Assembly: GCA_001816655.1 (NCBI GenBank)
Contig: MHCP01000025.1
Location: 78,428-142,427 of the forward strand
From: Candidatus Woykebacteria bacterium RBG_13_40_15
GTDB taxonomy: Bacteria > Patescibacteriota > Microgenomatia > Woykebacterales > RBG-16-39-9b
DNA length: 64,000 nt
Direction: 5' to 3'
Shown: positions 1 through 64,000 of the stretch, piece by piece
How the letters are laid out: the number at the start of each line of letters is the position of its first letter
How positions within the stretch are numbered: position 1 is the stretch's first letter
Position numbers and translations under genes: made by a program
The notes under the pieces: model-generated
Databases searched by the model: none
Seen by the model: the letters and a program-made list of their open reading frames with translations, nothing else
Told to the model about the DNA's origin: nothing

Positions 1-171
1 CGTTGGGAAGGAAAACTTCTTGTGATAAAAGACGTTCCAGTGGAAGTTTGTACCCAATGTGGCGAAAAATACTATTCTGCCGAAATTTCAAAAAAAATTG
101 ATGAACTTGCCCAAAGCAGCAGGAAACCGGAGAAAGTCTTAGAGGTGCCTGTTTTGGAATTTAGCCGTTAA
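1..171 (+). CDS. Partial CDS (C-terminal fragment) of a zinc-ribbon protein; the CxxC motif (CTQCGEKYYS) and layout resemble a YgiT/MqsA-type zinc-finger domain
   Basis: An open frame runs in from the window edge and ends at the TAA at 169-171. It translates to ...RWEGKLLVIKDVPVEVCTQCGEKYYSAEISKKIDELAQSS... Confidence 0.35.
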   Translation, partial: RWEGKLLVIKDVPVEVCTQCGEKYYSAEISKKIDELAQSSRKPEKVLEVPVLEFSR

Positions 172-176
172 GTTTC

Positions 177-332
177 TTATAAGTAAGCCTTTATAGCCTT
201 TCCTATATTTTCGAGCGCTTCTTCCTTAGTTTCTCCTTGAGACATGCAACCCGGTAAATTGACCACATCAGCAACAAAGCCACCAACAGCCGGATCTTCA
301 AACAATTCAACTACAAATTCCACTTTAGACAT
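177..332 (-). CDS. Small HicB-like (UPF0150 family) antitoxin-type protein, 51 aa
   Basis: The ORF is below the ORF-track size cutoff and was translated by hand: MSKVEFVVELFEDPAVGGFVADVVNLPGCMSQGETKEEALENIGKAIKAYL. The VPxLPGC...GxTxEEA motif is typical of HicB/UPF0150 proteins. Confidence 0.45.
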   Translation of the reverse strand: MSKVEFVVELFEDPAVGGFVADVVNLPGCMSQGETKEEALENIGKAIKAYL

Positions 333-430
333 GTGCTTGGATTATATCACGGAAACTAACTTTTCAAAATATGTTACTCAATGGCATAAATTTTCCCATT
401 GAGCTATAATTTTCCAAATTATTAAGAATT

Positions 431-1042
431 ATGGATAATGTTTCCCAAGCTCAATCAGATGCCGTTAGAAAAAAGGCGAATAACTGGGAGGGCTATCTCA
501 AAACCCTTTCAAATGAGTTAAATTCAACTCTAGAGTACTACTTTTTGCGAGAAGCTTCGCTTTGGGCAAGCACTTTTGCCTACATTGAATGGTTAATTGT
601 GTTCCATTTATATAAAACATTTCCTACAAAAAACGAAATCGCAAATACATTAAAAGAATTTTGGGGCTGGGATAAGGAAATTGGAGAAGTTTTTTGGACT
701 GCAGGGAGACATCCAATTGCTCACATAGGCCAAGCTAATTTTTTCCATTCATACCTAAATTTTAGAGATTTGCCTGCAAATGTTAGTTTTAATTCCTCAA
801 CTCGCTGGACAAAGGCGGTTACAGGTGATTGGGGTAAGTACAATCCTTTTGAGGGAGTGACAATTTACCCGCCTCTTGTTAGTGATAATGAGGTAGTTCA
901 AATTATAACTTTCTTTCATCAAATGATCCTTTCAGAGTTGTTGCCAAAGTTGGCAAATGGTGTTATAAGTCAAATTGAAAACGAGTCAAAAAGCGAGAAT
1001 CTTCAAAAAATTCTCGAACTGAATAAACAAATTCCACATTAG
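431..1042 (+). CDS. hypothetical protein
   Basis: A 203-aa ORF with low-GC codon usage like the neighbouring core genes. I see no recognisable motif. Confidence 0.5.
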   Translation: MDNVSQAQSDAVRKKANNWEGYLKTLSNELNSTLEYYFLREASLWASTFAYIEWLIVFHLYKTFPTKNEIANTLKEFWGWDKEIGEVFWTAGRHPIAHIGQANFFHSYLNFRDLPANVSFNSSTRWTKAVTGDWGKYNPFEGVTIYPPLVSDNEVVQIITFFHQMILSELLPKLANGVISQIENESKSENLQKILELNKQIPH

Positions 1043-1051
1043 TTTTAGTTT

Positions 1052-1624
1052 ATGAATACAGTAAAAGTTTTGATTGAAGGGTACGCTAAACAAGTAGAAA
1101 ACGGGTGGATTGCCAGTTCCACTGTTACTCTAGTTCAAAGCAATAATTTAAACATTATTGTCGATCCTGGTTGCAACCGCCAAAGATTGATAGATGAGCT
1201 AGCCAAAGAAGGTTTAAAGCCAACTGACATAGATTTTGTCCTCCTCACCCACTTCCACACCGACCACACCCTTTTGACCGGTATGTTTGAAAACGCAAAA
1301 GTTTTAAATGAGGAAGAAATTTACGACGGCGATAAACAAATTGATCACAACGGAAAAATTCCCGGCACAGATCTAAAAATAATTCCAACACCCGGCCACA
1401 GCGAAGACGGCGTTTCTCTGATAGTTCCTACAGACGAGGGCACCTACGCCGTAATTGGCGATGTATTTTGGTGGAAAGACAACGAAAAGCAAGTTCTCGA
1501 TATAAACAGGCCCGATCCTTATATTGACGATATGACCGAAATAATTCAAAGCCGAAAGAAAGTAATTAAACTCGCTGACTTCATAATCCCCGGCCACGGA
1601 AAAATAATGAAGGTAAGGAAATGA
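1052..1624 (+). CDS. MBL-fold metallo-hydrolase
   Basis: It has the HxHxDH zinc-binding motif (LLTHFHTDHT) and a downstream His/Asp (IIPGHG). Confidence 0.8.
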   Translation: MNTVKVLIEGYAKQVENGWIASSTVTLVQSNNLNIIVDPGCNRQRLIDELAKEGLKPTDIDFVLLTHFHTDHTLLTGMFENAKVLNEEEIYDGDKQIDHNGKIPGTDLKIIPTPGHSEDGVSLIVPTDEGTYAVIGDVFWWKDNEKQVLDINRPDPYIDDMTEIIQSRKKVIKLADFIIPGHGKIMKVRK

Positions 1625-1675
1625 ATGGGGCCCCCAAACAAGAGAGCCCCGTTGATGAGCATAGGTTGTTTCAGC

Positions 1676-2056
1676 CTACTGGACGATGATCTTCGCCTCC
1701 TCGCGACTTAACGCCATGGCCAGTGACCCCTCACCGATCAAAAGGCTACTAAACCAGTTAGCTGCGTACGGTTTGTTCGCAGCTAGCAGAGCTCGTGAAG
1801 CTTCCCTTGCTGAAACCGCGTAGCCATATCGCAGCTCTAAACCCCTTCCCACGAATGCGTGACTGTACATCATGATGGAGTCAGGTAGATTCGTGGCGTT
1901 GAACCTGACTCCAATTAGTGCCTTTTCGACCCATTCTGGGGCCTGACCGGCAAGCACTTTCACAACTTCTACTAGCACGAGGACACCTCCCCTTTCTAGG
2001 AAAAGCGTTGATGGACATCCATACGAACCGATTGGTTGAAGTATATCAAGAAGCAA
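1676..2056 (-). CDS. hypothetical protein in a higher-GC segment (about 1620-2100)
   Basis: This 126-aa ORF is the longest in a short GC-rich patch. No motif was recognised, and whether it is coding at all is uncertain. Confidence 0.25.
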   Translation of the reverse strand: MLLDILQPIGSYGCPSTLFLERGGVLVLVEVVKVLAGQAPEWVEKALIGVRFNATNLPDSIMMYSHAFVGRGLELRYGYAVSAREASRALLAANKPYAANWFSSLLIGEGSLAMALSREEAKIIVQ

Positions 2057-2131
2057 TTACTGGTTTCAACTATGAGTTTAATTGTAATAGGTTACTTTAA
2101 TCTTCAGTAAATTTGTGATACCTTTCCAATA

Positions 2132-2476
2132 ATGGGCAACAAAGTTCTTTTAAAAGGAACTGGGGCTAGTCCTGGAATAGTTCGCGGTATTGTAAGACTT
2201 GTAAAATTTCAAGAAGAGGTTGAAATGCTGAGCCAAGGAGAGATTTTGGTAACCTCTTTTATAAATCCTGATTTTGTCTCCTCAATTAAAAGAAATCCAA
2301 AAATTTCAGGGATAATAACAGACAAGGGCGGTGCTACTTGTCACGCAGCTATAATAGCAAGGGAGTTTAAAATATCTTATATTGCTGGCGCTGCCGGTGC
2401 AACGAAAAGATTAAAAAACAACCTGGAAGTAATTATAGATGGAGGAAAAGGGATTATTTATGAGGCTCCTCAATAA
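2132..2476 (+). CDS. Stand-alone PEP-utilising-enzyme mobile (swivel phosphohistidine) domain protein
   Basis: GGATCHAAIIAREFKI is the canonical phosphohistidine swivel-domain signature of PEP synthase, PPDK and rifampin phosphotransferase. Confidence 0.7.
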   Translation: MGNKVLLKGTGASPGIVRGIVRLVKFQEEVEMLSQGEILVTSFINPDFVSSIKRNPKISGIITDKGGATCHAAIIAREFKISYIAGAAGATKRLKNNLEVIIDGGKGIIYEAPQ

Positions 2477-3056
2477 GTTTAAAAAGGTTAAAGGCATAAA
2501 AGACTTAGGGAAATATAACTTGCCGACACCAGAAACAATTTTTATTTTTGATTTTGAAAAGCAAGAGAAAGAAATAGACGATTTTATAAAAAATAGAAGA
2601 TACCTGATGATAAGATCGGATAAAGAAAACGATATTGATTTTTGCCCTCATAATCTAGTTTGTCCAAAAGCAGAAGCTAAAGATTTTATCAAGGGGCTAG
2701 TATCAAAAAAATATGTGGTTATTCTTCAGGAATGTATTCCCTGGCAGGAAGATAAAATCTCTGGAAATATTTTGACCCTTAAAAATGAAATGCTAATAGA
2801 ATTAATGAAAGGAGGCCCATTAACTTTGCTAAACAGAGAAGGTAATGTAGATGAAAGTATAAAAATTAAAAGAAAGAATTTAGGGAAAAGAGAGTATTCT
2901 GGAAGAAGAATTATAAAGAAGAAAGATTTAGATACTATTCTAAGAATGGTTAAAGGGATGCAGCCTTATAAGATCGTAGAATTTAGTATTGGACCAAATT
3001 GGCTCTACTTTTGGCAAATAAGAGACGATAAAACAGCTAAAGAACTCGAGGGTTAA
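2439..3056 (+). CDS. hypothetical protein, possibly a PPDK/PEPS N-terminal-type nucleotide-binding domain
   Basis: It overlaps the upstream gene by 38 nt, which suggests translational coupling. LGKYNLPTPETIFI resembles the G.K..NL....LPVP.GF.I motif of PPDK_N domains. Confidence 0.4.
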   Translation: MEEKGLFMRLLNKFKKVKGIKDLGKYNLPTPETIFIFDFEKQEKEIDDFIKNRRYLMIRSDKENDIDFCPHNLVCPKAEAKDFIKGLVSKKYVVILQECIPWQEDKISGNILTLKNEMLIELMKGGPLTLLNREGNVDESIKIKRKNLGKREYSGRRIIKKKDLDTILRMVKGMQPYKIVEFSIGPNWLYFWQIRDDKTAKELEG

Positions 3057-3125
3057 CAGCTCTTCTTTTCATTAAAGATTCCAAATCGCCTTCTAACCTG
3101 TGGGAAATTTCCTCCCCGATACTAA

Positions 3126-3506
3126 TTAGAAATGCGGGATAAAAAGAATTGCGCCGATTATGACAGCGAAAACAGAAGTTAAAAGCACAGCGGCCGCTGC
3201 TACATCTTTAGCGAGTTTCGCATCTGGTAAAAGTTGCTCCTTTACGGCGATATCAACTACTACTTCAACCACAGTATTTATAAGTTCCGAAGCTAAAACA
3301 AGTCCAACCGTTAAAATTAAAATCAACCACTCAATCCTGGAGAAGTTTAGAAAACAAGCGGCAATCAGAGCAATTATTCCAACAACAATCTGAATTTGGA
3401 AGTTCCGTTGATTTAGTAATGCATGAGCGAGACCACCAGATGCTAAGCGAAAACTCTCTATACGATTTTTATTGCCATATGTTCCGATAGCCATACATGT
3501 GTTCAC
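3126..3506 (-). CDS. dgkA: diacylglycerol/undecaprenol kinase DgkA family
   Basis: A 126-aa, three-TM protein with ASELINT(V)VE...VD, which matches the DgkA E..N.AIE..VD signature. Confidence 0.75.
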   Translation of the reverse strand: MNTCMAIGTYGNKNRIESFRLASGGLAHALLNQRNFQIQIVVGIIALIAACFLNFSRIEWLILILTVGLVLASELINTVVEVVVDIAVKEQLLPDAKLAKDVAAAAVLLTSVFAVIIGAILFIPHF

Positions 3507-3507
3507 G

Positions 3508-3582
3508 TGGTGCCGAGGGGCGGAATTGAACCGCCGACGCCGGCTTTTTCAGAGCCGCGCTCTACCACTGAGCTACCTCGGC
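3508..3582 (-). tRNA. tRNA-Phe (anticodon GAA)
   Basis: I folded the reverse complement by hand: acceptor GCCGAGG, D arm GCTC/GAGC, anticodon loop CTGAAAA, T arm GGCGG-TTCAATT-CCGCC, CCA encoded. Confidence 0.85.
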
Positions 3583-3688
3583 ACGTAGCAATACATTATA
3601 TAAGAATACAAACTATTCGTCCAACCAATCTGTTGGACGGTACCCCGATTGAATCGGGGTGGCTTCCTCGGCCTGCCCGCCATATTTT

Positions 3689-3766
3689 TGGTGGAACCGG
3701 GAGGATTCGAACCTCCGGCCTTCTCGGTGTAAACGAGACGCTCTGGACCAACTGAGCTACGGTTCC
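3689..3766 (-). tRNA. tRNA-Val (anticodon TAC)
   Basis: Acceptor GGAACCG/CGGTTCC, anticodon stem TCTCG/CGAGA with loop TTTACAC, T arm GGAGG-TTCGAAT-CCTCC, CCA encoded. Confidence 0.85.
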
Positions 3767-3776
3767 GCTTTGGCAG

Positions 3777-3820
3777 GCGGGTGTAAACGAGGCGCTCTAG
3801 CCAACTGAGCTAACCGTCCC
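3777..3820 (-). pseudogene. Truncated tRNA-Val-like 5' fragment
   Basis: GGGACGGTTAGCTCAGTTGGCTAGAGCGCCTCGTTTACAC is about 44 nt matching the 5' half of the adjacent tRNA-Val. It loses complementarity after the anticodon loop and has no T arm. Confidence 0.5.
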
Positions 3821-3822
3821 TA

Positions 3823-3909
3823 TGGTGCGGACGAGAGGACTTGAACCTCCACAGGATTGCTCCCACAGCCTCCTCAAGGCTGCGCGTCTACCAATTCCGC
3901 CACGTCCGC
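3823..3909 (-). tRNA. tRNA-Leu (anticodon GAG)
   Basis: An 87-nt class II tRNA with a long variable arm. Acceptor GCGGACG/CGTCCGC, anticodon loop TTGAGGA, T arm GGAGG-TTCAAGT-CCTCT, CCA encoded. Confidence 0.85.
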
Positions 3910-3917
3910 AAGTATCC

Positions 3918-4005
3918 TGGTGCCGGGAGGGGGACTCGAACCCCCACGAACTCATCGCTCCCAGGATTTTAAGTCCTGTGCGTCTACCAATTCCGCCATC
4001 CCGGC
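3918..4005 (-). tRNA. tRNA-Leu (anticodon TAA)
   Basis: An 88-nt class II tRNA. Acceptor GCCGGGA/TCCCGGC, anticodon loop CTTAAAA, T arm GGGGG-TTCGAGT-CCCCC, CCA encoded. Confidence 0.85.
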
Positions 4006-4093
4006 AAGACTTAGTAATTCTAACAAATTTACCCTTAATTTCCAAGTTCTAACACTTGTTTTACAAAGGCCAATTAGATATGATTAGCTACGA

Positions 4094-4789
4094 ATGTTTT
4101 CTACACTAATTGCTACCTGGATGACGGTTGTGTATAAACCGTTATATAATTTGGTCGTATTTACGTACAATCTTACCCCCGGTCCTAGTTTTGGATTGAC
4201 AGTTCTTGGATTGGCTTTGCTTATCCGTTTTCTCCTTCTTTATTTTACCCTGCAAGGTTATAAACATGACAAAATGTTAGCAGAAGTAAAACCGCAGATC
4301 GCGAAAATAGAACATGATGATAGGCTCTCCCCAAAGGACAAGCTTCAGAAAATAGGTAATATAACAAAGCCTCTTGGAATAAGCCCATTTGCTAGTTCAG
4401 TTCCTCTTTTTTCCCAACTTCTCTTCCTGGGAGTGCTTTATCAAATAATTCAGGTTGGTCTGACACCATCTGGATTCTCTAACTTATATTCCTTTATAGG
4501 ACACCCAAGTTCTTTCAACACTGATTTTTTGGGGTTCAATATGGCACGGCCGAGCTTAATTCTTGCGATGGTGGCTGTTTTCCTACTATTTCTTGAAAGA
4601 CTTTGGGAGTATACGGAAAAGAAGGACGTATTACGAACTAGTTTTTCTCAAATTTGGGACCCATTGATTTGGCCGGCTGGTAGTCTTATACTTTTATTAG
4701 TGTTACCTAGTGCAAAGGCAATTTTTTTAATAACTTCTGTTGCCTTTTCACTAACAATAAAGTCTATCGTTCATCTTACTAGGCGATAA
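4094..4789 (+). CDS. yidC: YidC/Oxa1-family membrane protein insertase (short form)
   Basis: TM helices plus GLALLIRFLLLYFT...MLAEVKPQIAKIE...KLQKIGNITKPLGISPFASSVPLFSQLLFLGV, matching the conserved YidC core (LxIRxLLxPL, MQxLQPxMKxIQ, PLxGCLPxLxQxP). Confidence 0.7.
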   Translation: MFSTLIATWMTVVYKPLYNLVVFTYNLTPGPSFGLTVLGLALLIRFLLLYFTLQGYKHDKMLAEVKPQIAKIEHDDRLSPKDKLQKIGNITKPLGISPFASSVPLFSQLLFLGVLYQIIQVGLTPSGFSNLYSFIGHPSSFNTDFLGFNMARPSLILAMVAVFLLFLERLWEYTEKKDVLRTSFSQIWDPLIWPAGSLILLLVLPSAKAIFLITSVAFSLTIKSIVHLTRR

Positions 4790-4798
4790 GGAGAAAAA

Positions 4799-5362
4799 AT
4801 GGCATCATTTGATCAATTAGTAATTTCCTTTTTGGTTGACGAGATTGCTGGTGGTTTTTTTGCTGACGTTCCACCAGGACATGTCGCGACAGTTTATGAT
4901 CGTGGGAGAGGGGTTTTGAAACACACCTGGGGGCCTGGATTGCACTTCAAAATCCCCTTTTGGCAAAGAGCAAAAATATTCAATGCTCAAACGCTTGAAT
5001 ACACGATTCGCGATAATTTTAACGCTGATGAAAACAAAGAGTCTCTTGGAGACAGCATGATAAACGCTGTTACATCCGACAATGTGAATGTTCAAATCAA
5101 GGGTACTATACTTTTTAGAATTAATAAAGAAAATGTGGTATCTCTCTGGGAAAATATCGGCGAAAATTTTGTTTCAAAAATAGTCCGTCCAGTATCCAGG
5201 AGTAGAATACGAGGTGTTATTTCTCAAGTAACGTTTGCCCAGATTAATACTCACAGGCATGAGATCGAATCAAAAATAAAAGAAATGCTTGAATCTGAGT
5301 TCGCACCAAAAGGTATCATTGTCGAAAACGTTCTACTTTCCGATGTTGTCCAACCGGGGTAA
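4799..5362 (+). CDS. SPFH/band-7 domain protein (short)
   Basis: GLHFKIPFWQRAKIF...VNVQIKGTILFRI has the SPFH beta-strand pattern. It is shorter than typical HflC/K-type proteins. Confidence 0.55.
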   Translation: MASFDQLVISFLVDEIAGGFFADVPPGHVATVYDRGRGVLKHTWGPGLHFKIPFWQRAKIFNAQTLEYTIRDNFNADENKESLGDSMINAVTSDNVNVQIKGTILFRINKENVVSLWENIGENFVSKIVRPVSRSRIRGVISQVTFAQINTHRHEIESKIKEMLESEFAPKGIIVENVLLSDVVQPG

Positions 5363-5471
5363 CTCTTTTCGAGGGCATTTAATTAATCCTACCTTGACTT
5401 TTTCCCTAGAAAGAAATAAATTTTCTGATTAGATTGCCAGCTACACCAGCCAGACTAGAAAGGAGGGAGCC

Positions 5472-6200
5472 TTGCCTGAAACTAAGCATGCGAAAGAATT
5501 AACAGCTCTGGAGCATCGTAGCCTTTTGCTTGCTCTAAGAGAACCCTCTTCCACGTTCAGACAGATCGTGGAGGAAATCGAAGGAGAGCGTTGGTGTCGT
5601 AACGCAGCGAAAGAAGATCTGCTATTGTGGATCAAAGAAGCTCTTCAAGGTGCAGTAGATAAGATCGGTCGTAGATGGGCTAACACACACCCACGTAGCT
5701 TCCCTGGAGAGCTTAAGCAAAGATATTTCGACCTAAACGCATTCCGTGATGCAATGGCTCATATAATCGCTTGTTGGGAGGAAGAGCTCTCTGATAGAAG
5801 GTTGGAAGAGGAGCAGATTACTCATCAAGAGGCGAATCTTCCAGGTGGGTTTGAGCCCCCTCGGTTCGAAGCAGAACCAGTCCCTGTCGAAGAAGAAGAA
5901 GAAGAAGAAGAAAGGATGGTGGTAGAAAGCACTTCGGGTGAGATCACCCATCCCGTAGCATCTGGTCAGACGCAACAAATTACCCCACCTCGGGTCTGCC
6001 CAAGATGCAGGGGTACTATGATCGCCGAGCGTGATTGGTACGGCTCTTACAGAAGCTGCCTCAATTGTGGCAATGTTCAAGAGCTAGATTCTGCCAACAT
6101 TGCTCGTGCGGAAGAAATACTCACTCCAAGTGGAGGTGGAGACAACGAAAGGAAGAGAACGAAAGGCCCAAGCACAAGGCACGGGACCTTAAGGCTTTAG
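5472..6200 (+). CDS. hypothetical acidic protein with C-terminal C4 zinc ribbon, in a higher-GC segment
   Basis: It has CPRCRG...CLNCG and an internal poly-Glu run encoded by (GAA)8. GC is visibly higher than the flanking genes. Confidence 0.35.
   Translation: MPETKHAKELTALEHRSLLLALREPSSTFRQIVEEIEGERWCRNAAKEDLLLWIKEALQGAVDKIGRRWANTHPRSFPGELKQRYFDLNAFRDAMAHIIACWEEELSDRRLEEEQITHQEANLPGGFEPPRFEAEPVPVEEEEEEEERMVVESTSGEITHPVASGQTQQITPPRVCPRCRGTMIAERDWYGSYRSCLNCGNVQELDSANIARAEEILTPSGGGDNERKRTKGPSTRHGTLRL
5888..5911 (+). repeat. (GAA)8 trinucleotide microsatellite inside the CDS (poly-Glu)
   Basis: gaagaagaagaagaagaagaagaa is visible in the sequence. Confidence 0.9.
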
Positions 6201-6263
6201 AAGGGTCAGCTGCAAACGTGGTTGGCCCTTCTGTCACATTTAATTGGTCGTTAATTTTTAGAT

Positions 6264-6953
6264 TTAGAATTTAAATTTGGCTACAAAATCGAAACTGCAA
6301 GTGCAAGGCGCATTTTTACAAACATGGCAATCATTAGAAAAAAGAGTTGAGAGTTCTTTTGAAACATCCACCTCAATTGAATTAAATACCCCCATCAGAC
6401 AGGAGTAAAGATCAGCTGCTTCTTTTGAAATTTTATCAAAATCCTCTTCTTTGTGCTGACCACGAAAAGTCAAGACGCTTTCAGAAAACTCGCCCAATTC
6501 TTCTGCCAGGTGAATACCCCCATGTTCCAAGCTCCTCTCCTCAGGAGGATAAATTCTCCTAAACATTTTTTGAAAGTCACTTAAAGTTGCTGGTTTCAAG
6601 GCCTTAACATTATTAGGAATGGATTTGCGTTTTTTAACCTTTTTCTCCTTACAGGAACATGGGCAAGTACTACAATAAGAGCAAAGATAAGGAAACCTAC
6701 TCCAAATTTCATCCTCAATTTGTATATGAAGATGGTTCATTATAGACATGAGCCAACTAAGTGAGAGTAAAAGATTAATTTTTGTTTTTTCCCGGTCTTT
6801 TTTTCGAATACCTTTCAGTCCCCTCATTGCAAATCTTTGTGTATTAGTCAGCAAGTTACCGACACTATAATTTCGCATATTGTGTAGACCATAGACTTGT
6901 TGAACGAAATCTTGGTATTCAGAAATTGTGCTATTAGGCTTAACCGATGGCAT
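6264..6953 (-). CDS. hypothetical protein with a MazG-like NTP-pyrophosphohydrolase motif and a Cys-rich insert
   Basis: IHLAEELGEFSE resembles the MazG EExGE metal-binding helix. CSYCSTCPCSC forms a Cys cluster. Confidence 0.35.
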   Translation of the reverse strand: MPSVKPNSTISEYQDFVQQVYGLHNMRNYSVGNLLTNTQRFAMRGLKGIRKKDREKTKINLLLSLSWLMSIMNHLHIQIEDEIWSRFPYLCSYCSTCPCSCKEKKVKKRKSIPNNVKALKPATLSDFQKMFRRIYPPEERSLEHGGIHLAEELGEFSESVLTFRGQHKEEDFDKISKEAADLYSCLMGVFNSIEVDVSKELSTLFSNDCHVCKNAPCTCSFDFVAKFKF

Positions 6954-7068
6954 AAGTGCCTCTATTGTAGTTTTAAATAGACCAAAAAGTCAATTATAGG
7001 TTAGTTTAGAGATGGCAAAATCAATTCTATGGTGAGCATGTCGAATCCATGTATAATTAAATAGGTGA

Positions 7069-7701
7069 TTGGGGGCTAAATTGAAAAACTTACACAGGTA
7101 TTATTCGATCTTCTCTTACAAGTTTACGCAGTTAATTATCGCTTGTACCGCCGTTTTTGTTCTATCGTTGGTAGTAAAACTATTTCCGATTTCACAACTA
7201 GAGATAGCCTTATTCCGTTTGATTAATCACCTACCAGGCGTGCTTTATTTACCTTTAGTTATAATAATGCAGGCTGGTGCTTATTTTTCGATACTTATCT
7301 TTGCAACTATTGCTTTTGTTTTTAAGAAAAGGTTTCTTGCAGCAGAGTTACTTTTTGGTGGGACGTTAGCTTGGATTCTAGCTTGGGCTATAAAGTTAGC
7401 TGTTGTTAGACCTAGGCCTTTTGAAGTTTTAAGCCAAGTTTCATTGCGTGAATCAAATGTATATGGTTTTGGATTTCCTTCCGCGCACGCAGCAGTTGCC
7501 GCCGCTCTTGTAGCTGTCGCAAGCTTTCACTTCAAGAGTTGTTATTCATGGCTACTTTGGGTAGCAGTATTGATTGTTGCTTTTGCAAGAATTTATATGG
7601 GAGTTCATCTTCCGCTTGATGTAGCGGGAGGAGTTGCCTTGGGTTGGTTTGCGGGCCTTTTTACCCAATTAATTTTCAAATCTACCAGAAAAAGCGATTG
7701 A
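7069..7701 (+). CDS. PAP2-family phosphatase (undecaprenyl-diphosphatase-like membrane phosphatase)
   Basis: The PAP2 motifs KxxxxxxRP (KLAVVRPRP), PSGH (FPSAHA) and SRxxxxxHxxxD (ARIYMGVHLPLD) are present, with multiple TM helices. Confidence 0.75.
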   Translation: MGAKLKNLHRYYSIFSYKFTQLIIACTAVFVLSLVVKLFPISQLEIALFRLINHLPGVLYLPLVIIMQAGAYFSILIFATIAFVFKKRFLAAELLFGGTLAWILAWAIKLAVVRPRPFEVLSQVSLRESNVYGFGFPSAHAAVAAALVAVASFHFKSCYSWLLWVAVLIVAFARIYMGVHLPLDVAGGVALGWFAGLFTQLIFKSTRKSD

Positions 7702-7703
7702 AT

Positions 7704-8156
7704 CTACTTAATATATTCGGTATAACCGCCAAGAAGGTTATAAACTTCCCTGAAGCTTTCTTGTTTAAACACCTCAAGTGCTTTGGAGCTTCGGCCGCCG
7801 GATTTACAGTAAATTAGATAGGCACCATTTTTGTCTAAGGAAGCAATTTTTGATTCGAAATCGCTTTGGTAAAAGTCAATGTTAGTAGCATTTTCAATAT
7901 GCCCTTGTGCAAACTCGTCGGGAGTTCTAATGTCAATTATAAGAAAGTCTTTATTACCAGAGTTTCGTTTGATTAGTTCCTTAGCGTCAGTGGTGGAGAT
8001 TGATTGATAAGTCTCCGTTTTAGCCTGTAAAATATTATTTGTATTACCCTCTTTGGAAACTTCTTTAGTTTTAGAGTTTCCAATGACAACAAAAATTCCA
8101 AAAATTGCTCCAATTATTAAAATACCTATTACGAAAAGTTTTGTATTGTTTTTCAT
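7704..8156 (-). CDS. membrane-anchored rhodanese-domain sulfurtransferase
   Basis: Rhodanese fold with the active-site loop CKSGGRS and one N-terminal TM. The start was chosen at MKNNTKLFVIG; the 40 codons upstream that extend the ORF track overlap a dispersed repeat and are probably not coding. Confidence 0.7.
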   Translation of the reverse strand: MKNNTKLFVIGILIIGAIFGIFVVIGNSKTKEVSKEGNTNNILQAKTETYQSISTTDAKELIKRNSGNKDFLIIDIRTPDEFAQGHIENATNIDFYQSDFESKIASLDKNGAYLIYCKSGGRSSKALEVFKQESFREVYNLLGGYTEYIK

Positions 8157-8209
8157 GTAGCAATTGTAACAGAAATAATTATTAATTTCTGGGGGACTGA
8201 GAGTTGTCT

Positions 8210-8271
8210 GGTGTACTAAATTTATCCTGAGCGAAGTCGAAGGAAAGCGAAGGTTTAGAACTTTTTGTGCC
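8210..8271. repeat. Dispersed repeat family, copy A (partial)
   Basis: ggtgtactaaatttatcctgagcgaag...gaaggtttagaactttttgtgcc shares the 3' block (GTAGGAGAAYYTTTTRGTGC-like) and the ttatcctgagc block with copy B. Confidence 0.6.
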
Positions 8272-8399
8272 GACATCTAACCAGCCGCTTCTAGAATCTT
8301 TAAAACAACTTTATGATGTTTTTCTGAATTTCTCAATTACTTAATGTTATATATTAGTATTGATTTTTTCAACTTAAAAAAGTATCATGCTATTATACG

Positions 8400-8768
8400 A
8401 CTAAGGTAAAACCAACATCAACGCTAGCTTTAGAAGAAGCAAGGGAAGCAGTAGTAAAAATTAGGACCTTAAAGCCTCTCCTTTCCCCAATGGACTAGGA
8501 AACTCTTGTTACTCTAATGGACAAGGAATTGATGGGGCACCTAGATAAAAGCCTGAAAGAGGCTGAAAGGGGTCAACTGGAACCTCTAAAAAACATTTTA
8601 ATTTAGATGTATCAAAGAGTTACTACTCTCTCAGCTAAGCGTTCTCTTAAAAAGCTCCCCTTGAAATTACGTGAGGAAATCATAAACGCTACCAAGGTAC
8701 TTGAGGAGAATCAGCTAGAAGGCGAAAAACTTTCCGGTAGTCTTAATTTCCTGTACTCCTTCTTGTAA
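8400..8768 (+). pseudogene. Decayed type II toxin–antitoxin remnant (antitoxin-like fragment plus truncated RelE/ParE-like toxin)
   Basis: Hand translation of 8607-8768 gives MYQRVTTLSAKRSLKKLPLKLREEIINATKVLEENQLEGEKLSGSLNFLYSFL. This is the N-terminal half of a RelE/ParE fold (KLSG.L.G.Y) that stops before the catalytic C-terminus. Upstream fragments (...LEPLKNIL) are antitoxin-like. No intact ORF of 60 aa or more is present. Confidence 0.4.
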
Positions 8769-9068
8769 TAATTCATTTTGCTGATAAAAGAGAAAACTTC
8801 TACAAGAAGTTGCGTAACCTTTTCCGCTAGATTAAAGACAAGTCTGTTTATTCTTTTAGGACTAAACCCTTCTTTGAAAACTTCTTCAATAGGGAACTTT
8901 TATGCTCTTATTTAAACAAAGAAAAACGACCCATTTCTGAGTCGTTTCTCCTCCTAAGAAAACCAATTTCTTGATTTGCTTAGGGAAAGGCAGGTCTCAC
9001 AGGCAGAGCCTCAAGCCTCTCCTTCAATTTCCTAAAGGATGGGTTTAGTTCGACGAGGCAGTTTGTGC

Positions 9069-9383
9069 TTAAGAAAGCCGCTCGTTCAGACTGTCAATTG
9101 CTACGGAGATGGCCGCATGGCGGTAATCCAGTTGCTCTAGCTCCTGAATTACCCAAGGCAATGCTTCCTCTAGGATAATCATTGCCTCCAGAGTCCGAAG
9201 CTGACTGCATAGGCCTCCGATTTCCTGCAGTCTGCCTCTTTCCAATTCCTCAGCAGACATGAATCTTCCGCCGCTCCTGACCCCACCTCTTGCCATAGCG
9301 GGCTCAATTCCCTTCAGGTTCTCGCAGTGCGTTTTTATAGAGGTTATTACTGCCTCGTGTGCAGGTTTTAGTTCTTTTGGCAT
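9069..9383 (-). CDS. hypothetical protein in a higher-GC segment
   Basis: A 104-aa ORF with no recognised motif. Confidence 0.25.
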   Translation of the reverse strand: MPKELKPAHEAVITSIKTHCENLKGIEPAMARGGVRSGGRFMSAEELERGRLQEIGGLCSQLRTLEAMIILEEALPWVIQELEQLDYRHAAISVAIDSLNERLS

Positions 9384-9527
9384 CTCTCACCTCCCTTTCT
9401 TGATTGCTAGATTATATCAAACTATGTCAAAGTTGTTTGCAATAGATTGATGCAGCCTTACACCCCTGGGGTGTTTTAGGTTTACACCTGCGGTCGTTTA
9501 TATTATTTTTGATTTGTAGTGATGATT

Positions 9528-9577
9528 ACAAGGACGGGCCTTGCAAGCTGACAAGCTCATAAATGAAAAAGGAGTAA
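9528..9577. repeat. Repeat family RepA, copy 1
   Basis: acaaggacgggccttgcaagctgacaagctcataaatgaaaaaggagta is about 48 bp and nearly identical to 12549-12596. It contains the perfect hairpin GCAAGG-ACGGG-CCTTGC followed by an AAGGAG tract. Confidence 0.8.
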
Positions 9578-9613
9578 TTCGTGCGTCAACCCCGCGGGTT
9601 GGAAGCTAAATAG

Positions 9614-9640
9614 ACAACGAAGGGGTTGGTTGTTTAAGGG
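9614..9640. repeat. Repeat family RepB, copy 1 (partial)
   Basis: acaacgaaggggttggttgtttaaggg matches the copies at 10751-10790 and 11442-11477. Confidence 0.7.
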
Positions 9641-9709
9641 ATCAAATCCTCTGTAATACCTGTAAAAGCACTTGAAAATCGTCTAAAAATCGTCTAAAAT
9701 TAGTCTAAT

Positions 9710-10747
9710 ATGTTTAATCCTCACTACACTATCACAAACCAGATTTTGGCAAATATCAAAAGGATTGCCGATTTAATAAACGAGTTGAACCATAGGCGCT
9801 TCCCTCATGTCGTTTTGGTTGAGTTGGAGAAAACCGCAAGAGCAGTTTCTACCTATGCCTCAACCAGCATTGAAGGAAATCCTCTCCCCTTAACTGAAGT
9901 TAAAAAAATTCTCAAATCAAAACCATCTCATGTTCGAGAGAGTGAAAAAGAGGTTTTAAATTATAACCAAGCATTACAAGATCTAAACAAAAAACTTGAA
10001 GAAGGTAAAGTTAAATTGTCCCTTGATTTAATATTAAAGATCCAAAAACAGGTGACTGAGGGTCTCTTACCACCTTTTGAGTCTGGACTTTTAAGGCAAA
10101 AACCTGTTGTAATAAACGACCCACGGACCAAACAAGTTAAGTTTCTACCTCCTGATATAAAAGATGTAGAACCTTTTTTAAAAGATTTAATAGGATTTGT
10201 AAACGCTAGCAGAGATAAAATCGATCCACTTATTTTAGCCGGTATATTTCATAAACAAATGGTAATAATCCATCCATTCACAGATGGTAACGGCAGAACT
10301 ACTCGTCTTGCAACAAAAGTACTTCTAGCTGAAATGGGATTAAATACCTTTAATCTGTTTAGCTTCGAGAATTACTACAACAGAAACGTTACAAGGTATT
10401 TTCAGACTGTCGGAGAGTTTGGAAACTACTATGATTTACTTGATAAGATCGATTTTACACCTTGGCTTGAGTATTTTACTGAAGGAATCATAGACGAGCT
10501 CCTCCGAATACAAAAACTCCTTCCGGAGGTTGGGATAAGCCCTGAAACGAAGCTTCAAACCTACCACCTAAAGATACTTGGTTTTATTGGAGAAAAAGGG
10601 TTTATTACTGACAGCGATTATGCACAATTGGGCACCCGTGCAAAAGCCACAAGAGCACTTGACTTTCAAAAACTACTGGAGCTTGGTTTAATCGAAAGAA
10701 AAGGAAAAGGCAAGGCAACTTACTATATTTTAAGAGAGAAACAATAA
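9710..10747 (+). CDS. Fic/Doc-family protein (Fic_N plus Fic core plus C-terminal winged-helix)
   Basis: The Fic catalytic motif HPFTDGNGRTTR matches HPFx[DE]GNGR. The C-terminus looks like a wHTH (KGFITDSDYAQLGTRAKATRALDFQKLLELGLIERKGKGKATYY). Confidence 0.8.
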   Translation: MFNPHYTITNQILANIKRIADLINELNHRRFPHVVLVELEKTARAVSTYASTSIEGNPLPLTEVKKILKSKPSHVRESEKEVLNYNQALQDLNKKLEEGKVKLSLDLILKIQKQVTEGLLPPFESGLLRQKPVVINDPRTKQVKFLPPDIKDVEPFLKDLIGFVNASRDKIDPLILAGIFHKQMVIIHPFTDGNGRTTRLATKVLLAEMGLNTFNLFSFENYYNRNVTRYFQTVGEFGNYYDLLDKIDFTPWLEYFTEGIIDELLRIQKLLPEVGISPETKLQTYHLKILGFIGEKGFITDSDYAQLGTRAKATRALDFQKLLELGLIERKGKGKATYYILREKQ

Positions 10748-10750
10748 GTC

Positions 10751-10790
10751 TGTAAATAAACAATGAGGGGGGGGGGTGGTTGTTGATTGA
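10751..10790. repeat. Repeat family RepB, copy 2 (carries a G9 homopolymer)
   Basis: tgtaaataaacaatgagggggggggtggttgttgattga. Confidence 0.7.
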
Positions 10791-10850
10791 CATAGCTAGG
10801 TATTATATACTTATAAATGTATTGTCCAAAATAGTTAAAGAGATACTGAC

Positions 10851-11171
10851 ATGAAACAGATAAATCGACTACCAAAACTTCCAAAAAAAATATTAGTTGA
10901 GATAAAAAAGGCTGATTCTGGAGATTTTTTAGCTTATATCCCCGAGTTTGACATTTTCACTGAGGCTGATAATCCCGCACACTTGATTCTCCAAGTTAAT
11001 GATTTGATATATGCTTACTTTGACGTCCCTAAAAAATATCAAGCACAACTTCATTTTTTCCCTCCGTTAGAAGTCTTGGAGGATTTGTGGGGTATTAGAG
11101 AGGTAAAACTACCAAAAGTCCAATTTAGCTCCTTCTACACCCCAAACAGCCACCTGCTCCAGTGCGTATGA
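10851..11171 (+). CDS. HicB-like antitoxin-family protein
   Basis: KKILVEIKKADSGDFLAYIPEFDIFTEADNPAHLILQVNDLIYAYF fits the HicB_like/UPF0150 pattern (I.K.EDG.Y.A.VPEL.G..T.GDT.EEA). It overlaps the downstream HicA-like gene by 10 nt. Confidence 0.5.
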   Translation: MKQINRLPKLPKKILVEIKKADSGDFLAYIPEFDIFTEADNPAHLILQVNDLIYAYFDVPKKYQAQLHFFPPLEVLEDLWGIREVKLPKVQFSSFYTPNSHLLQCV

Positions 11172-11410
11172 AATCATTTGGCTCCAAAGACTTAATCAGA
11201 TGTTTGCTTTGTTTAAAGTTTAAAGAAGGCAAACAGGTAGCGTCATCTCACATAAAATACCATTGTCCTAAGAAAGCAGCTGTTGGAACCCGCCCATTCA
11301 TAACCGTTATTCTAGGTAGAAAAACGTATGATCCGGTAACTAGGGGTAGATATTTGAACCAAATGAAAAAACTGGGATACTCTCTTGAAGAAATAAAAAA
11401 GTGTATGTAG
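11162..11410 (+). CDS. HicA-like mRNA-interferase toxin
   Basis: ...SKDLIRCL...KQVASSHIKYHCPKKAAVGTRPFITVILGRKTYDPVTRGRYLNQMKKLGYSLEEI carries the conserved SH at the YcfA/HicA GSH-motif position and the C-terminal 'I..agls.eef' tail. Confidence 0.55.
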   Translation: MRMKSFGSKDLIRCLLCLKFKEGKQVASSHIKYHCPKKAAVGTRPFITVILGRKTYDPVTRGRYLNQMKKLGYSLEEIKKCM

Positions 11411-11441
11411 CTACTGTGTTTTAACAGAAAAAATTTTTCGC

Positions 11442-11477
11442 TGTAAATAAACAATGAGGGGGTTGGTTGTTTAAGGA
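11442..11477. repeat. Repeat family RepB, copy 3
   Basis: tgtaaataaacaatgagggggttggttgtttaagga. Confidence 0.7.
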
Positions 11478-11530
11478 AATTTTGCCAACGAAAAAGGGGC
11501 ACTCCTTGGTTGATGAGTACCCCTGTTCGT

Positions 11531-11815
11531 CTACTCCCCTTCGGCTGCCGATGATCTCTGTGAGATGTCTTCTCTTTTACGAAAGGCCTTCTCGATTTCG
11601 CTTCTTGCAACCCTCTCCCAGCGCTTAATCACGAAGGGTGTGATTATACCGAGTATCAGGACTACAACCAGCAAGACTAGTCCTACATGTGGCCGGAGGA
11701 ATAGGACAATCAATGTCCCGATTACGCTGCTGCATGTGCTAAAGAGCCAGAAACCCGTTAGCCTTTCTCTCGTTTGGGTTACCCTCTCTTCTTCTTTTCT
11801 CCTTGTCGTCATTGT
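11531..11815 (-). CDS. small two-TM membrane protein (about 95 aa) in a GC-rich segment
   Basis: This is the C-terminal part of the 229-aa ORF-track entry, starting at the internal MTTRRKEE. There are two clear hydrophobic helices. The upstream part of that ORF overlaps the 177-aa ORF out of frame. Confidence 0.3.
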   Translation of the reverse strand, partial: TMTTRRKEEERVTQTRERLTGFWLFSTCSSVIGTLIVLFLRPHVGLVLLVVVLILGIITPFVIKRWERVARSEIEKAFRKREDISQRSSAAEGE

Positions 11816-11853
11816 GGTTCTCCCTCTCCGCTTTCCCGACTCCTGTCCGCGTG

Positions 11854-12387
11854 TTACTGAGAGTGCTTTCTCCCAAAGAGGAGACGGGCGCCCAAGATAA
11901 CAAGAATAAGATGGGCAAGAATTGTTCCCTTTACTCCTCTGAATTGGGCTTCTCGTGCTTCCGGTTGCGGTGCCTCTGTTTGCAGGAGTTGCAATTGAGC
12001 TGCATCTACCATCACCGCTCTTACTGCTGTGCCCAAGGCGAGTCGGTAGACACAACCTCCCCCCACTACTACACAGACGACCGCTGCCAGCAAAAGCGCA
12101 GCCCCAAGGGAGTTCCCGGGATTGACGTGATTCTCGGAATCGAGAATCGTAAAGCCGAAGACCGTCAAGGCTAATGTTGCTGCGATTGTAAGCGAAATAA
12201 TGATAGGCAGGATTTTCCATTCGCGTCCGCCGCCTATATGCTCTTCATCTTCGGCTAACTGTTTGGCTAGACGAAGACGATCCGAGATTGGCAATTTCGA
12301 TGCCCCGACGATTGCCCTACTAAGTAGGGTTAGTCGGTCTAGGACCTCTGCCAACTCGATTTCATCCGAGTCCCTGGCGTTAACCAT
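11854..12387 (-). CDS. membrane protein (177 aa) in a GC-rich segment
   Basis: An acidic N-terminal region of about 50 aa is followed by three or four hydrophobic helices. Confidence 0.35.
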   Translation of the reverse strand: MVNARDSDEIELAEVLDRLTLLSRAIVGASKLPISDRLRLAKQLAEDEEHIGGGREWKILPIIISLTIAATLALTVFGFTILDSENHVNPGNSLGAALLLAAVVCVVVGGGCVYRLALGTAVRAVMVDAAQLQLLQTEAPQPEAREAQFRGVKGTILAHLILVILGARLLFGRKHSQ

Positions 12388-12548
12388 GGGATCACTTCCT
12401 TTCGCTACTGACTATTTCCTCTCCCTTTTCTTGAGTTATTTGCTGGATTTAATTGTGCTGTTTTTGATTGTAGCACAAGGATTTATTTTTTGGAAGTTAA
12501 GCGCTTATTGTGAGTTGGTTAGGGGTTGAACTCATAAATTTTATAACT

Positions 12549-12596
12549 GCAAGGACGGGCCTTGCAAGCTGACAAGCTCATAAAAGAAAAGGAGTA
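12549..12596. repeat. Repeat family RepA, copy 2
   Basis: gcaaggacgggccttgcaagctgacaagctcataaaagaaaaggagta. The shared tttttgatt(t)gtag block also appears upstream in both copies. Confidence 0.8.
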
Positions 12597-12640
12597 CCCC
12601 ACCACCTGTGTTTGGTAAGGTACTCCTCGCGTTCTCTCTC

Positions 12641-12817
12641 CTAGCTTCCTTGGTATTCTGGTCGGATTGCTATTATGAGCAGAACGGCCAGAACAGCGAT
12701 AATGACTACACTAAACACTGCAATCAGGGGAGGAAGAAAACAAACGGTCAAGCTGCTTAGAACGCCAGCAGAAAGACCTATCCTTATTAGTTTTATTTTC
12801 CACTGGATGTATTTCAC
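12641..12817 (-). CDS. possible small membrane protein (58 aa, GTG start), below the ORF-track cutoff
   Basis: Hand translation of the minus strand gives VKYIQWKIKLIRIGLSAGVLSSLTVCFLPPLIAVFSVVIIAVLAVLLIIAIRPEYQGS. Confidence 0.2.
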   Translation of the reverse strand: MKYIQWKIKLIRIGLSAGVLSSLTVCFLPPLIAVFSVVIIAVLAVLLIIAIRPEYQGS

Positions 12818-12904
12818 TTCCCTCCCCCTTCCTTGTGAGATATCAGCAGACCGATGGCTGCAAAAGCGGCGAAGAGTAAGACCGCTACTTGGTCTCGTCT
12901 TTTC

Positions 12905-13198
12905 TTACTTGCCGAAAGGGCCGAAGGAACATAGAGTCGGCAGGCTCCCTAAGGTCGTCGTTGTGGCTTCGGCTTTTCCGCATGCTTCCACCCGCGTGTT
13001 GGTTACCAGTTGATAACCACCGAAGACAAGCACTCCGGCTACTAGGATTACTCCTAGGTACCGAGTACCCTTCCTAGCCTTTTCGAAAAAGGCCTTCAGG
13101 CGCGGGCCGAAAGCCAGACCCAAACCGAGTAGTGCTACCAATCCAAAAAAGACCAGCAGCGTTAGGTTGCAGGAGTTGATTGCGATTGTTAAGAGCAT
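12905..13198 (-). CDS. small membrane protein (97 aa) in a GC-rich segment
   Basis: Two or three hydrophobic helices; MLLTIAINSCNLTLLVFFGLVALLGLGLAF... Confidence 0.3.
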   Translation of the reverse strand: MLLTIAINSCNLTLLVFFGLVALLGLGLAFGPRLKAFFEKARKGTRYLGVILVAGVLVFGGYQLVTNTRVEACGKAEATTTTLGSLPTLCSFGPFGK

Positions 13199-13685
13199 CG
13201 ATCTCTCCTTTCGATTTTTTGCTCTTTTCTAGAACCTGCCTGCTTGTAATTGTTACTAGTTTAAAATTATAGGGTGTAAAAGTCAATAGGTTTAGGGTCT
13301 ATGCTCTAAAATTGAGGCTAAAAAATGCTGTGGTCAATAACAAGGATCGGATTTTCTTCAAAAAAGGAAAAGGCAGACCAAAAAGATGCTTCATGCGAAT
13401 GCATCCGGCCTGCCCATCAGTCCGTGGGTGCTGGCTCTCTCTGTTGCGGTCCCTGATAAAGCTGGACTGCGCCTTATCTTCCACCGCGAGCGGACACCGC
13501 AGGTTTCGCGCGTAGCGGACGATCGCCTCTCTACTTCTAAGTAAGAGGCACAAATCGCTGGGCCCCTAGCAGTTAACTGCATCTGCAGATCGGTAGAGAA
13601 TACCGCTGCGTTGACCCATTTGCGCCGCGTTGTGCGAAGCCAGGCAAGTATAACAAAGAAAAGTAGGAAAGTCAATACTATGGGG

Positions 13686-14011
13686 TGCTGAGGTTGATTG
13701 GTGCACTGTATTAGATTTTACTTTAAGACTTTTTAACTGGCAAAAAGTATAAAAACCAAACAAACCAGAGTAACCAGAGTAAATCCTTCCAGTCTTGGGT
13801 TAAAATTCCTGGGATGCCCAAAAAACCGATAAATCCTAAAAAACCAAGTGTCCAGGTTTTTTTCATAATTTTATTATACACCGAGTTCCGAATCATGAGT
13901 GATGCTTGTCCTGAGCTAGTTCACACTGAGCTGAGTTTATCCTGAGCAGCTCGCAATGAACTCGCTGTGAACTGAAGTGAAGGGAAGTGAAGTAGGAGAA
14001 CTTTTAGTGCC
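13686..14011. repeat. Dispersed repeat family, copy B (long form, about 326 bp)
   Basis: The 5' end tactatggggtgctgaggtt and the 3' end gaagtaggagaacttttagtgcc match copies C and D. The internal cctgagc blocks match copy A. Confidence 0.6.
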
Positions 14012-14019
14012 TATATTTG

Positions 14020-14056
14020 AACAAAAGAAAACGGCGATAAGTTTCCCTATCGCCGC
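14020..14056 (-). terminator. Rho-independent terminator for the minus-strand gene ending at 14077
   Basis: The hairpin GGCGATA-GGGAAAC-TTATCGCC (minus-strand sense) is followed by GTTTTCTTTTGTT. Confidence 0.5.
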
Positions 14057-14076
14057 ATTCAGAATGTAACAATCCC

Positions 14077-14415
14077 TCAGTCCAGAGCCTCCCGATCACT
14101 GATAGAACGAACCAAGGGCCTGCCAAGGCGCGATGCCAGCACCATTTCGTGGGCAACAAAGCTGCCCATCGTCTCGATTAGGTCTATTGCTAATCGGCCT
14201 CTTGCTTCCGGGCTCTTGCATCTGCAGCTACAGATGATTGCTAGAAGAGCCAGATCCTCGGCCATTTGCCCTGCTCTCTCAGGGGCTATCGGTTCACCAT
14301 GGTTCAGAAACGATTCCCTCCGGGCCTCTTCGAGCAGCTCTCTTGCTATCGATATTATCTCCTGCTCGTCTTCACTTCTCTGAGCTTTGAGGCCCCTTCT
14401 GCCTCCATATCCCAT
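14077..14415 (-). CDS. hypothetical protein (112 aa), GC-rich
   Basis: ORF only. It contains a CSCRC cluster. Confidence 0.3.
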   Translation of the reverse strand: MGYGGRRGLKAQRSEDEQEIISIARELLEEARRESFLNHGEPIAPERAGQMAEDLALLAIICSCRCKSPEARGRLAIDLIETMGSFVAHEMVLASRLGRPLVRSISDREALD

Positions 14416-14457
14416 GGCAGTCTCCTTCTTTCTACTGGCGTTAGAATTACAAGTTGT

Positions 14458-14892
14458 TCAGCCCGCAGCAACCTTTGGTTTTACGCGTTTTAGATGAACT
14501 GGATGTATAAACCAGCTCATTGACCGAGCAAGGAAAACACACTTCTCGTCCTCTTTCCCGAAATCTACCAACACGTAGGTGGGGAAGATGGTTTCATTTT
14601 CCCTGACCATCATAGTCCATTCGGAAAACTCTCCGATAAGGCGGACATCATCACCGTGGTAGTACTGATGAAATGGGTCGCCCCAAGACTCCACTCCGTG
14701 GCGGTCGGGTGGTTCACTTGCAGGCTTCAGGCCAGATTTTTGCATGTAGATAGGTAAGCCGTCTGTACGGCCATCCGCATCATATGCCAGGACAGCCACC
14801 AAGCTGCCTTGGTCCGCCTCCACACGAAGGGTGGCATCCTGAAGGCGATCTATGAGCCTGAACAACTCTACTTTCGTGGGTTGATTCCGCAT
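14458..14892 (-). CDS. hypothetical protein (144 aa), GC-rich
   Basis: ORF only. It lies on the same strand as its neighbours with short gaps, which suggests an operon. Confidence 0.35.
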   Translation of the reverse strand: MRNQPTKVELFRLIDRLQDATLRVEADQGSLVAVLAYDADGRTDGLPIYMQKSGLKPASEPPDRHGVESWGDPFHQYYHGDDVRLIGEFSEWTMMVRENETIFPTYVLVDFGKEDEKCVFLARSMSWFIHPVHLKRVKPKVAAG

Positions 14893-14966
14893 TACTTGCT
14901 CCCTCCCTTCCTTGTGTACTATTAGCTGTTTCCCTACGAACTGCTGGCACAGTTTCTATACGCTAG

Positions 14967-15326
14967 CTACCTGACAGTTTTAACTTTCCATATACCAGAT
15001 CCTCTCGATGATGGTGCGACCAACAGGTCCCCACTTATAAGTGGCCTTGGTCGTAACCTGTTTGATATGTGTGTCTTAGGGCAGGCTAATCGAAACGAGT
15101 TCTCATTTCGTCTAGCTCGATATCCACAACCAATGTCAGTGTACACTTCCCGACCATCGGTTATCTCCGCGAGCTTACTAGAAGTAATCTCGGTATCTCT
15201 AGGTATTCTCGCAAGATTGCCGTACGTATAGTCAAAATCCCACTCTGTCAAAAGAATGGTAACCGGGTTTCTACTGGCCGTTTGTTGGGTTTTTTTGGCA
15301 AACCGCCCAAAGATCCTAGATAGCAC
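14967..15326 (-). CDS. hypothetical protein (119 aa), GC-rich
   Basis: ORF only. Confidence 0.3.
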   Translation of the reverse strand: MLSRIFGRFAKKTQQTASRNPVTILLTEWDFDYTYGNLARIPRDTEITSSKLAEITDGREVYTDIGCGYRARRNENSFRLACPKTHISNRLRPRPLISGDLLVAPSSRGSGIWKVKTVR

Positions 15327-15430
15327 AATCGTCTCCTTTCGAGTGTTAGAAATCTTTCTCCCAAAGCCGTCTAGGAACCTATTTAACTGTTAACGCAGAT
15401 GATTATACCAGAAAGGAATATAAAATCAAG

Positions 15431-15511
15431 TACTATGGGGTGCTAGGGTCGTCTAGTGTACGACGTTACTTGTCCTTCGTAGCTTTAGCGAAGTAGGAGA
15501 ATCTTTTGTGC
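15431..15511. repeat. Dispersed repeat family, copy C (compact complete form, 81 bp)
   Basis: tactatggggtgctagggtcgtctagtgtacgacgttacttgtccttcgtagctttagcgaagtaggagaatcttttgtgc. Confidence 0.7.
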
Positions 15512-15526
15512 AACAGCGCGACTGTT

Positions 15527-15555
15527 GACAGCTGTACACAAAAATGTAATACTGG
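15527..15555 (+). promoter_or_regulatory. putative sigma70-type promoter of the phd–relE operon
   Basis: TTGACA, then a 16-nt spacer, then TAATAC immediately upstream of the antitoxin start. Confidence 0.3.
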
Positions 15556-15559
15556 CACT

Positions 15560-15832
15560 ATGTCTACAAAAACATTACCTGTTACCGAAGCTAGGAAGAA
15601 TTTAACAGATTTAGTGGGCAAGGCCTCAAGTCAATTGGATGAATATGTTATTACCGTGAAAGGCAAACCAAAAGCAGTTCTGATAAGCGCTGTTGAATTT
15701 GAAGGATGGAAAGAAACAAATGAAATTTTATCCAATCCAAAACTCGTCAAAGCTATACATGAAGGTGAGGAAGACATAAAAGCTGGTAGGATTGTAACCC
15801 TCGAAGGCCTCAAAAAAGAGTTTCATGTATAA
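15560..15832 (+). CDS. Phd/YefM-family antitoxin
   Basis: MSTKTLPVTEARKNLTDLVGKAS...ITVKGKPKAVLISAVEFEGWKET has the canonical Phd/YefM N-terminus. Its stop overlaps the toxin start. Confidence 0.75.
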   Translation: MSTKTLPVTEARKNLTDLVGKASSQLDEYVITVKGKPKAVLISAVEFEGWKETNEILSNPKLVKAIHEGEEDIKAGRIVTLEGLKKEFHV

Positions 15833-16082
15833 ACTAATTCTTTCTGCAAGAACAAGAAAAGAATTAAAAAAAGTTCCCAAACAACATAGAGAAGCAATAC
15901 TTCTAGCATTAGATGAAGTTAAAAACGATCCTTTTGAGGGAAAACCTTTATCCCGAGAACTTATCGGTAGATTTAGCTACCGAGTTGGGGTCTATAGAGT
16001 TATTTACCAAGTGAATAAACAAAACCAAACTATTTATATTTCAACTGCCGCTCATAGAGGAAAGGTTTATAAAAGAAAGTAG
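15825..16082 (+). CDS. RelE/ParE-family toxin
   Basis: GKPLSRELIGRFSYRVGVYRVIYQVNKQNQTIYISTAAHRGKVY has the R(V)GDYR(V)IY...V..IGHR pattern. Confidence 0.8.
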   Translation: MYKLILSARTRKELKKVPKQHREAILLALDEVKNDPFEGKPLSRELIGRFSYRVGVYRVIYQVNKQNQTIYISTAAHRGKVYKRK

Positions 16083-16096
16083 TTAAAATCATTGGT

Positions 16097-16130
16097 TTCG
16101 TCTAATGTACGACGTTAGAATCTTTTGTGC
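16097..16130. repeat. Dispersed repeat family, copy D (partial)
   Basis: ttcgtctaatgtacgacgttagaatcttttgtgc reproduces the gtctaRtgtacgacgtta block and the atcttttgtgc 3' end of copy C. Copies C and D directly flank the phd–relE cassette. Confidence 0.7.
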
Positions 16131-16236
16131 GTATATTTAAAAATAGCTACTTAGCTTATCAGAATCTTAATTAATGAGTGGCTCTCTCCTTTCTCCATGA
16201 GAGTTCCACTCGGTAACAGGCTGATGCTTTGTCTGC

Positions 16237-16695
16237 TTAATCGGTTTGGGTAGTGCCCCCTAGATCCACTACTCGGACGAAACCAGTTTCGGAGAACAGT
16301 GTGAGGGGTAGGAGGCTATCGAACGATACCACCTTGAAACCCTCTCGAACCCCGATTGCCTCACCGCCCCAGAGACTAAGACGGACCCGGATCATGATCC
16401 AGCAGTATTCGAAAAGGAACCTTGTCTTTATCTCGAACTCTACTATCCGATCCGCTAACTCCATCTTAGCTTCATACGTGTTCGCTGCCTTGAGGGAACG
16501 TTCCGCCTCGGCGGCCTTCTCAAGGAAGAGAGAAGCGGCAGAAACCACTTCTATCTCATCCTCGATCAGATCGCCGACAATCCTTTCGCCTTGGCGAACG
16601 GGTGTTAGGATCGTGAGAGGCCTCCTTAGTTCCCTTCTCGGCAAGGGAACTGTGAATGGCAGTCTCTTTAGCCAACTACCTCTTCTTGTAGGCAT
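16237..16695 (-). CDS. hypothetical protein (152 aa), GC-rich
   Basis: ORF only. Confidence 0.3.
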   Translation of the reverse strand: MPTRRGSWLKRLPFTVPLPRRELRRPLTILTPVRQGERIVGDLIEDEIEVVSAASLFLEKAAEAERSLKAANTYEAKMELADRIVEFEIKTRFLFEYCWIMIRVRLSLWGGEAIGVREGFKVVSFDSLLPLTLFSETGFVRVVDLGGTTQTD

Positions 16696-16871
16696 AGAAA
16701 ACTCCTTCCTTCTTGCTCGCTCCTTTATTGTTATGGGATTATACCATAGTTATGGAATTTTTACTTTGTGTATTGGCCCAAAAATACTAGAATGACAATA
16801 ATAAAAGAAGAATATGTTAAAATGGTTGTTGTAACAACATAAATTGAAGATAAACACACCTTAAAAAGTGC

Positions 16872-16948
16872 TGGGGTGGGTGAGGGGGTTCGAACCCCCG
16901 ACCTTCCCCTCCACAGGGGGACGCTCTACCGATTGAGCTACACCCACC
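16872..16948 (-). tRNA. tRNA-His (anticodon GTG) with encoded G-1
   Basis: G-1 plus acceptor GTGGGTG/CACCCAC, anticodon stem TCCCC/GGGGA with loop CTGTGGA, T arm GGGGG-TTCGAAC-CCCCT, discriminator C, CCA encoded. Confidence 0.85.
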
Positions 16949-16951
16949 AAG

Positions 16952-17419
16952 TTATCCAATAAATCCGTGTTTAAGATAATGGCAGTTTCTGCAAAGTAAG
17001 GCTAAATTAGAAACATCGTTATTCTTTCTATCTCCATCTCTATGATGAACTACCAAGACTCGCTCGTCAGAAAAATTACAACATTCACATTTTAACACTT
17101 TTGAATGGTTAAATAAAACTTTCCTGTAAGAACTAACTCCTGTCCGCCAATTGGGATTATTTATGCTGAATCTTAAATTTTTATTTGCCCAGCTGGCATG
17201 GCAAGAATAGCTACAAAAGAATAAATTACTTTTAGATTTCTTGAATTGAGCTGGGGTTCTGTAAAGTGCATTACCACAATGTGCGCATTTTACAGTCCTT
17301 CCTTTTTTCTGGGCTTCAAACTTACATTTATCCGAGCAAAATTTACCCCACCCAATTTTAATATGTCTCGGCTTCGCATAAAATTTTCCGCTGCAAATTT
17401 TACAATTTAACCAAGGCAT
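16952..17419 (-). CDS. HNH endonuclease with N-terminal Cys-rich zinc-finger region
   Basis: HHRDGDRKNNDVSNLALLCRNCHYLKH is an HNH motif. Multiple CxxC pairs lie upstream. Confidence 0.75.
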   Translation of the reverse strand: MPWLNCKICSGKFYAKPRHIKIGWGKFCSDKCKFEAQKKGRTVKCAHCGNALYRTPAQFKKSKSNLFFCSYSCHASWANKNLRFSINNPNWRTGVSSYRKVLFNHSKVLKCECCNFSDERVLVVHHRDGDRKNNDVSNLALLCRNCHYLKHGFIG

Positions 17420-17521
17420 TTTTAAATTCTAACCCGGAGGTTCACAAAATGTCAATCAAAAAGGTTGTGTTAAAAACGATTGGACACCCATGTTATTTAG
17501 GGAGAGGTCGAAAATATGGAG

Positions 17522-18643
17522 TTATTCGGGACGATTATCGAGCCCAACAGCCTCTGAGAGGCTTTCTAAGCCGTCTTTTTTCAAAAGCCGAGCTAATCCC
17601 TGGTTTATTTCAGCTACGACCTGAGGCCCGTCGTAAATCATCCCGGTTATTAGTTCTATCAGAGAAGCGCCCAGTTTTATTTTCTTATAAGCATCTTCTG
17701 CAGAAAAAACTCCCCCACAACCAATTATTACGAATTTTTTACCAAATTTTCTATAAATATAGGAGATCAATTCGTTTGATGCTGCCTCTGCTGGCTTACC
17801 ACTAATTCCTCCTGCTACCGGAACAGATTTATCAGCTAATTTAATCCTTTTTTTAGTCAAATTTGAACACACAAACCCTGTTATTTTGTGTCGTTCAGCA
17901 ACATTAATTATTTCATCAACCTGACTTGTCGGCAAATCCGGTGGCATCTTTAAAAAGATGGGTTTTTTTGTTTCGGTTTTATCAATTTCGGCTAATAATA
18001 ACTCAAGTTTTCCAGGATCAGTAAATGGTTCTCCACCAAAAGCGTTGGGGCAGCTGATATTTATGGTAAAAAATGCTCCAATTTCTAAAAACGATTTGTA
18101 GGCCTTGACATAATCAGCAATTCCGTCTTTAAGGACAGAAGTTTTAGCGCTATTTGTTTTCGCTACATTTACCCCAACCGGAATCGAAAAATTTTTGTTT
18201 CCTAATCTTTTACTTATTTTTTTGCAGCCTTCGTTTCTAAGACCGTAATTAACAACAATCCCCTTTGATTTTGGTATTCTCCAAAGGCGGGGTTTTGGGT
18301 TTCCACTGCAGGGCTCTCCGGTAACAGAACCGATTTCAGCAAAACCAAACCCAACAGAAGGTAAAATATTTGTTAAATAACCATCTTTGTCGAAACCAGC
18401 CGCTAAACCGATTGGATTTTTAAAGCGAATTCCGGCAAGCTCTTGGCTCAAGGTTTTGTTCGAATAATTGAATAAAACTCCGGTTTTAAAACGAGTTACC
18501 GGATTAGAACCTAAAAATCGGCCAGTATTGATTGCAAGGTTATGAACTGTTTCAGCCTCTATTAAAAATAAAACCGGCCTCAAAATCGCCCGATAAAGAA
18601 AACCGAGAAGAGTATTTCGTACTGAAATAATTATCTCCATCAA
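17522..18643 (-). CDS. pyrD: dihydroorotate dehydrogenase (quinone), class 2
   Basis: FKNPIGLAAGFDKDG, GFGFAEIGSVT, NISCPN and IIGCGGV are class-2 DHODH signatures. An N-terminal hydrophobic segment is present. Confidence 0.85.
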   Translation of the reverse strand: MMEIIISVRNTLLGFLYRAILRPVLFLIEAETVHNLAINTGRFLGSNPVTRFKTGVLFNYSNKTLSQELAGIRFKNPIGLAAGFDKDGYLTNILPSVGFGFAEIGSVTGEPCSGNPKPRLWRIPKSKGIVVNYGLRNEGCKKISKRLGNKNFSIPVGVNVAKTNSAKTSVLKDGIADYVKAYKSFLEIGAFFTINISCPNAFGGEPFTDPGKLELLLAEIDKTETKKPIFLKMPPDLPTSQVDEIINVAERHKITGFVCSNLTKKRIKLADKSVPVAGGISGKPAEAASNELISYIYRKFGKKFVIIGCGGVFSAEDAYKKIKLGASLIELITGMIYDGPQVVAEINQGLARLLKKDGLESLSEAVGLDNRPE

Positions 18644-18657
18644 TTTTCTATTTTACA

Positions 18658-19251
18658 CTAATCTTCCAACCGACGAGAAATTTCTTCCCAATTTACCACA
18701 TTCCAAAAAGTTTCGATGTATTTTTTCTTTTCGTTTTTATAGTCTATGTAGTATGCATGCTCAAACATATCCAGAACCATTAGAATTCTACATGTTGGGT
18801 ATATGTTGGTATTATGCTTCTCTATCTGCATTAGAAGCAACTGACCTGTTTGGTTGCAGTATGTAAGAGCTACCCAACCCGAACCTTCAACAGAAGAGGC
18901 TGTTAATGAGAATTCTTTGCGAAACCGCTCAAAAGTCCCAAACTCTTTTTTTATCAATTTCGAAAGCGACCCAGATGGTTCCTTTCTCGCCTTATTAGCA
19001 GGCATCATATTGGCCCAAAACATCGAATGTAAAACATGGCCCCCAAGGTTAAACGAAAGAGCTTTTAAGACTCCTTTTATATCAAGATTGGAACCCTCTT
19101 TTCTATCCTTATCCAATTTTTCCAGAATGTTATTTACTTCAGTTACATAAGCTGCGTGATGAATTTTTAACTGCTCAGAAGACAAAAACGGAATTAAATC
19201 ACCATATCCGTAAGGCAGCGGTGGTAGTGTGTACAAACCTTTCTGCGGCAT
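18658..19251 (-). CDS. sodA: Fe/Mn superoxide dismutase
   Basis: LPPLPYGYGDLIPFLSSEQLKIHHAAY and DMFEHAYYIDYKN (the D..EHAYY signature). Confidence 0.85.
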   Translation of the reverse strand: MPQKGLYTLPPLPYGYGDLIPFLSSEQLKIHHAAYVTEVNNILEKLDKDRKEGSNLDIKGVLKALSFNLGGHVLHSMFWANMMPANKARKEPSGSLSKLIKKEFGTFERFRKEFSLTASSVEGSGWVALTYCNQTGQLLLMQIEKHNTNIYPTCRILMVLDMFEHAYYIDYKNEKKKYIETFWNVVNWEEISRRLED

Positions 19252-19424
19252 TTTAACTCACCTCCTTAATAAGGACGACAAAAATAAAATATTGACAAAG
19301 AAAAACCTAAATTACAACAGGCAAGCAAGTTTTGTTTACGAATGGTCCTTCTGGTACTCAAAATACGAGTAGGCAGCTGTGTAGATTGAAACCAAAATAA
19401 ATGGTACGATTAATTTTTTATAAT

Positions 19425-19499
19425 GGTGCCCTCGGAGAGATTCGAACTCTCAACTCTGGGTCCGAAGCCCAGTGTTTTATCCGTTATACTACGAGGGCC
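19425..19499 (-). tRNA. tRNA-Arg (anticodon TCG) with an atypical D arm
   Basis: Acceptor GGCCCTC/GAGGGCA, anticodon stem CTGGG/CCCAG with loop CTTCGGA, T arm GAGAG-TTCGAAT-CTCTC, CCA encoded. The D-arm pairing is weak, so the isotype call is moderate. Confidence 0.6.
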
Positions 19500-19575
19500 T
19501 GGAGCGCGAGACGGGATTCGAACCCGCGACCTTCTCCTTGGAAGGGAGACGCTCTACCAGCTGAGCTACTCGCGC
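19500..19575 (-). tRNA. tRNA-Gly (anticodon TCC)
   Basis: Acceptor GCGCGAG/CTCGCGC, anticodon loop CTTCCAA, T arm GCGGG-TTCGAAT-CCCGT, CCA encoded. It abuts tRNA-Arg. Confidence 0.85.
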
Positions 19576-19603
19576 CTGGGTAATGTAACTAACTTCTTGT
19601 TAA

Positions 19604-19663
19604 GCTCGAATTATATAACTAGCTTTGCTAGATGTATAACTCTCGCTACGCTCGAATTATATC
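19604..19663. promoter_or_regulatory. About 59-bp conserved element upstream of the tRNA-Gly/Arg pair; inverted copy at 25134-25188
   Basis: gctcgaattatataactagctttgctagatgtataactctcgctacgctcgaattatatc. Its reverse complement matches 25134-25188 at about 85%. Read in the tRNA sense it gives TTATAC-17 nt-TATAAT just upstream of the tRNA. Confidence 0.55.
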
Positions 19664-19817
19664 AAAATTTAGTCTCGCCTTCAATTAAATTGAGTATCCC
19701 AAACGTTCTATAAGCTTGACTAATTGCTAAATGTTGCTATCATACTCTCGAAAGCTAATCGCACTTATATAGGTGAATATTTGTTAAGAAACAAGAGATC
19801 AAGGGGAGGTAACAGTC

Positions 19818-21113
19818 ATGCCAATGTCAATCGACTTCCAGAGCCGCCTGTTCCCCCATCTTTCCAAAATCGTTGATCACTATGGAACCCCTTTCCATAT
19901 CTACGATGTGAGGGGTCTTCTGGAAAATGGAACAGACCTAACACGCAAGTTCATGGGCCAATTCCAATTCAAGGAGTTCTTCGCTGTCAAAGCGAACCCC
20001 AACCCGGAGGTTCTGAAGCTGATGCGGGGAATGGGTTTTGGCTTCGACTGCAGCTCTATTCCAGAGCTTGTCCTTGCCACTCTGGTCGGTGCAAAACCAG
20101 GCGATGTCATGTTTACCTCAAATAACACAAGTACGGCCGAATTTCAGGCAGCACTTGACATAGGCTGCATTTTCAACCTGGACGACATTACCATGATTGA
20201 GAATGTCCCAGAACCCTTTCCTAGACTCATTTGTTTCCGTTACAACCCCGGGGAACGGCGAAGTGGAACCAGTTTCATCGGCGTACCAGTCGAGGCAAAG
20301 TACGGAGTCCGTCACGATCAGCTCATCAACGCATACCGCATGGCAATGGCTCGAGGTGCGAACCGGTTTGGGCTACACACTATGATCGCCTCCAACACCT
20401 TGGACTGTAGCTATATGATAGAGACAGTCCGAATGCTGCTTGAGGTGGTCGAGGAAGTCTCGGCAGAACTCGGGATCAAATTCAAATTCATCAACATGGG
20501 TGGTGGAATTGGAATACCCTACCACCCAAATGATGCACCGTTCGACCTTTTCCAACTGGCCCACGAAGCCCGATACTTGCTACACCGCTTCAAGGAAAGA
20601 AACGGTTACGTTCCGGCGCTTTACATGGAATCGGGTCGAGCAATGACCGGTCCCTTCGGAATACTGGTCACGCGAGTCCTCAACCGAATGAGTAAGCACC
20701 GGGAATATGTAGGCGTTGACGCCTGCATGTCCTCCCTAATGCGACCTGGAATGTACCGGAATAGTCAGATAGCAGAAGGTGCGGGTTACCACCATATCAC
20801 AGTACTAAATAGGTACGGTCACCCCAAAAGTGGGCCTACTGAAGTAGTGGATATTGTCGGTTCGCTCTGCGAGAACTGCGACAAGTTCGCCGTCCGAAGA
20901 GAGCTCCCTATGGCAGAGGTGGACGACCTAGTTGTCATCCACGACACAGGCGCTCACGGTCACGCCATGGGGTTCATCTACAACGGACGGCTTCGTCCCG
21001 CGGAGCTTATGCTTTGCGAGGACGGTAGTGTTCGACTTATCCGAAGAGCAGAAACCATCGAGGACTATCTTCGAACAGTCGCAGATCTCGAACCAAACGT
21101 TATGCAGCTGTAG
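19818..21113 (+). CDS. Fold-type III PLP decarboxylase of the Orn/DAP/Arg family (diaminopimelate decarboxylase-like)
   Basis: FAVKANPNPEVLKLM is the PLP-Lys motif. NMGGGIGIPY is the Gly-rich loop, ESGRAMTGPFG is present, and GSLCENCDKF is the CE..D active-site motif. GC is higher than the core genes. Confidence 0.65.
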   Translation: MPMSIDFQSRLFPHLSKIVDHYGTPFHIYDVRGLLENGTDLTRKFMGQFQFKEFFAVKANPNPEVLKLMRGMGFGFDCSSIPELVLATLVGAKPGDVMFTSNNTSTAEFQAALDIGCIFNLDDITMIENVPEPFPRLICFRYNPGERRSGTSFIGVPVEAKYGVRHDQLINAYRMAMARGANRFGLHTMIASNTLDCSYMIETVRMLLEVVEEVSAELGIKFKFINMGGGIGIPYHPNDAPFDLFQLAHEARYLLHRFKERNGYVPALYMESGRAMTGPFGILVTRVLNRMSKHREYVGVDACMSSLMRPGMYRNSQIAEGAGYHHITVLNRYGHPKSGPTEVVDIVGSLCENCDKFAVRRELPMAEVDDLVVIHDTGAHGHAMGFIYNGRLRPAELMLCEDGSVRLIRRAETIEDYLRTVADLEPNVMQL

Positions 21114-21149
21114 AATCAACCAAACTCAAACGAAAGGGAAGGTGATATT

Positions 21150-22346
21150 GTGCCCAACCGATGGCTTCCAGAAGGTGAAGAGAACCTTTTCCAGAGGATC
21201 AAAGCTCAGCGTGAGGCAGCAGCAGCCAAGGGCATCAAGATCATTGACCTGTCGATTGGCCAACCGCAAGGCCCAGCACTCCTAAGTGCTAGAAAAGAAG
21301 CCTCTCGCGCTGTGTTAAGCAGCAAGGAAGCAATGCACAGCTATCAAGACAATGGGTGTTTGCCCTTACCCGATTTCGCTTCACAGTTCATACAATCCCA
21401 TATGCACCGGGGGCTCGACGGTTTCGATATAGCGTTCCTTCCGATACCCGGCATCAAGCCAGTCCTCTCGATGATACCGCTTGCATGCGGTGCCGAGAAG
21501 AATAGTGCACTCATCGTGGAGACCATGACGAACCCGGGCTACCCAACGCCATTGGATGTCTGCAAGCACCTACGCTTGCGAGGAATTCACGAGCTACCAC
21601 TCACGCCCGAAAACGGATTCAGCTTTGCACTAAGCGACTCCTGGGGGACTCGCGGCTTGATGATGCTCAACTACCCACACAACCCATCAGGCCAAATCGC
21701 CATCAAGAACTGGTGGTGGGCCCTCTGCGAGTACTGCGTTACCCACGGGATAAGGCTCTTCAACGACGCTGCTTACGCAGCCCTCTGGCACACCGAAGAG
21801 TGCTGCACCCTGACAGAAGTAGCTGTCAGCTTTCCCGATCTTTCCTGGGTTGAAGCATTTTCCGCGTCAAAACTCATCGGCAACGGCACCGGCTGGAGGA
21901 TTGGTGCTCTCGTCGGCTCGTCCGACTTTGTCGCCGATATAGCGGCCATCAAGGGAAAGATGGATAGCGGATTCGCCGCTCCGCTAGCGGCAGGAGTTCT
22001 TGCGGCAACGGAGAGTGACCGCGACGGAATAAACACCTATCGGGAAATGTACCGCCAGCGATCAGAAATGCTCACTAGGTTGCTCTCTAACCGCAACGTG
22101 AGGATTGCTGTGCCTCCAAAGGCTGGATTCTTCACGCTCTGGAAGGTCCCAGCGCAAGCCTTCGGAGAAGAGGTCCAGGACGCCCCACACTTCAACTCAA
22201 CCATGATCGAGCGGACTGGTGTCGTTGGTGTGCCCTTCGACTCAAAGCAAGGAGCTTACATTCGATACGCGGTCTGCGGCGACATCGGAGCAATGGAAAG
22301 AGATCTAGAAGCGGCCTTTGATCAAGCGGCTGTTTCGTACAATTAG
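21150..22346 (+). CDS. Class I/II PLP aminotransferase (DapL/AspC-like)
   Basis: NYPHNPSG matches the N.P.NP.G motif and SASKLIGNGTGWRIGALVG matches S.SK......G.R.G. GC-rich; co-oriented and 36 nt downstream of the decarboxylase. Confidence 0.6.
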   Translation: MPNRWLPEGEENLFQRIKAQREAAAAKGIKIIDLSIGQPQGPALLSARKEASRAVLSSKEAMHSYQDNGCLPLPDFASQFIQSHMHRGLDGFDIAFLPIPGIKPVLSMIPLACGAEKNSALIVETMTNPGYPTPLDVCKHLRLRGIHELPLTPENGFSFALSDSWGTRGLMMLNYPHNPSGQIAIKNWWWALCEYCVTHGIRLFNDAAYAALWHTEECCTLTEVAVSFPDLSWVEAFSASKLIGNGTGWRIGALVGSSDFVADIAAIKGKMDSGFAAPLAAGVLAATESDRDGINTYREMYRQRSEMLTRLLSNRNVRIAVPPKAGFFTLWKVPAQAFGEEVQDAPHFNSTMIERTGVVGVPFDSKQGAYIRYAVCGDIGAMERDLEAAFDQAAVSYN

Positions 22347-22570
22347 TTGCCCTACCAATCTGCCAGACACGAGCCCCTAGCGCGCTGATTAACAATCAGA
22401 AAGCGAAGGGGCTCCATTCATTATAGACATGATAAGGGTTGCTTATTCCACAAATTAGTTGCAGAGCAGCGGGTATCTACGGGTATCTAGCAGTCGCTTT
22501 TAGTCCATGAAATGGTTGCAAAGCAAATGCGGCTAGCAGTTGCTTTACAAAGGTGCTAAAATAGTACGAT

Positions 22571-24967
22571 ATGGAAGATAAAGAGAAAAAGAAAGTCTTA
22601 CAGACATTGCCACTGATACCTGTTAAGGATATCGTTATATTCCCCCACGCAGAGGTTCCTATTTCCTTGAAAAGGGAAAAATCGGTAAAAGCTCTTGAAG
22701 AAGCTCTAGTTAAGGATAAGATTTTATTCCTTGTAATGCAGAAAAATCGTGAGATTGAAGAACCCACCACAGATGATCTTTTTGACGTAGGGACTATCTC
22801 AAAAATAGCTTCCGTGCAGCGACTGCCTGACGGAGTTGTTAACATAACTGTTGAAGGATTGAAAAAAGCTAAAGTGACCGAACATGTAAGAGTCGATCCA
22901 TATTTTGAGGCAGAAGTTGATGAAATCGACGAGTTAGAATACTCGGCTGAGGAAATTGATGCTTTAATCCGCCCAATGGTTGAGCAGTTTCGTCGCTGTA
23001 TCTCATTAGGAAAATCTGTTCCCCTAGACCTTATCCCAGCAATATTTGATCTTTCTAATCCCTATCAAACTTTGGATATGATCATTTTAAATCTAGAACT
23101 AAAACAGATCGAAAAACAAGCTCTCCTCGAAGCCCCTGACCTAAAATCACGCGCTAAAATTTTGTCAGAATACTTAGCCAGAGAAATTTCGATTCTTCAG
23201 ACAGCAAGAAAAATTCAAGACAAAACATCTGAAGAAATCGGAAAGAATGCGAAAGAAGCATTTTTGAGGGAGCAGCTAAGAACGATAGAGAAGGAACTGG
23301 GTGTAAAAGAGGAACGGGAGGAATTCGGTGAATTGGAAACAAAAATAAGGGAATCTGGTATGCCAAAGGAGACAGAAGCCAAAGCCCTGAAAGAACTAGA
23401 TAGACTGCGCAAAATGCCCCAATTTTCTCCAGAGGTTTCATATTTGCGTACGTACTTAGATTGGTTAGTAGATCTTCCCTGGAGTGCCAAATCAGAAAGC
23501 AAGATAGATGTAAAAGAAGCAGAAAAAATTCTCAATGAAGACCATTATGGGTTAAAAAAGGTAAAAGAGCGCATCTTAGAATACCTAGCAGTCCATAAAC
23601 TAACTGGAAAAATGAAAGGGCCGATTCTCTGTTTCGCAGGACCTCCTGGAACTGGAAAAACCTCTGTCGGCAAGTCTATTGCAAGAGCGTTAGGCAGAAA
23701 ATTTGTAAAGGTTTCCCTTGGCGGAATGCGGGACGAAGCGGAAATTCGAGGCCACCGAAGAACTTATGTTGGAGCTCTCCCAGGCAGAATTATTCAAGGA
23801 ATGAAAGACGCTGAGACAAAAAATCCGGTATTTATGCTTGATGAGATTGACAAACTCGGGATTGATTTTAGGGGGGACCCTTCTTCGGCACTGCTGGAAG
23901 CCCTAGATCCAGAGCAAAATCATTCATTTTCAGACCATTACCTAGAAGTTCCTTTTGATTTATCAGATGTAATGTTTATAACAACCGCAAATATATTGGA
24001 CACCGTCCCTCCCCCACTTCGTGATCGAATGGAGGTAATTGAATTTCCAGGCTACACTGAAGATGAGAAATTCCATATCGCTACAGGATACTTGTGGCCA
24101 AAACAACTAGAAACACATGGATTAGAAAAAAATATATTGAAACTTAGTAACGAAGCCCTGCGGACTATTATTTCTGGCTATACCAGAGAGGCTGGTGTCA
24201 GAAACCTTGAAAGGGAACTCGCAACAATTTGTCGAAAAGTCGCGAGAGAGATCACAGAAAGCAAGATTAAAAGTGCTGAAGTTAACAGTAAAAGCCTCCA
24301 CAAATACCTAGGACCTGAAAAATTCGAGCCTTGGATAGCCGAGAAGCAGGATGAAGTAGGAGTTTCCACCGGCCTTGCCTGGACCGAAGTTGGGGGGCAG
24401 GTGCTCAATGTTGAGGCGACAATGATGCCAGGAAAGGGCCAACTGCTCTTAACTGGCTATCTTGGCGATGTTATGAAGGAGAGCGCCCAAGCAGCTCTCT
24501 CTTACACGAGAAGTAAAACCGCCGATTTTGGAATTAAGGAAAATTTCTTTAAAGATAAGGATATCCATATTCATGTTCCCGCCGGTGCCATACCAAAAGA
24601 TGGTCCAAGCGCAGGAATCACAATGGCTACTGCACTAGTTAGTCTAATAACAAAAATACCCGTTAAGAAAGAGATCGGAATGACTGGCGAAATAACACTG
24701 CGAGGCCGAGTCTTGGAGATTGGTGGTGTCAAAGAAAAAGTACTAGCTGCTCATAGAGCTGGGATTAGAAAGGTAGTTTTACCAAAGAAAAACAAAAAAG
24801 ATCTTGAGGAAATTCCAGCTAAAACTAAAAAAGAACTAAAATTCACTTTCGTTGATAATATGGACGAAGTTCTCAAAAATGCCCTGAAAACTAACCCTTT
24901 TAGAGCTATCAGAACAGAAAAAACAATCGGTATTGAACCGCAGAGAGCAACAATCTCAGCCGCATGA
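22571..24967 (+). CDS. lon: ATP-dependent Lon protease
   Basis: Lon N-terminal domain, Walker A GPPGTGKTS, and protease Ser-Lys dyad context DGPSAGITMATALVSL...KEKVLAAHRAGI. Confidence 0.9.
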   Translation: MEDKEKKKVLQTLPLIPVKDIVIFPHAEVPISLKREKSVKALEEALVKDKILFLVMQKNREIEEPTTDDLFDVGTISKIASVQRLPDGVVNITVEGLKKAKVTEHVRVDPYFEAEVDEIDELEYSAEEIDALIRPMVEQFRRCISLGKSVPLDLIPAIFDLSNPYQTLDMIILNLELKQIEKQALLEAPDLKSRAKILSEYLAREISILQTARKIQDKTSEEIGKNAKEAFLREQLRTIEKELGVKEEREEFGELETKIRESGMPKETEAKALKELDRLRKMPQFSPEVSYLRTYLDWLVDLPWSAKSESKIDVKEAEKILNEDHYGLKKVKERILEYLAVHKLTGKMKGPILCFAGPPGTGKTSVGKSIARALGRKFVKVSLGGMRDEAEIRGHRRTYVGALPGRIIQGMKDAETKNPVFMLDEIDKLGIDFRGDPSSALLEALDPEQNHSFSDHYLEVPFDLSDVMFITTANILDTVPPPLRDRMEVIEFPGYTEDEKFHIATGYLWPKQLETHGLEKNILKLSNEALRTIISGYTREAGVRNLERELATICRKVAREITESKIKSAEVNSKSLHKYLGPEKFEPWIAEKQDEVGVSTGLAWTEVGGQVLNVEATMMPGKGQLLLTGYLGDVMKESAQAALSYTRSKTADFGIKENFFKDKDIHIHVPAGAIPKDGPSAGITMATALVSLITKIPVKKEIGMTGEITLRGRVLEIGGVKEKVLAAHRAGIRKVVLPKKNKKDLEEIPAKTKKELKFTFVDNMDEVLKNALKTNPFRAIRTEKTIGIEPQRATISAA

Positions 24968-25133
24968 AAAAACCTATTTTTATCCTACCCCTAGTTTTGG
25001 TTTGCTTGGTGTTTGGTTCACCATTCGTTTTGTAATTGGTGGTAACAAGGACACTTGGCTTTGCCAAAATGGGCAGTGGGTCCAACATGGCCACCCCAAC
25101 GCCCACAAGTGAATGTAAGTAATCTCTATTTTT

Positions 25134-25188
25134 GATATAATTTACGCATAGCGGAAATTATACATCTAGCGAAGCTAGTTATATAATT
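25134..25188. promoter_or_regulatory. Inverted copy of the 59-bp tRNA-upstream element, preceding the tRNA-Arg(TCT) region
   Basis: gatataatttacgcatagcggaaattatacatctagcgaagctagttatataatt, with TTATAC-17-TATAAT about 8 nt before the first tRNA-like sequence. Confidence 0.55.
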
Positions 25189-25195
25189 TAATAAG

Positions 25196-25416
25196 TGGCT
25201 TGTAGCTCAATCGGATAGCAAGCTAAAGCTTGCTGCGACCACTTACGTGGACTAAGATCAACAAATAATTTAAAATCGAGACCGAGCCCCTGTAGCTCAA
25301 CCCCGATATAATCGGGGTCAATTGGATAGCACGCTTTATAACTAAATATTCTTCGCTAATCGCTTGAAGATTTAGATATTCTCGCGTGCTGCGACCACTA
25401 CGTGGGCTAGGAGCAG
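25196..25416 (+). pseudogene. Degenerate tRNA-Arg-derived fragments and structured leader
   Basis: GGCTTGTAGCTCAATCGGATAG (25196-) and GCCCCTGTAGCTCAA[CCCCGATATAATCGGGG]TCAATTGGATAGCACGC (25297-) copy the first 25-27 nt of the downstream tRNA-Arg. A 24-nt motif GCTGCGACCAC(T)TACGTGGRCTAAG occurs twice (about 25237 and 25389). Hairpins GCAAGC-TAAA-GCTTGC and GCACGC...GCGTGC are present. Confidence 0.45.
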
Positions 25417-25493
25417 GCGCTTGTAGCTCAATTGGATAGAGCAGCTCCCTTCTAAGGAGCAGGTTGTGAGTTCAAGTCTCACCAAGCGCGCCA
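25417..25493 (+). tRNA. tRNA-Arg (anticodon TCT)
   Basis: Acceptor GCGCTTG/CAAGCGC, D arm GCTC/GAGC, anticodon stem GCTCC/GGAGC with loop CTTCTAA, T arm GTGAG-TTCAAGT-CTCAC, CCA encoded. Confidence 0.85.
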
Positions 25494-25531
25494 TGAGACT
25501 TTATTATTAAATTACCTAAAAGGAGGTAAAA

Positions 25532-26188
25532 ATGCCTAGAGTATTAAAGTGGTCGCTCGTAGTTTTAATTATCATCCTCGTAGGTGTCGGAGGTTTCTTT
25601 GCGGGTAAATTCTACTGGCAAAGGTCTGATAAAGACACTGATAATTCAAGTCAGAACCAGTCTACATCTTCAGCAAAAAAATCAAGCAACGAGCAAGCCG
25701 CAGCAGAAGCAGAAGGTTGCTGGAAAGAGTATAAAAACCAACCGGTTGGTTACTCCCTAAAATACCCTTGTGATTGGACTCTCACCGAAACCAATGAGTT
25801 CAGCGAAACTATAGGGATGAATGTAAAATATGTCACCATAAAGACTCCCGACAATAAATACTTTCTTTTCTGGGGCTATAAAAAGAGTGCGGAAGCTGGC
25901 TTCACAAACAACGATCGAACAGGAATTGGAGCTGGAGATTTTGTAAATCAGCCAGCTATGGCTTTCAATATCTTGGGAGTAAATGTTGTCCCAAAGCAAT
26001 TGGTCTACCAAGGAAAGGTAAAGGAATATTTCTATGAACAGCCGCAAGCTGGAGTCGCTCAATGCGCCTGTAACTTTATAGGAATGTTCAGTTACAACCA
26101 GAGTCAGGATTACGATGCACTAGATATGACTAACCTAAATTACGTAACAACAGTAAAACAAATTCTGCAATCTGTTCAAAAAATCTAG
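25532..26188 (+). CDS. hypothetical secreted/membrane-anchored protein
   Basis: N-terminal TM helix, a Ser/Gln-rich linker, and no recognised motif. Confidence 0.5.
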   Translation: MPRVLKWSLVVLIIILVGVGGFFAGKFYWQRSDKDTDNSSQNQSTSSAKKSSNEQAAAEAEGCWKEYKNQPVGYSLKYPCDWTLTETNEFSETIGMNVKYVTIKTPDNKYFLFWGYKKSAEAGFTNNDRTGIGAGDFVNQPAMAFNILGVNVVPKQLVYQGKVKEYFYEQPQAGVAQCACNFIGMFSYNQSQDYDALDMTNLNYVTTVKQILQSVQKI

Positions 26189-26228
26189 CTAAGTAGTGGA
26201 ATTTTTGTTAAAATAGGCCCTTGCAAGT

Positions 26229-26303
26229 GGGCCCGTAGCTCAACGGTAGAGCAATTGCCTCTTAAGCAATCGGTTGAGAGTTCGAATCTCTCCGGGCTCA
26301 CCA
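26229..26303 (+). tRNA. tRNA-Lys (anticodon CTT)
   Basis: Acceptor GGGCCCG/CGGGCTC (one G-U), anticodon stem ATTGC/GCAAT with loop CTCTTAA, T arm GAGAG-TTCGAAT-CTCTC, CCA encoded. Confidence 0.85.
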
Positions 26304-26306
26304 AAT

Positions 26307-26558
26307 TTATTCCCTCTCAACCGTAATCGTGCATTCGGCTATCAAGGCGGCGATGGCACCGACGGCGGCTAACACAGGGGCGATCACGGCGCCGACTACA
26401 CCAACCGTAAGGGGAAATTCGGCAATTGTTTTGCCTTCTTTACTAGTGATAATGATGCGACGGACATTGCCTTCTTTTATTAACTCCCTGACCTTTTCAA
26501 CCACCTCTTTACCAGTTACCCTAAAAGATTCGTGACTATTTTCTTTTGTAGTTGCCAT
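26307..26558 (-). CDS. hypothetical small protein (83 aa) with a C-terminal hydrophobic segment
   Basis: ORF with an Ala/Val-rich C-terminus. It ends 4 nt upstream of the substrate-binding-protein gene start. Confidence 0.4.
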   Translation of the reverse strand: MATTKENSHESFRVTGKEVVEKVRELIKEGNVRRIIITSKEGKTIAEFPLTVGVVGAVIAPVLAAVGAIAALIAECTITVERE

Positions 26559-26562
26559 ACAT

Positions 26563-28182
26563 TTACCTCCTTTCGGGAAAGATTATATCAAAAAGGCCAC
26601 TTTTTATTTGCCACTTATTAATTGAGTTAAATCTATCAGACGGTATTGAAAAGTCTTTGAAATCTATTCCGAAGACTTTTTTCGAAACTACCCAAGTATA
26701 TGTTGGGTAATAAAGAAATATCGCCGGCTCCTCGTCTAAAAGCAGGGTGGTAAACAATTTATAGCGTTCGGCTCTAAATTTTTCATCCGTACTCTTCCTG
26801 GTATCCTCCAAGATTTTATCCAGTTTTGGACTTGAAATACCGGTTATATTTGCGGCCTGTACCTGAGTTGTATGCCAAAGCACATACTGATCTGGGTCAG
26901 ACGAAATATCCTGAAAATTCACTAAAACTTGAAAATTCCTATTTGGCAAAATTACACTCCTAAGGGCGTTGACATCAACAAACTCTGTTTTAACTTTTAA
27001 ACCAAGGTTCGACCAAGAATCTTTAACCAGATTAACAATTGAGTTCAACTCCGGATCGTCAATACTGGTAATTTTCAAAGTAAATTCCCTTCCGTCTTTC
27101 TTCCAGGTATCTTTCTCAAATTTATATTTGTTATTTTCTAAAAGCTCTTTTGCTCTATCTAAGTTGAAGGGGTAGCGTTCCTTTTTTTCGTTAATAGGGG
27201 ACAAAAGCGGTAGTTCATTTTGTGAAATTACTGAAGTCGTTCCACCAGCAGCCTTCCATATCGCTTCTTTATTTAGAGCGTAAGATAAAGCTTGTCTTAT
27301 TTCTTTGGTTTTCAAAGGATTCCCTCTTACATTGAAAAAGATTACAGCTTCCCTATACGGTAGTGGAGACTCATAAAAGTTCTCGCCACCAAAATTTTTT
27401 ATACTTCCAAGCTCCTGGGGGCTTAAGCCTCCTAAAGCATGTATCTCTCCTAATTTGAGGGCTGTTTTCGCATCTGAAATCGTTTTATAAAATTTGAAAA
27501 CTAAATTAAATTTATCGTTTGTTAATACAACTTGGTCTTTCGTGATTTTTTTTACAGAAAAGGGCCCAGTTCCAACCGGCCTGTATTTTTTGAGGGGAAC
27601 ATGTGAAGGAATAATTCCAATCGTCGTTGTATATGGAAAAGGTGCAAACGCTTCTTTTAATTTGAACTTAACTTTGTAGTCGTCAATTTTCTCTATCAGC
27701 ACATCTTTAAAGTTATTCGAGACTGGGCTATTAAAATTTGGGTTTTGGGTTAGCTTCACAGTATACAGCACGTCATCACTGGTAAATTTCACGTTGTCTT
27801 GCCAATACACATCCTTTCTTAAGTTAAACACATACTCTGTGTCGGATGTTTGCTTGAAACTTTCTGCAAGATCAGGAACTAATTTGCCATCTTTTCCTAG
27901 CTTTGTAAGCCCCCTAAAAACTAGGCTGCTAATATCTTTTTGGGTCTCAGTGATATCGGAAAGCGGATTTGGGTGAGTAGGCTTCCCTACTACCCCTTCA
28001 ACAAACGACGGTTTTTTAAATTCCTTGTAGGCTTCGGCTACTTTGGGAATAGCTAGCGGCAGTAAGATCCGAATTGCAAAGATAACTAAAAGCAGTCCAA
28101 TAAAACTATAACTAATTTTTTTCCTGTTTCTGGCAATCAAAACTCGGAGTAACGAAAGATAAAAGCGGATCTTTTTAAGCAT
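26563..28182 (-). CDS. ABC transporter substrate-binding protein, family 5 (peptide/nickel OppA/DppA-like)
   Basis: A 539-aa protein with an N-terminal signal anchor and the overall family-5 SBP pattern. No cognate permease genes are adjacent. Confidence 0.7.
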   Translation of the reverse strand: MLKKIRFYLSLLRVLIARNRKKISYSFIGLLLVIFAIRILLPLAIPKVAEAYKEFKKPSFVEGVVGKPTHPNPLSDITETQKDISSLVFRGLTKLGKDGKLVPDLAESFKQTSDTEYVFNLRKDVYWQDNVKFTSDDVLYTVKLTQNPNFNSPVSNNFKDVLIEKIDDYKVKFKLKEAFAPFPYTTTIGIIPSHVPLKKYRPVGTGPFSVKKITKDQVVLTNDKFNLVFKFYKTISDAKTALKLGEIHALGGLSPQELGSIKNFGGENFYESPLPYREAVIFFNVRGNPLKTKEIRQALSYALNKEAIWKAAGGTTSVISQNELPLLSPINEKKERYPFNLDRAKELLENNKYKFEKDTWKKDGREFTLKITSIDDPELNSIVNLVKDSWSNLGLKVKTEFVDVNALRSVILPNRNFQVLVNFQDISSDPDQYVLWHTTQVQAANITGISSPKLDKILEDTRKSTDEKFRAERYKLFTTLLLDEEPAIFLYYPTYTWVVSKKVFGIDFKDFSIPSDRFNSINKWQIKSGLFDIIFPERR

Positions 28183-28187
28183 AACAG

Positions 28188-28406
28188 TTACTGGACAAAT
28201 ATTAGTCCAAAGGCAATAGCCGAAAAGAGAATCACGAGAAGTATGGTCAAATAATGCAGAATTTTTTCAAAACCTCGTCTTGTTCTATAAACTTCCGTCC
28301 CCCCGCCAAATATTGCTCCCGCCCCACCACTTCGAGGTTGAAATAAAATAGCAGTAACGATTGAAATTGAAATCCCTATAAGTAAAACGAGTAAAATCGA
28401 TTTCAT
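28188..28406 (-). CDS. secG: preprotein translocase subunit SecG
   Basis: A 72-aa, two-TM protein: MKSILLVLLIGISISIVTAILFQPRSGGAGAIFGGG...FEKILHYLTILLVILFSAIAF. The Gly-rich loop between TMs is typical of SecG. The start was trimmed from the ORF track. Confidence 0.6.
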   Translation of the reverse strand: MKSILLVLLIGISISIVTAILFQPRSGGAGAIFGGGTEVYRTRRGFEKILHYLTILLVILFSAIAFGLIFVQ

Positions 28407-28450
28407 ACAAGGACCACATTTTACCACAAGGGAAGGGGTGCTGCAAACCG

Positions 28451-28846
28451 CTAAACAAAAAGCCAAAAAAAGAAACTGGCTAGAAAACTCAAAATTATAG
28501 AAGCGGCCAGAGCACTAAAAAACGGTGTGAGTTCAAGTGACGTCTGTATTCCTAGCCAAGTAATTCCAGAAAACTGGAAACCAATTATTTGAAAATTAGG
28601 CACCAGAAGTGCCAGCAAATATAAAACTATTACGTTTACTAGTAAGCTAAATAGACCAAAGGTAAATAGATTAAAGGGAATGGAAAATATCTTTAAAATC
28701 GGGCGCACAAAAAGATATAAAACAATATAGATACCGGTTGCCAAAGCTATAGACTCGGGAGTCTTAAAGGAAAAACCAGGATAAAAAGTAGCTAGGAGAA
28801 AGAAAGCAACCCCGATGAAAACTGCGGATCGTAGTTTTTTCTTCAT
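28451..28846 (-). CDS. DUF360/YvlD-like four-TM membrane protein (phage holin superfamily IV-like)
   Basis: VRPILKIFSIPFNLFTFGLFSLLVNVIVLYLLALLVPNFQIIGF resembles the (N..irPil..lslPl.iLTlGlf.lvvN) core. Confidence 0.5.
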   Translation of the reverse strand: MKKKLRSAVFIGVAFFLLATFYPGFSFKTPESIALATGIYIVLYLFVRPILKIFSIPFNLFTFGLFSLLVNVIVLYLLALLVPNFQIIGFQFSGITWLGIQTSLELTPFFSALAASIILSFLASFFFWLFV

Positions 28847-28864
28847 TAATTATAGCTTAACAAA

Positions 28865-30115
28865 CTAATTTTTATCCGTCAAAAACTGCTTCCCTCGCAA
28901 CTTTCTGTGGTAGCTAATAGCGAACCTATGAGCTTCGTCCCTCAATCTTTGAATTAACTTTAAAGCATCGCTATTTCTTGGCAAGATTAGAGGTTTACTT
29001 ATAATAGGTAAATATATCTGTTCAAATTTTTTTGCTAGAGAAATTACCTTACCGCTGAAACCTATCTTTTTAACTACTTTTAAGGTGGTATTTAATTGTG
29101 TTTTCCCCCCATCAACAACAATTAGATCCGGGGTGGGCCATTTGTTTTTAAATCGTCTTTCCAAAACCTCGTCAAGCATTGCTATATCACTTATTCCCCT
29201 TATAGTTTTTATTCTAAATCTGCGATATTCATTCTTGTCAGGCTCACCATTCGTAAAAACAATCATTGATCCGGTAGCTTGCTTTCCAAAAAGATTCGAT
29301 ACATCGTAACTCTCTATACGGACCGGTTTGCTGGCCATTCCAATATTTTTTGCAAGATCCAAAAGTTCCCTGTCATGAATATCACCAATTTCTTCTTCCA
29401 AATACTCGCTAGGATTGCGAGTTGGCCTAGTAATGTAAGAAACAGCTTCTATTTTATTTTTTATCTCCGAAGCTTTTTCATATTCCAACCGTTTCGAGTA
29501 GATTCCAAGCTCCCTATTTAACTTGCTTAAAACTTCCTTTTTCCTCCCTTGAAGAAAAAGTTTAAGCGAGGCAATTGTTTTCTTGTACTCTTTTTCGCTT
29601 ATTTTTCCAACACAAACGCCAGGACAAAGACCCAAGTGGTAACCTAAGCAAGCTCTTTTCATGCCCGGCTTACAATGAATTGAAAAAGGAAATATTTTTC
29701 TTAAGGCTTTCAAGGTCTCACGGACTTTATTTACGGAAGGAAAAGGACCAAAATAAATCTTTGCGTTCCCCAAATCCTTCTTTCTCGCCGTCAAGACTTG
29801 AGGAAATTGATCATTTGTAATTTTTATGTAGAGATAATCCTTATCATCTTTTAACTGAGAATTAAATGCAGGCTTGTATTTTTTTATTAAATTCGCTTCT
29901 AATAGTAAGGCTTCTATTTCTGAGTCAACTAAAATATCTTCAATTTTTTTTGTTTTTTCAATCAATGCTCCTTGCCGGTAGTTTGCGTCTTTCAAATCGA
30001 AATGATTCTTAACCCTCTTCTTAATATTTATTGCCTTACCGATGTAAATCGGCTTACCGCTGCCATCTCTAAAAATGTAGACGCCTGTTTTTTGTGGCAG
30101 TAAATTCAGTTGCAT
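28865..30115 (-). CDS. uvrC: excinuclease ABC subunit C (short form lacking C-terminal HhH)
   Basis: An N-terminal GIY-YIG domain (GVYIFRD...PIYIGKA...NH), a UvrBC region and a Cys cluster, then the RNase H-like endonuclease domain. It is 416 aa versus about 600 for canonical UvrC. Confidence 0.75.
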   Translation of the reverse strand: MQLNLLPQKTGVYIFRDGSGKPIYIGKAINIKKRVKNHFDLKDANYRQGALIEKTKKIEDILVDSEIEALLLEANLIKKYKPAFNSQLKDDKDYLYIKITNDQFPQVLTARKKDLGNAKIYFGPFPSVNKVRETLKALRKIFPFSIHCKPGMKRACLGYHLGLCPGVCVGKISEKEYKKTIASLKLFLQGRKKEVLSKLNRELGIYSKRLEYEKASEIKNKIEAVSYITRPTRNPSEYLEEEIGDIHDRELLDLAKNIGMASKPVRIESYDVSNLFGKQATGSMIVFTNGEPDKNEYRRFRIKTIRGISDIAMLDEVLERRFKNKWPTPDLIVVDGGKTQLNTTLKVVKKIGFSGKVISLAKKFEQIYLPIISKPLILPRNSDALKLIQRLRDEAHRFAISYHRKLRGKQFLTDKN

Positions 30116-30143
30116 GGGGATATTTTAGCACGCACGGACTAAT

Positions 30144-32030
30144 TTACTCGCGGATTTTCAGAAACCTTGGGGCGAGGACACCAAAAACTAGTAGAACGAT
30201 TATCGATATTAGAAAGGCCTGCCGGGGGCCAAAACTGAAAAGTGAGGCAATTTTAATATCATTTTCTTTAGAAATCTCTAAATTTGATCCACCTGCGCTG
30301 CCTTCAAGAACAACTTTGAAAACCGCCTCACTACTCTTAAAAATATCTCCACCACGGGCTTTGATTTTTATTATTTTTTTCTCAAGTGGTAAAAGTACCC
30401 CAACGCTAACCTTTTTATCTCCAAGCAAACTTAATTTTTGCAATTCCAAATTTAATTGGATATCCGTTATAGCCACACCAGATTTATTGTCTAAAACAAC
30501 TTCTAAATCGATTGGAAACCCTGAAACTGGGTGGTTTGTATTTAAAATTACATCTACCTTTGGGTTAAAATTGTAGTTTTTTTCGCTGTAGGAAGATTTA
30601 ATACTTTGATTTGTAATTGAAAAATTTTTAAGATTATCTACCCCTACTACGGAATCAGAGAAAAATAAGGAAAAACGATCCGGCAATATTTTTCCATAGT
30701 AATCCGCTCCTGAAGTATCCCCCCATGTTGGATCGATATCCAACCAGGTTTTCTTTTTTGAGTCGTAAAATTGAGCCCAAACATGTAAATTTTCGCTGCG
30801 GAGCGGCTTTCCCACAAATAGTGGTTTTAGCGAAGCGTCGTTTGAAATAGCAACCCCAAAAACTTCTCTGGTTGGGTAACCCGCGGCCCTAAGAAGCGCA
30901 GTAAGTAAATCAACATAATCGAGGTTTGAAGCGTACATCCCTTTCTGTAAAAGCACCTTCGCACCGGTCCTTTCAATCTTACTACTCTTCCCAGCGTTTG
31001 TATCATACGAAAGGTGACTGATCACGAAATTGTAAATATCTCGCGGGCTTTTTAATTCCTTTGCCTTTTCCTGAATGAGACGATCTTGAACCTGAACAAA
31101 CTCACTTTCCTTTTTAAGGTTGTATAGTTCCTCGGATGAAAAAACCTTTGCGGGATTAAATTGCTTACTTTCTCCAACAACTCTTACAATACCTTCTATA
31201 TTTACTTCTTGATATCGTCCTGGACCAACAGAGTATTGAAAAATATAGTTGCCTAAGCTGTCCATAGTTGTTTTTGTCGGTTTTGGATCGATTTTGTTAA
31301 TTAAAACCTGCTGTTTTTCTGTATCTGGAGGGACTGGAATAAAGAAATTTTTTGTCAGAAATTGTGAGTTTTTCAAAGGAATTTTGAATTTAAAATTAAT
31401 CTGTTGATACGTACCGAAACTAGCCAGAATACCTTGCCCATTAAGTACCTCCTTTCCAAATTCCAAAATTATTTTATCACCCGTCTTGCTCTGTGATTTT
31501 GGGCTCGGTAAAACAGAAAAAACATCTCCCAGGGATGCCGGCGCAGATATAACCAGATTGTAATCTGTAATCTTTTCGCTCGTAACAACCATGGGGGCTA
31601 CAACACTCCAAATAAGACCGTTTTTTTGAACAAAATTTTCGATTGTATAACCCAATTTGAAACTAGCCATCTTTCCAACACCAATTACTTCATCGTTTAG
31701 ATTTGCTGTCAAAACTGTTGAAGAATCTTTATTCTCTGCCTTGACACTAATTGGGCCAATTGAATCCTCGCCAGAAGCGTTCTTAACTTTCGTCGTGTTT
31801 ACAGCGACAGAATATTCTGAAACGAAGCATTCCTTACTTAAGTTTTTTAAATCTACTTTTTGTTCAACAATCACCGATTTGTCAGTTTGAACATCGAACC
31901 TAATGTTGTAGGAACTAGAAAAAAGGTCGGCCGGCCTACTACAGTCTGCAGAAAATGCTTTTGAAAAAAATGGGAAAGCGACGCTAAAAGAAAATACAAA
32001 TATTAAGCAGATAGAAAGAATTCTCTTCAT
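30144..32030 (-). CDS. secreted transglutaminase-like domain protein
   Basis: Signal peptide, with the transglutaminase-like core near LLTALLRAAGYPTREVFGV...HVWAQFYD (the C...H...D arrangement). Confidence 0.5.
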   Translation of the reverse strand: MKRILSICLIFVFSFSVAFPFFSKAFSADCSRPADLFSSSYNIRFDVQTDKSVIVEQKVDLKNLSKECFVSEYSVAVNTTKVKNASGEDSIGPISVKAENKDSSTVLTANLNDEVIGVGKMASFKLGYTIENFVQKNGLIWSVVAPMVVTSEKITDYNLVISAPASLGDVFSVLPSPKSQSKTGDKIILEFGKEVLNGQGILASFGTYQQINFKFKIPLKNSQFLTKNFFIPVPPDTEKQQVLINKIDPKPTKTTMDSLGNYIFQYSVGPGRYQEVNIEGIVRVVGESKQFNPAKVFSSEELYNLKKESEFVQVQDRLIQEKAKELKSPRDIYNFVISHLSYDTNAGKSSKIERTGAKVLLQKGMYASNLDYVDLLTALLRAAGYPTREVFGVAISNDASLKPLFVGKPLRSENLHVWAQFYDSKKKTWLDIDPTWGDTSGADYYGKILPDRFSLFFSDSVVGVDNLKNFSITNQSIKSSYSEKNYNFNPKVDVILNTNHPVSGFPIDLEVVLDNKSGVAITDIQLNLELQKLSLLGDKKVSVGVLLPLEKKIIKIKARGGDIFKSSEAVFKVVLEGSAGGSNLEISKENDIKIASLFSFGPRQAFLISIIVLLVFGVLAPRFLKIRE

Positions 32031-32045
32031 TAAGAAGCCTTCGGA

Positions 32046-32435
32046 CTAATCTTCAACTAGCCAATCCTTAATCTTGTTAGATATACCTTCAGGGGTAAAT
32101 TGGGATTTTATCAGATATTCGTTGGCACCAAGAGTCAATCCTTTTTCTATCAGTTCTTGTTCGTCCAAGTTCGAAAGAATAATCACTGGCGTGTTTTTTG
32201 TCTTTGAAGAAGCTCTAAGCTCTTTAAGCACATCAAACCCGTCCATTCCAGGCATTTTTATATCTAGGAAGATCAGTTCTGGTTGCCCACTAAAAGCTTT
32301 ATCTAAACCGTCCCTACCGTTTTCGGCGATTTTAACATCATAACCATCCAACGAAAGTTTCAATCTGTAAAGTTCGGCTACTTCCCTTTCGTCTTCAATA
32401 AGAAGAATTTTTATTTTTTCTTCTGTTTCTCCCAT
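32046..32435 (-). CDS. response regulator receiver (CheY-like, single domain)
   Basis: KILLIEDE...D...DIKMPGMDG...K is the receiver signature. Confidence 0.8.
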   Translation of the reverse strand: MGETEEKIKILLIEDEREVAELYRLKLSLDGYDVKIAENGRDGLDKAFSGQPELIFLDIKMPGMDGFDVLKELRASSKTKNTPVIILSNLDEQELIEKGLTLGANEYLIKSQFTPEGISNKIKDWLVED

Positions 32436-32462
32436 TGTTTCCTGCCTAGTTTAGCACAAAAG

Positions 32463-34562
32463 CTACTTGTCTGCAATGAGAGGCAACGTAAAAGTAAACT
32501 TACTGCCTTTTTTAAGCTCTGATTCCGCCCATACCTTTCCGTTATGAAATTCAACAAGTGATTTAACAATGAACAGACCAAGTCCAGAACCTTTGTTTTC
32601 TTTTAAGTATGATCCTGTGGCTTGCTGAAACTTTTCAAATACCCGCGGTAGTAATTCTTGGCGAATACCTATCCCTGTATCGGAAATTTCAGTAGTAATT
32701 TCCCCGTCTTTGGCAAAAAATTCTATTTTTACGCGACCACCATCTTTTGTATATTTTATTGCATTATCAATTAAATTGACTAAAACCTGCTTTATTTTAT
32801 CTCTATCTATTAAAACTAGGTCTTGTCTCCCACTAAGTTCGTTATTCACCATTAATTTAATATTTTTTTGCTCGGCAATCGGTTTTAAGTCATTAATAAC
32901 TTCGCTAACCGTCTCTGTAAATTGAACCTTTCTAAAATTAATTTTAAGTCGGCCTTCTTCTATACGAGAAACATTTAATAAATCTTCTACAAGCTTTGTA
33001 AGTCTATTGGTTTCACTGTAGATCTTCTTTGTAACCACCATAAAGCTTTTATTATCAATTTCTCCATCGATCTTTCCAATGTCACCACTTAATAAAAGTG
33101 ATAGGTAGCCATTTATAACTGTTAAGGGAGTTCGCAACTCATGGCTCGCCAGAGAAACGAATTCACTTTTTGCTCGTTCAAGTTCTTTTATCGCCGTAAC
33201 ATCTCTGATCACACCAACTAGTTGATCGACTTTTCCTTTGTCATCGAAAATAGGAGTGTAACTAACTCCAACCCAAACCTCTCGCCCGTCTTTACAAGTG
33301 TGCAGGTGCTCTTCATAAGGAATAGCCTCCCCTGTAACTAATGCTTTAGTAACCGGATTGAATTCTGGATAATGAACGCCTCTTCGATCATGGCAGTCAA
33401 ATACTTCGTAATACGTTTTACCGATCATTTCTTTCTCAAAATAACCGCTCATTAGCTCACTTTTATCGTTGGCTTGGACAATTCTTAAGTTTCTATCAAT
33501 AATGAATATTCCCTCTTCAACATTTTCAAATATCGCCTGCCAGCGGTCTTTTTGTTTTTCAGCTTCAAAAAGCTGTTTTGTGATTTTGACCTCTTGGGTC
33601 TTCATTGTTGTCACATCCCTAAAACTTCCAAGCATACCAATAACTTCTCCAGTTGCTTTTTTAACCGGCACGTAAGTCGCCTCTAAATATCTCGGGGGGT
33701 TGGCGTGTATCTTAATTAAAATGTTAGAAACTTGTTCTCCCGAATAAACAAGTTTTTGGGTTTTCAGCGAATCGTCAAACCGTTCAGTATAATAAGAGAA
33801 GTATTTTTCTCTATTCTGAGCAATTTCCTTCCTAGGAACACCCGTAATATCACGTTTTACCCCAAATAATTTAATAAGGGCTGGATTGTATTGGATGACG
33901 CGCCCCTCCCTATCGTAAAGACCCAAGCCCTCTTTCGTACTTTTGAAAATAGTATCGAGATTTTTCTTCGCTTCCAAAAGTACATTTTCAGCTTTAATAC
34001 GCATCTTGATCTCTTTCTCAAGTAAGTTTCTGCTTTTTCTTATTTTAGCCGTCCTTATCCTAACTTTTTGCTCCAATTCATCGTGTGATTTTATCAATGC
34101 CTCTTCAGCTCTTTTACGAGCGGTAATATCTGATGCTAAGGCTAAAGCTCCTGTGAACTTTCCTTTCTCATTTTTTATTGGGGATGTAGCCAAGCTTGTG
34201 TAAATTCTTTTGCCGTTCCTTCTTATAAACTCAAAATCGTGGCTTTCTTTAATACCTAATTTTCTTCTCTCAAACTTTTTCTTAGCCTCTTTTTTCCATC
34301 TCTCGTCCATAAATTGGAAAAAGGACACACCAACCATTTCCTTTGATTTATACCCCAACATATTCGCCATTTTTTTATTAACGTAGGTAGTTATTCCCGC
34401 AGCATTAATTGTCCAGATACCCTCCTGCGCGTTATCAACAATCTGTTTGTAGTTCTTCTCTAATTCTATCAACCTTTCTTTAATAGGAACATCTTTAACC
34501 GTTTTCAATCTGCGTGAGGACTTAGTTTTATTCTTTTTATTTGGGTGGTCTGTACGAAACAT
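32463..34562 (-). CDS. multi-PAS sensor histidine kinase
   Basis: Several PAS repeats, an HisKA H-box (SHELRTPL) and an HATPase_c (DNAIKYT...DTGIGI...GSGLGL). Confidence 0.8.
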   Translation of the reverse strand: MFRTDHPNKKNKTKSSRRLKTVKDVPIKERLIELEKNYKQIVDNAQEGIWTINAAGITTYVNKKMANMLGYKSKEMVGVSFFQFMDERWKKEAKKKFERRKLGIKESHDFEFIRRNGKRIYTSLATSPIKNEKGKFTGALALASDITARKRAEEALIKSHDELEQKVRIRTAKIRKSRNLLEKEIKMRIKAENVLLEAKKNLDTIFKSTKEGLGLYDREGRVIQYNPALIKLFGVKRDITGVPRKEIAQNREKYFSYYTERFDDSLKTQKLVYSGEQVSNILIKIHANPPRYLEATYVPVKKATGEVIGMLGSFRDVTTMKTQEVKITKQLFEAEKQKDRWQAIFENVEEGIFIIDRNLRIVQANDKSELMSGYFEKEMIGKTYYEVFDCHDRRGVHYPEFNPVTKALVTGEAIPYEEHLHTCKDGREVWVGVSYTPIFDDKGKVDQLVGVIRDVTAIKELERAKSEFVSLASHELRTPLTVINGYLSLLLSGDIGKIDGEIDNKSFMVVTKKIYSETNRLTKLVEDLLNVSRIEEGRLKINFRKVQFTETVSEVINDLKPIAEQKNIKLMVNNELSGRQDLVLIDRDKIKQVLVNLIDNAIKYTKDGGRVKIEFFAKDGEITTEISDTGIGIRQELLPRVFEKFQQATGSYLKENKGSGLGLFIVKSLVEFHNGKVWAESELKKGSKFTFTLPLIADK

Positions 34563-34618
34563 ACAAGCGTCTATATAACTAATTTTAACAATAAGACTAT
34601 AAAGAAGATGTTTTAAAA

Positions 34619-34695
34619 AATCAAGACCCTAATCGAGTCTTGTTGTTTCACAATCAAGACCCTAATCGAGTCTTGTTGTTCAAATAATCAAGAGG
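34619..34695. repeat. Tandem 34-bp repeat (2.3 copies), each with an internal dyad
   Basis: aatcaagaccctaatcgagtcttgttgtt occurs twice, followed by a partial aatcaagagg. The dyad is CAAGAC...GTCTTG followed by TTGTT. It lies between the uvrA 3' end and the histidine-kinase 5' start. Confidence 0.7.
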
Positions 34696-34707
34696 AAATT
34701 TTGATCC

Positions 34708-37623
34708 CTAAAGCAGGCTCTTTAAATACTTGCCTGTGTAAGATGCTGTTTTTTTCGATAAATCAGCTGGTGCTCCAGTTGCAACTACTTCTCCGCCAAG
34801 GTCGCCGCCTTCGGGTCCTAAGTCAATTATCCAATCAGCAGTTTTAACAACTTCAAGGTTGTGTTCGATTACAAGAACTGTGTTTCCAGCATCAACAAGA
34901 CGATGAAGTACATCAAGAAGATTTTGGATATCCGCAAAATGAAGGCCAGTCGTCGGTTCATCCAAAATATAAAAAGTCTTTCCTGTACTCCGTTTGGAAA
35001 GCTCTGTCGAAAGTTTCACTCTCTGTGCTTCCCCACCAGAAAGTGTTGGAGCCGATTGACCAAGGCGGATGTAGCCTAATCCGACATCGGCTAAAACTTT
35101 CAATTTGTTGTAAATTGCTGGGATATTTTCAAAAAAATTGAGTGCCTCGACCACCGTCATACTCAAAACTTCAGCGATATTTTTTCCTTTGTACAAGATT
35201 TCAAGAACTTCTCTGTTGTAACGCTGTCCCTTACAAACTTCACAGGTTACATAGACATCCGGCAAAAACTGCATTTCAATTTTTACAGAACCCTCACCCT
35301 GACAAGCTTCACACCTCCCGCCTTTTACATTAAAAGAAAATCTGCCGGAAGAATACCCCCGCGTACGTGCTTGAGGAGTCTTCGAAAAAAGCTCTCTTAT
35401 ATAAGAAAAGGTTCCCGTGTATGTTACCGGGTTTGACCGAGGTGTACGTCCAATCGGAGATTGATCAATATCAACTACTTTGTCAATGTATTCCAACCCT
35501 TCCAACTTCTCATATTTACCTGGTTTATCTTTTGATCTGTAGAAATAAGAAGCTAAGGCTTTATGAAGAATTTCCTCGATCAGGGTTGATTTTCCACTCC
35601 CGGAAACACCTGTAACACAAACAAATTTTCCCAAAGGGATTTCAACTGTAATATTTTTGAGATTATGTTGCGCCGCTCCAAAGATAGTTAAGGTCTTTCC
35701 GTTTCCAGTCCTAGGGTTTCTGTTTGACGTAACAATTTTTTTACCTGAAAGGTATTGTCCTGTGATAGAAATCTCATTTTTAGCAATTTCTTCTGGCGTT
35801 CCAGTAGCAATTACTTTACCTCCAAGTTCCCCAGCTCCCGGCCCAATATCAACTACCCAATCCGCAGAAGTAATAGTTTCTTTGTCGTGTTCAACAATAA
35901 TTACACTGTTGCCTAAATTGCGCAACTCCTTCAGTGTATTGATAAGTTTCAAATTATCTCGCTGATGTAATCCAATCGAAGGTTCATCTAAAACATATAG
36001 AACCCCCGACAGCCCGGAACCGATCTGACTTGCTAGACGGATTCGCTGAGCTTCCCCTCCAGCCAAAGTGGCGCTGGAACGATCAATTGTTAAGTAGTCT
36101 AGTCCAACATCAAGTAAAAACTTAAGCCGTGCAGAAATTTCTTTTAAGACTTGTCTGGCAATTTGTTTTTCTTTTTCCGGAAGATCAAGGCCAGAAAACC
36201 AACTCGCGGCTTTTGAAATTGACAATCCTGATACATCAACAATTGATTTTTCCCCGATTGTAACGAAGAGTGCCTCTTTCTTTAACCTTGCTCCTCGACA
36301 AGTTTCGCAAAGCTCCTCCCGCATATATTTTTCGATTTCTCGCTTTGTCCACTCACTCTCTGTTTCTTTGTAACGCCTTGAAAGCTCTATAATCACACCC
36401 TCGAAAGTCGTATCAAAAGTAATTTGCCGACCAAAACGGTTTCTTCCAGTTACCGTGAAAACTTCCTCTTCTGATCCGAATAAAATTATTTCCAAGATAT
36501 TTTTTGGTAAATCCTTAATTGGCGTACTTAAGGAAAATCGGAGATGACCCGCCAAAGCTTCGAGCCGCCTAGAAGTCCAGGTATCATGTGCTAAAAGCCT
36601 TTGCCAAGGTAGGATTCCCCCTTCAGAGATTGAAAGGTTTTTGTTTGGAATTATTAAATCCGGATCGACTGTTAGCTTTGTTCCGATTCCCTGACAACTC
36701 TGACATGCCCCGTATGGAGAGTTAAAGGAAAATGTTCGGGGTTCCAGTTCCGGCAAGGAAATATCATGATCAGGGCAAGCAAAACGTTCTGAATAAACTC
36801 TATCTTCCTTACTCTCCAAATTATTGGTGTAAACTAAACCCTCACTAATCTTCAAAGCTGTTTCAACCGACTCCGTTAACCTCTGTTTATCAACAGGCCC
36901 GTCTACGACTCGACTGAGCTCGCTGAAGTCCGAAGAAGCAGGAAACTCAAGCCGATCAACAACAACATCAATGTTATGAATCTTGTATCGATCAAGGGCA
37001 GGAACTTCATCAATCTCATAAACTTTTCCATTCACACGAAGACGCACAAACCCTCGTTTCTTTAAATCATCAAAAACTTCTTCATACAACCCTTTCCTTC
37101 CTTTAACAACTGGCGCCAATATTAACAAAGTTTCCTTTTTATTTCTGCTTTCTACTATCCGCTTACTGTTCTCTGCTGACTGCTCACTGCTTACTGCTAA
37201 CTGTATCTGGTCCACAATTTCTTGCGGCGTCTGAGCGGTAATTTCTCGACCATCAATCGGGCAATGTGGATGTCCAATTCTTGCCCAAAGAAGCCGCATA
37301 TAATCATAGATTTCTGTAATAGTTCCAACCGTCGATCGAGGGTTTTTGGAAGCAGTTTTTTGATCAATTGAAATTGCCGGGGAGAGACCTTCAATCTGAT
37401 CAACATCGGGCTTTTCCATTAGCCCCAGGAATTGGCGTGCATACGCAGAAAGAGACTCGACATAACGGCGCTGGCCTTCGGCATAAAGGGTATCGAATGC
37501 TAGGGAACTTTTACCCGAACCAGATATTCCTGTAATAACAACTAGACGATTTTTCGGGATATCAAGGTCAACGTTCTTTAAGTTGTGCTCACGCGCTCCG
37601 CGAATAACAATTTTTTCTGACAT
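34708..37623 (-). CDS. uvrA: excinuclease ABC subunit A
   Basis: Two ABC ATPase modules (GISGSGKSS, GVSGSGKST), zinc fingers, and the start at MSEKIVIRGAREHNLKNV. The 57 upstream codons on the ORF track run into a GC-rich non-coding block and were excluded. Confidence 0.9.
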   Translation of the reverse strand: MSEKIVIRGAREHNLKNVDLDIPKNRLVVITGISGSGKSSLAFDTLYAEGQRRYVESLSAYARQFLGLMEKPDVDQIEGLSPAISIDQKTASKNPRSTVGTITEIYDYMRLLWARIGHPHCPIDGREITAQTPQEIVDQIQLAVSSEQSAENSKRIVESRNKKETLLILAPVVKGRKGLYEEVFDDLKKRGFVRLRVNGKVYEIDEVPALDRYKIHNIDVVVDRLEFPASSDFSELSRVVDGPVDKQRLTESVETALKISEGLVYTNNLESKEDRVYSERFACPDHDISLPELEPRTFSFNSPYGACQSCQGIGTKLTVDPDLIIPNKNLSISEGGILPWQRLLAHDTWTSRRLEALAGHLRFSLSTPIKDLPKNILEIILFGSEEEVFTVTGRNRFGRQITFDTTFEGVIIELSRRYKETESEWTKREIEKYMREELCETCRGARLKKEALFVTIGEKSIVDVSGLSISKAASWFSGLDLPEKEKQIARQVLKEISARLKFLLDVGLDYLTIDRSSATLAGGEAQRIRLASQIGSGLSGVLYVLDEPSIGLHQRDNLKLINTLKELRNLGNSVIIVEHDKETITSADWVVDIGPGAGELGGKVIATGTPEEIAKNEISITGQYLSGKKIVTSNRNPRTGNGKTLTIFGAAQHNLKNITVEIPLGKFVCVTGVSGSGKSTLIEEILHKALASYFYRSKDKPGKYEKLEGLEYIDKVVDIDQSPIGRTPRSNPVTYTGTFSYIRELFSKTPQARTRGYSSGRFSFNVKGGRCEACQGEGSVKIEMQFLPDVYVTCEVCKGQRYNREVLEILYKGKNIAEVLSMTVVEALNFFENIPAIYNKLKVLADVGLGYIRLGQSAPTLSGGEAQRVKLSTELSKRSTGKTFYILDEPTTGLHFADIQNLLDVLHRLVDAGNTVLVIEHNLEVVKTADWIIDLGPEGGDLGGEVVATGAPADLSKKTASYTGKYLKSLL

Positions 37624-38173
37624 ATTTTTCTCCAAAACAAGCCCGAAAATTTTACACCTTTTAGCAAATTTGCGCAACTCCCTATGTAAGATAATTTGAC
37701 AAGGGCTTGGCTGTTTTGTAGGATAAACCCATTGGAGGGTCAGGTCTGCGGTGCGGATGGCTGCAATCTTGTAGCTAGCTTGCTTCGCTAGCATCGCTGG
37801 TCAAAGATCAGAAGAGTGTGGTTGGATCAGCGGTCGTGCAAGCAGGGGCAGACTTCAAGCCCAGCGGCGAGGCTCTTCCCACGCCAAAGAGACCTCGCTG
37901 ACCATTACGCTCAAGAAGGAAGTCGTTTGAGATCGGTGGCTTTGCTGTCGATAGCGCACCTCGAGCGACAGTATACCCGCCACAGATGGGCAGGAGAAAG
38001 GGCTCTCGTCTCTTTAAGCGCTGTACGAGAGCCCCTTGACAAGCATAAGGCAAATTAAGTAATATACTCCGCAGCCGAAGACACAGGAGAAGAGAGAAGC
38101 CGGCGGTCCTCGGAACAGGGTAGGGGGGGGCCTAAGCCGGTCGATCGTCGGCTCCTGTAAACATCAGAGAGGG

Positions 38174-38236
38174 GTCGGGTGTAGCACGGGAGTCAGTGCC
38201 TCCCAAGGTCGGTGGTTCAAATCCATCCACCTCGAC
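38174..38236 (+). other. tRNA-like minihelix (acceptor-like stem plus anticodon-like hairpin plus T arm, no D arm)
   Basis: GTCGGGTG...GGGAG-TCAGTGC-CTCCC...GGTGG-TTCAAAT-CCATC-CACCTCGAC. Confidence 0.35.
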
Positions 38237-38342
38237 TAGACAAGGACCGCAAGAGAGGTCAGGTCCAGAGGGTGTCCTGTTGCTGATGATGCAGGTTAAC
38301 AAGACAAGCCATCAGCAAAAACCCTCACCAAGTTCAGATAGG

Positions 38343-38398
38343 TCTCGGGGATGCCACAGAATAGGTAGATCTGTTGGTTCGAATCCAACTCCCCAAGA
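38343..38398 (+). other. tRNA-like minihelix (acceptor-like stem plus T arm)
   Basis: TCTCGGGGA...GTTGG-TTCGAAT-CCAAC-TCCCCAAGA. Confidence 0.35.
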
Positions 38399-38417
38399 CA
38401 AGATCAGACGGAACGGT

Positions 38418-38494
38418 GGGTGATTAGCTCAGACGGTTAGAGCAGCAGCCTTATAAGCTGTACGTCGCAGGTTCGAGTCCTGCATCACCCACCA
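38418..38494 (+). tRNA. tRNA-Ile (anticodon TAT)
   Basis: Acceptor GGGTGAT/ATCACCC, D arm GCTC/GAGC, anticodon stem GCAGC/GCTGT with loop CTTATAA, T arm GCAGG-TTCGAGT-CCTGC, CCA encoded. A UAU anticodon is uncommon in bacteria. Confidence 0.7.
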
Positions 38495-38514
38495 CAATCA
38501 AAAGGTTGGAGATC

Positions 38515-38589
38515 ACCCCCGTAGCTCAGAGGTAGAGCGGCGAGCTGTTAACTCGCAGGTCGGTGGTTCAAGTCCATCCGGGGGTACCA
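38515..38589 (+). tRNA. tRNA-Asn (anticodon GTT)
   Basis: Acceptor ACCCCCG/CGGGGGT, anticodon stem GCGAG/CTCGC with loop CTGTTAA, T arm GGTGG-TTCAAGT-CCATC, CCA encoded. Confidence 0.8.
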
Positions 38590-38611
38590 ATCAACAAGGA
38601 CAGAGACAATA

Positions 38612-38685
38612 GGGGGATAGTTTAACTGGCAAAATGGTAGCCTGTTACGCGACAGTTGTGGGTTCGAATCCCCCCTCCTCAGCCA
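38612..38685 (+). other. tRNA-like element with TTCGAAT T-loop but an unpaired acceptor
   Basis: GGGGGATAGTTTAACTGGCAAAATGGTAGCC...GTGGG-TTCGAAT-CCCCC...GCCA. I could not fold it into a cloverleaf. Confidence 0.3.
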
Positions 38686-38692
38686 ATCACTT

Positions 38693-38768
38693 GCTCCCCC
38701 TTCGTCCAATGGCAGGACACCCGTAAAACATACAGGTTATGGTGGTTCGAATCCATCGGGGGGAGCCA
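38693..38768 (+). other. tRNA-like element (8-bp acceptor GCTCCCCC/GGGGGAGC, D-like and T arms, degenerate anticodon loop AAAACAT)
   Basis: GCTCCCCC...GTCC-AATGGCA-GGAC...GGTGG-TTCGAAT-CCATC...GGGGGAGCCA. Position 33 is not U, so this is likely a pseudo-tRNA. Confidence 0.3.
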
Positions 38769-38850
38769 ACCACTTCTAACAGCTATACCAATTAACTTTC
38801 AACTAATCGCCATTGACAATGTACAACTTGTGGTACATTATTTTATTGAG

Positions 38851-39705
38851 ATGGAAAACCCTAAAGAATTAGAGAAACAAGCTGATAGCTTACGTAACAA
38901 TGGTCGGGGACTAGCGGCTATTGAGAAATATACACAAGCCGCAACCCTTTACGAGCAACAGGAAAACAAAAAAGAAGCAGCCGAATGCTGGCATATGGTA
39001 GGTGTTAGTTACAAAGTTGAAAATGATATTAACCATGCCATTGAAACTCTTGAAAAAGCAGCAAAACTTCATAATACAGCTGGAAACCAAGTTGGTGTCG
39101 GGCGTGTTCATCGGGATATAGGAATCGCTTACGCTTATCACAAAGAGCACGACAAAGCCATCGACTGGCTTGAGAAAAGTGAAAAAGTCCTACGAGATAG
39201 CGGCGATTATGCGGAACTTGGAATCACAGAAGCAAAAATTGGTAAACATTATCTTGAAATAAATGATTACAATAAAGCAGAACAGTGGTTACAAAAGGGT
39301 CTTTCTACAATTCGTAAAGAAGGGCACTGGTTCTACGAAATGACCACCTTGCTACATTTTGGTACGTTTTATCTTGCACGAAAGGACTTCGGGGCTGCAG
39401 CTACAACTATCTGGGCCGGCATTGGGTTAATTTATCAAGCTGGTGCTAAAAAAACTCAGCAACGTCGCCTCGCTCAGCTTTACGGTCTTTTGGCCCAAAG
39501 TTATCTTGGACTAAATAATCCAAAATCTGGTGCAAAGTTTTTTAAAAAGGCTATGGATTTGCTTACCCCAATGGATTCTAATGTTTCGGCAGTAGTTTAC
39601 GAGGATATAAACGCACCGCAATTTGTAAAGCTAATCAAAAAATCCTCTCCCGAAAAGCATAAAAAACTAACCAAAGAAATAAAGTTAAATAAATTACTAC
39701 CCTAG
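38851..39705 (+). CDS. TPR-repeat protein
   Basis: The 34-residue periodicity with A/G/Y positions (AAECWHMVGVSYKVEND..., AIDWLEKSEKVLRD...) is visible. The start is at MENPKEL; the upstream ORF-track extension overlaps the tRNA-like array. Confidence 0.65.
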   Translation: MENPKELEKQADSLRNNGRGLAAIEKYTQAATLYEQQENKKEAAECWHMVGVSYKVENDINHAIETLEKAAKLHNTAGNQVGVGRVHRDIGIAYAYHKEHDKAIDWLEKSEKVLRDSGDYAELGITEAKIGKHYLEINDYNKAEQWLQKGLSTIRKEGHWFYEMTTLLHFGTFYLARKDFGAAATTIWAGIGLIYQAGAKKTQQRRLAQLYGLLAQSYLGLNNPKSGAKFFKKAMDLLTPMDSNVSAVVYEDINAPQFVKLIKKSSPEKHKKLTKEIKLNKLLP

Positions 39706-39771
39706 TAACAAAAAATAATCGCCGCTTGCTTGAAACAGACCCAATATGTATAATTATATTAGAAAGTAAAA

Positions 39772-40293
39772 ATGGAGCCTGCCAAGCCTAGTAATAAATT
39801 TAAAATCGCTTTTTTCACCACCCTTGTAACTACTATTGTTTTCCTAGTGGCAGCTGCTGCTTTAGGTTACGTTTATTATACAAAATCTCAAGCATACAAC
39901 GATTTAAATTCCGCAAATAATAAATGTAAAGAAGAAAAAGCGGCACTTGAAAAGCAAGCAAGTTCTTCTTCAGCAACTCTTAACCAGAAGCTAAAAACTT
40001 GTGAGGATCAGAAAAAAGCCGCTCTTGACACTAATAAAAATAAGACAGACAAAGTAGCCGCCTACAACACCTTATTCTCCTATTTCATTACCGTTCTTAG
40101 AACTCATAGTGGATTAAACGGCTGGACCGATGCTGAATATCAAAAAGCACGTGGTTTAGCCCAAGCAACAGAAGATCAGAACATGGTAGATAAAACTGAT
40201 TGGGCTTGGAATCATCAAGAAATAGATCAAGTAATAAGGCTGGCAGACTGGTTGGATGCAATTTCCGTCGGAATCACTAACACTTTGAAATAA
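39772..40293 (+). CDS. hypothetical membrane-anchored coiled-coil protein
   Basis: N-terminal TM helix, then a Lys/Glu/Ala-rich helix. Confidence 0.45.
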   Translation: MEPAKPSNKFKIAFFTTLVTTIVFLVAAAALGYVYYTKSQAYNDLNSANNKCKEEKAALEKQASSSSATLNQKLKTCEDQKKAALDTNKNKTDKVAAYNTLFSYFITVLRTHSGLNGWTDAEYQKARGLAQATEDQNMVDKTDWAWNHQEIDQVIRLADWLDAISVGITNTLK

Positions 40294-40300
40294 ATTATAT

Positions 40301-42346
40301 TTAGATTTTAAATTTCCTGGCCTCTTTCACACTGATTGTTTTTGGGATCTCTAATTCTTGGTTTTTTATTTCCTGTATTTGATCCCGCAAAAGCGCAGCC
40401 TTTTCGAAATCCATTATTTTTGCAGCTGATAACATTTCTGCCGTCAAGTCTCTAATTAACTTTTTAACCTCCTCCTTTGGTACTTTTGTTAAATCAAGCT
40501 CGGCAGTACTTTCTACCTCTGGCTGCAACTGACGAACCCGCTCACCTATATCGTGAATTGCTTTTTCGATAGTTGATGGGCTAATTCTATGTTTCCTATT
40601 GTATTCTACTTGAATTTTTCGTCTTCTATTTGTTTCGTCAATTGCTCCCTTAATGCTTTTGGTAATGGTGTCCGCGTACATTATTACCCTACCTTCAACG
40701 TGTCTGGAAGCTCTGCCGATTGTTTGGATTAGGGATGTTTTACTTCTTAGAAACCCTTCTTTGTCGGCGTCCAAAATAGCAATCAAAGAAACCTCTGGCA
40801 AATCCAAACCTTCGCGTAGCAAATTGATTCCAACCAACACATCATACTTTCCAGTTCGCAAATCGCGTAAAATATCAACCCGCTCTAGTGTATCAACCAT
40901 ATAATGAATGTACATTACTTTCATATCTCGCTCAGCAAGATAATCTGTTAAATCCTCTGCCATTCGTTTAGTAAGTGTCGTAACAAGTACCCTTTGTCCT
41001 TTTCCAACTCTTTTTTGAATTTCGCTAATTAAATCAGGTATTTGTCCTTCTGTCTTTTTCACTTCAATTTCTGGATCGACTATCCCTGTCGGTCGAATTA
41101 TCTGCTCTGCAATTCCGTTATTCTTCGAGAGCGTCAATTCATATTCGTCTGGTGTTGCACTGGTAAAAATAATCTGTCCTGTTTTTTTCAGGAACTCTTC
41201 GAAAGTCAAAGGTCTATTGTCTATTGCGCTGGGGAGCCTAAATCCAAAATCAATCAGCGTGTTTTTTCTGGATCGCTCACCATACCACATTCCTTTAATT
41301 TGTGGAACGCTCATGTGAGATTCGTCTATAAAAGTGGCAAAGTCTTTTGGGAAGTAATCTAACAATGTAAAAGGCGGTTCCCCCGGTTTCCTTCCATCAA
41401 AATATCGAGAGTAATTTTCGATCCCCTTAACGCTTCCTACTTCTTTGATCATTTCTAAATCGTACTTAACCCGACTTGTTAGCCTTTGAAGCTCAACCAG
41501 CTTGTTTTCTTTTTTTAGCCTGCTACTTACGGTTTTAAACTCTCTTTTAATTTCTTCAAGCGGATCGTAAGGTAAGTTGATAGGAACATTGTAGTGCCGA
41601 GCTGGAAAAATGGAAATTTCTTCAAGATCTTCGATTTTCTCCAAACTGGTTGAATCAAGTTTTGTAATTTTCTCAACTTTTTCTCCGAAGAATGAAACTC
41701 TAACGACAAATTCTTCGTAAGCTGGGTAAATTTCCAACGTATCGCCTCTTACTCTAAAGGCCGCTCTTTTTAAATCCAAATCGTTTCTTTCATACTGAAG
41801 GCGGATTAGCTGTTCCTTAACTTGATTTAAAGTAATCGGCTGCACATTGAAGAGGGTCAGAATACTCTGTCTGTACGCATCGGGTGAACCAATGTTGTAG
41901 ATGCAGGAAACAGAAGCAACAATTAAAACGTCTCGCCTAGTTAAAAGCGCTTTTGTCGCGGCTAGACGTAGTCGATCGATCTCATCATTTATGTCCGAAT
42001 CCTTTTCAATATAAAGATCAATTTGCGGAACGTAAGATTCGGGCTGGTAATAATCATAGTAAGAGACAAAGTATTCTACGGCATTGTTTGGGAAAAATTC
42101 CCGAAATTCACTCGCTAGTTGCGCCGCGAGGGTTTTGTTATGCGCAATAACCAATGTTGGGCGGTTTACTTGCGCCACAATATTAGCCATCGTAAAAGTT
42201 TTACCTGTCCCAGTTGCACCAAGCAGTGTCTGAAATCTGTAATTTTTTTCCAAGCCTTCAACTAGTTTTTTGATCGCCTCTGGCTGATCTCCAGTCGGCG
42301 GCCATGGCGCTTTTAAATCGAATTTATCCATCTTGTAATTATACAC
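40301..42346 (-). CDS. uvrB: excinuclease ABC subunit B
   Basis: PTGDQP, Walker A GATGTGKTFT, DESH box, a C-terminal helicase domain and a UvrB-type C-terminal coiled-coil. Confidence 0.9.
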   Translation of the reverse strand: MYNYKMDKFDLKAPWPPTGDQPEAIKKLVEGLEKNYRFQTLLGATGTGKTFTMANIVAQVNRPTLVIAHNKTLAAQLASEFREFFPNNAVEYFVSYYDYYQPESYVPQIDLYIEKDSDINDEIDRLRLAATKALLTRRDVLIVASVSCIYNIGSPDAYRQSILTLFNVQPITLNQVKEQLIRLQYERNDLDLKRAAFRVRGDTLEIYPAYEEFVVRVSFFGEKVEKITKLDSTSLEKIEDLEEISIFPARHYNVPINLPYDPLEEIKREFKTVSSRLKKENKLVELQRLTSRVKYDLEMIKEVGSVKGIENYSRYFDGRKPGEPPFTLLDYFPKDFATFIDESHMSVPQIKGMWYGERSRKNTLIDFGFRLPSAIDNRPLTFEEFLKKTGQIIFTSATPDEYELTLSKNNGIAEQIIRPTGIVDPEIEVKKTEGQIPDLISEIQKRVGKGQRVLVTTLTKRMAEDLTDYLAERDMKVMYIHYMVDTLERVDILRDLRTGKYDVLVGINLLREGLDLPEVSLIAILDADKEGFLRSKTSLIQTIGRASRHVEGRVIMYADTITKSIKGAIDETNRRRKIQVEYNRKHRISPSTIEKAIHDIGERVRQLQPEVESTAELDLTKVPKEEVKKLIRDLTAEMLSAAKIMDFEKAALLRDQIQEIKNQELEIPKTISVKEARKFKI

Positions 42347-43047
42347 GGAAATAGTTTAATGAAAAAAGGAGAACCGCCAACTGAAGTCACCAGCTGGCGG
42401 CGTTTCGGCGGAAATGTTTGGTCCCCAACCTTACCGAACTTAGGTAACTACTCTAAGCTGGCGGGCTAGTTTCCTTCTTATCCGCCGTCTCTTCCGTATA
42501 TCCCATTGGTCGATGGTAATCTTCCTTCTCACGTACGCTCAATCCTCTGGCGGTAGTAAGTCGGCGAAAGTCCTTGGTCGAGACATACACCTGAGACGTA
42601 GATGTGAACGCATTTCTCTCTCCTCCCGTTTTCACAAGACTGGATATTAATATAGTACACTCAACCCTAAACTACAAGACGGCTGGGAACCGGTGTAAAC
42701 CGACTCCCAGTTATTTTGGGCTAGGGGATACTCTTATGGCTCACACCCAAACGATAGTAGGATGGCTGTCACCTTGGAAGATGAGTTCAACCCCGATTGG
42801 AATGTTGTCATTGCAGCAGAACCTTGGCTCAATGCATGGTGGAAGCCTACCCGCCTCCTGCTGCGCGCGAAGTCCCATCATGAAAGATGTCACTGTACCC
42901 GAACGCCTCAGCAGCTCACGTATGATTTCTTCTCTCGTTTCCGGCACGATTCAACCTCCTTCAGTCGAAAGGTTTATGACCCTGAACAGCTGTACTGACT
43001 CACAGTTATTTCGCAGCAGTCAGTTCGTTTCTCAGCTAGTAACGAGA

Positions 43048-43542
43048 CTAAGGTTCCCACAACCTCTTTACGTCCCAGACAGTAAACGTCTGGTTAATGA
43101 CTCCAACGTAGACCGTGGCACCCACTGGTTTTTTACCCTTACAGTGGACTTTTCTGATCTCGTAACCAGCAGGTCTGCCAGCGAAGGTTCCAAGAGCAAG
43201 TATTTTTTCAGCCTTGCTTCGGAACTCTTCCTCCGTATCGGAAACAAATAGCTGCTCCGCTAGCCTAGTTCTCAGGTCCTGAATGCTAGGCAGTCTTCTC
43301 TGGAGCTCCTCCTTCCCAATAAGGGTGCCGTGGGGCGGAAGTGAGTCAATATTGGTGTCCGAAACCACAAGGCCCTCAGGAACTCGCGATATTTTCACAC
43401 ACTTCGAGAGACCCCCAGTAGCCTGAATAGTAAGCGTGATGGTCATCCCAAGCCCCATTCTGAGTAAAGCCTCATAGAGGTAAACGCCCAGCATGGTAAT
43501 GAGTGTTTCCTCAACGTCTCTTTCTCTAAGTCCCTTCCTCAT
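43048..43542 (-). CDS. hypothetical protein (164 aa) in a GC-rich segment, divergent from lexA
   Basis: ORF only. Confidence 0.3.
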   Translation of the reverse strand: MRKGLRERDVEETLITMLGVYLYEALLRMGLGMTITLTIQATGGLSKCVKISRVPEGLVVSDTNIDSLPPHGTLIGKEELQRRLPSIQDLRTRLAEQLFVSDTEEEFRSKAEKILALGTFAGRPAGYEIRKVHCKGKKPVGATVYVGVINQTFTVWDVKRLWEP

Positions 43543-43736
43543 GATCTCCTCCTCGCTAGTTTCGACTAAGCGGATATGTCTATGGGTTTATCAAAAGATT
43601 AACTACTTCCCCATCTTTTGTCAATTCTATTTATTGATTTTCCAAAAATACCCCAAAAAGTTGACTGGTTTTGATTTATTTTTAGTTAGTTTGAACCGCT
43701 TGACAGTATCCGAAAATAAACCAATAATATAGCTGT

Positions 43737-44354
43737 ATGCCTCCAGTAATTTACAAGAGAGAACGCGATCTTTTAGACTTCATTTCCCAGTATATGCAGA
43801 AAAATGGCTACGCACCCACCTTGGCTGAAATCTGCGATGGTTTAGGTTTACGCTCCCCCGCCACAGTCCACGAACACATCCAAAATTTAATCGATAAAGG
43901 AGTTTTAAAGAAGGACGAGGGTGTTCGCAGAGGTTTGGAAATAGTTGATCAAAAGGTTATGGGTTGGGTGCAGAGTGCTGTTGAAATTCCTCTCATCGGA
44001 AGGATTGCCGCTGGTGCACCGATCGAAGCAATCGAGGATTACACGTCTGCGGTAACAATTCCACCAGATATGGTAGGAAAGAAAAAATGCTTCGCTTTGC
44101 AGGTAAGGGGAAACAGCATGATAGAAGCAGCTATTTTAGATGGTGACTTTGTAATCTGCGAAGAAGCAACTGATGCAAATAACGGAGAAATAGTAGTCGC
44201 TCTTGTTAATGACAATTTTGCTACCCTAAAGAGATTTTTTCGCGAAGCCGACCACATTCGCCTAGAACCAGCAAACTCTTCCATGAACCCGCTAATTACC
44301 AAGAATGCAACAGTGAGAGGTAAGGTCGTCGGGGTCGTGCGTAAATACCACTAG
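43737..44354 (+). CDS. lexA: LexA repressor (S24 peptidase)
   Basis: N-terminal wHTH, a cleavage-site region, the S24 Ser motif in VRGNSMIEAAILDGDFVI, and a Lys in ...GKVVGVVRKY. Confidence 0.8.
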   Translation: MPPVIYKRERDLLDFISQYMQKNGYAPTLAEICDGLGLRSPATVHEHIQNLIDKGVLKKDEGVRRGLEIVDQKVMGWVQSAVEIPLIGRIAAGAPIEAIEDYTSAVTIPPDMVGKKKCFALQVRGNSMIEAAILDGDFVICEEATDANNGEIVVALVNDNFATLKRFFREADHIRLEPANSSMNPLITKNATVRGKVVGVVRKYH

Positions 44355-45637
44355 CCAAAGAAATAACTTCCAAGCAAAAACAAACTAGCCACACTCATCA
44401 CAATAAGTGTAGTAGTCCCAAAAATGTTCGATAAAGCCCCGTTGGTCCTCTGCCCTAACACATTTTTATTATTCCCAATAAAAAGTATCAGTAGTATTAA
44501 CGGTGGGGCAATTAGCCCATTTATCACAGCAGTTATAAAAAGCATTTCTATTGGATTTATTCCAAGAAAATTTATCAATAAGCCAATTAACGTAGCAACA
44601 ATAATCACGCCATAAAATCCATGTGCCCTTTTGAATTTCAGGTATAAACCCTCCCTCCAGCCAAAAGACTCGCTAAGTGCATATGCGGCACTGCCTGCAA
44701 GTACAGGAACAGCTAGTAAACCAAGCCCAACTACCCCTAAAGCAAAGAAAAGCTTTGCTAAAAATCCAGCAAATGGGAAAGCTCTAACCAATGGCTCTAT
44801 AGCAGATGCAGCTTCCTGAGCACTATTAATTGAGGTTTTTCCCGACAAGTGAAGCGTAGCGTAAGTTGTAACGATAATAAAAAACGTCGCTAAATTGCTC
44901 CAAAACATACCAATGGCCGTATCAAATCTTAGGTTAGACAAACTTCCTCGGAGTAATTTTGGTTTCCCTCGTCCGGGAGCTATAATCTCGTGTTTTTCGA
45001 CTTCCTCCTCTACTTCCTCGCTAGCCTGCCAGAAAAAAAGATAGGGGGAAATAGTAGTTCCAGCAAATGCGACAATAGCGGCTAAAAAACCTGTGTTGAA
45101 TTCAATACTTGGCCTAAACAAACTTCCAACTACTTTGATCCAATCGGGCTGGACGACAAAAGCAGTTAAAATATAGACCACCAAAACAGCGGCTAACCAT
45201 TTCAACACTTTTGAATAAGATTTATAAGGAAGAGATATTTCAAGGGTGATTATTAAAATAGTAAACAGAACTGCCCAAGCAACAAACGGAATTGGAATAA
45301 TCATATTGGCGCTTGCAGCCATCGCCCCAATATCAGCACCAATATTTATAACATTAGCGACCAAAAGGAGAAGTACGGCAGCATACATAAAAGGTTTGGC
45401 GTAATGCAATCTCAGTACTCCAGCCAAACCCTGACCAGTAACAAGTCCGATCCTGCCGCACATTTCCTGTGTTGCGACCATCAAAGGATACAAAAATAAG
45501 GTCAGCCAATTTAAAGCCAAACCAAATGCCGCACCAGCAATCGAATAAGTGGCAATTCCCGATGGATCGTCATCAGAGGCGCCCGTAATAACTCCAGGAC
45601 CAAGTTTCGCAAAAAACCTCTTTACGTTCTTAAACAT
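44351..45637 (-). CDS. mntH: NRAMP-family divalent metal transporter
   Basis: GASDDDPSGIATYSIAGAAFG matches the Nramp DPGN(I/S) motif. About 11 TM helices. Confidence 0.75.
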   Translation of the reverse strand: MFKNVKRFFAKLGPGVITGASDDDPSGIATYSIAGAAFGLALNWLTLFLYPLMVATQEMCGRIGLVTGQGLAGVLRLHYAKPFMYAAVLLLLVANVINIGADIGAMAASANMIIPIPFVAWAVLFTILIITLEISLPYKSYSKVLKWLAAVLVVYILTAFVVQPDWIKVVGSLFRPSIEFNTGFLAAIVAFAGTTISPYLFFWQASEEVEEEVEKHEIIAPGRGKPKLLRGSLSNLRFDTAIGMFWSNLATFFIIVTTYATLHLSGKTSINSAQEAASAIEPLVRAFPFAGFLAKLFFALGVVGLGLLAVPVLAGSAAYALSESFGWREGLYLKFKRAHGFYGVIIVATLIGLLINFLGINPIEMLFITAVINGLIAPPLILLILFIGNNKNVLGQRTNGALSNIFGTTTLIVMSVASLFLLGSYFFG

Positions 45638-46259
45638 CTGCTCTCTTTAATTTATGATAGATGTAATAGCCAACAAGTAAAATACCTAAAATAACGATAA
45701 CAAAATCAAATTTGTGAAAATAAGGACCTAGAATATCCCAATTCTCTCCCAGTAAAAATCCAATGTAGGCAAGGATAAAAGACCAAATTAAAGAACCCAT
45801 AAAAGTCAGAATCGAAAATTTAACAATCGGGTAACGAGCAATCCCAGCCGGCAAGGAAATATAGGTTCTAATGGCCGGCATTACTCTAGAACCTAAAACA
45901 ATCCATGAACCGTACTTGTTGAAATATTTTTCAGAGGAATCGAGATCACTTTCTGTAAAGAGAATGAATTTTCCAACCTTCCGAACCAATCTTCTTACAA
46001 TCCGCTCGTGACCCCAGTAACCAAGAGCATAAGCCGCCAAGGATCCCACAAGATTACCTAAAGCGCCAGCAATTGAAACAAAAATCAAATTAAATTTGCC
46101 CGTAAACACCAAATAACCGGAAAATGGCATTATTATCTCGGAAGGAAGAGGAATGAGGGCCGATTCAATCGCCATTGCTAACCCGACACCAAAATATCCA
46201 AGATGGGAAATAATTGAAATTATAAATAAAGAAACTAAATTTAAAACTTGGCTTATCAA
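45630..46259 (-). CDS. DedA/SNARE-associated family membrane protein
   Basis: Has the GxxxV/ALPLP..EIIMPFSGY and YISLPAGIARYP blocks typical of DedA. Confidence 0.65.
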   Translation of the reverse strand: MISQVLNLVSLFIISIISHLGYFGVGLAMAIESALIPLPSEIIMPFSGYLVFTGKFNLIFVSIAGALGNLVGSLAAYALGYWGHERIVRRLVRKVGKFILFTESDLDSSEKYFNKYGSWIVLGSRVMPAIRTYISLPAGIARYPIVKFSILTFMGSLIWSFILAYIGFLLGENWDILGPYFHKFDFVIVILGILLVGYYIYHKLKRADV

Positions 46260-46265
46260 TTTATT

Positions 46266-47111
46266 TTAGATAAATTCCTTCAAAAGCTCGTCTATTTTTA
46301 TATCTTTAAGTGGCTTTTCAACAAGGGTGTCTTCTTTTAACTGAGGCAGTTGATCCGTAAAAGCTGGTTTTTCTTCCTGATAGAAAACACCAACTGGTAT
46401 TTTTTCGCTCCATTCAAAAGTCTTTTTGATTGCTGCTTCTTTATCCTTTTCCGCCTTTTCCAATTTGTAAATTTTTTCTCGCAAAAAATCGAAATTGTGC
46501 ACTTTTTCGAAAGTTAAACATGGTTGTAAAACATCGATTAGTGAAAATCCACTGTGTTCTATTCCTGCACAAATTAAATCGCGAAGAGCGTCTGTATCTC
46601 CAGCAAATCCCCTAGAGACAAAGCTTGCTCCGGAAATTATTGCCGTAGCTAGTGGATTTAGCGGCTCTTCAATCACACCAAGCGGTGTTGATTTAGTTTT
46701 CGTACCTTTTTCACTTGTCGGGGAAGCCTGTCCAGTTGTCAGCCCGTAGATTTCGTTATTGTGAACAATTACTGTAATATCGTGATTTCCTCGTGCCGCG
46801 GAAAGAAGATGGTTTACCCCCTCGCCGTATGTATCGCCATCCCCAACAATTACTACCACTTTCAACCTATGGTTTGCCATCTTTACCCCACAAGCGACTG
46901 GAATAGATCTACCATGCAAACTCCCAACCCCATAAACGTTTAAAAAATTTGCCATATTGCCATGACAACCAATACCATAAACGACAACAATCTCTTCCTG
47001 TGAAGTATTTAGTTTTACGAATGCGTTTTTGAGCGACTGCCAAATACCGTAGTTCCCACAACCCGGGCACCAAGTCGGTTTATGGCCGGTTTCAAAATCG
47101 TGTGCTTCCAT
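46266..47111 (-). CDS. korB: 2-oxoacid:ferredoxin oxidoreductase, beta (TPP-binding) subunit
   Basis: WCPGCGNYGI and GDGD...NN are TPP-binding signatures. Confidence 0.8.
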   Translation of the reverse strand: MEAHDFETGHKPTWCPGCGNYGIWQSLKNAFVKLNTSQEEIVVVYGIGCHGNMANFLNVYGVGSLHGRSIPVACGVKMANHRLKVVVIVGDGDTYGEGVNHLLSAARGNHDITVIVHNNEIYGLTTGQASPTSEKGTKTKSTPLGVIEEPLNPLATAIISGASFVSRGFAGDTDALRDLICAGIEHSGFSLIDVLQPCLTFEKVHNFDFLREKIYKLEKAEKDKEAAIKKTFEWSEKIPVGVFYQEEKPAFTDQLPQLKEDTLVEKPLKDIKIDELLKEFI

Positions 47112-48896
47112 TTAAACCGCCTCCTTTGCTGCTTTCGCAATTTCTTCTGGATAAAAAGGCCGCCCATCGAATTTCAAGAGGCCTCTTTTTATTTCTATGC
47201 CTGTTTTTTCCCTTATCAACCTAGCTAGCTGACCGGTGTAATTTCCTTCACAAATAAGTGTTTTTTTAGCGGAGCTTAAAATTTTTGCTGTAGCTTCAAT
47301 TGGGAAGGGGCTAATATAAACAAAATGTAAAAAGTTTGCTGAAATCCCTTCCTGCTTCAAAAGATCCAAAGCCTTCAAGATAGGCCCTTTGGAAGAACCC
47401 CAACCTACCAGAGTAATTTTAGCTTCTACCTCGCCATACAAGGTTGGCCCGGGAAGTCCGTTACTTGCCGTAACTAGTTTCTTCATCCTTTTTGTCATCA
47501 TCGAAACTCTATTATCCGGATCTTCAGAAACAAATCCAAATTCATCGTGCTCATAACTATTAGCTACGTACTTTCCACTTTTTTGACCGGGTAAGGAGCG
47601 AGGAGAGACCCCTGTCTCGGTAAATTCATACCTTTTGTAATTTTCTGTATTCAAAAGTTCGCTTTCCGAAAGAATTCCCCCTTCTTCAATTTTAATCTTA
47701 TTTGTATCGAACTCTTCTGTTCCATATATACTTTCACCAAGGAATTTATCGGACAAAATCATTACTGTCGTCTGATATTCGGCCGCCAGGTTAAAAGCCT
47801 GGGCTGTTCCATAAAAAGCCCCAGCTGGATCTCCTGGTGCAATAATTATTTTTGGAAACTCGTCTTGGCCTGCATACATTACAAAATCAAGATCGGGTTG
47901 CCCAGTCCAAGTCGGCATCCCAGTTGCAGGACCGGGTCTTTGAACATTGATAACGACGAGAGGAGTTTCAAGTATTCCTGCCAAACCGTAACTTTCCGCC
48001 ATTAAAGCAAACCCGCCCCCGGATGTACCAACCGCAGTTCTAACCCCTGCGAAAGAACCTCCAATTGCCATATCAATTGCCTCTATTTCATCGGCGCAGT
48101 GTTTAACAATCATATCCGCCTTTAACTGATGATCTGCCAAATAGTGCAAGATTGAAGAACTTGGCGTCATTGGGTAACTGACATACATTTTGCAGCCGGC
48201 AGCTATCGCGCCAAGAGCAATCGCTTCATTTCCACTCATCACAAATTTCGGGGGGCCATCAAGCTTTTCAAGCTTAAACGAGAAGTGGTCGGCATATTTT
48301 TCCCTAACGTAGTCGTACCCACCTCTTGCCGATTTAATGTTTAGATTAACTACCTGTTCACCTTTCTGCCTAAAAGTATTGGTTAAAACAGACGAAAGAT
48401 ATTGAAAATCCAAACCTACCAATGCAAGAGCCGCTCCTAAAGCTACTGTGTTAACAACTAATTTACCGCCACCAACCTCTGTGGCAATTTTTTCCAACGG
48501 AACGGGATATAAAAAGACGTTCTTCTTCTCAAATTCTGAAGACTCTAATTTGAATTCCTCATCATTAAAAATGACACCTGAGAAAGGCCCTAAATTAGCC
48601 CCATCAACATCTACAGTATTTTTATTTAAAGCAATTAAAAGATCGACTTGCTTTTCAGGAGCAAAGTAAGGCTTGCTTGTAACTTTTATTTGATAGGTAT
48701 TGTGCCCACCCCTTACCAAGGATGGGTATTCAACATAACCGAAGGTTGAAAGCCCTGCTCTATTCACTGCTTTTGCAAAGATAAGTCCCGAAGCCATTAT
48801 CCCAAAACCGGCCTCGCCGCCAATTTTAAGGTTTAGGTCGTTAATTTTTATTTTTCTACCATTGGCCTTGAATGGGTTTTGGAGTAGGGCAACCAT
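47112..48896 (-). CDS. korA: 2-oxoacid:ferredoxin oxidoreductase, alpha subunit (fused gamma–alpha type)
   Basis: N-terminal gamma-like domain plus the pyrimidine-binding alpha domain. It is directly upstream of and contiguous with the beta subunit. Confidence 0.8.
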   Translation of the reverse strand: MVALLQNPFKANGRKIKINDLNLKIGGEAGFGIMASGLIFAKAVNRAGLSTFGYVEYPSLVRGGHNTYQIKVTSKPYFAPEKQVDLLIALNKNTVDVDGANLGPFSGVIFNDEEFKLESSEFEKKNVFLYPVPLEKIATEVGGGKLVVNTVALGAALALVGLDFQYLSSVLTNTFRQKGEQVVNLNIKSARGGYDYVREKYADHFSFKLEKLDGPPKFVMSGNEAIALGAIAAGCKMYVSYPMTPSSSILHYLADHQLKADMIVKHCADEIEAIDMAIGGSFAGVRTAVGTSGGGFALMAESYGLAGILETPLVVINVQRPGPATGMPTWTGQPDLDFVMYAGQDEFPKIIIAPGDPAGAFYGTAQAFNLAAEYQTTVMILSDKFLGESIYGTEEFDTNKIKIEEGGILSESELLNTENYKRYEFTETGVSPRSLPGQKSGKYVANSYEHDEFGFVSEDPDNRVSMMTKRMKKLVTASNGLPGPTLYGEVEAKITLVGWGSSKGPILKALDLLKQEGISANFLHFVYISPFPIEATAKILSSAKKTLICEGNYTGQLARLIREKTGIEIKRGLLKFDGRPFYPEEIAKAAKEAV

Positions 48897-48947
48897 TTGT
48901 GATAGGATAACAAGTAAATTATACAGGAAGCTGCCTGCCTAATCAAT

Positions 48948-49628
48948 ATGATAGGAACATTATTTTTAGTCGCAACACCAATAGGAAATCTTTCCGATAT
49001 TTCAAAGCGAGCAATTGAGACTTTGGAAAAGGTTGATTTAGTTGCCTGCGAGGACACAAGAAGAACAGGGCTCCTTTTGCAGCAACTTGGCTTAAAAAAG
49101 AATTTGATTTCCTATTACGAAGAAAATGAGCTTAAACAAATTCCAAATATAGTCAACGAGTTAAAAGCGGGCAAAAATGTCGCTCTCGTCACTGATTCCG
49201 GAACTCCTAGTGTTTCTGATCCTGGATTTAGACTTGTTCGCAAAGCAGTTGCAAACGGAATAAATGTTGATTCAATCCCTGGTCCCTCCGCAGTTTTAAC
49301 CGCTTTGACAATTTCAAGCCTACCAACCAATCAATTTTTCTTTTTCGGCTTTCCTCCACCAAAAGAAGGCAAACGAAAAGAACTGTTTTCGAAAATTAAA
49401 GAGATGCAAAAAATATCAAAATTTACGGCAATTTTCTTTGAATCTCCTTATAAACTAATTACCAACCTAACTAACCTGCAGGAAATTTTTGGTGATATTG
49501 ATATTGTAATCTGTCGGGAATTAACAAAAGTTTATCAAGAAGTTCGCCGGGAAAAAGTTTCTCAAAGTCTGGAGCACTTCTCAAAACAAAAACCCAAAGG
49601 CGAATTCACAATTCTTTTCTACAATTAA
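48948..49628 (+). CDS. rsmI: 16S rRNA (cytidine1402-2'-O)-methyltransferase RsmI
   Basis: Tetrapyrrole-methylase fold: LFLVATPIGNLSDIS...VACEDTRRT...DSGTPSVSDPG. Confidence 0.85.
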   Translation: MIGTLFLVATPIGNLSDISKRAIETLEKVDLVACEDTRRTGLLLQQLGLKKNLISYYEENELKQIPNIVNELKAGKNVALVTDSGTPSVSDPGFRLVRKAVANGINVDSIPGPSAVLTALTISSLPTNQFFFFGFPPPKEGKRKELFSKIKEMQKISKFTAIFFESPYKLITNLTNLQEIFGDIDIVICRELTKVYQEVRREKVSQSLEHFSKQKPKGEFTILFYN

Positions 49629-49657
49629 CTAACTCTTCCTTCGTTAATAACCCATAG

Positions 49658-50170
49658 TTGACTTTGGAGCACTTTTTTGCTATATTTTCACTGCCAACGA
49701 TTCAGGCGTTCAAAAGACGTACTGTTCTCGTTAGGCAACAAAAGGAGGAAGGGGCAATGCCCGGAGCAGTCAGACACACATTGTGGGCGCTTCAAGAGGT
49801 GATCGAAGCCCAATCGGCAAGGGAGTGGTTCCCCCTCTCGGAGGGAGACCAACTAGGAGACATGGTGGACGGACTGAAGCCATTTCTAGACGACCTAAGC
49901 GGAAAGATCGCAGGCATAAACCTGAAAGGTGTTCCTCTCAAAACAGACGAGGGGTGCACTTACCTTCTCTCAGAAGAAGGGAAATTCTACTGTGTGCGCA
50001 CCGGATCAACCGAAGAGGTAAGCTGGAGAGAAATCGCTGAAGAAGTCGGGGTACTCGAAGTCGGACGAGCACTCGCTAATGCGTTGATTTCGAGGTTAGA
50101 ACAGTACCGTGAGCTTCACAACCTGTGGGAACAAACCTTCAACAAAGTGAAGCCGCTAATCGAGAGTTAA
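49658..50170 (+). CDS. hypothetical protein in a GC-rich segment
   Basis: ORF only. The likely start is the internal MPGAVRHT. Confidence 0.3.
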   Translation: MTLEHFFAIFSLPTIQAFKRRTVLVRQQKEEGAMPGAVRHTLWALQEVIEAQSAREWFPLSEGDQLGDMVDGLKPFLDDLSGKIAGINLKGVPLKTDEGCTYLLSEEGKFYCVRTGSTEEVSWREIAEEVGVLEVGRALANALISRLEQYRELHNLWEQTFNKVKPLIES

Positions 50171-50435
50171 AACTCTCTTCCTGTCCCTTTCTGTCCCGTT
50201 TCCTTTCTTCTAAGTAAGGAAGGTTAAGGAGAAAGAAGATCCTTATTAGGATCTAGTTGACAGGCAGCAGAATCATTATAGGGAGATAATAAAGCTCCTG
50301 GAGTTATCACTCCCTGTTGCCTTAACCTAAGAAACTCATTTTAAAAAATGGGTGGTTTAGGAGGAAAAACGAGTCGTCCATCCTTCGTCAAAACTACGGA
50401 GGATAAAAAGGGCTCGTTTTTCTTTTGGTTGAGAT

Positions 50436-52238
50436 CTAATACTCTTCAAGAGTCGAGGTGTCACCAATTGGCTGGCCAAGTTCCTTGGCCTTCAGGAGTC
50501 GGCGCATAATTTTACCGCTGCGAGTCTTTGGTAGTTTATCGACAAATTCTACTTCTCTTGGGTACGCGTGTCCTGCAAGGTGTTTCTTCACAAATTGGCC
50601 AAGTTCTTCTTTCAATTGATCTGTTTTCTCAACACCAGGCTCTAGAACAACAAAGGCCTTGATTATTTCACCGCGAAGCTCATCCGGTTTTCCAATAACA
50701 CCTGCTTCTACAACTCCCGGGTGTTCAATCAGAGCAGATTCTACTTCAAATGGACCAACACGCTCCCCTGCCGTCTTTATAACATCATCGCTTCGGCCGA
50801 TAAACCAGAAATAGCCATCTTCGTCTTTGAAAGCCTTGTCTCCAGAGTAATACCAAGGAGCTGTTTTTGGATCCAGCAATAAGGATTTGTCCTCTGTTTC
50901 CTTCCACTTCTCCTCCACCGCTGGGGGAGTGAAATAACTTTTGTATTTTGATTCATTATTCCAAATCATCCTCATCATTGCAGGCCAGCCTGGCTTCAAA
51001 ACAAGGTTTCCTTCCTCTTTTATTTTTACTGGGTTCCCGTTGTCATCAACAATGTCAGCGTGAACTCCTGGGATTGGTTTGCCCATTGATCCCGGTTTTA
51101 TCGGCATCGTCGGGTAGTTCGCGATTAAAATACCACCGCCCTCTGTCTGCCACCAGTTGTCATGGAAAGGAAGCCCAAAGATTTCGTTGCTCCACAAAAC
51201 CGCTTCTGGATTTAGAGGCTCACCAACACTCGCGAGATATCGAAGTGAGGAAAGATCATATTTTTTAATTAAATCGTCCCCTGCTGCTTTTAACATTCGG
51301 ATGGCAGTCGGCGCCGTGTACCAAACAGAAACTTTGTATTTCTGAATTATTTCATACCACTTCCCGGCATCAAACCGACCAGCGAAAATTACCTCTGTCG
51401 CTGCATTGGACCAACTGCCTAAAATTTCATAAGCAATACCAGTCACCCAGCCCGGATCCGCAGTGCACCAGTAAATATCCTCGTCGTGGAGATCCAATGC
51501 CCACTTTGCTGTCATATGTTGTTGAATTATCGTGTTGTGCGCATGAACCACACCTTTTGGCTTACCTGTAGTCCCAGAAGTGTAGAGCATGAAAGCTAAA
51601 TCATCTTTACTTGTTTTTTCGATATCAAACTCTTCGCCTGCTCCTTCCATCTTTTGCTTGTAATCAATTTCGAAATCTTCTTTCGGGGAACGATCAACAA
51701 TAATTACTTTTTCCAAAGCTGGCAAATCTTTCTTGACCTGATAAACCCGCTCAGCTAGTTCCGAATCCGTTACTAGAAATCTCGCACCACTATCCTTAAG
51801 CCTGTCAGCAATCGCCTGAGGACCAAAGGCTGAAAACATGGTTCCGGCAACAGCCCCTGTTTTCAAAACTCCCAGAAATGAAACGAAAAGCGCTGGGATT
51901 CTAGGCAAAAAGATAAATACCCTGTCTCCCTTTTTAACACCAAGCTCTTTTAGAACATTGGCAAATTTGTTGGTTAACTTGTATAAATCATTGAAGGTAT
52001 ATTTTTCGGTTTTATTTTCGTCTCCCTCCCAATACATCGCTACTTTATCACCTTTACCGGCCTTTACATGGCGATCAACTGCATTGTAAGCGGCATTAAT
52101 ATGAGTTTCGTCAAACCACTCAACCTCGCTTCGGAATTTCTCAATATTAAAACTCTCAAATTCTCTCTTGTAATCAGCTAAATTGGATAGTAAGCGGAGG
52201 CGGGAAGAGTCTTTGGTAATAGTTTGATCGTTTTCCAT
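50436..52238 (-). CDS. acs: AMP-forming acetyl-CoA synthetase family ligase
   Basis: YTSGTTGKPKG AMP-binding motif, WW.TEGGG and SGD.A...DGY..GR.DD blocks. Confidence 0.85.
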   Translation of the reverse strand: MENDQTITKDSSRLRLLSNLADYKREFESFNIEKFRSEVEWFDETHINAAYNAVDRHVKAGKGDKVAMYWEGDENKTEKYTFNDLYKLTNKFANVLKELGVKKGDRVFIFLPRIPALFVSFLGVLKTGAVAGTMFSAFGPQAIADRLKDSGARFLVTDSELAERVYQVKKDLPALEKVIIVDRSPKEDFEIDYKQKMEGAGEEFDIEKTSKDDLAFMLYTSGTTGKPKGVVHAHNTIIQQHMTAKWALDLHDEDIYWCTADPGWVTGIAYEILGSWSNAATEVIFAGRFDAGKWYEIIQKYKVSVWYTAPTAIRMLKAAGDDLIKKYDLSSLRYLASVGEPLNPEAVLWSNEIFGLPFHDNWWQTEGGGILIANYPTMPIKPGSMGKPIPGVHADIVDDNGNPVKIKEEGNLVLKPGWPAMMRMIWNNESKYKSYFTPPAVEEKWKETEDKSLLLDPKTAPWYYSGDKAFKDEDGYFWFIGRSDDVIKTAGERVGPFEVESALIEHPGVVEAGVIGKPDELRGEIIKAFVVLEPGVEKTDQLKEELGQFVKKHLAGHAYPREVEFVDKLPKTRSGKIMRRLLKAKELGQPIGDTSTLEEY

Positions 52239-52245
52239 ATATTCA

Positions 52246-53787
52246 TTATATCAGACTTTTTCCTGTCATTTCAGCTGGTTTATCTAAACCAAGGAGATTT
52301 AAAACAGTCGGTGAAACGTCCGCCAAAATCCCAGAGGGGATTTTTAAAATTCCTTTTCCCTCAAACTGTTTAGAGATTGCAATAAAAGGAACGGGATTGC
52401 CGGTATGTTCGGTGTTTATCTTACCAGTGACAGGATCGGTCATGTTTTCGGCATTACCATGATCTGCCGTTATTACAACAGCACCACCAAGGGGAAAAAC
52501 AGTAGCTACAATTTGTGCAAGGCAAGAATCGACAGTTTCAACTGCTTTGATAGTCGCTTCGATAGAACCAGTATGCCCCACCATATCACAATTCGCAAAA
52601 TTAACAATATAAGCATCATATAACCCGTTTTTTACTCTATCTACTATTTTGTCCGTTATTTCTTTAGCAGACATTTCGGGCTGTTTATCGTAGGTCGCAA
52701 CTTTTGGAGATGGGATGTGAATTCGGTCTTCGCCCGGAAAAGGTTCTTCTCTTCCCCCATTTATAAAATAGGTAACGTGGGCATATTTTTCAGTTTCCCC
52801 AATATGTAATTGTCTAAGATTGTTGACTGAAAGGACCGCTGCTAAAGGAAAGTCTACGATAGAAGAAGGGAAACCTACTATAACTGGTAGATTTTTTTCA
52901 TATTCCGTCATCGTAACGAAAGTGATATCTTTTAAAACTTTGTCACGGGTAAAATTATTAAAACTTGGGTCAGCAAACGCTCGTGTAAGTTGCCTTGCCC
53001 TATCTGGCCTAAAATTAAAGAAAATAATACTGTCTCCATCTTTTATTGTACAGGGTTCGTCGCCGTCAGAGATAATAATGGGTTCGATAAATTCATCCGT
53101 TACTTCATTTTTATAAGACTTTTCGATTGCTTCCAAGGGGTTCTTTACCTTTAACCCTTTTCCACCCACTAACGCATCGTAGCTTTTTTTAGTTCGATCC
53201 CAATGGTTATTTCTATCCATTGAAAGATACCGGCCCATCACTGTAGCTAGCTTACCAACGCCAATTTCTGATATTTTTCTATTTATTTCCTCAATAATTT
53301 CTTTTCCAGAAGTCGGCGATGAGTCTCGACCATCGGTAAACGCATGAACAAACACATTGCTAATATTTTGAGATTTTGCAAACCAAAGTAGACCGTAAAG
53401 ATGCTCCAAACACGAATGAACCTCACCTCTACCAACCAAACCCATTAAATGAAGTGCGCTTTCTCTTTCTTTAACTTTTTGCGCTGCAAGACAAAAGGCT
53501 TTGTTCTCCAAAAAGCTTCCTTCAGCAATTGACATATTTATTCGTGGAAGTCCCTGATAAACAATTCTTCCAGCACCGATATTAAGGTGCCCAACCTCAG
53601 AATTACCTTCTTCACCAATAGGCAAACCAACCGCCTCACCAGAAGCTAGCAGGGTTGTATTTGGATAGGCAACAGAAATTTTGTCCCAAAAAGGCTTTTT
53701 CGCTAATGAAATGGCATTACCAGGACCCGGATTTGCCACCCCCCACCCATCTAAAATTATCAGTATTACAGGCCTAACTCCACTCAT
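52246..53787 (-). CDS. gpmI: 2,3-bisphosphoglycerate-independent phosphoglycerate mutase
   Basis: ILDGWG..., SEVGHLNIGAGR and ADHGNAE are canonical iPGM motifs. Confidence 0.9.
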   Translation of the reverse strand: MSGVRPVILIILDGWGVANPGPGNAISLAKKPFWDKISVAYPNTTLLASGEAVGLPIGEEGNSEVGHLNIGAGRIVYQGLPRINMSIAEGSFLENKAFCLAAQKVKERESALHLMGLVGRGEVHSCLEHLYGLLWFAKSQNISNVFVHAFTDGRDSSPTSGKEIIEEINRKISEIGVGKLATVMGRYLSMDRNNHWDRTKKSYDALVGGKGLKVKNPLEAIEKSYKNEVTDEFIEPIIISDGDEPCTIKDGDSIIFFNFRPDRARQLTRAFADPSFNNFTRDKVLKDITFVTMTEYEKNLPVIVGFPSSIVDFPLAAVLSVNNLRQLHIGETEKYAHVTYFINGGREEPFPGEDRIHIPSPKVATYDKQPEMSAKEITDKIVDRVKNGLYDAYIVNFANCDMVGHTGSIEATIKAVETVDSCLAQIVATVFPLGGAVVITADHGNAENMTDPVTGKINTEHTGNPVPFIAISKQFEGKGILKIPSGILADVSPTVLNLLGLDKPAEMTGKSLI

Positions 53788-55034
53788 TGTTTATTTTCTA
53801 AGTATGATTCAATCTCAGCCAAACGATTGTATTTTGCTAGCCGCTCTTTTTGTAAGGGGCAGCCGGCTTTCAAAAAATCGGCATTGACAGCAACGGCTAA
53901 ATCAGAAATGAAGGTATCCATTGTCTCTCCAGCACGGTGAGAAATTATTATTTTCAATTTATTCTCAATAGCCTCTTCAATGAAATCTAGGGTCTCTGTT
54001 AATGTTCCAATTTGGTTCGGTTTAACAATCACGCCATCTATCGAATCGTCGGCTATAATTTTTCTCAATAGATCAACATTAGTTACCGTAAAGTCATCAG
54101 CTATCAAAATGCTGGCGGGAGAGAGTTTTTGTTTCGCCAACTTCCAACTATCAAAATCTTCTTCAAAAAGATCCTCAAAAGAAAATATGTTGTAGCTTTC
54201 CTGTAGTTTCTTATAAAAATCCAATAAATCATTGGCAACGAGGGGATTTTCAATATCTGTTATCTTATATTTTCCATTTTGGTAAAAAGTTGAAGCAGCT
54301 ACATCGATACCAATAGAAAAGAAACTGGCTTTGAAGGTTTCTTCTAAAACTTTTTTTAAGAAATCTATTGCTTTTTCGTTACTAGTAAAACGCGCAGCAA
54401 ATCCGCCTTCCTGTCCCAACTTTCCATCTAAACCATTTCTCTTAAGGGATACTTCCAACTTAGAAATCACTTCACCTACTGCATTTAATTTTTCTTTGGC
54501 AGTCATAAATCCGGTAGGTATAACCAAAAATTCCTGAAAATCAAGGCCACTATTCGCATGCTTCCCTCCTTCAATTAAATTCACCATTGGGGTTGGAACA
54601 GCGAATCCGGTACTTATTTTTGTTAAACCTCGCAAGTATTCGAACAGCTGAAGTTTTTGATTCGCAGCGGTCGAAACTGCTACTGCCAGTGAAACAGAAA
54701 GAATTGCATTTGCACCAAGTTTCGATTTATTCGGGGTGCCGTCAAGAGAAATCATTGTCCTATCAATTTTTTCCTGGTCATCACTATCTGTGCCCTTTAA
54801 ACTGGACTGAATTGGACCAACAACGTTTTCAACTGCCTTCAAAACCCCATTCCCATTAAACCTATTTGGATCTCCATCACGAAGTTCTAACGCCTCGTTG
54901 GTCCCAGTAGAAGTACCTCCCGGCACACAAGCTTCTCCAATTATACCATTGGAAAGAGTTACTGTTGTCTTCAATGTGGGAATACCTCGGGAGTCAAGAA
55001 TTTCTTCCGAGGAGATTTTCTCAATTACACTCAT
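53784..55034 (-). CDS. eno: enolase
   Basis: SRGIPT, SHRAGETMD and VKPNQIGTLTE. It overlaps gpmI by 4 nt, so eno–gpmI–acs form an operon. Confidence 0.9.
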   Translation of the reverse strand: MSVIEKISSEEILDSRGIPTLKTTVTLSNGIIGEACVPGGTSTGTNEALELRDGDPNRFNGNGVLKAVENVVGPIQSSLKGTDSDDQEKIDRTMISLDGTPNKSKLGANAILSVSLAVAVSTAANQKLQLFEYLRGLTKISTGFAVPTPMVNLIEGGKHANSGLDFQEFLVIPTGFMTAKEKLNAVGEVISKLEVSLKRNGLDGKLGQEGGFAARFTSNEKAIDFLKKVLEETFKASFFSIGIDVAASTFYQNGKYKITDIENPLVANDLLDFYKKLQESYNIFSFEDLFEEDFDSWKLAKQKLSPASILIADDFTVTNVDLLRKIIADDSIDGVIVKPNQIGTLTETLDFIEEAIENKLKIIISHRAGETMDTFISDLAVAVNADFLKAGCPLQKERLAKYNRLAEIESYLENKQ

Positions 55035-55111
55035 TAGGTTTATCTTATCGTTTCAATAAAATATTTACAAGAGTGGCAAAGCCTATATTCAGCAGAATTA
55101 ATCAAAATTAT

Positions 55112-55891
55112 TTAAAACTTAATGTCCTTTGCAATAGGAATATGAAGGCCGCCTGTAACTGGAAGAACGGCTCCAATAATATAACGAGCTTTTTTATGGT
55201 CTGCTAAAAATAAGCAGGCGTTGGCAATGTCCTGCGGTAATCCAGCCTTTTTGCCGAGTGGGACATCTCCCTGCCTTCTTGGTTTCTTCTCCGCCTCAAC
55301 ATCAATGTGCCCTGGAGCGATCGCATTGACACGAATTTTTCTCTTAGCAAGTTCTAGTGCTAAATTCATTACTAAATTATTTATCGCCGCCTTACTACTA
55401 TCGTAAGTTGGATCCAAAGAAGGGTGTTTAGCATGGATTGATGTAATAAAAATAACATTCCCCCCCTCCCTCATTTTTTCGGTAACTTTCTGCGTAAGGA
55501 AAAAGGGGCCTTTTAGCCCAGTGGAAAAAACAAAATCAAAATCTGCCTCTTTTGTGTGAGGAAATTTTCTAACCAACCCAACTCCAACATTATTCACCAA
55601 AATATCTATATTTCCAATTTCAGCTTTTACCTTTTTCAAGAAAGAGTCTATTTTGTTTATTCTTGTAATATCAAAAACCTCAGCCAATAACTTTTTACCA
55701 GTATGAATTTTTTTAATCTCCTCTAAAACCTCTGTTACTTTTTCCTTATCTTTATCAAAAAACACAACATCAGCACCACTCTTTGCAAAGGCAATTGCTA
55801 TTTCTTTCCCAATACCCTTTCCAGCACCGCTTATTAAAATATTTTTGTTTTTAAAAATTTGTTCCATAACAGCCTTTGGGGGAAAATTCAA
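55112..55891 (-). CDS. SDR-family oxidoreductase (FabG-like)
   Basis: GAGKGIGKEIA, NNVG and YDSSKAA (YxxxK) motifs. Confidence 0.8.
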   Translation of the reverse strand: MNFPPKAVMEQIFKNKNILISGAGKGIGKEIAIAFAKSGADVVFFDKDKEKVTEVLEEIKKIHTGKKLLAEVFDITRINKIDSFLKKVKAEIGNIDILVNNVGVGLVRKFPHTKEADFDFVFSTGLKGPFFLTQKVTEKMREGGNVIFITSIHAKHPSLDPTYDSSKAAINNLVMNLALELAKRKIRVNAIAPGHIDVEAEKKPRRQGDVPLGKKAGLPQDIANACLFLADHKKARYIIGAVLPVTGGLHIPIAKDIKF

Positions 55892-55899
55892 AAGGTAAA

Positions 55900-56562
55900 T
55901 TACTTCTTTAATTCCGAGTCGATTATTTCCTTGAACTGATCAAAAGATAACGCTCCTTCGTGTTTTACTCCATTTATAAAGAATGTAGGTGTGGCCGCAA
56001 CTCCTAGCTTTTCCCCATCAGAAACATCCATTAAAACTGCGTCTTTACTTGTTTTAGACTCCATAGCTTTTTCGAATTCATCGATATTAAGATCTAACTC
56101 TTTAGCATAAGAAATAAGAGACTCTCGATCTAGTTTTGTTTGATTTTCGTAAATAAGTCCACAATAATCCCAATATTTTCCTTGCTTACCCGCTGCTTCT
56201 GCGGCTACCGCAGCGTCAATCGAGTATTGATTACCACCTAAAGGAAAGTTCCGAAAGACAAAACGGACTTGGCTTTCTTCATAGGAATCCAAAACTTGGC
56301 TTATAACTGAATAGACTCTAGCACAATGCGAGCATTGAAAATCTGAAAACTCTACAATTGTCACCTTTGCATCTTTTGCACCCAATATGTGGCTGCTTCC
56401 TCTTACTAATAATTCTGTATTTGATTCAGATCTACTATTTTTATTGGCTGAAGATAAAAACAAAAATCCCAATACTACTATAATTGCTACTAGGAACAGT
56501 CCGCCAAAGAACATTTTGTCTGATTCAAGTATTTTTCGCATAAAAGTAATCCCGCAAAACAA
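55900..56562 (-). CDS. DsbA-family thiol:disulfide oxidoreductase (membrane-anchored)
   Basis: Thioredoxin CxxC FQCSHCAR, with an N-terminal TM. Confidence 0.75.
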   Translation of the reverse strand: MFCGITFMRKILESDKMFFGGLFLVAIIVVLGFLFLSSANKNSRSESNTELLVRGSSHILGAKDAKVTIVEFSDFQCSHCARVYSVISQVLDSYEESQVRFVFRNFPLGGNQYSIDAAVAAEAAGKQGKYWDYCGLIYENQTKLDRESLISYAKELDLNIDEFEKAMESKTSKDAVLMDVSDGEKLGVAATPTFFINGVKHEGALSFDQFKEIIDSELKK

Positions 56563-56944
56563 TAATAAATATCAGTGTACTTATAGCCGCTGAAGCCAAG
56601 CACCAATCGCAATAAGCTTTAATAACAAAGGCTTCTAGTAGTGTTAAATATACTGAGTACAAAAAACCAAATGCCGAAACCACTATTATAAGCCTTTTTA
56701 GCAAAATTGTAAAAAATTTATCGAGTATTTGTAGGGCTAAAGATAAAAATATCAACATGAGATAAAAAATAATACCAAATAAGGGTTGCGGTACGCCAAA
56801 CAAGTTAGCATAGCTACTACTTCTCACTGCATCACAACCATGAGTTGTACACGCAATACTAGAACCGGACAAATAAGTCCAGGCTAAATATGTGGAAACC
56901 GCAAGTCCTGCGGCTGATAAAAGCAAAATCACTTTTTTTGACAT
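56525..56944 (-). CDS. vitamin K epoxide reductase (VKOR) family protein
   Basis: Four to five TM helices with Cys pairs C..C(HGC) and CDWC. It is adjacent to DsbA, the usual Dsb–VKOR arrangement in bacteria lacking DsbB. Confidence 0.7.
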   Translation of the reverse strand: MSKKVILLLSAAGLAVSTYLAWTYLSGSSIACTTHGCDAVRSSSYANLFGVPQPLFGIIFYLMLIFLSLALQILDKFFTILLKRLIIVVSAFGFLYSVYLTLLEAFVIKAYCDWCLASAAISTLIFIIVLRDYFYAKNT

Positions 56945-57044
56945 AAATTTTGCGTTAAGTTTACAATAGAGCGCGCGCCTGGTCAATATGATCAGGGGCA
57001 AGACTCTCGAAGAAGTCTTGCCCCTCGTTCTGGCAATTGATCCC

Positions 57045-58112
57045 TTAACTCAACCCTCCTATCGCAACTCCCCGGAAGCTTATCCGATAACCCTCACTAA
57101 CAGCTTTGAGGAACGGAAGGTTTTCTGGCGTAACGGCCGCCATCAAACCCCCATTGACAATTTGGCCTGGGGTAAACGCAGCGATTGTTCCCTGCCGACC
57201 TCGTTGGGCGAAGGTACTCACTGCAAGTCTCATCGCTCGGGCATCACGACCTATGTACATTAGCTGGGAACGGTCGCATACCCTACCCTTGCCATTGACC
57301 ATTACCGACAGGCCCTGGTCGGCGAGAAGCTCAACACACTTCACATCGGTCTGACTGTCCCCAACATAGACCGCCCTTTCTCTTGGTATATCGCAATTGC
57401 GAAGATGCCTCTCCAACGCATCCCTCTTCTGCGCCTGGCCTACTGGATGAACGGCTGTCAGGAAGTGATGACCAACCTGCGTACCATATACTTCCCGCCA
57501 AACGATTTCCTTCAGCCGCTCCGCGTACTGACGACTGTCCTCATACACGCACCCTTCCTTATCGAATTCGACGAGCGGCATACTAGCGACTTCCTTCATC
57601 AGGGCCAAAAGGTGTTTCTGATGCCCAATTGGCACGGACACCCTCTCAAAGTCACCAACAACCGTACAGGTAGCACGGTCGAAGGGAAAGCCGACGGCGT
57701 CGCAGAAGGCTCTGACGAAGAAGTCGTAGCTTGTTGAGATCAACCCCGTTTTGTAAGCTCCGTTGAGGAATCGAAGAACTTCCCCAGTGTGTGGAACAAC
57801 TCGCAGACTTCGGCGTGAGAAACCGTAGAGCCAACTGTCCCCAACACCTGCTACCGCCACCATTGCCCTTAAGAATGGAAGGATTACCTTCAGGGTATGG
57901 CCCGCAGAGTAGGTTCGGTCTATATCAGCGACAAGTGCGAAATCCCCCCAAAGATCATCGATGTTACTGATTGCCTCAAAGAACTTCCGCCCAACCGCTG
58001 CCCCCAATCCACAGAGCCTTGCCAAGGCCACTGTCAGTTCGAAGGCGTTATCGTTTCGAACTAGAGGTCCTTCGACATCAAGATCAACAGCTATTTTATT
58101 TGTAGGCTGCAT
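57045..58112 (-). CDS. hypothetical protein with HAD-like motifs, GC-rich segment
   Basis: VDLDVEGPL fits motif I (DxDx[TV]) and YVGDSQTDV fits motif IV (GDxxxD). The other motifs are uncertain. Confidence 0.3.
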   Translation of the reverse strand: MQPTNKIAVDLDVEGPLVRNDNAFELTVALARLCGLGAAVGRKFFEAISNIDDLWGDFALVADIDRTYSAGHTLKVILPFLRAMVAVAGVGDSWLYGFSRRSLRVVPHTGEVLRFLNGAYKTGLISTSYDFFVRAFCDAVGFPFDRATCTVVGDFERVSVPIGHQKHLLALMKEVASMPLVEFDKEGCVYEDSRQYAERLKEIVWREVYGTQVGHHFLTAVHPVGQAQKRDALERHLRNCDIPRERAVYVGDSQTDVKCVELLADQGLSVMVNGKGRVCDRSQLMYIGRDARAMRLAVSTFAQRGRQGTIAAFTPGQIVNGGLMAAVTPENLPFLKAVSEGYRISFRGVAIGGLS

Positions 58113-58237
58113 TCCTTCCCTCCTCGTAACGATATATTTCTCGCCTCCTGATGTAATGTACTAAGGAAATAAATAATACGTTCGCTATCCCACTCTTTCC
58201 AAAATAATTTGTAATTCCAAATCGCCAAGAAATAATT

Positions 58238-59530
58238 TTATTGCTTTAGTGGTTCTGGGGGAACTGTTACTATTCGATTTTTCCTCATCTTATAACAACT
58301 AAAGCCTGCTGCACCAATAGCCAATAGTGCCAGTAGGCCAAGGAGAGAATAGAAGTAAAAATTGCTTTTTACTAAGACAAGGGTTCCACTTATAGTAGCC
58401 GAAGCAGTCGCTCCATTTAAGGAAAGTGCATTAACTACTATGTAATTGAGCCCTTCTACCAAATCAAGCTTAGTTTCAAATTGTCCAGAAACTGTTGAAA
58501 CTTTTATTTTACCCAAATTTCGATTATTTAATTTTGCCGAAACAGAAGCTGTTGGATCGCTAACCACCCCTTTTAAGGTAATTTGTTTATCATGCACCTC
58601 AAAGTTATTTGAAGGTTCGGTTACACTAACTGACGGTGCCGCTTTAAAAACGGAAAAATGAGTCACATCAAAGGTAAGGGTACCTTTTGCGTACTTAATG
58701 TTTGAAACGATACTTTTATCTTCCTTGCCATTGACCAAAACTCGCGGGGTCGCTATCCAAGGTAGGCCTTTCATAGTTACCGACGCTTTTTTGTTTAGCT
58801 CTGGCAAGGAACTTGAATTTAAATCAACTATAGCAGTCGTCCCCAGCCTAACGTACTCGTCAAGCTTTTTAAATTTTTCCTTTACTTCTTTCGAAGAAAG
58901 ATTCACCGGTTCTTTAAACTTCAGTGTTGCTTTTTTCGTATCAAGTATCAAACCCTCTACTTTGGTGGTGTCGCTAATTTTCTTCAAATCGGTTGTTTGA
59001 CTTCCCGCCTCATGAAAGACAGCAGGCAAAGTAATATCTTTTATTGTTTCGGGAGGGGGTGGGACATATTTTGATAAATAAACTGTCGGTATTTCACCCT
59101 GATAATGGCTTATTGAAACAGTTTTTGTCTGGTAACCGCTTTTGGAAATAATAACCTGCATCGACGCTGCTTCTTGGCAGCTAATCATATAAAAACTGCC
59201 AGTATCAGTGAAAAAGTAGTCTGACCCAGAGTCGCCGCAGTGGAATGAAGCTTTATTAACGACTTCGGCAGTTGCCCCATTGATATAGGACTCATTCGTA
59301 GTCCCAGGTAACACTGCTCCCAAAACAGCTTCCTTCAAATGAAATTTATAATGGTAATTTTGGACTGTCGCGGTCAAGACATTACCTTGCAGAAGCTGAG
59401 CAAAATTTGTGTTTCTGTTTGCCTCTTCCTTATCAGATTTTGATCTGAGTGTTAAGAAATCCAAAACAACAAAAGCAAGGAGCAAAAGTGAAAGTAGAAA
59501 AATAATCCGAGCAGTCCTTATACTCATCAA
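58238..59530 (-). CDS. hypothetical surface protein with N- and C-terminal TM segments
   Basis: A 430-aa protein with hydrophobic termini and a Ser/Thr/Val-rich beta-like middle. Confidence 0.45.
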   Translation of the reverse strand: MMSIRTARIIFLLSLLLLAFVVLDFLTLRSKSDKEEANRNTNFAQLLQGNVLTATVQNYHYKFHLKEAVLGAVLPGTTNESYINGATAEVVNKASFHCGDSGSDYFFTDTGSFYMISCQEAASMQVIISKSGYQTKTVSISHYQGEIPTVYLSKYVPPPPETIKDITLPAVFHEAGSQTTDLKKISDTTKVEGLILDTKKATLKFKEPVNLSSKEVKEKFKKLDEYVRLGTTAIVDLNSSSLPELNKKASVTMKGLPWIATPRVLVNGKEDKSIVSNIKYAKGTLTFDVTHFSVFKAAPSVSVTEPSNNFEVHDKQITLKGVVSDPTASVSAKLNNRNLGKIKVSTVSGQFETKLDLVEGLNYIVVNALSLNGATASATISGTLVLVKSNFYFYSLLGLLALLAIGAAGFSCYKMRKNRIVTVPPEPLKQ

Positions 59531-59593
59531 TAAGATGATAAAGTAACAACAATCTACCTGTCAAGCAAGAAATCTGCTTAATTAAAAGATGAA

Positions 59594-59902
59594 CTAGCCA
59601 TCCGTTCTTTCTAGAATAGTTTTCTTCTTAAATGCTCCTTTTTCGTTTGCTTTTTTCTGTCTTATTAATTCAATTTTTCTTTTATCGATACCTTTTAGGT
59701 CGCAAATCGCGTAGATTATTTCAAGTAAATCTGCCAGTTCTTCAACACTACTATTTCTTTTAAATTCTTCAATTTCCTCTGCTAATTTTTCAATTAGTTT
59801 TTGCTCGAATTCTTTCTTACCCGCTTTGTGGGTAACAGGTTTTAAATTGGATTTTTTAATTATTTCCGGAATTTTGTCTCTTACCAATTTGTTATACTCC
59901 AT
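59594..59902 (-). CDS. MazG-like nucleotide pyrophosphohydrolase family protein
   Basis: LVRDKIPEII...KLAEEIEEF...EELADLLEIIYAICDLKGI is the EE..E / E.ADLL helix pair of the MazG/PRA-PH-like fold. Confidence 0.5.
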   Translation of the reverse strand: MEYNKLVRDKIPEIIKKSNLKPVTHKAGKKEFEQKLIEKLAEEIEEFKRNSSVEELADLLEIIYAICDLKGIDKRKIELIRQKKANEKGAFKKKTILERTDG

Positions 59903-60014
59903 TGCTTGCAGTATAACAGATATTTAACGAAATAAATTGGAGGGGTGGGCAGGTTTGGCACGATCATCCACTCCTCTCCTTCTGGTTTTGCCTAGGTTAT
60001 TATCATAACACTTT

Positions 60015-60296
60015 TCACAGCCTTTGCCCCGCTTCCATCCGCCTCTCCTCTTCTCGACGGTAAGCTGCATCTGCTGCGTACAAACTAGCTGCGGCTGCAG
60101 AAGCGATCACTACTACGGTTACCCCTGCAAACAGCTTCTCCAAATGAAGCCAACCAGCACCAACCACTGCAGCCTCAGCTACGGCCAGTGTAGCGAGCAC
60201 AATGCCAAGCACTAGCATCTGGAGACTCCTACTCTCTCGAACTGCCCAATAAAACTCCCAAAGGAGCCACATCTTCTTATCTCTCCTTTCCGTCAC
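60015..60296 (-). CDS. small membrane protein (93 aa), GC-rich
   Basis: Two hydrophobic helices, Ala-rich. Confidence 0.25.
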   Translation of the reverse strand: MTERRDKKMWLLWEFYWAVRESRSLQMLVLGIVLATLAVAEAAVVGAGWLHLEKLFAGVTVVVIASAAAASLYAADAAYRREEERRMEAGQRL

Positions 60297-60454
60297 CGGA
60301 ACTAGTCATTAACCAATATATCAGACTCGCTATGGAAGAGCATACTATATAAATTAAGTAAAAGAAACTTAACAGAATTTACTGCAATAAATAAATGATT
60401 AAATGAAAAAAGTGTGTACACACCAGGAGTGTACCTTTATGAATTACTGAAGGC

Positions 60455-60952
60455 TTACAGGCCGAAGAATTCGAGTTGATAGCGGGTTCCCTCTTCAATC
60501 AAACGGGATTTGTGAATCTTGACAAGTCTACTCCCCCTTCTAAAAAACTCTTTGATCATCACAAAGTCGCTTGGAATAATTATTTTCTTATTCTTTTTAA
60601 TTTCTTCTAACGTAAACCAGTGCAGCTTCCCTTCATCACCCTCCTTTATTTTTCCGCCCTTTAACTTCGTCTCACAAACAAAAAGTAAAAAATGAGCTTT
60701 CCGCACTTTATCAGCTGAGATAAATTCTTCAACAATCCCTCTCAACGATTCGAAGCTCACTTCGAGCCCTGTTTCTTCTTCGAGTTCTCTTACAATCGCT
60801 TTGTCATAGTCTTCGCCAAATTCGATTTTTCCACCGGCCATACCCCAGTGCTCCACAAAAGGTTCTTTGTTTCTTTTTATTAGAAGGAGTTTGCCACTTT
60901 TAACAATTGCCCCAATAACTACATTTAAAATCTTCGGCTTTTCTGCTTCCAC
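60455..60952 (-). CDS. NUDIX hydrolase
   Basis: Nudix box GGKIEFGEDYDKAIVRELEEETGL (Gx5Ex7REUxEExGU). Confidence 0.8.
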   Translation of the reverse strand: MEAEKPKILNVVIGAIVKSGKLLLIKRNKEPFVEHWGMAGGKIEFGEDYDKAIVRELEEETGLEVSFESLRGIVEEFISADKVRKAHFLLFVCETKLKGGKIKEGDEGKLHWFTLEEIKKNKKIIIPSDFVMIKEFFRRGSRLVKIHKSRLIEEGTRYQLEFFGL

Positions 60953-61442
60953 AGCAGAATTATATCACGAAGTTTAATTTTTGGTGGGTGATCTCCCTCC
61001 TTTCCAAAAGAGTCCCCACAAAGTCTCTAGTAGATCCAGCCTTTACAGTGTGCCCAGTGGAAGATACAGGCAAAAAGACCGATGGCAAAAAAGCCTGCGC
61101 CAAAAGCCGCTACATTCAAGGTTGAGATATCCTCCGATGTCAAATGGAAACATATCGCCAACAGGAACAAGGCAAAGGCAACTAAGACCCCAACGTGTGC
61201 GAGAAAAACTTGCAAGTCTCTCATTTCTATCTCCCCCTTCTGCAAATTAGATTCTGACAGGAAACAATATGCCGGATAAAATCCTAGCGTATTATACACC
61301 AAAACAAAATACGGAGATCTAGAACAAAAAGTAACTTCTATAAGTCTTAAGTTTAGTGTAAAATCATCTCCAATCAAGCAAATGCTTAGCTGGCACACTG
61401 ACAACAAAACACGCCACACCTTTCGAAAGGAAGGGATCTGAT

Positions 61443-62195
61443 ATGGAGAGAGTCGTTATCAACGTCGATGCTATCAAGCAAAGGATCTCCAGATTTGAGC
61501 AACTCGCCCAACAAGCCACCACTAGTGGCGATAGAGACAAAGCATGGCGGCTTAAAAACCAAATTGAGACCTATAGACGAGTGCTGCGCCTACTGGACGA
61601 ACTCAAAAAGGCGGGGCTTGCGCAGCAGTTTGACCAATCATCAATACCACTGCGCAGCCTCTCAAACGCTAAATCAACCTCCTTCCGGCAAAAACCGGAA
61701 CGAAAGAAAACGCATCTCAGGCGAAGACGGAAAACGACTATAAGAATATCCAGTCTCATACTCGGCGAACGCCTACAGGTAATGGAGGCTGCACTTTTTG
61801 GCGAGTACAGAAGCTACCAAGAGCTGGGATCGGTCTTTTGGCCCAACGAACTGGAGTCAAAAGGGCTAAAGTACGTCGCAGGTAAGGCTTCCCAGCTAAT
61901 ACAGCAAGGCTTCTGGAGAATGAGCAGAGTTCTGGAAAACGGAGAGAAGGGATTAGCTCGTCTTGATCTACCAGAGATCGAAAAAGCCTTTTACCAAAGG
62001 GTTCTTCAGGAATACGGACCTGATGCCATCAAGGTAATTTCCAGGGGGCTTGGTATACGAGACCTGGACGGAAAAAGAAAAAGCAGCGATAGCCTACGGC
62101 GACTTCGAGAGGATATTGCCTCAGGTAAAGGGCTGAAGGTTGGAGATCGAATTTCAATTGCGAGCCAGAAGGGAGAGGAGCCGCCGCCTTGGTAG
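61443..62195 (+). CDS. hypothetical protein (250 aa), GC-rich
   Basis: ORF only. A basic patch RRRRK sits mid-protein. Confidence 0.3.
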   Translation: MERVVINVDAIKQRISRFEQLAQQATTSGDRDKAWRLKNQIETYRRVLRLLDELKKAGLAQQFDQSSIPLRSLSNAKSTSFRQKPERKKTHLRRRRKTTIRISSLILGERLQVMEAALFGEYRSYQELGSVFWPNELESKGLKYVAGKASQLIQQGFWRMSRVLENGEKGLARLDLPEIEKAFYQRVLQEYGPDAIKVISRGLGIRDLDGKRKSSDSLRRLREDIASGKGLKVGDRISIASQKGEEPPPW

Positions 62196-62242
62196 GGAAA
62201 CCGACAGGTGGCGTCTCTTTATCTAGAGCACAGATGTTCGGG

Positions 62243-62641
62243 TTATCTCTCCCACTTCTTTACATGAGGAGAAAAATCTACTTGGTACTCTGGTATCCCT
62301 AGGGAAATCCCGTACTTACTGGCCTCGTCATATTGATCTTTGTTTGTCCTATCAATAAAGAAAACTTTATTTGGAAAAATAATGTAGTGGTGGGTTTCAT
62401 TTTTGAAATCAGCGTACCAGGATCCTTCGTGTTTCGTGTCAAGAGATTTGCTAATTTCCCCTGCCACCTCTTTTGCCTGATCGGAAGGCACTTCAACAAG
62501 ATGTAAAGTCCACTGCCCCAACCAAGGAGTCTTGTGCTTTTCAGTCACTTTCTCAACTCTCATCGAAATGATCTTTACCTTTTTGAGAACTTCTTTGTTA
62601 CTTAGAGACTCCTCAATAATATCCCCTTTATAATTACCCAT
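62243..62641 (-). CDS. hypothetical protein (132 aa)
   Basis: ORF with low-GC codon usage and no motif. Confidence 0.4.
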   Translation of the reverse strand: MGNYKGDIIEESLSNKEVLKKVKIISMRVEKVTEKHKTPWLGQWTLHLVEVPSDQAKEVAGEISKSLDTKHEGSWYADFKNETHHYIIFPNKVFFIDRTNKDQYDEASKYGISLGIPEYQVDFSPHVKKWER

Positions 62642-62853
62642 AGCTTGTATCTTACAACAAAAATGATTTTATTAGAATCTAGAAATCTTTTTATCCTGTA
62701 GCCTTTTTAAGTGATATTTACTAAAATTTTCCTTGCATTCTTTTTTGACGCAAATTATTATTGTACCCATTAACCTCCCCACCTATCGCTGTTAGGAATG
62801 GAAAGAGTGAGCAGGGATCAAGCTGATTAAAATCGAAGCAAGGGGAGGGATCA

Positions 62854-63105
62854 ATGGAAACTGCACCAACATTACGGCAAACAGCCCACCTACCACCAGA
62901 TCTCGATCGCTTGTTAAGCGTTAGAGAAGTAGCAAACAAACTAGGCATCGCTCCAATCACAGTACTACGACACATAAGGAGCGGCGACCTGAAAGCGATC
63001 GACTTTGGCACCGAATACTTGATCCACAGTGACGAAGTGGAGAGGTTCAGATCGAAGGGTTACAAGAAGACACGAGGGCGAAGGGCCAAAAGGAGGTTGT
63101 TATGA
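62854..63105 (+). CDS. excisionase/MerR-family helix-turn-helix DNA-binding protein
   Basis: LLSVREVANKLGIAPITVLRHIRSGDLKA matches the excisionase-family HTH (L.v.E.A..LgvS..TvyR.i.sG.L). It has a basic C-terminus and lies in a GC-rich segment. Confidence 0.55.
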   Translation: METAPTLRQTAHLPPDLDRLLSVREVANKLGIAPITVLRHIRSGDLKAIDFGTEYLIHSDEVERFRSKGYKKTRGRRAKRRLL

Positions 63106-63262
63106 CCTCCTATGCAAAGAGATCACCACAAGAAGGGCTTGGCATAAGCTACGCTGAGCCCTTCAAAGTATATTAATTATCAAATTTTGTATCTTATACC
63201 AAAAATGCTAGGATTGCTACTGACTATGAAAATGTATTAACGATGGGTGTTAACCAAACACT

Positions 63263-63940
63263 CTACCCCTTGTCTTTTTCCAAACGTAGTTTACCGTCTT
63301 TCATTTCGACTACTTTATTCGCAAATTCTTTAGCGTAATCAGAGTGCGTCACAATTATCACTGTTTGTTTTTTCTCCCGATTTAAGCTTTTTAATATATC
63401 CAGTATCTCCCTACCGGTCCTGCTGTCCAAATTACCGGTAGGCTCATCAGCTAAAATAATTTCTGGGTCGTTGATGAGGGAGCGGGCCACTGCCACTCTT
63501 TGCTGTTCTCCGCCAGAAAGTAGGCTCGGAAGATGGTTTGCCCGCTCGGAAAGGCCAACTTTTTCCAGTACTTCTAGGGCTTTATTTTTATCGCCCTTAC
63601 CTCTTTTCGCAATCGCTGCTTCTACATTTTGTCGCGCGGTTAGTGTCGGAATTAGATTGAAACTTTGGAAAATAAATCCAAGTTTATGTTGTCTCAGTTC
63701 AGCTAATTTACCATCGCTCAGACGATTTATCTCTTTGTCTTCGATTTTAATTTCTCCACCGGTTGGCTTATCTAAGCAGCCTAGCAACTGAAGGAGTGTA
63801 CTCTTTCCACTTCCCGAGGGGCCAATAATTACTAGAAAATCGCCTTCTTGAACAGAAAGGTTTATCCCATCCACCGCTCTTATAGTTGCCCCACCTTGTT
63901 TATATAATTTTGTTAGATCTTTTAATTCTATTACTGACAT
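63263..63940 (-). CDS. ABC transporter ATP-binding protein (MacB/LolD/FtsE-like)
   Basis: Walker A GPSGSGKST, the ABC signature LSGGEQQRVAVAR and Walker B ILADEPTGNLD. Confidence 0.85.
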   Translation of the reverse strand: MSVIELKDLTKLYKQGGATIRAVDGINLSVQEGDFLVIIGPSGSGKSTLLQLLGCLDKPTGGEIKIEDKEINRLSDGKLAELRQHKLGFIFQSFNLIPTLTARQNVEAAIAKRGKGDKNKALEVLEKVGLSERANHLPSLLSGGEQQRVAVARSLINDPEIILADEPTGNLDSRTGREILDILKSLNREKKQTVIIVTHSDYAKEFANKVVEMKDGKLRLEKDKG

Positions 63941-64000
63941 ATTAAAGTTGCCTCAATGCTTCTTGTGGTTTCATTTTTGATGCTCTAAAGGAAGCGATCA

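Follow-up and report, generated by a model that had tools for sequence, protein, structure and literature searches.

The window, i.e. the whole 64,000-nt stretch of DNA analysed here, has a background GC of ~0.38, against which a sliding-window scan that takes 300-nt windows exceeding the median GC of 0.403 by 0.10 or more delineates 15 patches at GC 0.48-0.53, together 12,750 nt or 20% of the window (Table 1). GC is thus not uniform along the window, and the mosaic of low-GC and GC-rich DNA described in the original prediction is real; 11 of its 12 segments closely match scanned patches, and the remaining one (60980-63110) is composite, since its two GC-rich parts (61443-62195 and 62854-63105) hold up but an AT-rich conserved gene lies between them (62243-62641). 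The core genes uvrA, uvrB, uvrC, lon, pyrD and eno were all found with Pfam and are AT-rich (GC 0.36-0.42), as had been claimed. The GC-rich classes comprise two tRNA operons, a LysA and aminotransferase pair, a HAD-like gene and ~14 small ORFs. Most GC-rich ORFs belong, as foreseen, to no Pfam, NCBIfam, PHROG or PADLOC family; the exceptions named beforehand (LysA/aminotransferase, tRNA, HTH) stand. Like the LysA/aminotransferase pair, the HAD-like gene belongs to a family that occurs in other Patescibacteria.

Table 1. Features of the window, with positions counted from its first nucleotide
Feature	Position	Strand	Particulars
GC patches 1-8	1551-2050, 3426-4075, 5726-6250, 8976-9400, 11601-12400, 12726-13725, 13976-15050, 16176-16750		
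GC patches 9-15	19801-22500, 37626-38825, 42651-43575, 49651-50125, 56951-58125, 59901-60325, 61576-61875		
ORFan, 100 aa	1676-1978	-	GTG start, GGAGGT SD; GC 0.53, GC1/2/3 0.60/0.43/0.56; no family, no homologue
tRNA array Phe-GAA, Val-TAC, Leu-GAG, Leu-TAA	3508-4005	-	ARAGORN and Rfam
Plasticity zone, SPFH gene to lon, 17.2 kb	5363-22570		seven GC-rich patches
ORFan, 242 aa	5472-6200	+	AGGAGG SD, downstream hairpin; no homologue
ORFan, 104 aa	9069-9383	-	GGGAGGTG SD, TATAAT box ~27 nt upstream; no homologue
Cluster of small co-oriented GC-rich ORFs	11531-15326	-	SD-led; no families
Members of this cluster	11531-11812, 12905-13198, 14077-14415, 14458-14892, 14967-15326	-	
ORFan, 152 aa	16237-16695	-	AAGGAG SD, TGGTATAAT box upstream; adjoins tRNA-His; no homologue
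Diaminopimelate decarboxylase (LysA)	19818-21113	+	GC 0.52, GC3 0.57; SD GGGGAGGT; Pfam, NCBIfam
Class I/II aminotransferase	21150-22346	+	GC 0.55, GC3 0.62; SD-led; nearest LL-diaminopimelate aminotransferase models, below their cut-offs
tRNA operon	37808-38768	+	promoter, degenerate tRNA-like pieces, then tRNA Ile-TAT, Asn, Asn, doubtful Val-AAC
Two ORFans between lexA and uvrB	42741-43542 (43048-43542, 164 aa; 42741-42947, 68 aa)	-	SD-led; no family
ORFan, 137 aa	49757-50170	+	AGGAGG SD; no homologue
Enolase	53784-55034		
HAD-like gene, 355 aa	57045-58112	-	GAGGAGGG SD, terminator hairpin; weak HAD matches
ORFan, 85 aa, predicted membrane protein	60015-60272	-	AAGGAG SD; no homologue
ORFan, 250 aa	61443-62195	+	SD-like AAGGAAGGG site; no homologue
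Excisionase-family HTH_17 protein, 83 aa	62854-63105	+	GC 0.49; SD GGGGAGGG; Pfam, PHROG, NCBIfam

The GC-rich and native gene classes, whose labels were set by GC, differ with a Mann-Whitney p of 7e-10, and two-component mixtures fitted without these labels find both gene-level GC (means 0.383 versus 0.513, delta BIC 26 in favour of two components) and GC3 (0.337 versus 0.540, delta BIC 21) to be bimodal. The encoded proteins differ as well, with 8.5% Arg and 4.2% Lys for GC-rich genes versus 4.2% and 8.9% for native ones. By tetranucleotide signature, the GC-rich genes are neither grouped together nor clearly separated from the core. In 67 related loci, each 8 kb or longer, such patches take up a median of 3%, and only two (L044 with 26% and L015 with 21%) equal or exceed the window.

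Two patches are ordinary tRNA operons and not cassettes. Such operons are GC-rich in any low-GC genome, and patch 3426-4075 exists because of the tRNA array that it contains; this patch was missing from the earlier list of segments. The second operon carries a promoter (TTGACA at 38036-38041, an 18-nt spacer and TAATAT at 38060-38065) and degenerate tRNA-like pieces at 38170-38236 and ~38340-38400 (repeat D12). GC-rich islands were reportedly used by Klein, Misulovin and Eddy in 2002 for finding non-coding RNAs in AT-rich hyperthermophiles, and the window's tRNA operons at 3.4-4.1 kb and 37.8-38.8 kb similarly stand out by GC alone; here, however, RNA genes account for just two or three patches, and the rest are protein-coding.

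Several of the small ORFs come with features of their own. The longest form of the ORFan at 1676-1978 runs to 2056, and its terminator hairpin lies at 1650-1627; the 242-aa ORFan has a C-terminal CxxC...CxxC zinc ribbon; the pair between lexA and uvrB has its own terminator (42401-42373); and a promoter-like TTGACT-17-TATATT occurs at 49658-49686, by the 137-aa ORFan. The cluster at 11531-15326 contains a terminator (14056-14031) and AT-richer dips at ~12.4-12.7 kb and 13.7-13.95 kb; its ORF 14967-15326 is without coding periodicity, making its status as a gene doubtful. Whereas native genes have many homologues, 11 small GC-rich ORFs yielded none among 5.8e9 protein clusters or reference phages, although remote relatives may be missed because the searches need shared 5-residue words and the queries were concatenated. 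The 11 include the three cluster ORFs searched (14077-14415, 14458-14892 and 14967-15326) and the ORFan at 43048-43542; an IMG/VR scan of two of the 11 and the HAD-like gene gave no match, and homologue searches pointed to no donor for any ORFan.

What sets the GC-rich genes apart further is how their translation appears to start. A strong SD precedes 14 of the 15 GC-rich genes versus 10 of the 48 native ones (Fisher p = 6e-7), with 12% at internal start codons taken as a control; by contrast, a TANNNT motif ending 6-7 nt upstream of the start codon was found for 14 of 48 native genes (control ~5%, p = 5e-8) and for none of the 15 GC-rich ones. The same trend is seen in 53 related AT-rich loci, where GC-rich and other genes have an SD in 11/23 versus 169/658 cases and a -10 box near the start in 1/23 versus 191/658, and many relatives are nearly SD-free. 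Native genes, with start codons predicted from the sequence, are therefore best read as being largely expressed from leaderless mRNAs, and their -10 boxes match the leaderless pattern called ‘group C’ by GeneMarkS-2 (PMC6028130). As in group C genomes such as those of Mycobacterium and Deinococcus, many first genes have a Pribnow-type box 6-8 nt before their start codon, while the remaining genes carry SD sites (PMC6028130). Unlike the known members, which are mostly Actinobacteria and Deinococcus-Thermus, the window belongs to a low-GC CPR lineage, and its SD-led class coincides with the compositionally foreign genes. This coincidence of SD-led starts with foreign composition is new here.

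How did so many GC-rich genes come to lie in such a chromosome? The protein-coding patches probably reflect piecemeal horizontal acquisition by a low-GC CPR chromosome, and are best read as a known kind of event at an unusually high density. Among the three options originally offered, horizontal transfer is the best supported for these patches, whose genes have no homologues or are only patchily distributed, and neither a chimeric assembly nor integron-type cassette capture finds support. Native genes are AT-rich (GC ~0.38, GC3 ~0.33), typically with a -10 box ending shortly before the start, and ~18 accessory genes (~15% of the window) would have been acquired, one or a few at once, from GC-richer, SD-using sources, retaining a donor-like composition, GC-ending codons and Arg-rich, Lys-poor proteins. 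Their own strong ribosome-binding site might allow translation from a leadered or read-through transcript at any landing site, and several may have gained, or brought along, a -10 promoter and a hairpin terminator. The insertions would be concentrated in the SPFH-lon plasticity zone beside a rearranged tRNA cluster, with others in gaps between conserved genes. Both direction and source of transfer are inferred: the ORFans probably stem from a pool of mobile or viral genes, associated with CPR and as yet unsampled, and the LysA/aminotransferase pair and HAD-like gene probably from exchange among Patescibacteria. As a route, uptake of DNA followed by illegitimate or homology-assisted recombination would be more likely than site-specific integration. 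Against this reading stand the tetranucleotide result, the failure to find a donor for any ORFan, and searches of the window that turned up no integrase, transposase, att site or target duplication.

The genes with identifiable relatives also bear on a different view, namely that these genes have been resident for a long time and are actively kept GC-rich, be it by GC-biased gene conversion in frequently recombining accessory genes or by selection on codons or mRNA, so that their GC-richness would be no relic of recent import. LysA is most similar (67% identity) to a cluster containing a Candidatus Staskawiczbacteria protein and ~60% identical to proteins of Desulfuromonadales and others; in favour of acquisition, enolase reaches just 45% identity to any GTDB representative, compared with these 67% to other CPR. 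The aminotransferase is paired with LysA in five other Patescibacteria genomes (L009, L089, L094, L098 and L099), and in all six the pair is SD-led and elevated in GC and in GC3, the latter tracking the host background but exceeding it. Moreover, although copies of the pair share so few four-fold sites (identity 0.24-0.34) that these are saturated, their GC4 is still 0.39-0.55 versus 0.32-0.38 in core genes. The HAD-like gene (261 homologues, the top one at 60%; a Parcubacteria protein at 49%) is also GC-rich inside AT-rich flanks in the relative L096. Such lasting elevation despite saturated synonymous sites is not predicted by old transfer followed by amelioration. However, most GC-rich ORFs are without any homologue, relatives included, the Arg/Lys shift reaches beyond synonymous sites, and GC3 of the pair has fallen to 0.28-0.29 in L089, whose genome has 33% GC. 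In addition, four-fold site identity between the window and L096 is 0.27 for the HAD-like gene versus 0.50 for the adjacent NUDIX gene, and this greater divergence of the HAD-like gene is more in line with replacement than with vertical descent. Active maintenance seems unlikely.

Could the patches instead stem from mobile elements (prophage, integrative element or plasmid), one or a few of which integrated, decayed and were later scattered by rearrangement, rather than from many separate insertions? The cluster at 11.5-15.3 kb consists of co-oriented small ORFans, the excisionase-family gene adjoins further ORFans, and integrative elements have been reported as the major source of ORFans (PMC2718499). 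The plasticity zone abuts the tRNA cluster and also carries Fic, Phd/ParE and HNH genes and toxin-antitoxin remnants; it is rearranged, with its tRNA Gly-Arg-His cluster inverted and split, and in the relatives L008 and L009 the SPFH gene, these tRNAs and Lon sit right next to each other on a single strand. On the other hand, neither an att repeat nor any phage structural or replication gene accompanies the patches, the HTH gene gives the only PHROG match, and the patches alternate with native genes along 60 kb, many of them being solitary genes in otherwise syntenic contexts. A syntenic comparison covering few sites places many of them at positions that are empty in relatives, and the inserts at one site, the SPFH-lon zone, are absent from relatives (L008 and L009), which favours acquisition. 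The gap homologous to that of the 137-aa ORFan is occupied by unrelated genes in L001, and the 85-aa ORFan is missing between the NUDIX and HAD-like genes of L096. An origin from mobile-element remnants appears improbable.

That the contig is a chimeric metagenomic assembly, with GC-rich pieces of other organisms stitched into low-GC DNA, is very hard to sustain, even though the DNA probably comes from a metagenome and no copy of it turned up in the collection by exact-protein look-ups. The step from low to high GC at 19.8 kb is crossed by an independent ENA contig, L088, which is 99.6% identical over 1084 nt, with 4 mismatches, and L096, from a related organism, repeats the adjacency of an AT-rich NUDIX and a GC-rich HAD-like gene. 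The patches are 0.3-1.2 kb single-gene units fitting exactly between intact host genes, each with its own ribosome-binding site and many with host-type -10 boxes and terminators, and core gene order across them agrees with that in relatives; at least 15 joins in 64 kb, all at intergenic boundaries, would be implausible.

It is similarly very improbable that the familyless stretches are structured non-coding RNAs, like those of AT-rich thermophiles, whose ORFs result from a low frequency of stop codons. The tRNA patches do behave in this way, and at 11.8-14.0 kb ORFs overlap on both strands without a clear gene model, but a permissive Rfam search returns tRNAs only. The GC-rich ORFs show the codon-position periodicity GC1 > GC3 > GC2 of the two confirmed enzymes, 14 of 15 have a correctly spaced SD site versus 12% of control positions, and by our own calculation the per-frame chance for a given start codon to open 100-250 stop-free codons at 52% GC is ~1e-2 to 1e-5. 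Least probable of all is integron-like capture of promoterless, attC-bounded cassettes by a site-specific recombinase: the units do resemble integron cassettes in being small, mostly single-gene chromosomal additions of unknown function, and three copies of a 33-nt repeat (D1) surround the Fic gene and two small ORFs, but the window contains no tyrosine recombinase (IntI), attC or attI, D1 flanks AT-rich rather than GC-rich genes and does not match attC core sites, inverted and direct repeats flanking the patches are within chance, and the units, several with their own promoter-like sites, are dispersed on both strands instead of forming a single co-oriented array.

Piecemeal acquisition has parallels in the same phylum. 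According to a study of groundwater Patescibacteria, genomic islands and individually transferred genes make up as much as 13% of genome length and are mostly exchanged among Patescibacteria, which resembles the window in its many small transfers into streamlined genomes (PMC12455944). By comparison, GC-rich coding patches alone reach ~15% here, albeit in one 64 kb window only, most of the cargo is without family or donor, and the window in addition shows SD-led and leaderless genes side by side. The GC-rich genes also share with atypical genes and integrative-element ORFans their shortness, deviant composition and codon usage and few or no homologues, as well as their grouping near tRNA genes with toxin-antitoxin or Fic-type cargo (Cortez et al. 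2009, PMC2718499; PMC6028130). They depart from these in that neither integrase nor att sites are left in the window (cf. PMC2718499), and in being GC-richer than the host where atypical genes are frequently lower in GC; further, ~27% of the window's genes are atypical versus an average of 8-9% per genome (PMC6028130). Finally, unlike the known atypical classes, those of the window differ from their host in the translation-initiation signal as well.

The compositional mosaic of the window is real and biologically meaningful, and it is of a known kind, namely horizontally acquired atypical genes together with tRNA genes in a low-GC genome; what sets it apart is how dense it is, that most of the cargo has no homologue at all, and that foreign composition goes cleanly together with another mode of translation initiation. 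Overall GC is 0.415, and in 400-nt windows a background of 0.31-0.43 is interrupted by many stretches at 0.50-0.57. A threshold scan, with patches defined as 300-nt windows having GC at least 0.10 above the median of 0.403, yielded 15 patches that sum to 12,750 nt, i.e. 20% of the window. GC-rich patches in a low-GC background, as described in the original prediction, are thus borne out, and 11 of its 12 segments coincide with patches of the scan. The segment at 60980-63110 does contain two GC-rich genes, but with an AT-rich conserved gene between them, and is therefore composite; the tRNA patch at 3426-4075 was absent from the list. Both GC and GC3 are bimodal over 66 genes (two-component mixture preferred by 26 and 21 BIC units, respectively; mixture means 0.383 and 0.513 for GC, 0.337 and 0.540 for GC3), GC-rich genes standing at GC 0.51 versus 0.38 and GC3 0.54 versus about 0.33 for the bulk. 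The proposed tetranucleotide comparison (TETRA, pooled GC-rich versus core segments) was uninformative because the segments are too short. The density of patches, which had been called unusual, indeed exceeds what relatives usually show: the 67 related loci that are 8 kb or longer have a median of 3% of their length in patches, and just two of them reach 20%.

The window is part of the chromosome of an uncultured Patescibacteria lineage, as follows from its Pfam core set and from the affinities of its genes. YidC, an SPFH protein, PyrD, SOD, Lon, SecG, UvrA, UvrB, UvrC, LexA and Nramp all fall at GC 0.35-0.44, as do 2-oxoacid:ferredoxin oxidoreductase, iPGM, DsbA/VKOR and others, in keeping with the AT-richness ascribed beforehand to uvrA, uvrB, uvrC, lon, pyrD and eno. 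The enolase shares at most 45% identity with any GTDB species representative, its matches being CPR-type MAGs; metagenomic relatives of Lon, found on the related loci L008, L010 and L009, are 78%, 71% and 69% identical, and the nearest named relatives of two window genes are Staskawiczbacteria and Parcubacteria. Exact-sequence look-ups for three window proteins gave no match. The AT-rich ORF 58238-59530 (430 aa) encodes a surface protein anchored in the membrane and bearing an Ig-like (Glucodextran_B/Big_7) domain; a scan of the genome collection found no relative of it.

Coordinates of the main gene and RNA features of the window
Feature	Position	Remarks
Small GC-rich ORFs, 68-250 aa	1676, 5472, 9069, 11531-15326, 16237, 42741, 43048, 49757, 60015, 61443, 62854	five ORFs within 11531-15326
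tRNA operon	3508-4005	four tRNAs
tRNA operon	37808-38768	TTGACA-18-TAATAT promoter, two degenerate tRNA-like pieces, four tRNAs
Lysine pair (+)	19818-22346	diaminopimelate decarboxylase (lysA) and class I/II aminotransferase, nearest LL-DAP aminotransferase models
HAD-like gene (-)	57045-58112	261 homologues, best 60% identical
Enolase	53784-55034	Pfam; within native GC 0.35-0.44
lon	22571	native, -10 box at start
uvrC (-)	30115	native, -10 box at start
pyrD (-)	18643	native, -10 box at start
lexA	43737	native, -10 box at start
Native gene (-)	50436-52238	-10 box at start
Native gene (-)	60455-60952	-10 box at start

The two compositional classes also differ in how their translation starts are marked. 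A strong, correctly spaced Shine-Dalgarno (SD) motif, usually resembling GAAAGGAGG and lying 5-9 nt before the start, precedes 14 of 15 GC-rich genes versus 10 of 48 native ones (Fisher p = 6e-7); since the motif is found at only 12% of the in-frame start codons inside these GC-rich ORFs, composition alone fails to explain the excess. Native genes mostly lack an SD and often show a -10 box instead (in many cases TGnTAAAAT or TATAAT): TANNNT ends 6-7 nt upstream of 14 of the 48 (control about 5%, p = 5e-8), a placement that no GC-rich gene shows. A -10 box 6-8 nt before the starts of first genes is the leaderless 'group C' signature of GeneMarkS-2 (PMC6028130), and a box so placed is found in the window; judged by sequence, the native pattern is that of leaderless mRNAs. 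A literature search found no paper describing such a signature for Patescibacteria. An unbiased scan for ORFs of 35 codons or more whose start codon follows a strong SD returned 40, half of them (20/40) flagged GC-rich at a nominal threshold of 0.47, versus 20% GC-rich DNA in the window. Across 53 related AT-rich loci, SD motifs occur in 11 of 23 GC-rich versus 169 of 658 other genes, and -10 boxes near the start in 1 of 23 versus 191 of 658; many relatives are almost without SD sites. GC-rich syntenic relatives such as the related locus L001 were rejected as donors, and organisms of that type are unlikely to have served as such, because the genes of L001 are SD-poor (SD fraction 0.06).

What, then, do the GC-rich patches encode? 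They had been said to carry almost exclusively small ORFs with no recognisable family, the lysine pair, the tRNAs and one excisionase-like HTH excepted. This largely stands: the excisionase-family HTH_17 gene at 62854-63105 is the sole family match among the small ORFs, the remainder having none in Pfam, NCBIfam, PHROG or PADLOC, although the HAD-like gene, which also has homologues, must be added to the exceptions. A concatenated query of 11 ORFans retrieved no homologue among the best 8000 candidates listed from 5.8 billion protein clusters, a search that may have missed remote relatives, and the two largest ORFans searched singly likewise had none listed. The same 11 had no tblastn match in reference phages, nor did IMG/VR scans of two or three ORFans and the HAD-like gene give one. 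GC-rich ORFs in relatives are unrelated to those of the window, and the phyletic distribution of the ORFans appears patchy or absent. The small ORFs look like real genes: their periodicity, GC1 > GC3 > GC2, is the one seen in the two lysine enzymes, their proteins are high in Arg and low in Lys, and several have a hairpin terminator downstream on the appropriate strand. Between 11.8 and 14.0 kb there is no convincing gene model, and 14967-15326 is doubtful as a gene; for the 11.8-14 kb stretch an alternative genetic code seems unlikely, native genes being read normally in code 11. A single-sequence AlphaFold model of 14458-14892 was unusable (pLDDT 36). A non-coding RNA reading of the non-tRNA patches was rejected, as a permissive Rfam search gave tRNAs only, with no RNA family in the other patches at E <= 1; RNA-family or tRNA-fold matches are confined to 3508-4005, 16872-16947, 19424-19575 and 38170-38768.

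LysA is most similar to proteins from other CPR (67% identity), and its similarity to Desulfuromonadales (61%) is about the same as to the L009 copy (59-60%). LysA and the aminotransferase are kept as a pair in six Patescibacteria genomes (the window, L009, L089, L094, L098 and L099), and in all six they are SD-led, with GC3 0.06-0.27 above neighbouring genes, on backgrounds of differing GC. Their synonymous sites are saturated, and passive decay of an old import should therefore have erased the GC difference; it is erased only in L089, a 33%-GC genome. Either repeated re-import or a force maintaining GC in these genes might account for this. On the ENA contig L096, which comes from a closer relative, the HAD-like gene is SD-led and has a GC of 0.52 between flanks of 0.39 and 0.33. 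Identity between window and L096 at 4-fold sites is 0.27 (n = 104) for the HAD-like gene versus 0.50 (n = 42) for NUDIX, and this greater divergence suggests replacement rather than simple vertical descent. In other Parcubacteria, homologues lie directly after PurN in purine-biosynthesis operons (10001-11080 in L092/L093; 678-1736 in L097), which hints at a role in nucleotide metabolism.

At the two sites compared, SPFH-Lon and NUDIX-HAD-like, the patches are missing from the syntenic position in relatives. In L008 and L009, SPFH, tRNA Gly-Arg-His and Lon are directly adjacent on a single strand, the tRNA cluster being contiguous and co-oriented with lon (L008 890-1123; L009 9627-9925). In the window, SPFH and lon are 17.2 kb apart, separated by a plasticity zone with seven GC-rich patches, Fic, Phd/ParE, HNH and toxin-antitoxin remnants; the zone abuts the tRNA cluster (16872-19575), which is inverted and split, with SOD, PyrD and HNH between tRNA-Arg and tRNA-His. 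In L096, NUDIX (80% identical in DNA) is followed directly by the HAD-like gene; here, 2.3 kb lie between them, including the GC-rich ORF 60015-60272.

Where might the patches have come from? The most likely answer is that foreign DNA was acquired repeatedly and piecemeal, both at permissive sites between genes and in a single plasticity zone next to tRNA genes. Genes bringing their own SD may be retained because they would be translatable from any leadered or read-through transcript, whereas native-style leaderless expression would require a precisely placed promoter. One report (PMC12455944) finds islands and transfers of single genes to be abundant in Patescibacteria, exchanged mostly within the group and covering up to 13% of a genome. 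Horizontal transfer, raised in the original prediction, finds support in atypical composition, absence at the two compared sites and patchy distribution, but no donor emerged for the ORFans. Published work derives ORFans in general from integrative elements (PMC2718499). A decayed mobile element is a plausible origin of the 11.5-15.3 kb cluster and the 61.4-63.1 kb pair. Recent site-specific integration of a prophage or integrative element, by contrast, is not supported: the excisionase-family HTH_17 gene is the only gene found that would fit such an element, there is no other PHROG match and no reference-phage match, IMG/VR scans of three genes were negative, and neither integrase, transposase nor att repeat was found in the window. 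Nor is integron capture, the stricter sense of the cassettes proposed, supported, since no scanned ORF matches Phage_integrase or IntI and, in the attC search, the longest flanking inverted or direct matches (7-11 nt) equal shuffled expectation; target-site duplications and inverted repeats around 12 units are at chance level, and integron, IS and att-site models were rejected. Chimeric assembly, the other explanation once offered for the foreign-looking insertions, is very unlikely, as the independent contig L088 (ENA ERZ4902897) crosses from the tRNA/promoter region into GC-rich lysA with 4 mismatches in 1084 nt (99.6% identity to 19511-20594), the AT-rich/GC-rich adjacency recurs in L096, and patch boundaries are gene-exact.

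The contig is thus trustworthy, and a supposedly streamlined symbiont-type genome can locally hold about 15% foreign, mostly unknown genes. Does the mosaic reflect something broader? It is conceivable, albeit unlikely in our estimation, that one streamlined CPR genome combines two modes of expression: an AT-rich leaderless native set and a GC-rich, SD-dependent accessory pool that circulates among Patescibacteria and stays GC-rich beyond synonymous saturation. Six genomes show such persistence for lysA/aminotransferase, and two show it for the HAD-like gene. To explain it, genes would have to be re-imported continually from a GC-richer reservoir that uses SD sites, namely host bacteria or their viruses, or else GC-biased conversion or selection would have to act on the flexible genome in particular. 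If this were true, foreign genes in SD-poor CPR lineages could be recognised from the sequence simply by their SD site. Where native genes are leaderless and SD-poor, a strong SD with raised GC3 flags imports and helps to set start codons, and such genes may be overlooked or given a wrong start by standard gene callers whose training rests on the native class. The ORFans are candidates for an unsampled mobile or viral gene pool of Patescibacteria.

Several smaller features deserve mention. The gap between the AMP-binding enzyme and tetrapyrrole-methylase holds AT-richer genes (0.40-0.44) in L001 (9900-12840; GC about 0.50), a reverse mosaic, and the GC-rich ORFan 49757-50170 in the window; being occupied in both, it seems to be a shared hot spot. 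At 8400-8770 a toxin-antitoxin pair survives as remnants, and its truncated ParE-like ORF (8607-8768), in an otherwise non-coding stretch, indicates gene decay in the plasticity zone. Two short repeat families with small hairpins (9522-9639, 10721-10785, 11412-11476, 12543-12590) flank the Fic gene and small AT-rich ORFs; around the Fic region, a 33-nt unit, TAAATAAACAATGAGGGGGTTGGTTGTTTAAGG, occurs in three copies, and a 48-nt unit containing CAAGGACGGGCCTTG in two copies that are 92% identical. The stretch 34619-34680, located between the histidine kinase gene and uvrA, carries two identical copies of a 29-nt unit, AATCAAGACCCTAATCGAGTCTTGTTGTT; their starts are 33 nt apart, and each copy contains a hairpin. 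The second tRNA operon includes degenerate tRNA-like fragments at 38170-38236 and about 38340-38400, a tRNA-Ile with anticodon TAT (38418-38494) and a doubtful tRNA-Val (AAC; 38695-38768) called by ARAGORN only. A 21-nt copy of the tRNA-Arg 5' end lies at 25198-25218, 221 nt upstream of the tRNA-Arg gene. Finally, a 59-nt inverted repeat (19609-19667/25130-25188, 86% complementary) brackets lysA-aminotransferase-lon; it lies upstream of two tRNA units that are transcribed divergently. The repeat is probably a tRNA promoter region that both units share, and it might also act as an inversion substrate.

Follow-up and report, generated by a model that had tools for sequence, protein, structure and literature searches.

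A probable tandem array of small integrase-less cassettes behind the tRNA-His gene of a Woykebacteria genome

An accessory island between tRNA-His and a rhodanese gene

The analysed DNA (the window) is a 64-kb stretch from Candidatus Woykebacteria bacterium RBG_13_40_15, of the candidate phyla radiation. The 8.7 kb behind tRNA-His constitute a real accessory island, framed by three genes.

7704–8156, minus strand: rhodanese gene (Pfam 1.2e-18), conserved distal flank of the island
16872–16947, minus strand: tRNA-His(GTG) with encoded CCA, 3′ end facing the island, anchor of the proposed array
16952–17419, minus strand: HNH endonuclease gene, between DHODH and the tRNA-His 5′ side

The strand of tRNA-His and the direction of its 3′ end are as the first-pass annotation had given them. 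That annotation also assigned the HNH gene to the island. However, this gene lies on the 5′ side of tRNA-His, is specific to the window there and is absent at that position in the relatives L081, L164, and L195. It is a separate insertion, outside the array and on the other side of the tRNA gene.

The island is compositionally mosaic, with patches of 50–55% GC against a background of about 38% GC. The mosaic is fine-grained: ten or more units are present, and every one has a promoter and a terminator of its own. The island is no assembly artefact, because a second, independent scaffold (L194) follows it collinearly at 99.7% identity through the junctions of GC-rich and AT-rich segments.

Five related genomes, all metagenomic, were compared, and the flank comparison draws on four with DHODH 84–86% identical. 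The SOD-DHODH-tRNA-His flank is kept in L081/L161 (DHODH 86%), L164 (84%), and L195 (84%), but the window cargo is missing behind tRNA-His. No island gene is shared between the window and L081/L161, L164, or L195, or among these relatives. The cargo thus turns over while the flank stays, and the proposed accessory island at the tRNA-His 3′ end is borne out. L164 and L081 display the same GC-rich/AT-rich mosaic. No circular form, empty-site form or cassette at two array positions was observed in the comparison.

No recombinase domain or motif was detected in the island or in window ORFs of at least 150 aa, in agreement with the earlier statement that no integrase is present. None was found in L161, L164, L165, L167, or the tested cassette ORFs either.

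Cargo genes

The cargo is listed from tRNA-His toward the rhodanese gene.

16237–16695, minus strand: cargo of cassette 1, GC-rich 152-aa ORF (OGY23475.1) with an AAGGAG ribosome-binding site
15560–16082, plus strand: Phd/YefM antitoxin (15560–15832) and ParE/RelE toxin (15825–16082), both above Pfam cut-offs
14031–15326, minus strand: three-gene GC-rich operon (119, 144, and 112 aa) with ribosome-binding sites
13723–13896, minus strand: AT-rich hydrophobic 57-aa ORF, DUF3796-like (E 1.9e-6)
13335–13643, minus strand: 55% GC segment that has a promoter and a hairpin resembling a terminator but lacks any ORF with a start site
12589–13198, minus strand: two GC-rich hydrophobic ORFs (97 and 58 aa), strong terminator at 12589–12628
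11531–12387, minus strand: two GC-rich membrane-type ORFs (177 and 93 aa)
10851–11410, plus strand: AT-rich ORF pair (106 and 82 aa) with a 10-nt overlap
9710–10747, plus strand: single-gene Fic enzyme (Pfam 1.2e-17) with active-site motif HPFTDGNGRTTR
8920–9383, minus strand: unit of the GC-rich 104-aa ORF OGY23465.1 (9069–9383), ribosome-binding site GGAGGTGA
8400–8768, plus strand: decayed ParE/RelE-like remnant (weak), with a 53-aa ORF at 8607–8768

The minus-strand ORFs comprise nine GC-rich ones and the AT-rich DUF3796-like one; the GC-rich ORFs had been recognized before but were numbered seven. Their GC3 ranges from 0.42 to 0.57 (at least 0.49 in eight of the nine) and their ribosome-binding sites are strong, whereas host genes have a GC3 of 0.2–0.4 and mostly lack such sites. 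All nine have Shine-Dalgarno sites and count as genuine cargo with almost no relatives, and the contrast with host genes in GC3 and ribosome-binding sites points to a foreign origin. OGY23475.1, preceded by the promoter TGGTATAAT near 16740, matches no protein family, and the 144-aa operon protein falls in only two clusters among 1.84 billion representatives. The operon ends in an intrinsic terminator at 14031–14056. Terminator-like hairpins lie near 11490–11530, 3′ of the 177- and 93-aa ORFs, and near 8920–8950 in the unit of the 104-aa ORF. The segment at 13335–13643 represents a cassette in decay or else a small RNA.

Four modules of toxin-antitoxin type had been proposed, and one holds as such. 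Phd-ParE/RelE is an intact type II pair and the only supported toxin-antitoxin pair of the island. The decayed remnant is weak: its 53-aa ORF matches the first half of a ParE-like model with E=1e-3 and 19.5 bits, against a cut-off of 28. The pair at 10851–11410 has a layout resembling a toxin-antitoxin pair. Its assignment as HicB-like/HicA-like is not supported, as the two ORFs have no Pfam match even at E≤1, no PDB sequence match and no BLASTP similarity to true HicAB.

The Fic assignment stands, but not as a toxin-antitoxin module. The protein is encoded by a single gene and contains its own inhibitory motif, an N-terminal S-x-x-x-E-G read directly from the translation. It matches the PADLOC SoFic profile over the full length (E 3.6e-42) and reaches 58.9 bits, far short of the NCBIfam equivalog cut-off of 550. 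Active-site and inhibitory motifs are shared with SoFic, a single-gene Fic defence candidate of PADLOC/DefenseFinder, and with class II Fic AMP-transferases. It is no toxin-antitoxin pair of the Doc-Phd type, and its activity and defence role are putative. The label of a defence island is not retained, its basis being only one SoFic-like match and one toxin-antitoxin pair.

Anatomy of the junction repeat

A conserved repeat divides the cargo into units of 0.5–5 kb in the window and in all these relatives, which bears out the earlier description of serially inserted, cassette-like units. The repeat is tripartite and consists of a 40-nt P arm with the conserved sequence GCACAAAAGATTCTAACGTCGTACACTAGACGA, a 9–10-nt core CCCCAGCAC, and a right arm of either of two kinds. 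At tRNA-His, the discriminator base, the CCA, and the start of the trailer read exactly as the core, and identity between tRNA-His and the array sites is limited to it. The P′1 arm is a promoter arm; a copy is also found outside the island at 49644–49692, and it is an ordinary promoter type of the lineage too. The P′2 arm is of trailer type and its T-run starts right behind the core.

The repeat is always oriented as tRNA-His or the rhodanese gene and always lies between gene units. Within about 2.3 Mb of fetched loci searched, it is confined to these Woykebacteria loci. It occurs seven times in L164, four times in L081, and twice in L195, with nhmmer E-values down to 1e-18. L165 contains two copies, a strong one (E 1e-9) and a weak one (E 0.004), L167 and L196 contain two copies each plus a weaker one, and the window contains two strong and three degenerate copies. 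P arms are about 90% identical or more between genomes, while core genes are 76–80% identical at the DNA level.

Junction copies in the window

The copies of the window are arranged as follows.

16868–16876: core CCCCAGCAC at tRNA-His, formed by the last tRNA bases and the first trailer bases
16775–16867, minus strand: P′2 trailer-type right arm, almost matching the L195 tRNA-His trailer over about 105 nt
16089–16137, minus strand: the sole uninterrupted P arm (nhmmer E 4e-14 to 2e-15), core mutated to AACCAATGA
15432–15512, minus strand: split P arm with a 30-nt insertion at TTCT^AAC, then core CCCTAGCAC
15397–15448, minus strand: P′1 promoter-type right arm, CCCCATAGTACTTGATT-N16-TATAAT, reading into the next cassette
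13904–14023, minus strand: degenerate P arm GGCACTAAAAGTTCT, then an insertion of about 90 nt
13644–13715, minus strand: degenerate P end, core CCTCAGCAC, and promoter-type right arm (TTGACT-17-TATACT)
13300–13333, minus strand: core-like CCACAGCA and trailer-type right arm TTTTTTAGCCTCAATTTTAG
8190–8283, minus strand: terminal junction, a P arm with a 36-nt insertion, core CCCCCAG, and the rhodanese promoter (TGTTACAAT-N6-ATG)

The P′2 arm next to tRNA-His resembles the arm behind an internal repeat of L164 (L164:19744), and the cargo differs beyond the arm. The Phd-ParE/RelE pair is inverted in the array and tightly bounded by two P arms; in L167/L196, a HicAB pair is likewise inverted between P arms. 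The terminal junction is read as the far, attR-like attachment site. The P arm also lies directly upstream of the rhodanese gene in L165/L166, and the left boundary at this gene, as originally drawn, is upheld.

Three window P arms are interrupted at one common point, and the insertion of about 90 nt is related to those of the other two. The window array is largely fossilised, since nearly all its junction sites are mutated or interrupted. The related 30–90-nt insertions imply that small mobile sequences have been active, and short, highly conserved repeats between genes could themselves stem from a small non-autonomous transposon of MITE or REP type, amassed in a variable, intergenic-rich region. 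This origin is very unlikely for the junction repeat, which has no visible terminal inverted repeats or target-site duplications, shows a single orientation and a single locus in all genomes examined, and swaps its right-hand partner between discrete classes at the core.

The left half of the island (8.3–13.3 kb) contains other repeats, D1 and D3.

11444–11476, plus strand: D1 copy c; the other two copies are at 10753–10785 and 9607–9639
12543–12590, minus strand: D3 copy b, containing a promoter-like site that precedes the next GC-rich cassette
9522–9569, minus strand: D3 copy a, upstream of the 104-aa ORF

The D1 copies lie on either side of the Fic gene and of the two-gene module. The D3 copies are 97.6% identical over 41 nt and 92% over the 48-nt family. 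D1 (three copies) and D3 (two copies) are confined to the island, none is expected by chance, and neither was found in the relatives. These are the two unrelated repeat families described in the first-pass annotation; both are real, but the third and most informative family, the P arm, had been missed.

A model of tandem integration

The region 8190–16876 is probably made up of small integrase-less gene cassettes in tandem, with the 3′ (CCA) end of tRNA-His as their anchor. A circular cassette would carry one complete attP-like site of about 100–150 nt, composed of the P arm, the core CCCCAGCAC, and either P′1 or P′2. A recombinase encoded elsewhere may recombine this site with the tRNA core or with any earlier junction, so that new cassettes would stack behind tRNA-His and older ones would be pushed toward the rhodanese gene. 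The cargo falls into two classes. One comprises GC-rich genes that have ribosome-binding sites and almost no relatives, and that follow the array direction with their own promoter and terminator. The other comprises inverted AT-rich modules of addiction or defence type, namely Phd-ParE/RelE, the SoFic-like Fic, and the unassigned two-gene pair.

The model predicts three types of junction: tRNA-core-right arm, P-core-right arm, and P-core-rhodanese promoter. All three are present. The tRNA gene is joined through the core to P′1 in L164 and to P′2 in the window, L081, and L195; P-core-P′1 and P-core-P′2 are found at internal sites; and P-core-rhodanese promoter is found in the window and L165. 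The locus is therefore read as a tandem array that site-specific recombination in trans would have built. At some junctions the break point lies a few bases ahead of this, behind either GACGA or CCCCA. A P-arm variant in L012 and L167 ends in GGAGCCA and mimics the 3′ end of tRNA-Asn. Behind tRNA-Asn in L012 lies a second copy of 15 nt from the 3′ end of this gene, and a P′1 arm is attached to the copy.

The same sequences could instead form a conserved regulatory module, in which the hairpin, CCCCAGCAC, and the T-run act as an insulator or terminator next to a lineage-typical promoter. Cargo would then turn over by homologous recombination between modules of about 100 nt after DNA uptake, and no dedicated recombinase would be needed. 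The promoter of P′1 looks functional and also occurs outside the island, the trailer-type arm opens with a T-run, no recombinase was found, and homologous exchange could proceed between modules of 100–150 nt with about 90% identity. This reading is nevertheless rather unlikely. The junctions switch exactly at the 9–10-nt core shared with the tRNA, which is too short for RecA-type exchange, and each P-arm variant agrees with the 3′ terminus of the tRNA in front, His or Asn. One side of the P-arm hairpin varies while the other is invariant, without compensatory changes. A regulatory module would not require a strict single orientation or clustering at a single locus.

The position at a tRNA 3′ end, the foreign composition, the toxin-antitoxin genes, and the lack of an integrase also suit a single genomic island or prophage of the classical kind, which would have entered once at tRNA-His by means of its own integrase, then lost this gene and decayed, with incidental internal repeats. 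There is little chance of such an origin, given that the island is a fine mosaic of many self-contained units and that four relatives have the same repeat-punctuated layout with wholly different genes. No duplicate of a tRNA-His fragment of at least 15 nt lies at the far end of the island, and the island has no phage family match except one marginal.

Comparison with known systems

Large chromosomal integrons hold inverted toxin-antitoxin cassettes. The array has in common with integrons a fixed anchor, ordered cassettes of one or a few genes in one orientation with a recombination-site-like repeat at their 3′ ends, interspersed inverted toxin-antitoxin cassettes, and, as proposed, an enzyme encoded outside the cassette. 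A chromosomal integron or an integrase-less attC cluster (CALIN) is nonetheless extremely improbable. No IntI gene or attI was found, and the repeat is conserved in sequence rather than as attC hairpins, its alignment lacking the attC ends RYYYAAC ... GTTRRRY. Most cassettes carry their own promoters, many together with a ribosome-binding site and terminator, and the anchor is the CCA end of a tRNA gene instead of attI beside intI.

The pdif modules of Acinetobacter plasmids are small, often contain toxin-antitoxin or accessory genes, and are bounded by short recombinase sites, the 28-nt XerC/XerD sites in alternating orientation. A host recombinase supplied in trans presumably moves them. The present units may likewise be small modules with boundaries of recombinase-site type and an enzyme in trans. 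In contrast to pdif, the sites here are about 100 nt long, all direct, chromosomal, and tied to a tRNA gene.

Elements that are flanked by att sites and lack an integrase are called CIMEs. The term is used in PMC5704250. Tycheposon islands of Prochlorococcus are tandem (accretion) arrays of integrative elements at tRNA/tmRNA genes (bioRxiv 10.1101/2020.12.28.424599), and ssrA-linked islands of Dehalococcoides are a further example (PMC3146451). Features shared with these systems are a variable island directly behind the tRNA gene, att-type repeats in tRNA orientation between units, decayed remnants, unknown cargo with defence-type genes, and, in the proposed model, successive integrations that drive older elements inward. 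However, the units here are far smaller (0.5–5 kb) and none has an integrase or replication module. Identity to the tRNA is limited to 9–10 nt at the CCA, instead of a partial tRNA of 15–50 nt or more. The 40-nt element-side arm and one of two right arms are conserved instead, so that every internal junction looks like a complete attP.

Island at the 3' end of tRNA-His

The accessory DNA between the rhodanese gene and the 3' end of tRNA-His is a genuine island, with boundaries at 8190-16876, near those proposed in the first-pass annotation. It is probably a tRNA-anchored array of integrase-less cassettes joined by a conserved attP-like junction. The island is flanked by the following genes.

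7704-8156: rhodanese (Pfam)
16872-16947, minus strand: tRNA-His(GTG), with encoded CCA
16952-17419: HNH endonuclease (Pfam)
17522-18643, minus strand: DHODH

The DHODH is 100% identical to the protein of Candidatus Woykebacteria bacterium RBG_13_40_15, encoded on a 146-kb contig, and the island ORFs correspond to the hypothetical proteins A2172_04580 to 04630 of that genome, which has a GC content of about 38%. An assembly chimera as the source of the GC mosaic was ruled out by an independent scaffold that is collinear with 13533-15304 at 99.7% identity. An Rfam search of 8000-17500 at a permissive threshold matched the tRNA alone.

Relatives in the genome collection are distant, with DHODH identities of at most 63%. 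Metagenome and protein-index searches yielded closer loci, with DHODH identities of 86% (L081, L161, and L162), 84% (L164), and 84% (L195); two further pairs of loci, L165/L166 and L167/L196, were reached through rhodanese. The order Lon, tRNA-Arg/Gly, SOD, DHODH, tRNA-His is conserved in L081/L161 and L164, and the DHODH-tRNA-His portion is conserved on the short contig L195. These genomes keep the flank and differ wholly past tRNA-His. The cargo includes a glycosyl hydrolase, a metallophosphatase, and an LRR protein in L081, more than 12 small genes of mostly unknown function in L164, and a HAD hydrolase and other genes in L195. BLAST comparison of L081 with the window detected no island gene in common and returned short matches at 16085-16141, 15432-15468, and 13650-13715.

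No displaced 3' fragment of tRNA-His of at least 15 nt, forming a direct repeat at the far end, was found. Identity to the tRNA beyond the tRNA itself is confined to a core of 9-10 nt, CCCCAGCAC, which recurs in degenerate form at the junctions and beside rhodanese. In more distant relatives, rhodanese adjoins DHODH; an origin of the array between these two genes fits that adjacency.

Anatomy and distribution of the junction repeat

A repeat profile was built from the L081-window BLAST matches and used to scan the loci with nhmmer. It identified seven copies in L164, four in L081, two in L195, two in L165 (one strong and one weak), two strong and one weaker in each of L167 and L196, and two clear copies in the window. 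Weaker window copies lie at about 14023-13997, 13715-13685, 13333-13300, and 8283-8190. Every copy is situated between gene units and oriented as tRNA-His or rhodanese.

Read in the direction of the tRNA, the repeat is composed of a 40-nt P arm, the core, and a right arm of one of two types. P'1, CCCTATAGT-TTGACTT-N17-TATAAT, is a promoter; P'2 begins with TTTTTAGCCTCAATTTTTGTTGTTACAACAACCATTTTAA and is of trailer type. At its 3' end, the tRNA-His gene reads CACCCA-CCCCA, then GCAC, and so contains the same core. The right arm behind tRNA-His is P'1 in L164 and P'2 in the window, L081, and L195; the window and L195 have about 105 nt of P'2 in common before their cargo diverges. In L165, a P arm and CCCCA stand upstream of rhodanese, followed by the gene's own promoter; the window has an interrupted version of this arrangement.

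Tandem integration of P-core-P' elements predicts a tRNA-core-P' junction, a series of P-core-P' junctions, and a P-core-rhodanese junction. All of these classes are present, the internal ones with either P'1 or P'2. Between genomes, the P arms share about 90% identity or more, compared with 76-80% for the core genes at the DNA level. Two less likely rival readings bear on the repeat itself. One takes the repeats as regulatory modules combined with homologous exchange and can point to the promoter in P'1; the other takes them as a MITE and can point to short conserved repeats between genes. Against both stands the change of the right-hand partner at the core.

A P-arm variant ending in GGAGCCA, which resembles the 3' end of tRNA-Asn, occurs in L167 and in another Woykebacterium, RBG_16_39_9b (locus L012, features at 170-430 and 2824-2860). 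In the latter, the 3' end of tRNA-Asn is duplicated downstream over 15 nt, and the duplicate is joined to a P'1 arm. MAFFT also aligns GGTTCTAAC of the P arm with GGTTCGAAC of the tRNA T-loop. Outside the island, a P'1-type promoter, TAACCCATAGTTGACTTT-N17-TATATT, is located at 49644-49692 on the plus strand, ahead of a 170-aa ORF of unknown function.

State of the array in the window

The one uninterrupted P arm of the window, at 16098-16137, has a mutated core. Related insertions of 30-90 nt interrupt the P arms at 15512, 14023, and 8283, all at the same point, TTCT^AAC.

8219-8254: P-arm insertion
13904-13996: P-arm insertion of the same family
15469-15498: P-arm insertion of the same family

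The related insertions (CCTACTTCGC...GCTCAGGATAAA) probably represent a small mobile repeat that inserts preferentially at one site. A Curtissbacteria locus (L002) also contains a 23-nt piece of it.

Two window-specific repeats, D1 and D3, divide the left half of the island (8.3-13.3 kb). Topologically, they fill the same roles: D3 contains a promoter ahead of a GC-rich unit, and D1 is found at the ends of modules. D1 was considered as a degenerate partial tRNA-His; the two have only 10 nt in common, AACCCCCTCA, which is too weak a likeness to claim.

Toxin-antitoxin, Fic, and HNH genes

The first-pass annotation had counted four toxin-antitoxin (TA)-type modules in the island and had included the HNH gene; both statements were too strong. 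One intact type II TA pair is present, consisting of adjacent genes with the antitoxin first and an 8-nt overlap at 15825-15832.

15560-15832: Phd/YefM antitoxin (PhdYeFM_antitox, 53.4 bits, cut-off 29.8)
15825-16082: ParE/RelE toxin (ParE_toxin, 34 bits, cut-off 23)
9710-10747: Fic, single gene of 345 aa (Pfam)

Two P arms closely bracket the Phd-ParE/RelE pair, which is inverted, and a true HicAB pair has the same arrangement in L167/L196. A ParE remnant, the 53-aa ORF at 8607-8768, reaches an E value of 1e-3, under the Pfam cut-off. The presumed HicA/HicB-like genes at 10851-11410 are two overlapping ORFs without a match to any Pfam family at E ≤ 1, the HicA_toxin and HicB profiles included. 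BLASTP detects no resemblance to the HicA/HicB pair of L167, and the PDB yields no match; the AlphaFold model of the HicA-like ORF (pLDDT 61) is too poor for fold comparison.

Besides the active-site motif, Fic contains an S-x-x-x-E-G inhibitory motif at its N-terminus; its best profile is PADLOC SoFic (3.6e-42). A Fic/Doc TA module was excluded, as the inhibitory motif is internal and no partner ORF lies beside the gene. Fic is thus of the single-gene type. The HNH gene is missing between DHODH and tRNA-His in all compared relatives with that flank, and therefore represents a separate insertion. PADLOC matched only the SoFic-like gene (strongly) and HNH (weakly), and none of the GC-rich ORFs. 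These matches bear on a possible reading as a defense island, a class defined by a cluster of several recognized anti-phage systems.

GC-rich cargo

Nine GC-rich ORFs, two more than first annotated, are located on the minus strand of the island.

9069-9383, minus strand: GC-rich ORF
11531-11812, minus strand: GC-rich ORF
11854-12387, minus strand: GC-rich ORF
12641-12817, minus strand: GC-rich ORF
12905-13198, minus strand: GC-rich ORF
14077-14415, minus strand: GC-rich ORF
14458-14892, minus strand: GC-rich ORF
14967-15326, minus strand: GC-rich ORF
16237-16695, minus strand: GC-rich ORF

Their proteins are on record as OGY23465-OGY23475. GC3 is mostly 0.49-0.57 (0.41-0.42 in 12641-12817 and 14967-15326), GC1 is higher than GC2 in every ORF except 14967-15326, and all nine possess a GGAGG-type ribosome-binding site. 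The ORFs are grouped in units that have sigma-70-like promoters and intrinsic terminators. Searches of all nine against Pfam, PADLOC, NCBIfam, and PHROGs gave nothing above noise, with one marginal match in PHROGs. A full HMMER search with the 144-aa ORF against 1.84 billion representatives retrieved itself and one protein of 50% identity, which is also encoded by a GC-rich gene with a ribosome-binding site on an AT-rich contig. This conservation supports the ORF as genuinely coding. Its AlphaFold model (pLDDT 48) is too poor for a fold search.

Host-type genes, including the TA genes and Fic, have a GC3 of 0.2-0.4. All the GC-rich genes have strong ribosome-binding sites. Among the AT-rich host genes checked, most are without such a site, and a TAnAAT-like (-10-like) box lies 5-8 nt ahead of the ATG in several (for example 8157-8180, 40332-40356, and 52239-52262). 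These upstream sequences suggest that leaderless mRNAs are common in the host.

The segment 13335-13643 on the minus strand has 55% GC, a good promoter, and a terminator-like hairpin, and none of its ORFs has a start site. Rfam gives no match to it, and its folding z-score is -2.0; the segment is a decayed cassette or else a small RNA.

Proposed mechanism and relation to known systems

The island has the structure of CIME-like tandem accretion, with tandem units, direct att-type repeats, and hybrid junctions; the nhmmer copies are all tRNA-oriented. The array probably arises by site-specific recombination at the core, catalyzed by a putative enzyme supplied in trans. In agreement with the first-pass annotation, which saw no integrase, a search of the island ORFs and of all ORFs of 150 aa or longer in the 64-kb window detected no recombinase Pfam domain or motif. 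Tyrosine, serine, and HUH recombinase motifs and domains were likewise absent from the window, L161, L164, L165, L167, and the cassette ORFs tested. Scans of viral contigs with three P-arm patterns returned only chance 17-mer matches and no phage or plasmid with the site.

The array resembles an Islander-type tRNA-targeted island in its tRNA 3' site and variability, but no integrase was found inside the island. The tRNA 3' site and the missing integrase would also suit a single decayed island, a less likely rival against which the many separate units and the repeat-punctuated layout with different genes in the relatives speak. Integrons are functionally close to the array, and an integron was a further rival. 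However, an IntI with attI and a Pc promoter, the hallmarks of the integron/CALIN class, was not found, nor was a tyrosine recombinase in the window or the relatives' loci. An attC site (RYYYAAC ... GTTRRRY) was rejected on reading of the alignment only: the repeat is about 90% sequence-conserved and has no GTTRRRY end, and its hairpin varies on one side without compensation. Tycheposon islands, which are tRNA-linked tandem islands (bioRxiv 10.1101/2020.12.28.424599), and the Dehalococcoides ssrA islands (PMC3146451) are among the nearest described systems. Tycheposons have a tRNA-specific tyrosine recombinase and a replication module; neither was detected in the window or in the arrays of the relatives.

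On the reading of a tRNA-anchored cassette array, a broader proposal can be put forward tentatively, at a little under even confidence: Woykebacteria, small-genome members of the candidate phyla radiation, may own an integron-like gene-capture platform that is built differently, with a tRNA CCA-end anchor, integrase-free cassettes, and a recombinase encoded elsewhere. The anchor would be tRNA-His here and tRNA-Asn in another species, the cassette arm matching the tRNA used. Each cassette would contain a complete attP-like site, about 100-150 nt long and conserved in sequence, and would often have a promoter of its own; a putative recombinase encoded elsewhere would shuffle the cassettes.

The genomes of candidate phyla radiation bacteria are tiny, and to our knowledge their gene gain is little understood. 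The literature searched for this radiation describes no cassette-array or integron-like system. The probable tRNA-anchored, integrase-less cassette array with its conserved attP-like junction deserves follow-up. If the proposal holds, it would provide a route by which foreign genes dependent on ribosome-binding sites enter a host mostly without such sites. The P-core model is a concrete, searchable signature of repeat-defined, tRNA-anchored cassette arrays, and could be used to map gene flow, to find the recombinase by co-occurrence, and to recover near-orphan cargo genes. The array also shows that TA cassettes occur inside such structures, outside classical integrons. Should the recombinase act on the 10-bp core at the tRNA CCA end with a portable site of about 100 nt, it could serve as a small integration tool.

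Other features of the window and related loci

Positions 1-333 of the window comprise the tail of a zinc-ribbon ORF and, after it, a stretch of 51 aa (172-333, minus strand). This stretch shares 92% identity with the N-terminal part of the HicB-like antitoxin of L167, the gene for which forms a cassette bounded by two P arms. The rhodaneses of the window and L167 are about 67% identical, and the HicB-like module has therefore probably moved horizontally.

Between Lon and tRNA-Gly/Arg, 19818-22346 contains two GC-rich genes (52-55% GC) with ribosome-binding sites that resemble a PLP decarboxylase and an aminotransferase. They are missing from that place in L081 and L164, which points to a separate recent acquisition. 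An isolated GC-rich gene (53%) with a ribosome-binding site and weak HAD-like matches lies in an AT-rich context at 57045-58112.

The tRNA-Arg(TCG)/tRNA-Gly(TCC) pair is inverted in L081 (6793-6944) relative to the window (19424-19575) and L164 (8494-8644). A second tRNA-Asn(GTT) at 38610-38685 scores 35.5 bits with the Rfam tRNA model, versus 56-75 for the other tRNAs. In L165, CarS-like, UbiA, CDP-alcohol phosphatidyltransferase, and radical SAM genes (2514-7471) lie beside the array end, a lipid-type set that is unusual for the group.

Follow-up and report, generated by a model that had tools for sequence, protein, structure and literature searches.

The patch of about 3 kb between the two copies of the repeat RepA is a real but fairly ordinary accessory-gene islet on the chromosome, with two toxin-type gene units and short repeats at the unit borders. 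The repeats look like local seams of past DNA insertions rather than a new mobile element or RNA gene. The host, Candidatus Woykebacteria RBG_13_40_15, is an ultra-small groundwater bacterium, and the sequence is a metagenome-assembled genome (MAG). Below, the window means the whole 64-kb stretch of DNA that was analysed.

Gene units and composition of the islet

The features are listed by window coordinates and strand.

9522-9577, plus: RepA1, a truncated RepA copy at the border between the GC-rich region of a 104-aa gene and the AT-rich cargo
9581-9613, plus: 10-codon mini-ORF that overlaps RepB1; its GTG start is 6 nt past the AAGGAG with which RepA1 ends
9607-9639, plus: RepB1, a 33-nt repeat upstream of the Fic promoter
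9672-9700, plus: Fic promoter, TTGAAA-17-TAAAAT, with tandem AATCGTCTAA boxes
9710-10747, plus: Fic, a SoFic-type class II AMP-transferase with the motifs STSIEGN and HPFTDGNGRTTR
10721-10785, plus: left copy of a 61-65-nt repeat (last 27 nt of the Fic CDS, 5 nt, then RepB2 at 10753-10785)
10783-10811, plus: hicB promoter, TTGATT-17-TATACT, its -35 box overlapping the RepB2 3' end
10851-11171, plus: HicB-like antitoxin candidate, 106 aa, fold matches only
11168-11410, plus: HicA-like toxin candidate, 80 aa, predicted fold with an invariant His28
11412-11476, plus: right copy of the 61-65-nt repeat (decayed Fic 3' end, then RepB3 at 11444-11476)
11491-11524, minus: hairpin GGGGTACTC...GAGTGCCCC plus TTTTT, as read from the sequence; putative terminator for the convergent 94-aa gene
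11531-11815, minus: 94-aa membrane protein with a weak PspM/Rv2743c-like match below the cut-off
11854-12387, minus: 177-aa membrane protein, OGY23469.1, an orphan
12543-12596, plus: RepA2, a RepA copy embedded in its surroundings
12589-12628, minus: terminator of the 58-aa gene, a 16-bp hairpin with a TTCTTTTAT tail, half of it within RepA2
12641-12817: 58-aa gene, with the minus-strand terminator above

The Fic protein, identical in sequence to OGY23466.1, matched Pfam Fic (1.2e-17) and, over its full length, PADLOC SoFic (3.6e-42). Its PDB matches were FICD and SoFic, and its score against the NCBIfam SoFic model was 58.9 bits, far under the equivalog cut-off of 550. SoFic is a class II Fic AMP-transferase that serves as a single-gene anti-phage defence (PMC12249575); the window Fic resembles it in the full-length PADLOC match and in having both the inhibitory and the catalytic motif. 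A small downstream AS1-type gene has been reported for the E. coli Sofic. More than 120 relatives (78-83% identity) were found in Levy-, Davies-, Roizmanbacteria and others, each a lone gene in a different neighbourhood. DNA homology with these relatives is confined to 9671-10741, from the -35 box to the stop codon; RepB lies just outside this block and never occurs in the flanks of the relatives, which differ in every context. The promoter is conserved across five unrelated contexts, and the Fic ATG is located 9 nt past the -10 box, so the mRNA would be nearly leaderless.

The next two genes had been labelled HicB and HicA in the preliminary description. Neither protein matched a Pfam, NCBIfam or PADLOC profile, and the labels are upheld by predicted folds only. 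For the 80-aa protein, the AlphaFold2 model (pLDDT 89.7) gave HicA chains as the top PDB folds (6g26_F, 6g26_E and 4p78_C), and six relatives were found in all; for its upstream partner, a low-confidence model gave 2yzt, 3k6q and 6g1c as top fold matches. The two genes overlap by a 4-nt ATGA, as they do in relatives, and the pair recurs elsewhere as an overlapping two-gene unit in other contexts without RepB. Predicted HicA fold, conserved His and an overlapping partner with HicB-like fold matches are shared with HicAB type II toxin-antitoxin systems, from which the pair departs in giving no sequence-profile match and in placing the antitoxin gene first. We consider it a candidate divergent HicB-HicA.

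The Fic-hicBA block has a GC content of 32-41%, against 47-54% in both flanks. The 94-aa and 177-aa membrane proteins, which had been counted with the cargo, do lie in the module, but on the opposite strand, and their genes are as GC-rich as the flanks outside it. Such lineage-specific, flank-like genes, unlike the AT-rich cargo, make up about 40% to half of the module. The sole relative of the 177-aa protein is a 98% identical sequence in reads of a sister strain. The hairpin at 11491-11524 has one stem mismatch and is missing from the list of the consensus terminator scan; judged from its sequence, it is likely the terminator of the 94-aa gene.

Structure and uniqueness of the repeats

The two direct copies of RepA are identical at 54/56 bases (one substitution, one extra A), with an unbroken stretch of 35 nt (9529-9563 = 12550-12584). 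A search with the 36-nt core allowing up to 3 mismatches found only these two copies, against 0 expected. A perfect 6-5-6 palindrome is part of the repeat, whose copies precede two start codons on the minus strand by 139 and 156 nt; the hairpin described earlier holds except for its GCAAGG arm in the first copy, which reads ACAAGG. RepA2 is embedded in its surroundings. Its right end, read on the minus strand, forms the T-tract and 3' half-stem of the terminator of the 58-aa gene (a stem of 16 pairs including 7 G-C, folding at -42.9 kcal/mol with z -5.1), and its palindrome contains a -35-like TTGCAA as part of a promoter-like site. RepA1 keeps the half-stem only; the partner arm of the terminator and the -10 partner, both of which adjoin RepA2, are missing from its surroundings. 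The proposal that RepA is a transcribed leader or small RNA is not borne out: the repeat has no Rfam match, and the features of RepA2 are explained on the opposite strand by the terminator and the -35-like box, whose partners RepA1 lacks. The mini-ORF behind RepA1 has no equivalent at the same spacing behind RepA2 and is probably fortuitous.

One direct copy of RepB precedes Fic, a second separates Fic from hicB and a third follows hicA, as first described. RepB1 and RepB3 agree at 30/33 positions, whereas RepB2 is degenerate, with 70% ungapped identity, a run of ten G and the hicB -35 box in place of its 3' end. As plus-strand RNA, RepB1 and RepB3 form the same hairpin, which in RepB1 consists of 8 bp, a 1x1 internal loop, 2 bp and a GGGG loop. 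The fold reaches -8.7 kcal/mol in RepB1 (z -5.3) and -6.8 kcal/mol in RepB3 (z -5.7), and none of 200 shuffles was as good; the minus strand hardly folds (-2.2 kcal/mol for RepB1). Read from sequence and fold, all three differences between these copies are 5'-arm transitions that keep the pairing through G-U. The hairpins stand 5 nt and 33 nt past stop codons and have no U-tract.

The repeats had been regarded as intergenic throughout. This does not hold for the unit shared by RepB2 and RepB3, which measures at least 61 nt: it continues for about 32 nt ahead of RepB and takes in the final 27 nt of the Fic CDS. When the 32 nt preceding RepB3 were compared with the Fic 3' end in front of RepB2, 21 positions agreed (null 8.7 +/- 2.5), a score reached at 2 of about 64,000 positions, namely this site and the query's own; the flanks of RepB1 match at only 7-9/32. 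The remnant reads Y-C-V-L-T-E-K, against Y-Y-I-L-R-E-K. It resembles a foreign allele as closely as it does the resident Fic (17/21 each), so its origin is ambiguous. The decayed Fic end beside RepB3 marks a past recombination event, and in this respect the earlier idea of recombinational duplication stands. RepB, at 30/33, is much better conserved than the adjoining remnant, at 21/32, which suggests that it has been subject to selection or gene conversion and is not just a passive scar.

A profile-HMM search of the window and 20 related loci returned no further diverged copies of either repeat. The earlier count of two RepA and three RepB thus proved exact for the window, and the repeats are not common elements within the 64 kb of the MAG searched, the source contig being 146 kb. 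Searches for the exact cores in 185,579 species genomes, JGI metagenomes and IMG/VR gave no match; the source genome itself seems to lie outside these collections, its own RepA not being recovered there, so absence elsewhere is uninformative about this genome. Module DNA had no match in plasmids or phages, and no recombinase or transposase was found in the window.

Origin of the repeats

It had been proposed that the RepA-to-RepA segment moves as one cassette. The results lend this no support: the 64 kb contains no recombinase or transposase, the segment has no second occurrence in the searched collections, and about 40% of it consists of GC-rich, lineage-specific, flank-like genes. What is supported is that Fic and the HicBA-like pair are each self-contained, horizontally circulating units found in unrelated contexts. 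We tentatively favour the reading that RepA and RepB are junction duplications in an accessory-gene hotspot, which we regard as plausible though far from secure. Two compact, self-promoted units, the SoFic-type Fic and the divergent HicB-HicA, would have entered, in succession, a non-coding gap flanked by GC-rich, lineage-specific genes for membrane proteins, and the repeats would be seams, that is, local sequence duplicated upon DNA insertion or replacement. We infer this order of events and its enzymology, as well as the role of RepB, which may be a 3'-end hairpin or insulator of each transcription unit and may have been copied along with the Fic end when hicBA either came in or took the place of a second Fic cassette. 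RepA would represent 56 nt of the spacer that holds the terminator and promoter between the 58-aa and 177-aa genes. RepA2 would be the copy in its working context, and RepA1, where the AT-rich insert begins on the left, a truncated copy that apparently has no function. One possible source of RepA1 is a single crossover with a circle carrying RepA (Campbell-type integration); recombination of RepA1 with RepA2 would then remove 3,021 bp without damage to the terminator. Alternatively, RepA1 could be a junction duplication from illegitimate insertion of the 1.9-kb Fic-hicBA block alone.

Several observations weigh against the seam reading. An insert spanning RepA to RepA would be compositionally chimeric, given the flank-like 94-aa and 177-aa genes; an insert of Fic-hicBA only needs an ad hoc mechanism to copy 56 nt from 3 kb away; and the window is devoid of a recombinase. 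The islet is similar to integrase-less islets flanked by direct repeats (att-type, cis-mobilisable-element-like remnants) in having foreign-composition toxin or defence cargo between repeats of tens of bp, one of which is embedded in native sequence, and in that recombination between the repeats would excise the segment precisely. It differs from them in that integrase and tRNA target are both missing, half of the bracketed DNA is native-like in composition, and a second, nested repeat family (RepB) divides the cargo.

Alternatively, the repeats could be selected cis-acting elements whose duplication is unrelated to mobility, the genes simply sharing regulatory parts, with RepB as a 3'-UTR hairpin, terminator or insulator and RepA as a palindromic operator or terminator-promoter module common to the 104-aa and 177-aa genes. 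The strand-specific RepB hairpin with its pairing-preserving substitutions close behind stop codons fits this idea, as do the perfect RepA palindrome and its position upstream of two minus-strand starts. Shared upstream blocks do occur in the region: another non-coding block, family X, is common to the upstream regions of three nearby minus-strand genes. However, the family X copies are only 60-75% identical, and the 54/56 identity of RepA goes far beyond the need of an operator. RepA1 lacks the partner arm and -10 box behind the apparent functions of RepA2, RepB has no U-tract, terminator-like and promoter-like consensus matches were not above shuffle expectation, and the decayed Fic piece at RepB3 indicates duplication by recombination, not convergence. 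We therefore consider this explanation unlikely. REP/BIME- or NIME-type hairpins at 3' ends plausibly stabilise or terminate transcripts, and RepB resembles them as a short imperfect palindrome right after stop codons that is strand-specific as RNA. Such elements number tens to hundreds per genome, whereas the three copies of RepB are confined to 2 kb, the other 61 kb having none. That RepA and RepB are genome-wide dispersed families (REP- or MITE-like) with a local cluster in the window is very improbable, even though the copy search covered 64 kb of the genome and the source genome seems to lie outside the scanned collections: five copies fall within 3 kb with none further even by profile HMMs, none occurs in any other genome or metagenome contig scanned, and terminal inverted repeats and short target duplications are both missing.

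RepB could also be where a site-specific recombinase supplied in trans acts, whether as a Xer/dif-like site or as a cassette site of integron or pdif type, so that [RepB]-Fic-[RepB]-hicBA-[RepB] records successive integrations, possibly at the replication terminus; we deem this improbable. The direct repeats do separate minimal promoter-to-stop units, and RepB3 combines the RepB2 5' half with the RepB1 3' half, as expected of hybrid sites. RepB can be read as 11-6-11 (AAATAAACAAT-GAGGGG-GTTGGTTGTTT) with 8/11 dyad symmetry, which is unremarkable given its A-rich sequence. The gap that holds RepB3 is convergent, cumulative GC skew has its maximum at 8269, and the strand bias of the genes switches from 70% plus to 75% minus; but the strand-independent skew component shifts just from +0.01 to -0.06, with 6 kb of coding sequence on the left side, so a terminus is not established. 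Xer-dependent modules (Acinetobacter pdif, and integrative elements exploiting Xer at dif) are small, often toxin-antitoxin, and bounded by sites of about 28 nt (PMC11705084, PMC12907356, PMC6744903), and Acinetobacter plasmids are known to carry Xer-flanked modules (PMC11705084, PMC12907356). The islet is similar in its array of elements between repeated sites, possibly near a skew switch. In contrast to these modules, all its sites are in direct orientation, RepB is unlike the dif consensus (no ATAA-N6-TTAT), and the window holds neither a canonical dif-like site nor an xer gene. Self-promoted toxin-antitoxin cassettes are typical of chromosomal integrons. Integron cassette arrays and CALIN (attC clusters without integrase) likewise have minimal units, each followed by one short, similar site in the same orientation; yet RepB, at 33 nt, is shorter than attC (at least 57 nt) and has no R''/L''-L'/R' architecture and no RYYYAAC/GTTRRRY core, no IntI is encoded in the 64 kb, and Fic and HicBA relatives elsewhere lack an attC-like site and flanking direct repeats. 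The common block of 61 nt also exceeds the length of a core site. Finally, a metagenome assembler might have joined strain variants or unrelated fragments at short common sequences, for which the MAG origin, the sharp composition shifts at the repeats and their k-mer-like lengths would speak. A chimeric join leaves one copy per junction, not two diverged ones (2 differences in RepA, at least 3 in RepB), the gene units are intact with promoters and terminators sensibly placed, and Fic and the 177-aa gene are both present in the sister strain with 98% identity, which makes an artefact hardly credible.

A decayed ParE-like fragment at 8517-8768 adjoins the islet, which fits a hotspot for such cassettes.

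Copies and distribution of the two repeats

RepA and RepB were found where the preliminary description had placed them, as two and three direct copies in the window, respectively. The features bearing on the argument are as follows (window positions).

9522-9577, direct copy, RepA1, right of the 104-aa gene
9607-9639, direct copy, RepB1
9710-10747, + strand, Fic gene
10753-10785, direct copy, RepB2
10782-11411, + strand, hicBA from promoter to one base past the stop
11444-11476, direct copy, RepB3
12543-12596, direct copy, RepA2
12641-12817, - strand, 58-aa gene

The two RepA copies are 3,021 bp apart, share an identical core of 35 nt, and agree at 54 of 56 positions overall. A search of the 64 kb with a 36-nt RepA core and up to 3 mismatches recovered these two copies only (0 expected). 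RepB1 and RepB3 share 30 of 33 bases. The degenerate RepB2 contains a run of ten G residues and merges at its 3' end with the -35 box of hicB. This G10 homopolymer (10767-10776), a few bases upstream of that box, could be a slip-strand site altering the promoter context or could reflect sequencing or assembly uncertainty. Sub-motif searches and profile HMMs detected no diverged copies of either repeat in the window or in 20 related loci, which are fetched contigs with Fic or HicBA homologues (next-best E > 3). Other occurrences were sought in genome, metagenome, and viral collections, and none was found: neither the exact RepA 22-mer nor a degenerate RepB 26-mer occurred in 185,579 species-representative genomes, in the JGI metagenome contigs, or in IMG/VR. 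The source MAG itself gave no match, so the collections do not contain it; the result is silent on the remainder of the source genome and shows that RepA and RepB are not widespread elements. Comparison of the module DNA with plasmids and phages also returned no match.

Read on the - strand, the right end of RepA2 forms part of the hairpin terminator that follows the 58-aa gene: it contributes the T-tract and, of the 16-bp stem, the 3' half (fold -42.9 kcal/mol, z -5.1). The RepA2 palindrome additionally contains a -35-like TTGCAA, accompanied just outside the repeat by a -10-like box that matches the consensus weakly. RepA1 lacks both partner sequences and lies exactly where GC-rich DNA meets the AT-rich cargo; it therefore appears to be truncated, with RepA2 apparently the copy that retains its native setting. 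An apparent extension of the RepA homology to the left (TTTTTGAT(T)TGTAG beside the two copies) was discarded, its score being reached by 90 of 500 shuffles. Both copies begin a 20-codon - strand ORF (9526-9588 and 12547-12609) that lacks a Shine-Dalgarno sequence and whose first 11 residues, MSLSACKARPC, are identical in the two. RepA2 is followed by a + strand ORF of 50 aa (12608-12760) with a hydrophobic N-terminus, whose Shine-Dalgarno sequence and GTG fall in the stem and the loop of the terminator hairpin, respectively. This ORF was considered as a type I toxin-like gene and put aside, because the hairpin and T-tract read as a canonical - strand terminator for the 58-aa gene. The 20-codon ORFs and the 50-aa ORF are probably fortuitous.

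As + strand RNA, RepB1 and RepB3 are predicted to form the same hairpin, in which 8 bp are followed by a 1x1 internal loop, 2 more bp, and a loop of GGGG. Folding energies are -8.7 kcal/mol for RepB1 (z -5.3) and -6.8 kcal/mol for RepB3 (z -5.7), with 0 of 200 shuffles as good. Their - strands barely fold (-2.2 and -2.0). The 3 differences between the two copies are all transitions in the 5' arm, and pairing is retained via G-U. We infer that RepB is a 3' hairpin or insulator of each unit. A scan of the window against Rfam 15 returned tRNAs alone at gathering thresholds, and nothing was obtained at E up to 5 in 9350-12750. Neither repeat thus corresponds to a structured RNA in Rfam, and the idea that RepA might be a transcribed leader or small RNA is not supported.

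The Fic and HicB/HicA-like cargo

The Fic protein is identical to OGY23466.1 of Candidatus Woykebacteria bacterium RBG_13_40_15, a CPR/Microgenomates metagenome-assembled genome in which the source contig measures 146 kb. Its translation contains HPFTDGNGRTTR, a catalytic motif of the form HxFx(D/E)GNGRxxR, and STSIEGN, an N-terminal inhibitory motif of the form (S/T)xxxE(G/N), as in class II Fic proteins. It matches Pfam Fic (E 1.2e-17) and, over its full length, the PADLOC SoFic profile (E 3.6e-42; residues 12-342 on profile positions 25-352 of 361), as well as FICD and SoFic structures in the PDB, with SoFic chains aligning to residues 135-337. Since it scores 58.9 bits against an NCBIfam SoFic equivalog cut-off of 550, we describe it as SoFic-like and not as an equivalog. 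SoFic-type proteins are reported to be toxic AMP-transferases of abortive-infection defence (PMC12249575).

More than 120 relatives with 78-83% amino-acid identity occur in Levy-, Davies-, and Roizmanbacteria and other Patescibacteria, one being labelled Armatimonadota; none was found in viral contigs. In every fetched context, Fic is a lone gene with different neighbours. Around the gene, conservation is confined to a promoter that carries tandem AATCG(T/A)CTAA boxes and stops a few bases short of the ATG, indicating a leaderless transcript, and BLASTN homology of the relatives to the window spans 9671-10741, from the -35 box to the stop codon. Fic has the appearance of a single-gene cassette, equipped with an operator of its own and transferred widely: a SoFic-type gene that, together with a conserved leaderless promoter-operator, is distributed at about 80% identity over many Microgenomates lineages. 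A sister strain known from reads carries Fic at 98% identity along with the 177-aa protein of the module. One sub-lineage of Fic has an extra conserved upstream block of about 158 nt (5765-5919 in locus L001 and 5839-5995 in locus L011) with a long inverted repeat (GATCCTTGTGG...CCATAAGGATC), and an extra conserved downstream block of about 48 nt (7087-7134 and 7049-7096, respectively). These blocks are common to two unrelated genomic contexts, are absent from the window, and have no Rfam match.

Downstream of Fic, ORFs of 106 and 80 aa overlap by 4 nt (ATGA), an arrangement kept in relatives. Searches of Pfam, NCBIfam, and PADLOC, with the E limit set between 1 and 10 according to the library, matched neither protein. 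A phmmer search of the PDB found nothing for the 80-aa protein, and 2yzt alone (E 1.3) for the 106-aa protein. The AlphaFold2 model of the 80-aa protein, built with six relatives, has a pLDDT of 89.7 and the topology H-E-E-E-H-H. Its top 3 PDB fold matches are HicA chains of HicAB complexes (6g26_F, 6g26_E, and 4p78_C; probabilities 0.98, 0.97, and 0.85; E about 0.1-0.2), and His28 is invariant in 7 sequences. The 80-aa protein is thus predicted to have the double-stranded-RNA-binding-like fold of HicA (alpha-beta-beta-beta-alpha) together with its conserved catalytic His. The single-sequence model of the 106-aa protein is poor (pLDDT 54.6); its best fold matches are of HicB type (2yzt with probability 1.00, 3k6q, and 6g1c). 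The pair recurs elsewhere as an overlapping two-gene unit. Judged by predicted folds alone, the HicB/HicA labels are reasonable. This candidate HicA/HicB branch is invisible to current sequence profiles.

Fic-end remnant and proposed assembly of the islet

The stretches of DNA in which Fic and hicBA resemble their relatives stop just short of RepB. RepB was rejected as a part of these cassettes elsewhere, since none of the 20 fetched loci, flanks included, contains it; the relatives' loci have no flanking direct repeats of their own. In the module, RepB2 begins 5 nt past the Fic stop and RepB3 begins 33 nt past the hicA stop. The 32 nt upstream of RepB3 agree at 21 positions with the 32 nt upstream of RepB2, which comprise the final 27 coding nt of Fic and 5 nt more. 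Across the window positions, this score was reached by the RepB3 upstream site and the query's own position only (null 8.7 +/- 2.5), and the flanks of RepB1 match the Fic 3'-end query at 7-9 of 32 positions. The Fic remnant at RepB3 reads Y-C-V-L-T-E-K, compared with Y-Y-I-L-R-E-K in Fic. Because of this upstream match, hicBA is placed between two blocks of at least 61 nt, each consisting of a Fic 3' end and RepB, an arrangement that is a recombination scar. The remnant is equally close to the resident Fic (17/21) and to a second allele (17/21), a result that does not distinguish the two origins: the resident Fic end may have been duplicated, or a second Fic cassette may have been replaced. 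Conservation is much higher in RepB than in the remnant next to it, suggesting that selection or gene conversion acts on the repeat itself.

The surrounding window is core chromosome, encoding UvrA, UvrB, UvrC, LexA, Lon, LysA, PyrD, enolase, and 13 tRNAs. No recombinase, integrase, or transposase, including tyrosine recombinases, was present among the ORFs scanned across the 64 kb. The GC content of the 104-aa gene region is 47-52%, compared with 32-41% for the AT-rich cargo. The 94-aa and 177-aa genes are also GC-rich and lie on the strand opposite to the cargo; the 177-aa protein is an orphan whose sole relative, 98% identical, is known at the read level from the sister strain (SRR4030042).

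Our leading, still tentative, reading is that the locus is an accessory-gene islet built up at a hotspot through a series of insertions or replacements, RepA and RepB being junction duplications. The Fic and hicBA units would enter the hotspot one after another, by insertion or by replacement. RepA1 could have arisen by two routes. A RepA-carrying circle could have integrated by a single crossover, making the whole 3,021-bp segment the insert; recombination between the RepA copies would then regenerate a complete terminator upstream of the 104-aa gene. This route is weakened by the 94-aa and 177-aa genes, which resemble the flanks in composition. Alternatively, RepA1 could be a junction duplication formed with the insertion of only the 1.9-kb AT-rich block, a route weakened by the need to copy 56 nt from 3 kb away. 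In its working, the locus comes closest to an integrase-less islet with att-type direct repeats: it shares with att-repeat integrative elements the direct repeats that bracket the element (RepA1 and RepA2), and the integrase gene that adjoins an att site in such elements was found neither in the module nor in the rest of the window. The preliminary description had proposed a mobilised or recombinationally duplicated cassette. It is supported in part: the cargo is mobile and the repeats record recombination, but they demonstrate no new mechanism, and movement of the entire 3-kb unit is unproven. If the repeats are indeed seams of this kind, ultra-small CPR genomes with few recognisable mobile elements would still swap defence and toxin cassettes at a hotspot, and the insertion history would be legible in the junction duplications.

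Four other explanations were weighed, taken here in descending weight. RepA and RepB might be purely regulatory or structural elements, which we consider unlikely; RepB resembles REP-type elements as a 3' hairpin but lacks their copy number. Less probable still is a site for site-specific recombination of the Xer or integron kind. The locus bears a superficial likeness to integron or CALIN arrays and to Acinetobacter pdif modules, in that every small toxin-antitoxin or defence unit is followed by a short site. However, integron attC sites are 57-141 nt long, with R''(RYYYAAC)...R'(GTTRRRY) and paired L boxes, whereas RepB is 33 nt, has no RYYYAAC/GTTRRRY in register, and carries a hairpin on which no 57-nt candidate site is centred; an attC reading was therefore rejected, and no IntI integrase with an adjacent attI was found among the ORFs scanned in the window. 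The Xer dif site is 28 nt long (11-6-11) with inner ATAA / TTAT arms, a motif absent from RepB, so a canonical dif reading was likewise dropped; scans with generic, E. coli, B. subtilis, and core consensus sequences found no dif site near the locus and no canonical one in the window. In favour of an Xer site, the cumulative GC skew peaks at 8269 (window 1-16000), and the gene-strand bias flips around the locus from about 70% + on the left to about 75% - on the right, which is suggestive of a replication terminus near the islet. On the other hand, the strand-independent skew component hardly changes sign (+0.01 to -0.06), with only 8 kb left of the peak.

A genome-wide dispersed repeat family seems improbable to us; mismatch and profile HMM searches for a REP- or MITE-like family recovered no further copies in the 64 kb. 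We give least credence to an assembly artefact, which would be a most improbable source of the repeats. More speculatively, and about as improbable as a dispersed family, RepB could by analogy with integrons or Xer/pdif modules be the recombination site of an unrecognised CPR-specific cassette system. Minimal promoter-to-stop units (SoFic-type Fic, HicBA) would be swapped at a short hairpin site, perhaps located at the replication terminus, by a recombinase encoded elsewhere in the genome. No cassette-exchange system is known in CPR; RepB as a recombination site would define one, and such a system would explain the spread of Fic at about 80% identity across many Patescibacteria lineages.

Observations around the islet

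Patchy GC-rich segments (47-55%) occur at 9000-9450 and 11530-15400 in a genome otherwise of 33-42% GC. They encode small, mostly hydrophobic proteins, all on the - strand and without detectable relatives. An HNH endonuclease gene (16952-17419) abuts tRNA-His (16872-16947); an island anchored at this tRNA was considered and rejected, as the tRNA end is not repeated in the window. Adjoining the islet, and noted beside the hotspot reading, abutting ORFs of 29 and 53 aa occupy 8517-8768. The 53-aa ORF shows a weak ParE-like toxin match limited to the first half of the profile, so the two ORFs are probably the relic of a ParDE-type toxin-antitoxin pair.

A third local repeat family was identified on the - strand at 8216-8283, 13931-14023, and 15487-15511, with the core GGCACWAAARRTTCT....CTTCRCT. 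It sits upstream of a rhodanese-like gene, a 57-aa DUF3796 gene, and a 119-aa gene, all on the - strand, and is followed in 2 of 3 cases by an extended -10 promoter, TTTCTGnTAnAAT. It is probably a shared regulatory block.

Farther along the window, a terminator-like hairpin is present as a perfect 29-nt tandem duplication (AATCAAGACCCTAATCGAGTCTTGTTGTT x2, spaced 33 nt) between uvrA and a histidine kinase gene (34619-34680). At 38372-38401 and 38418-38494, immediately before a tRNA cluster, a sequence similar to a tRNA T-arm and 3' end (TGTTGGTTCGAATCCAAC...), called by neither ARAGORN nor Rfam, adjoins a tRNA-Ile with the uncommon anticodon TAT.
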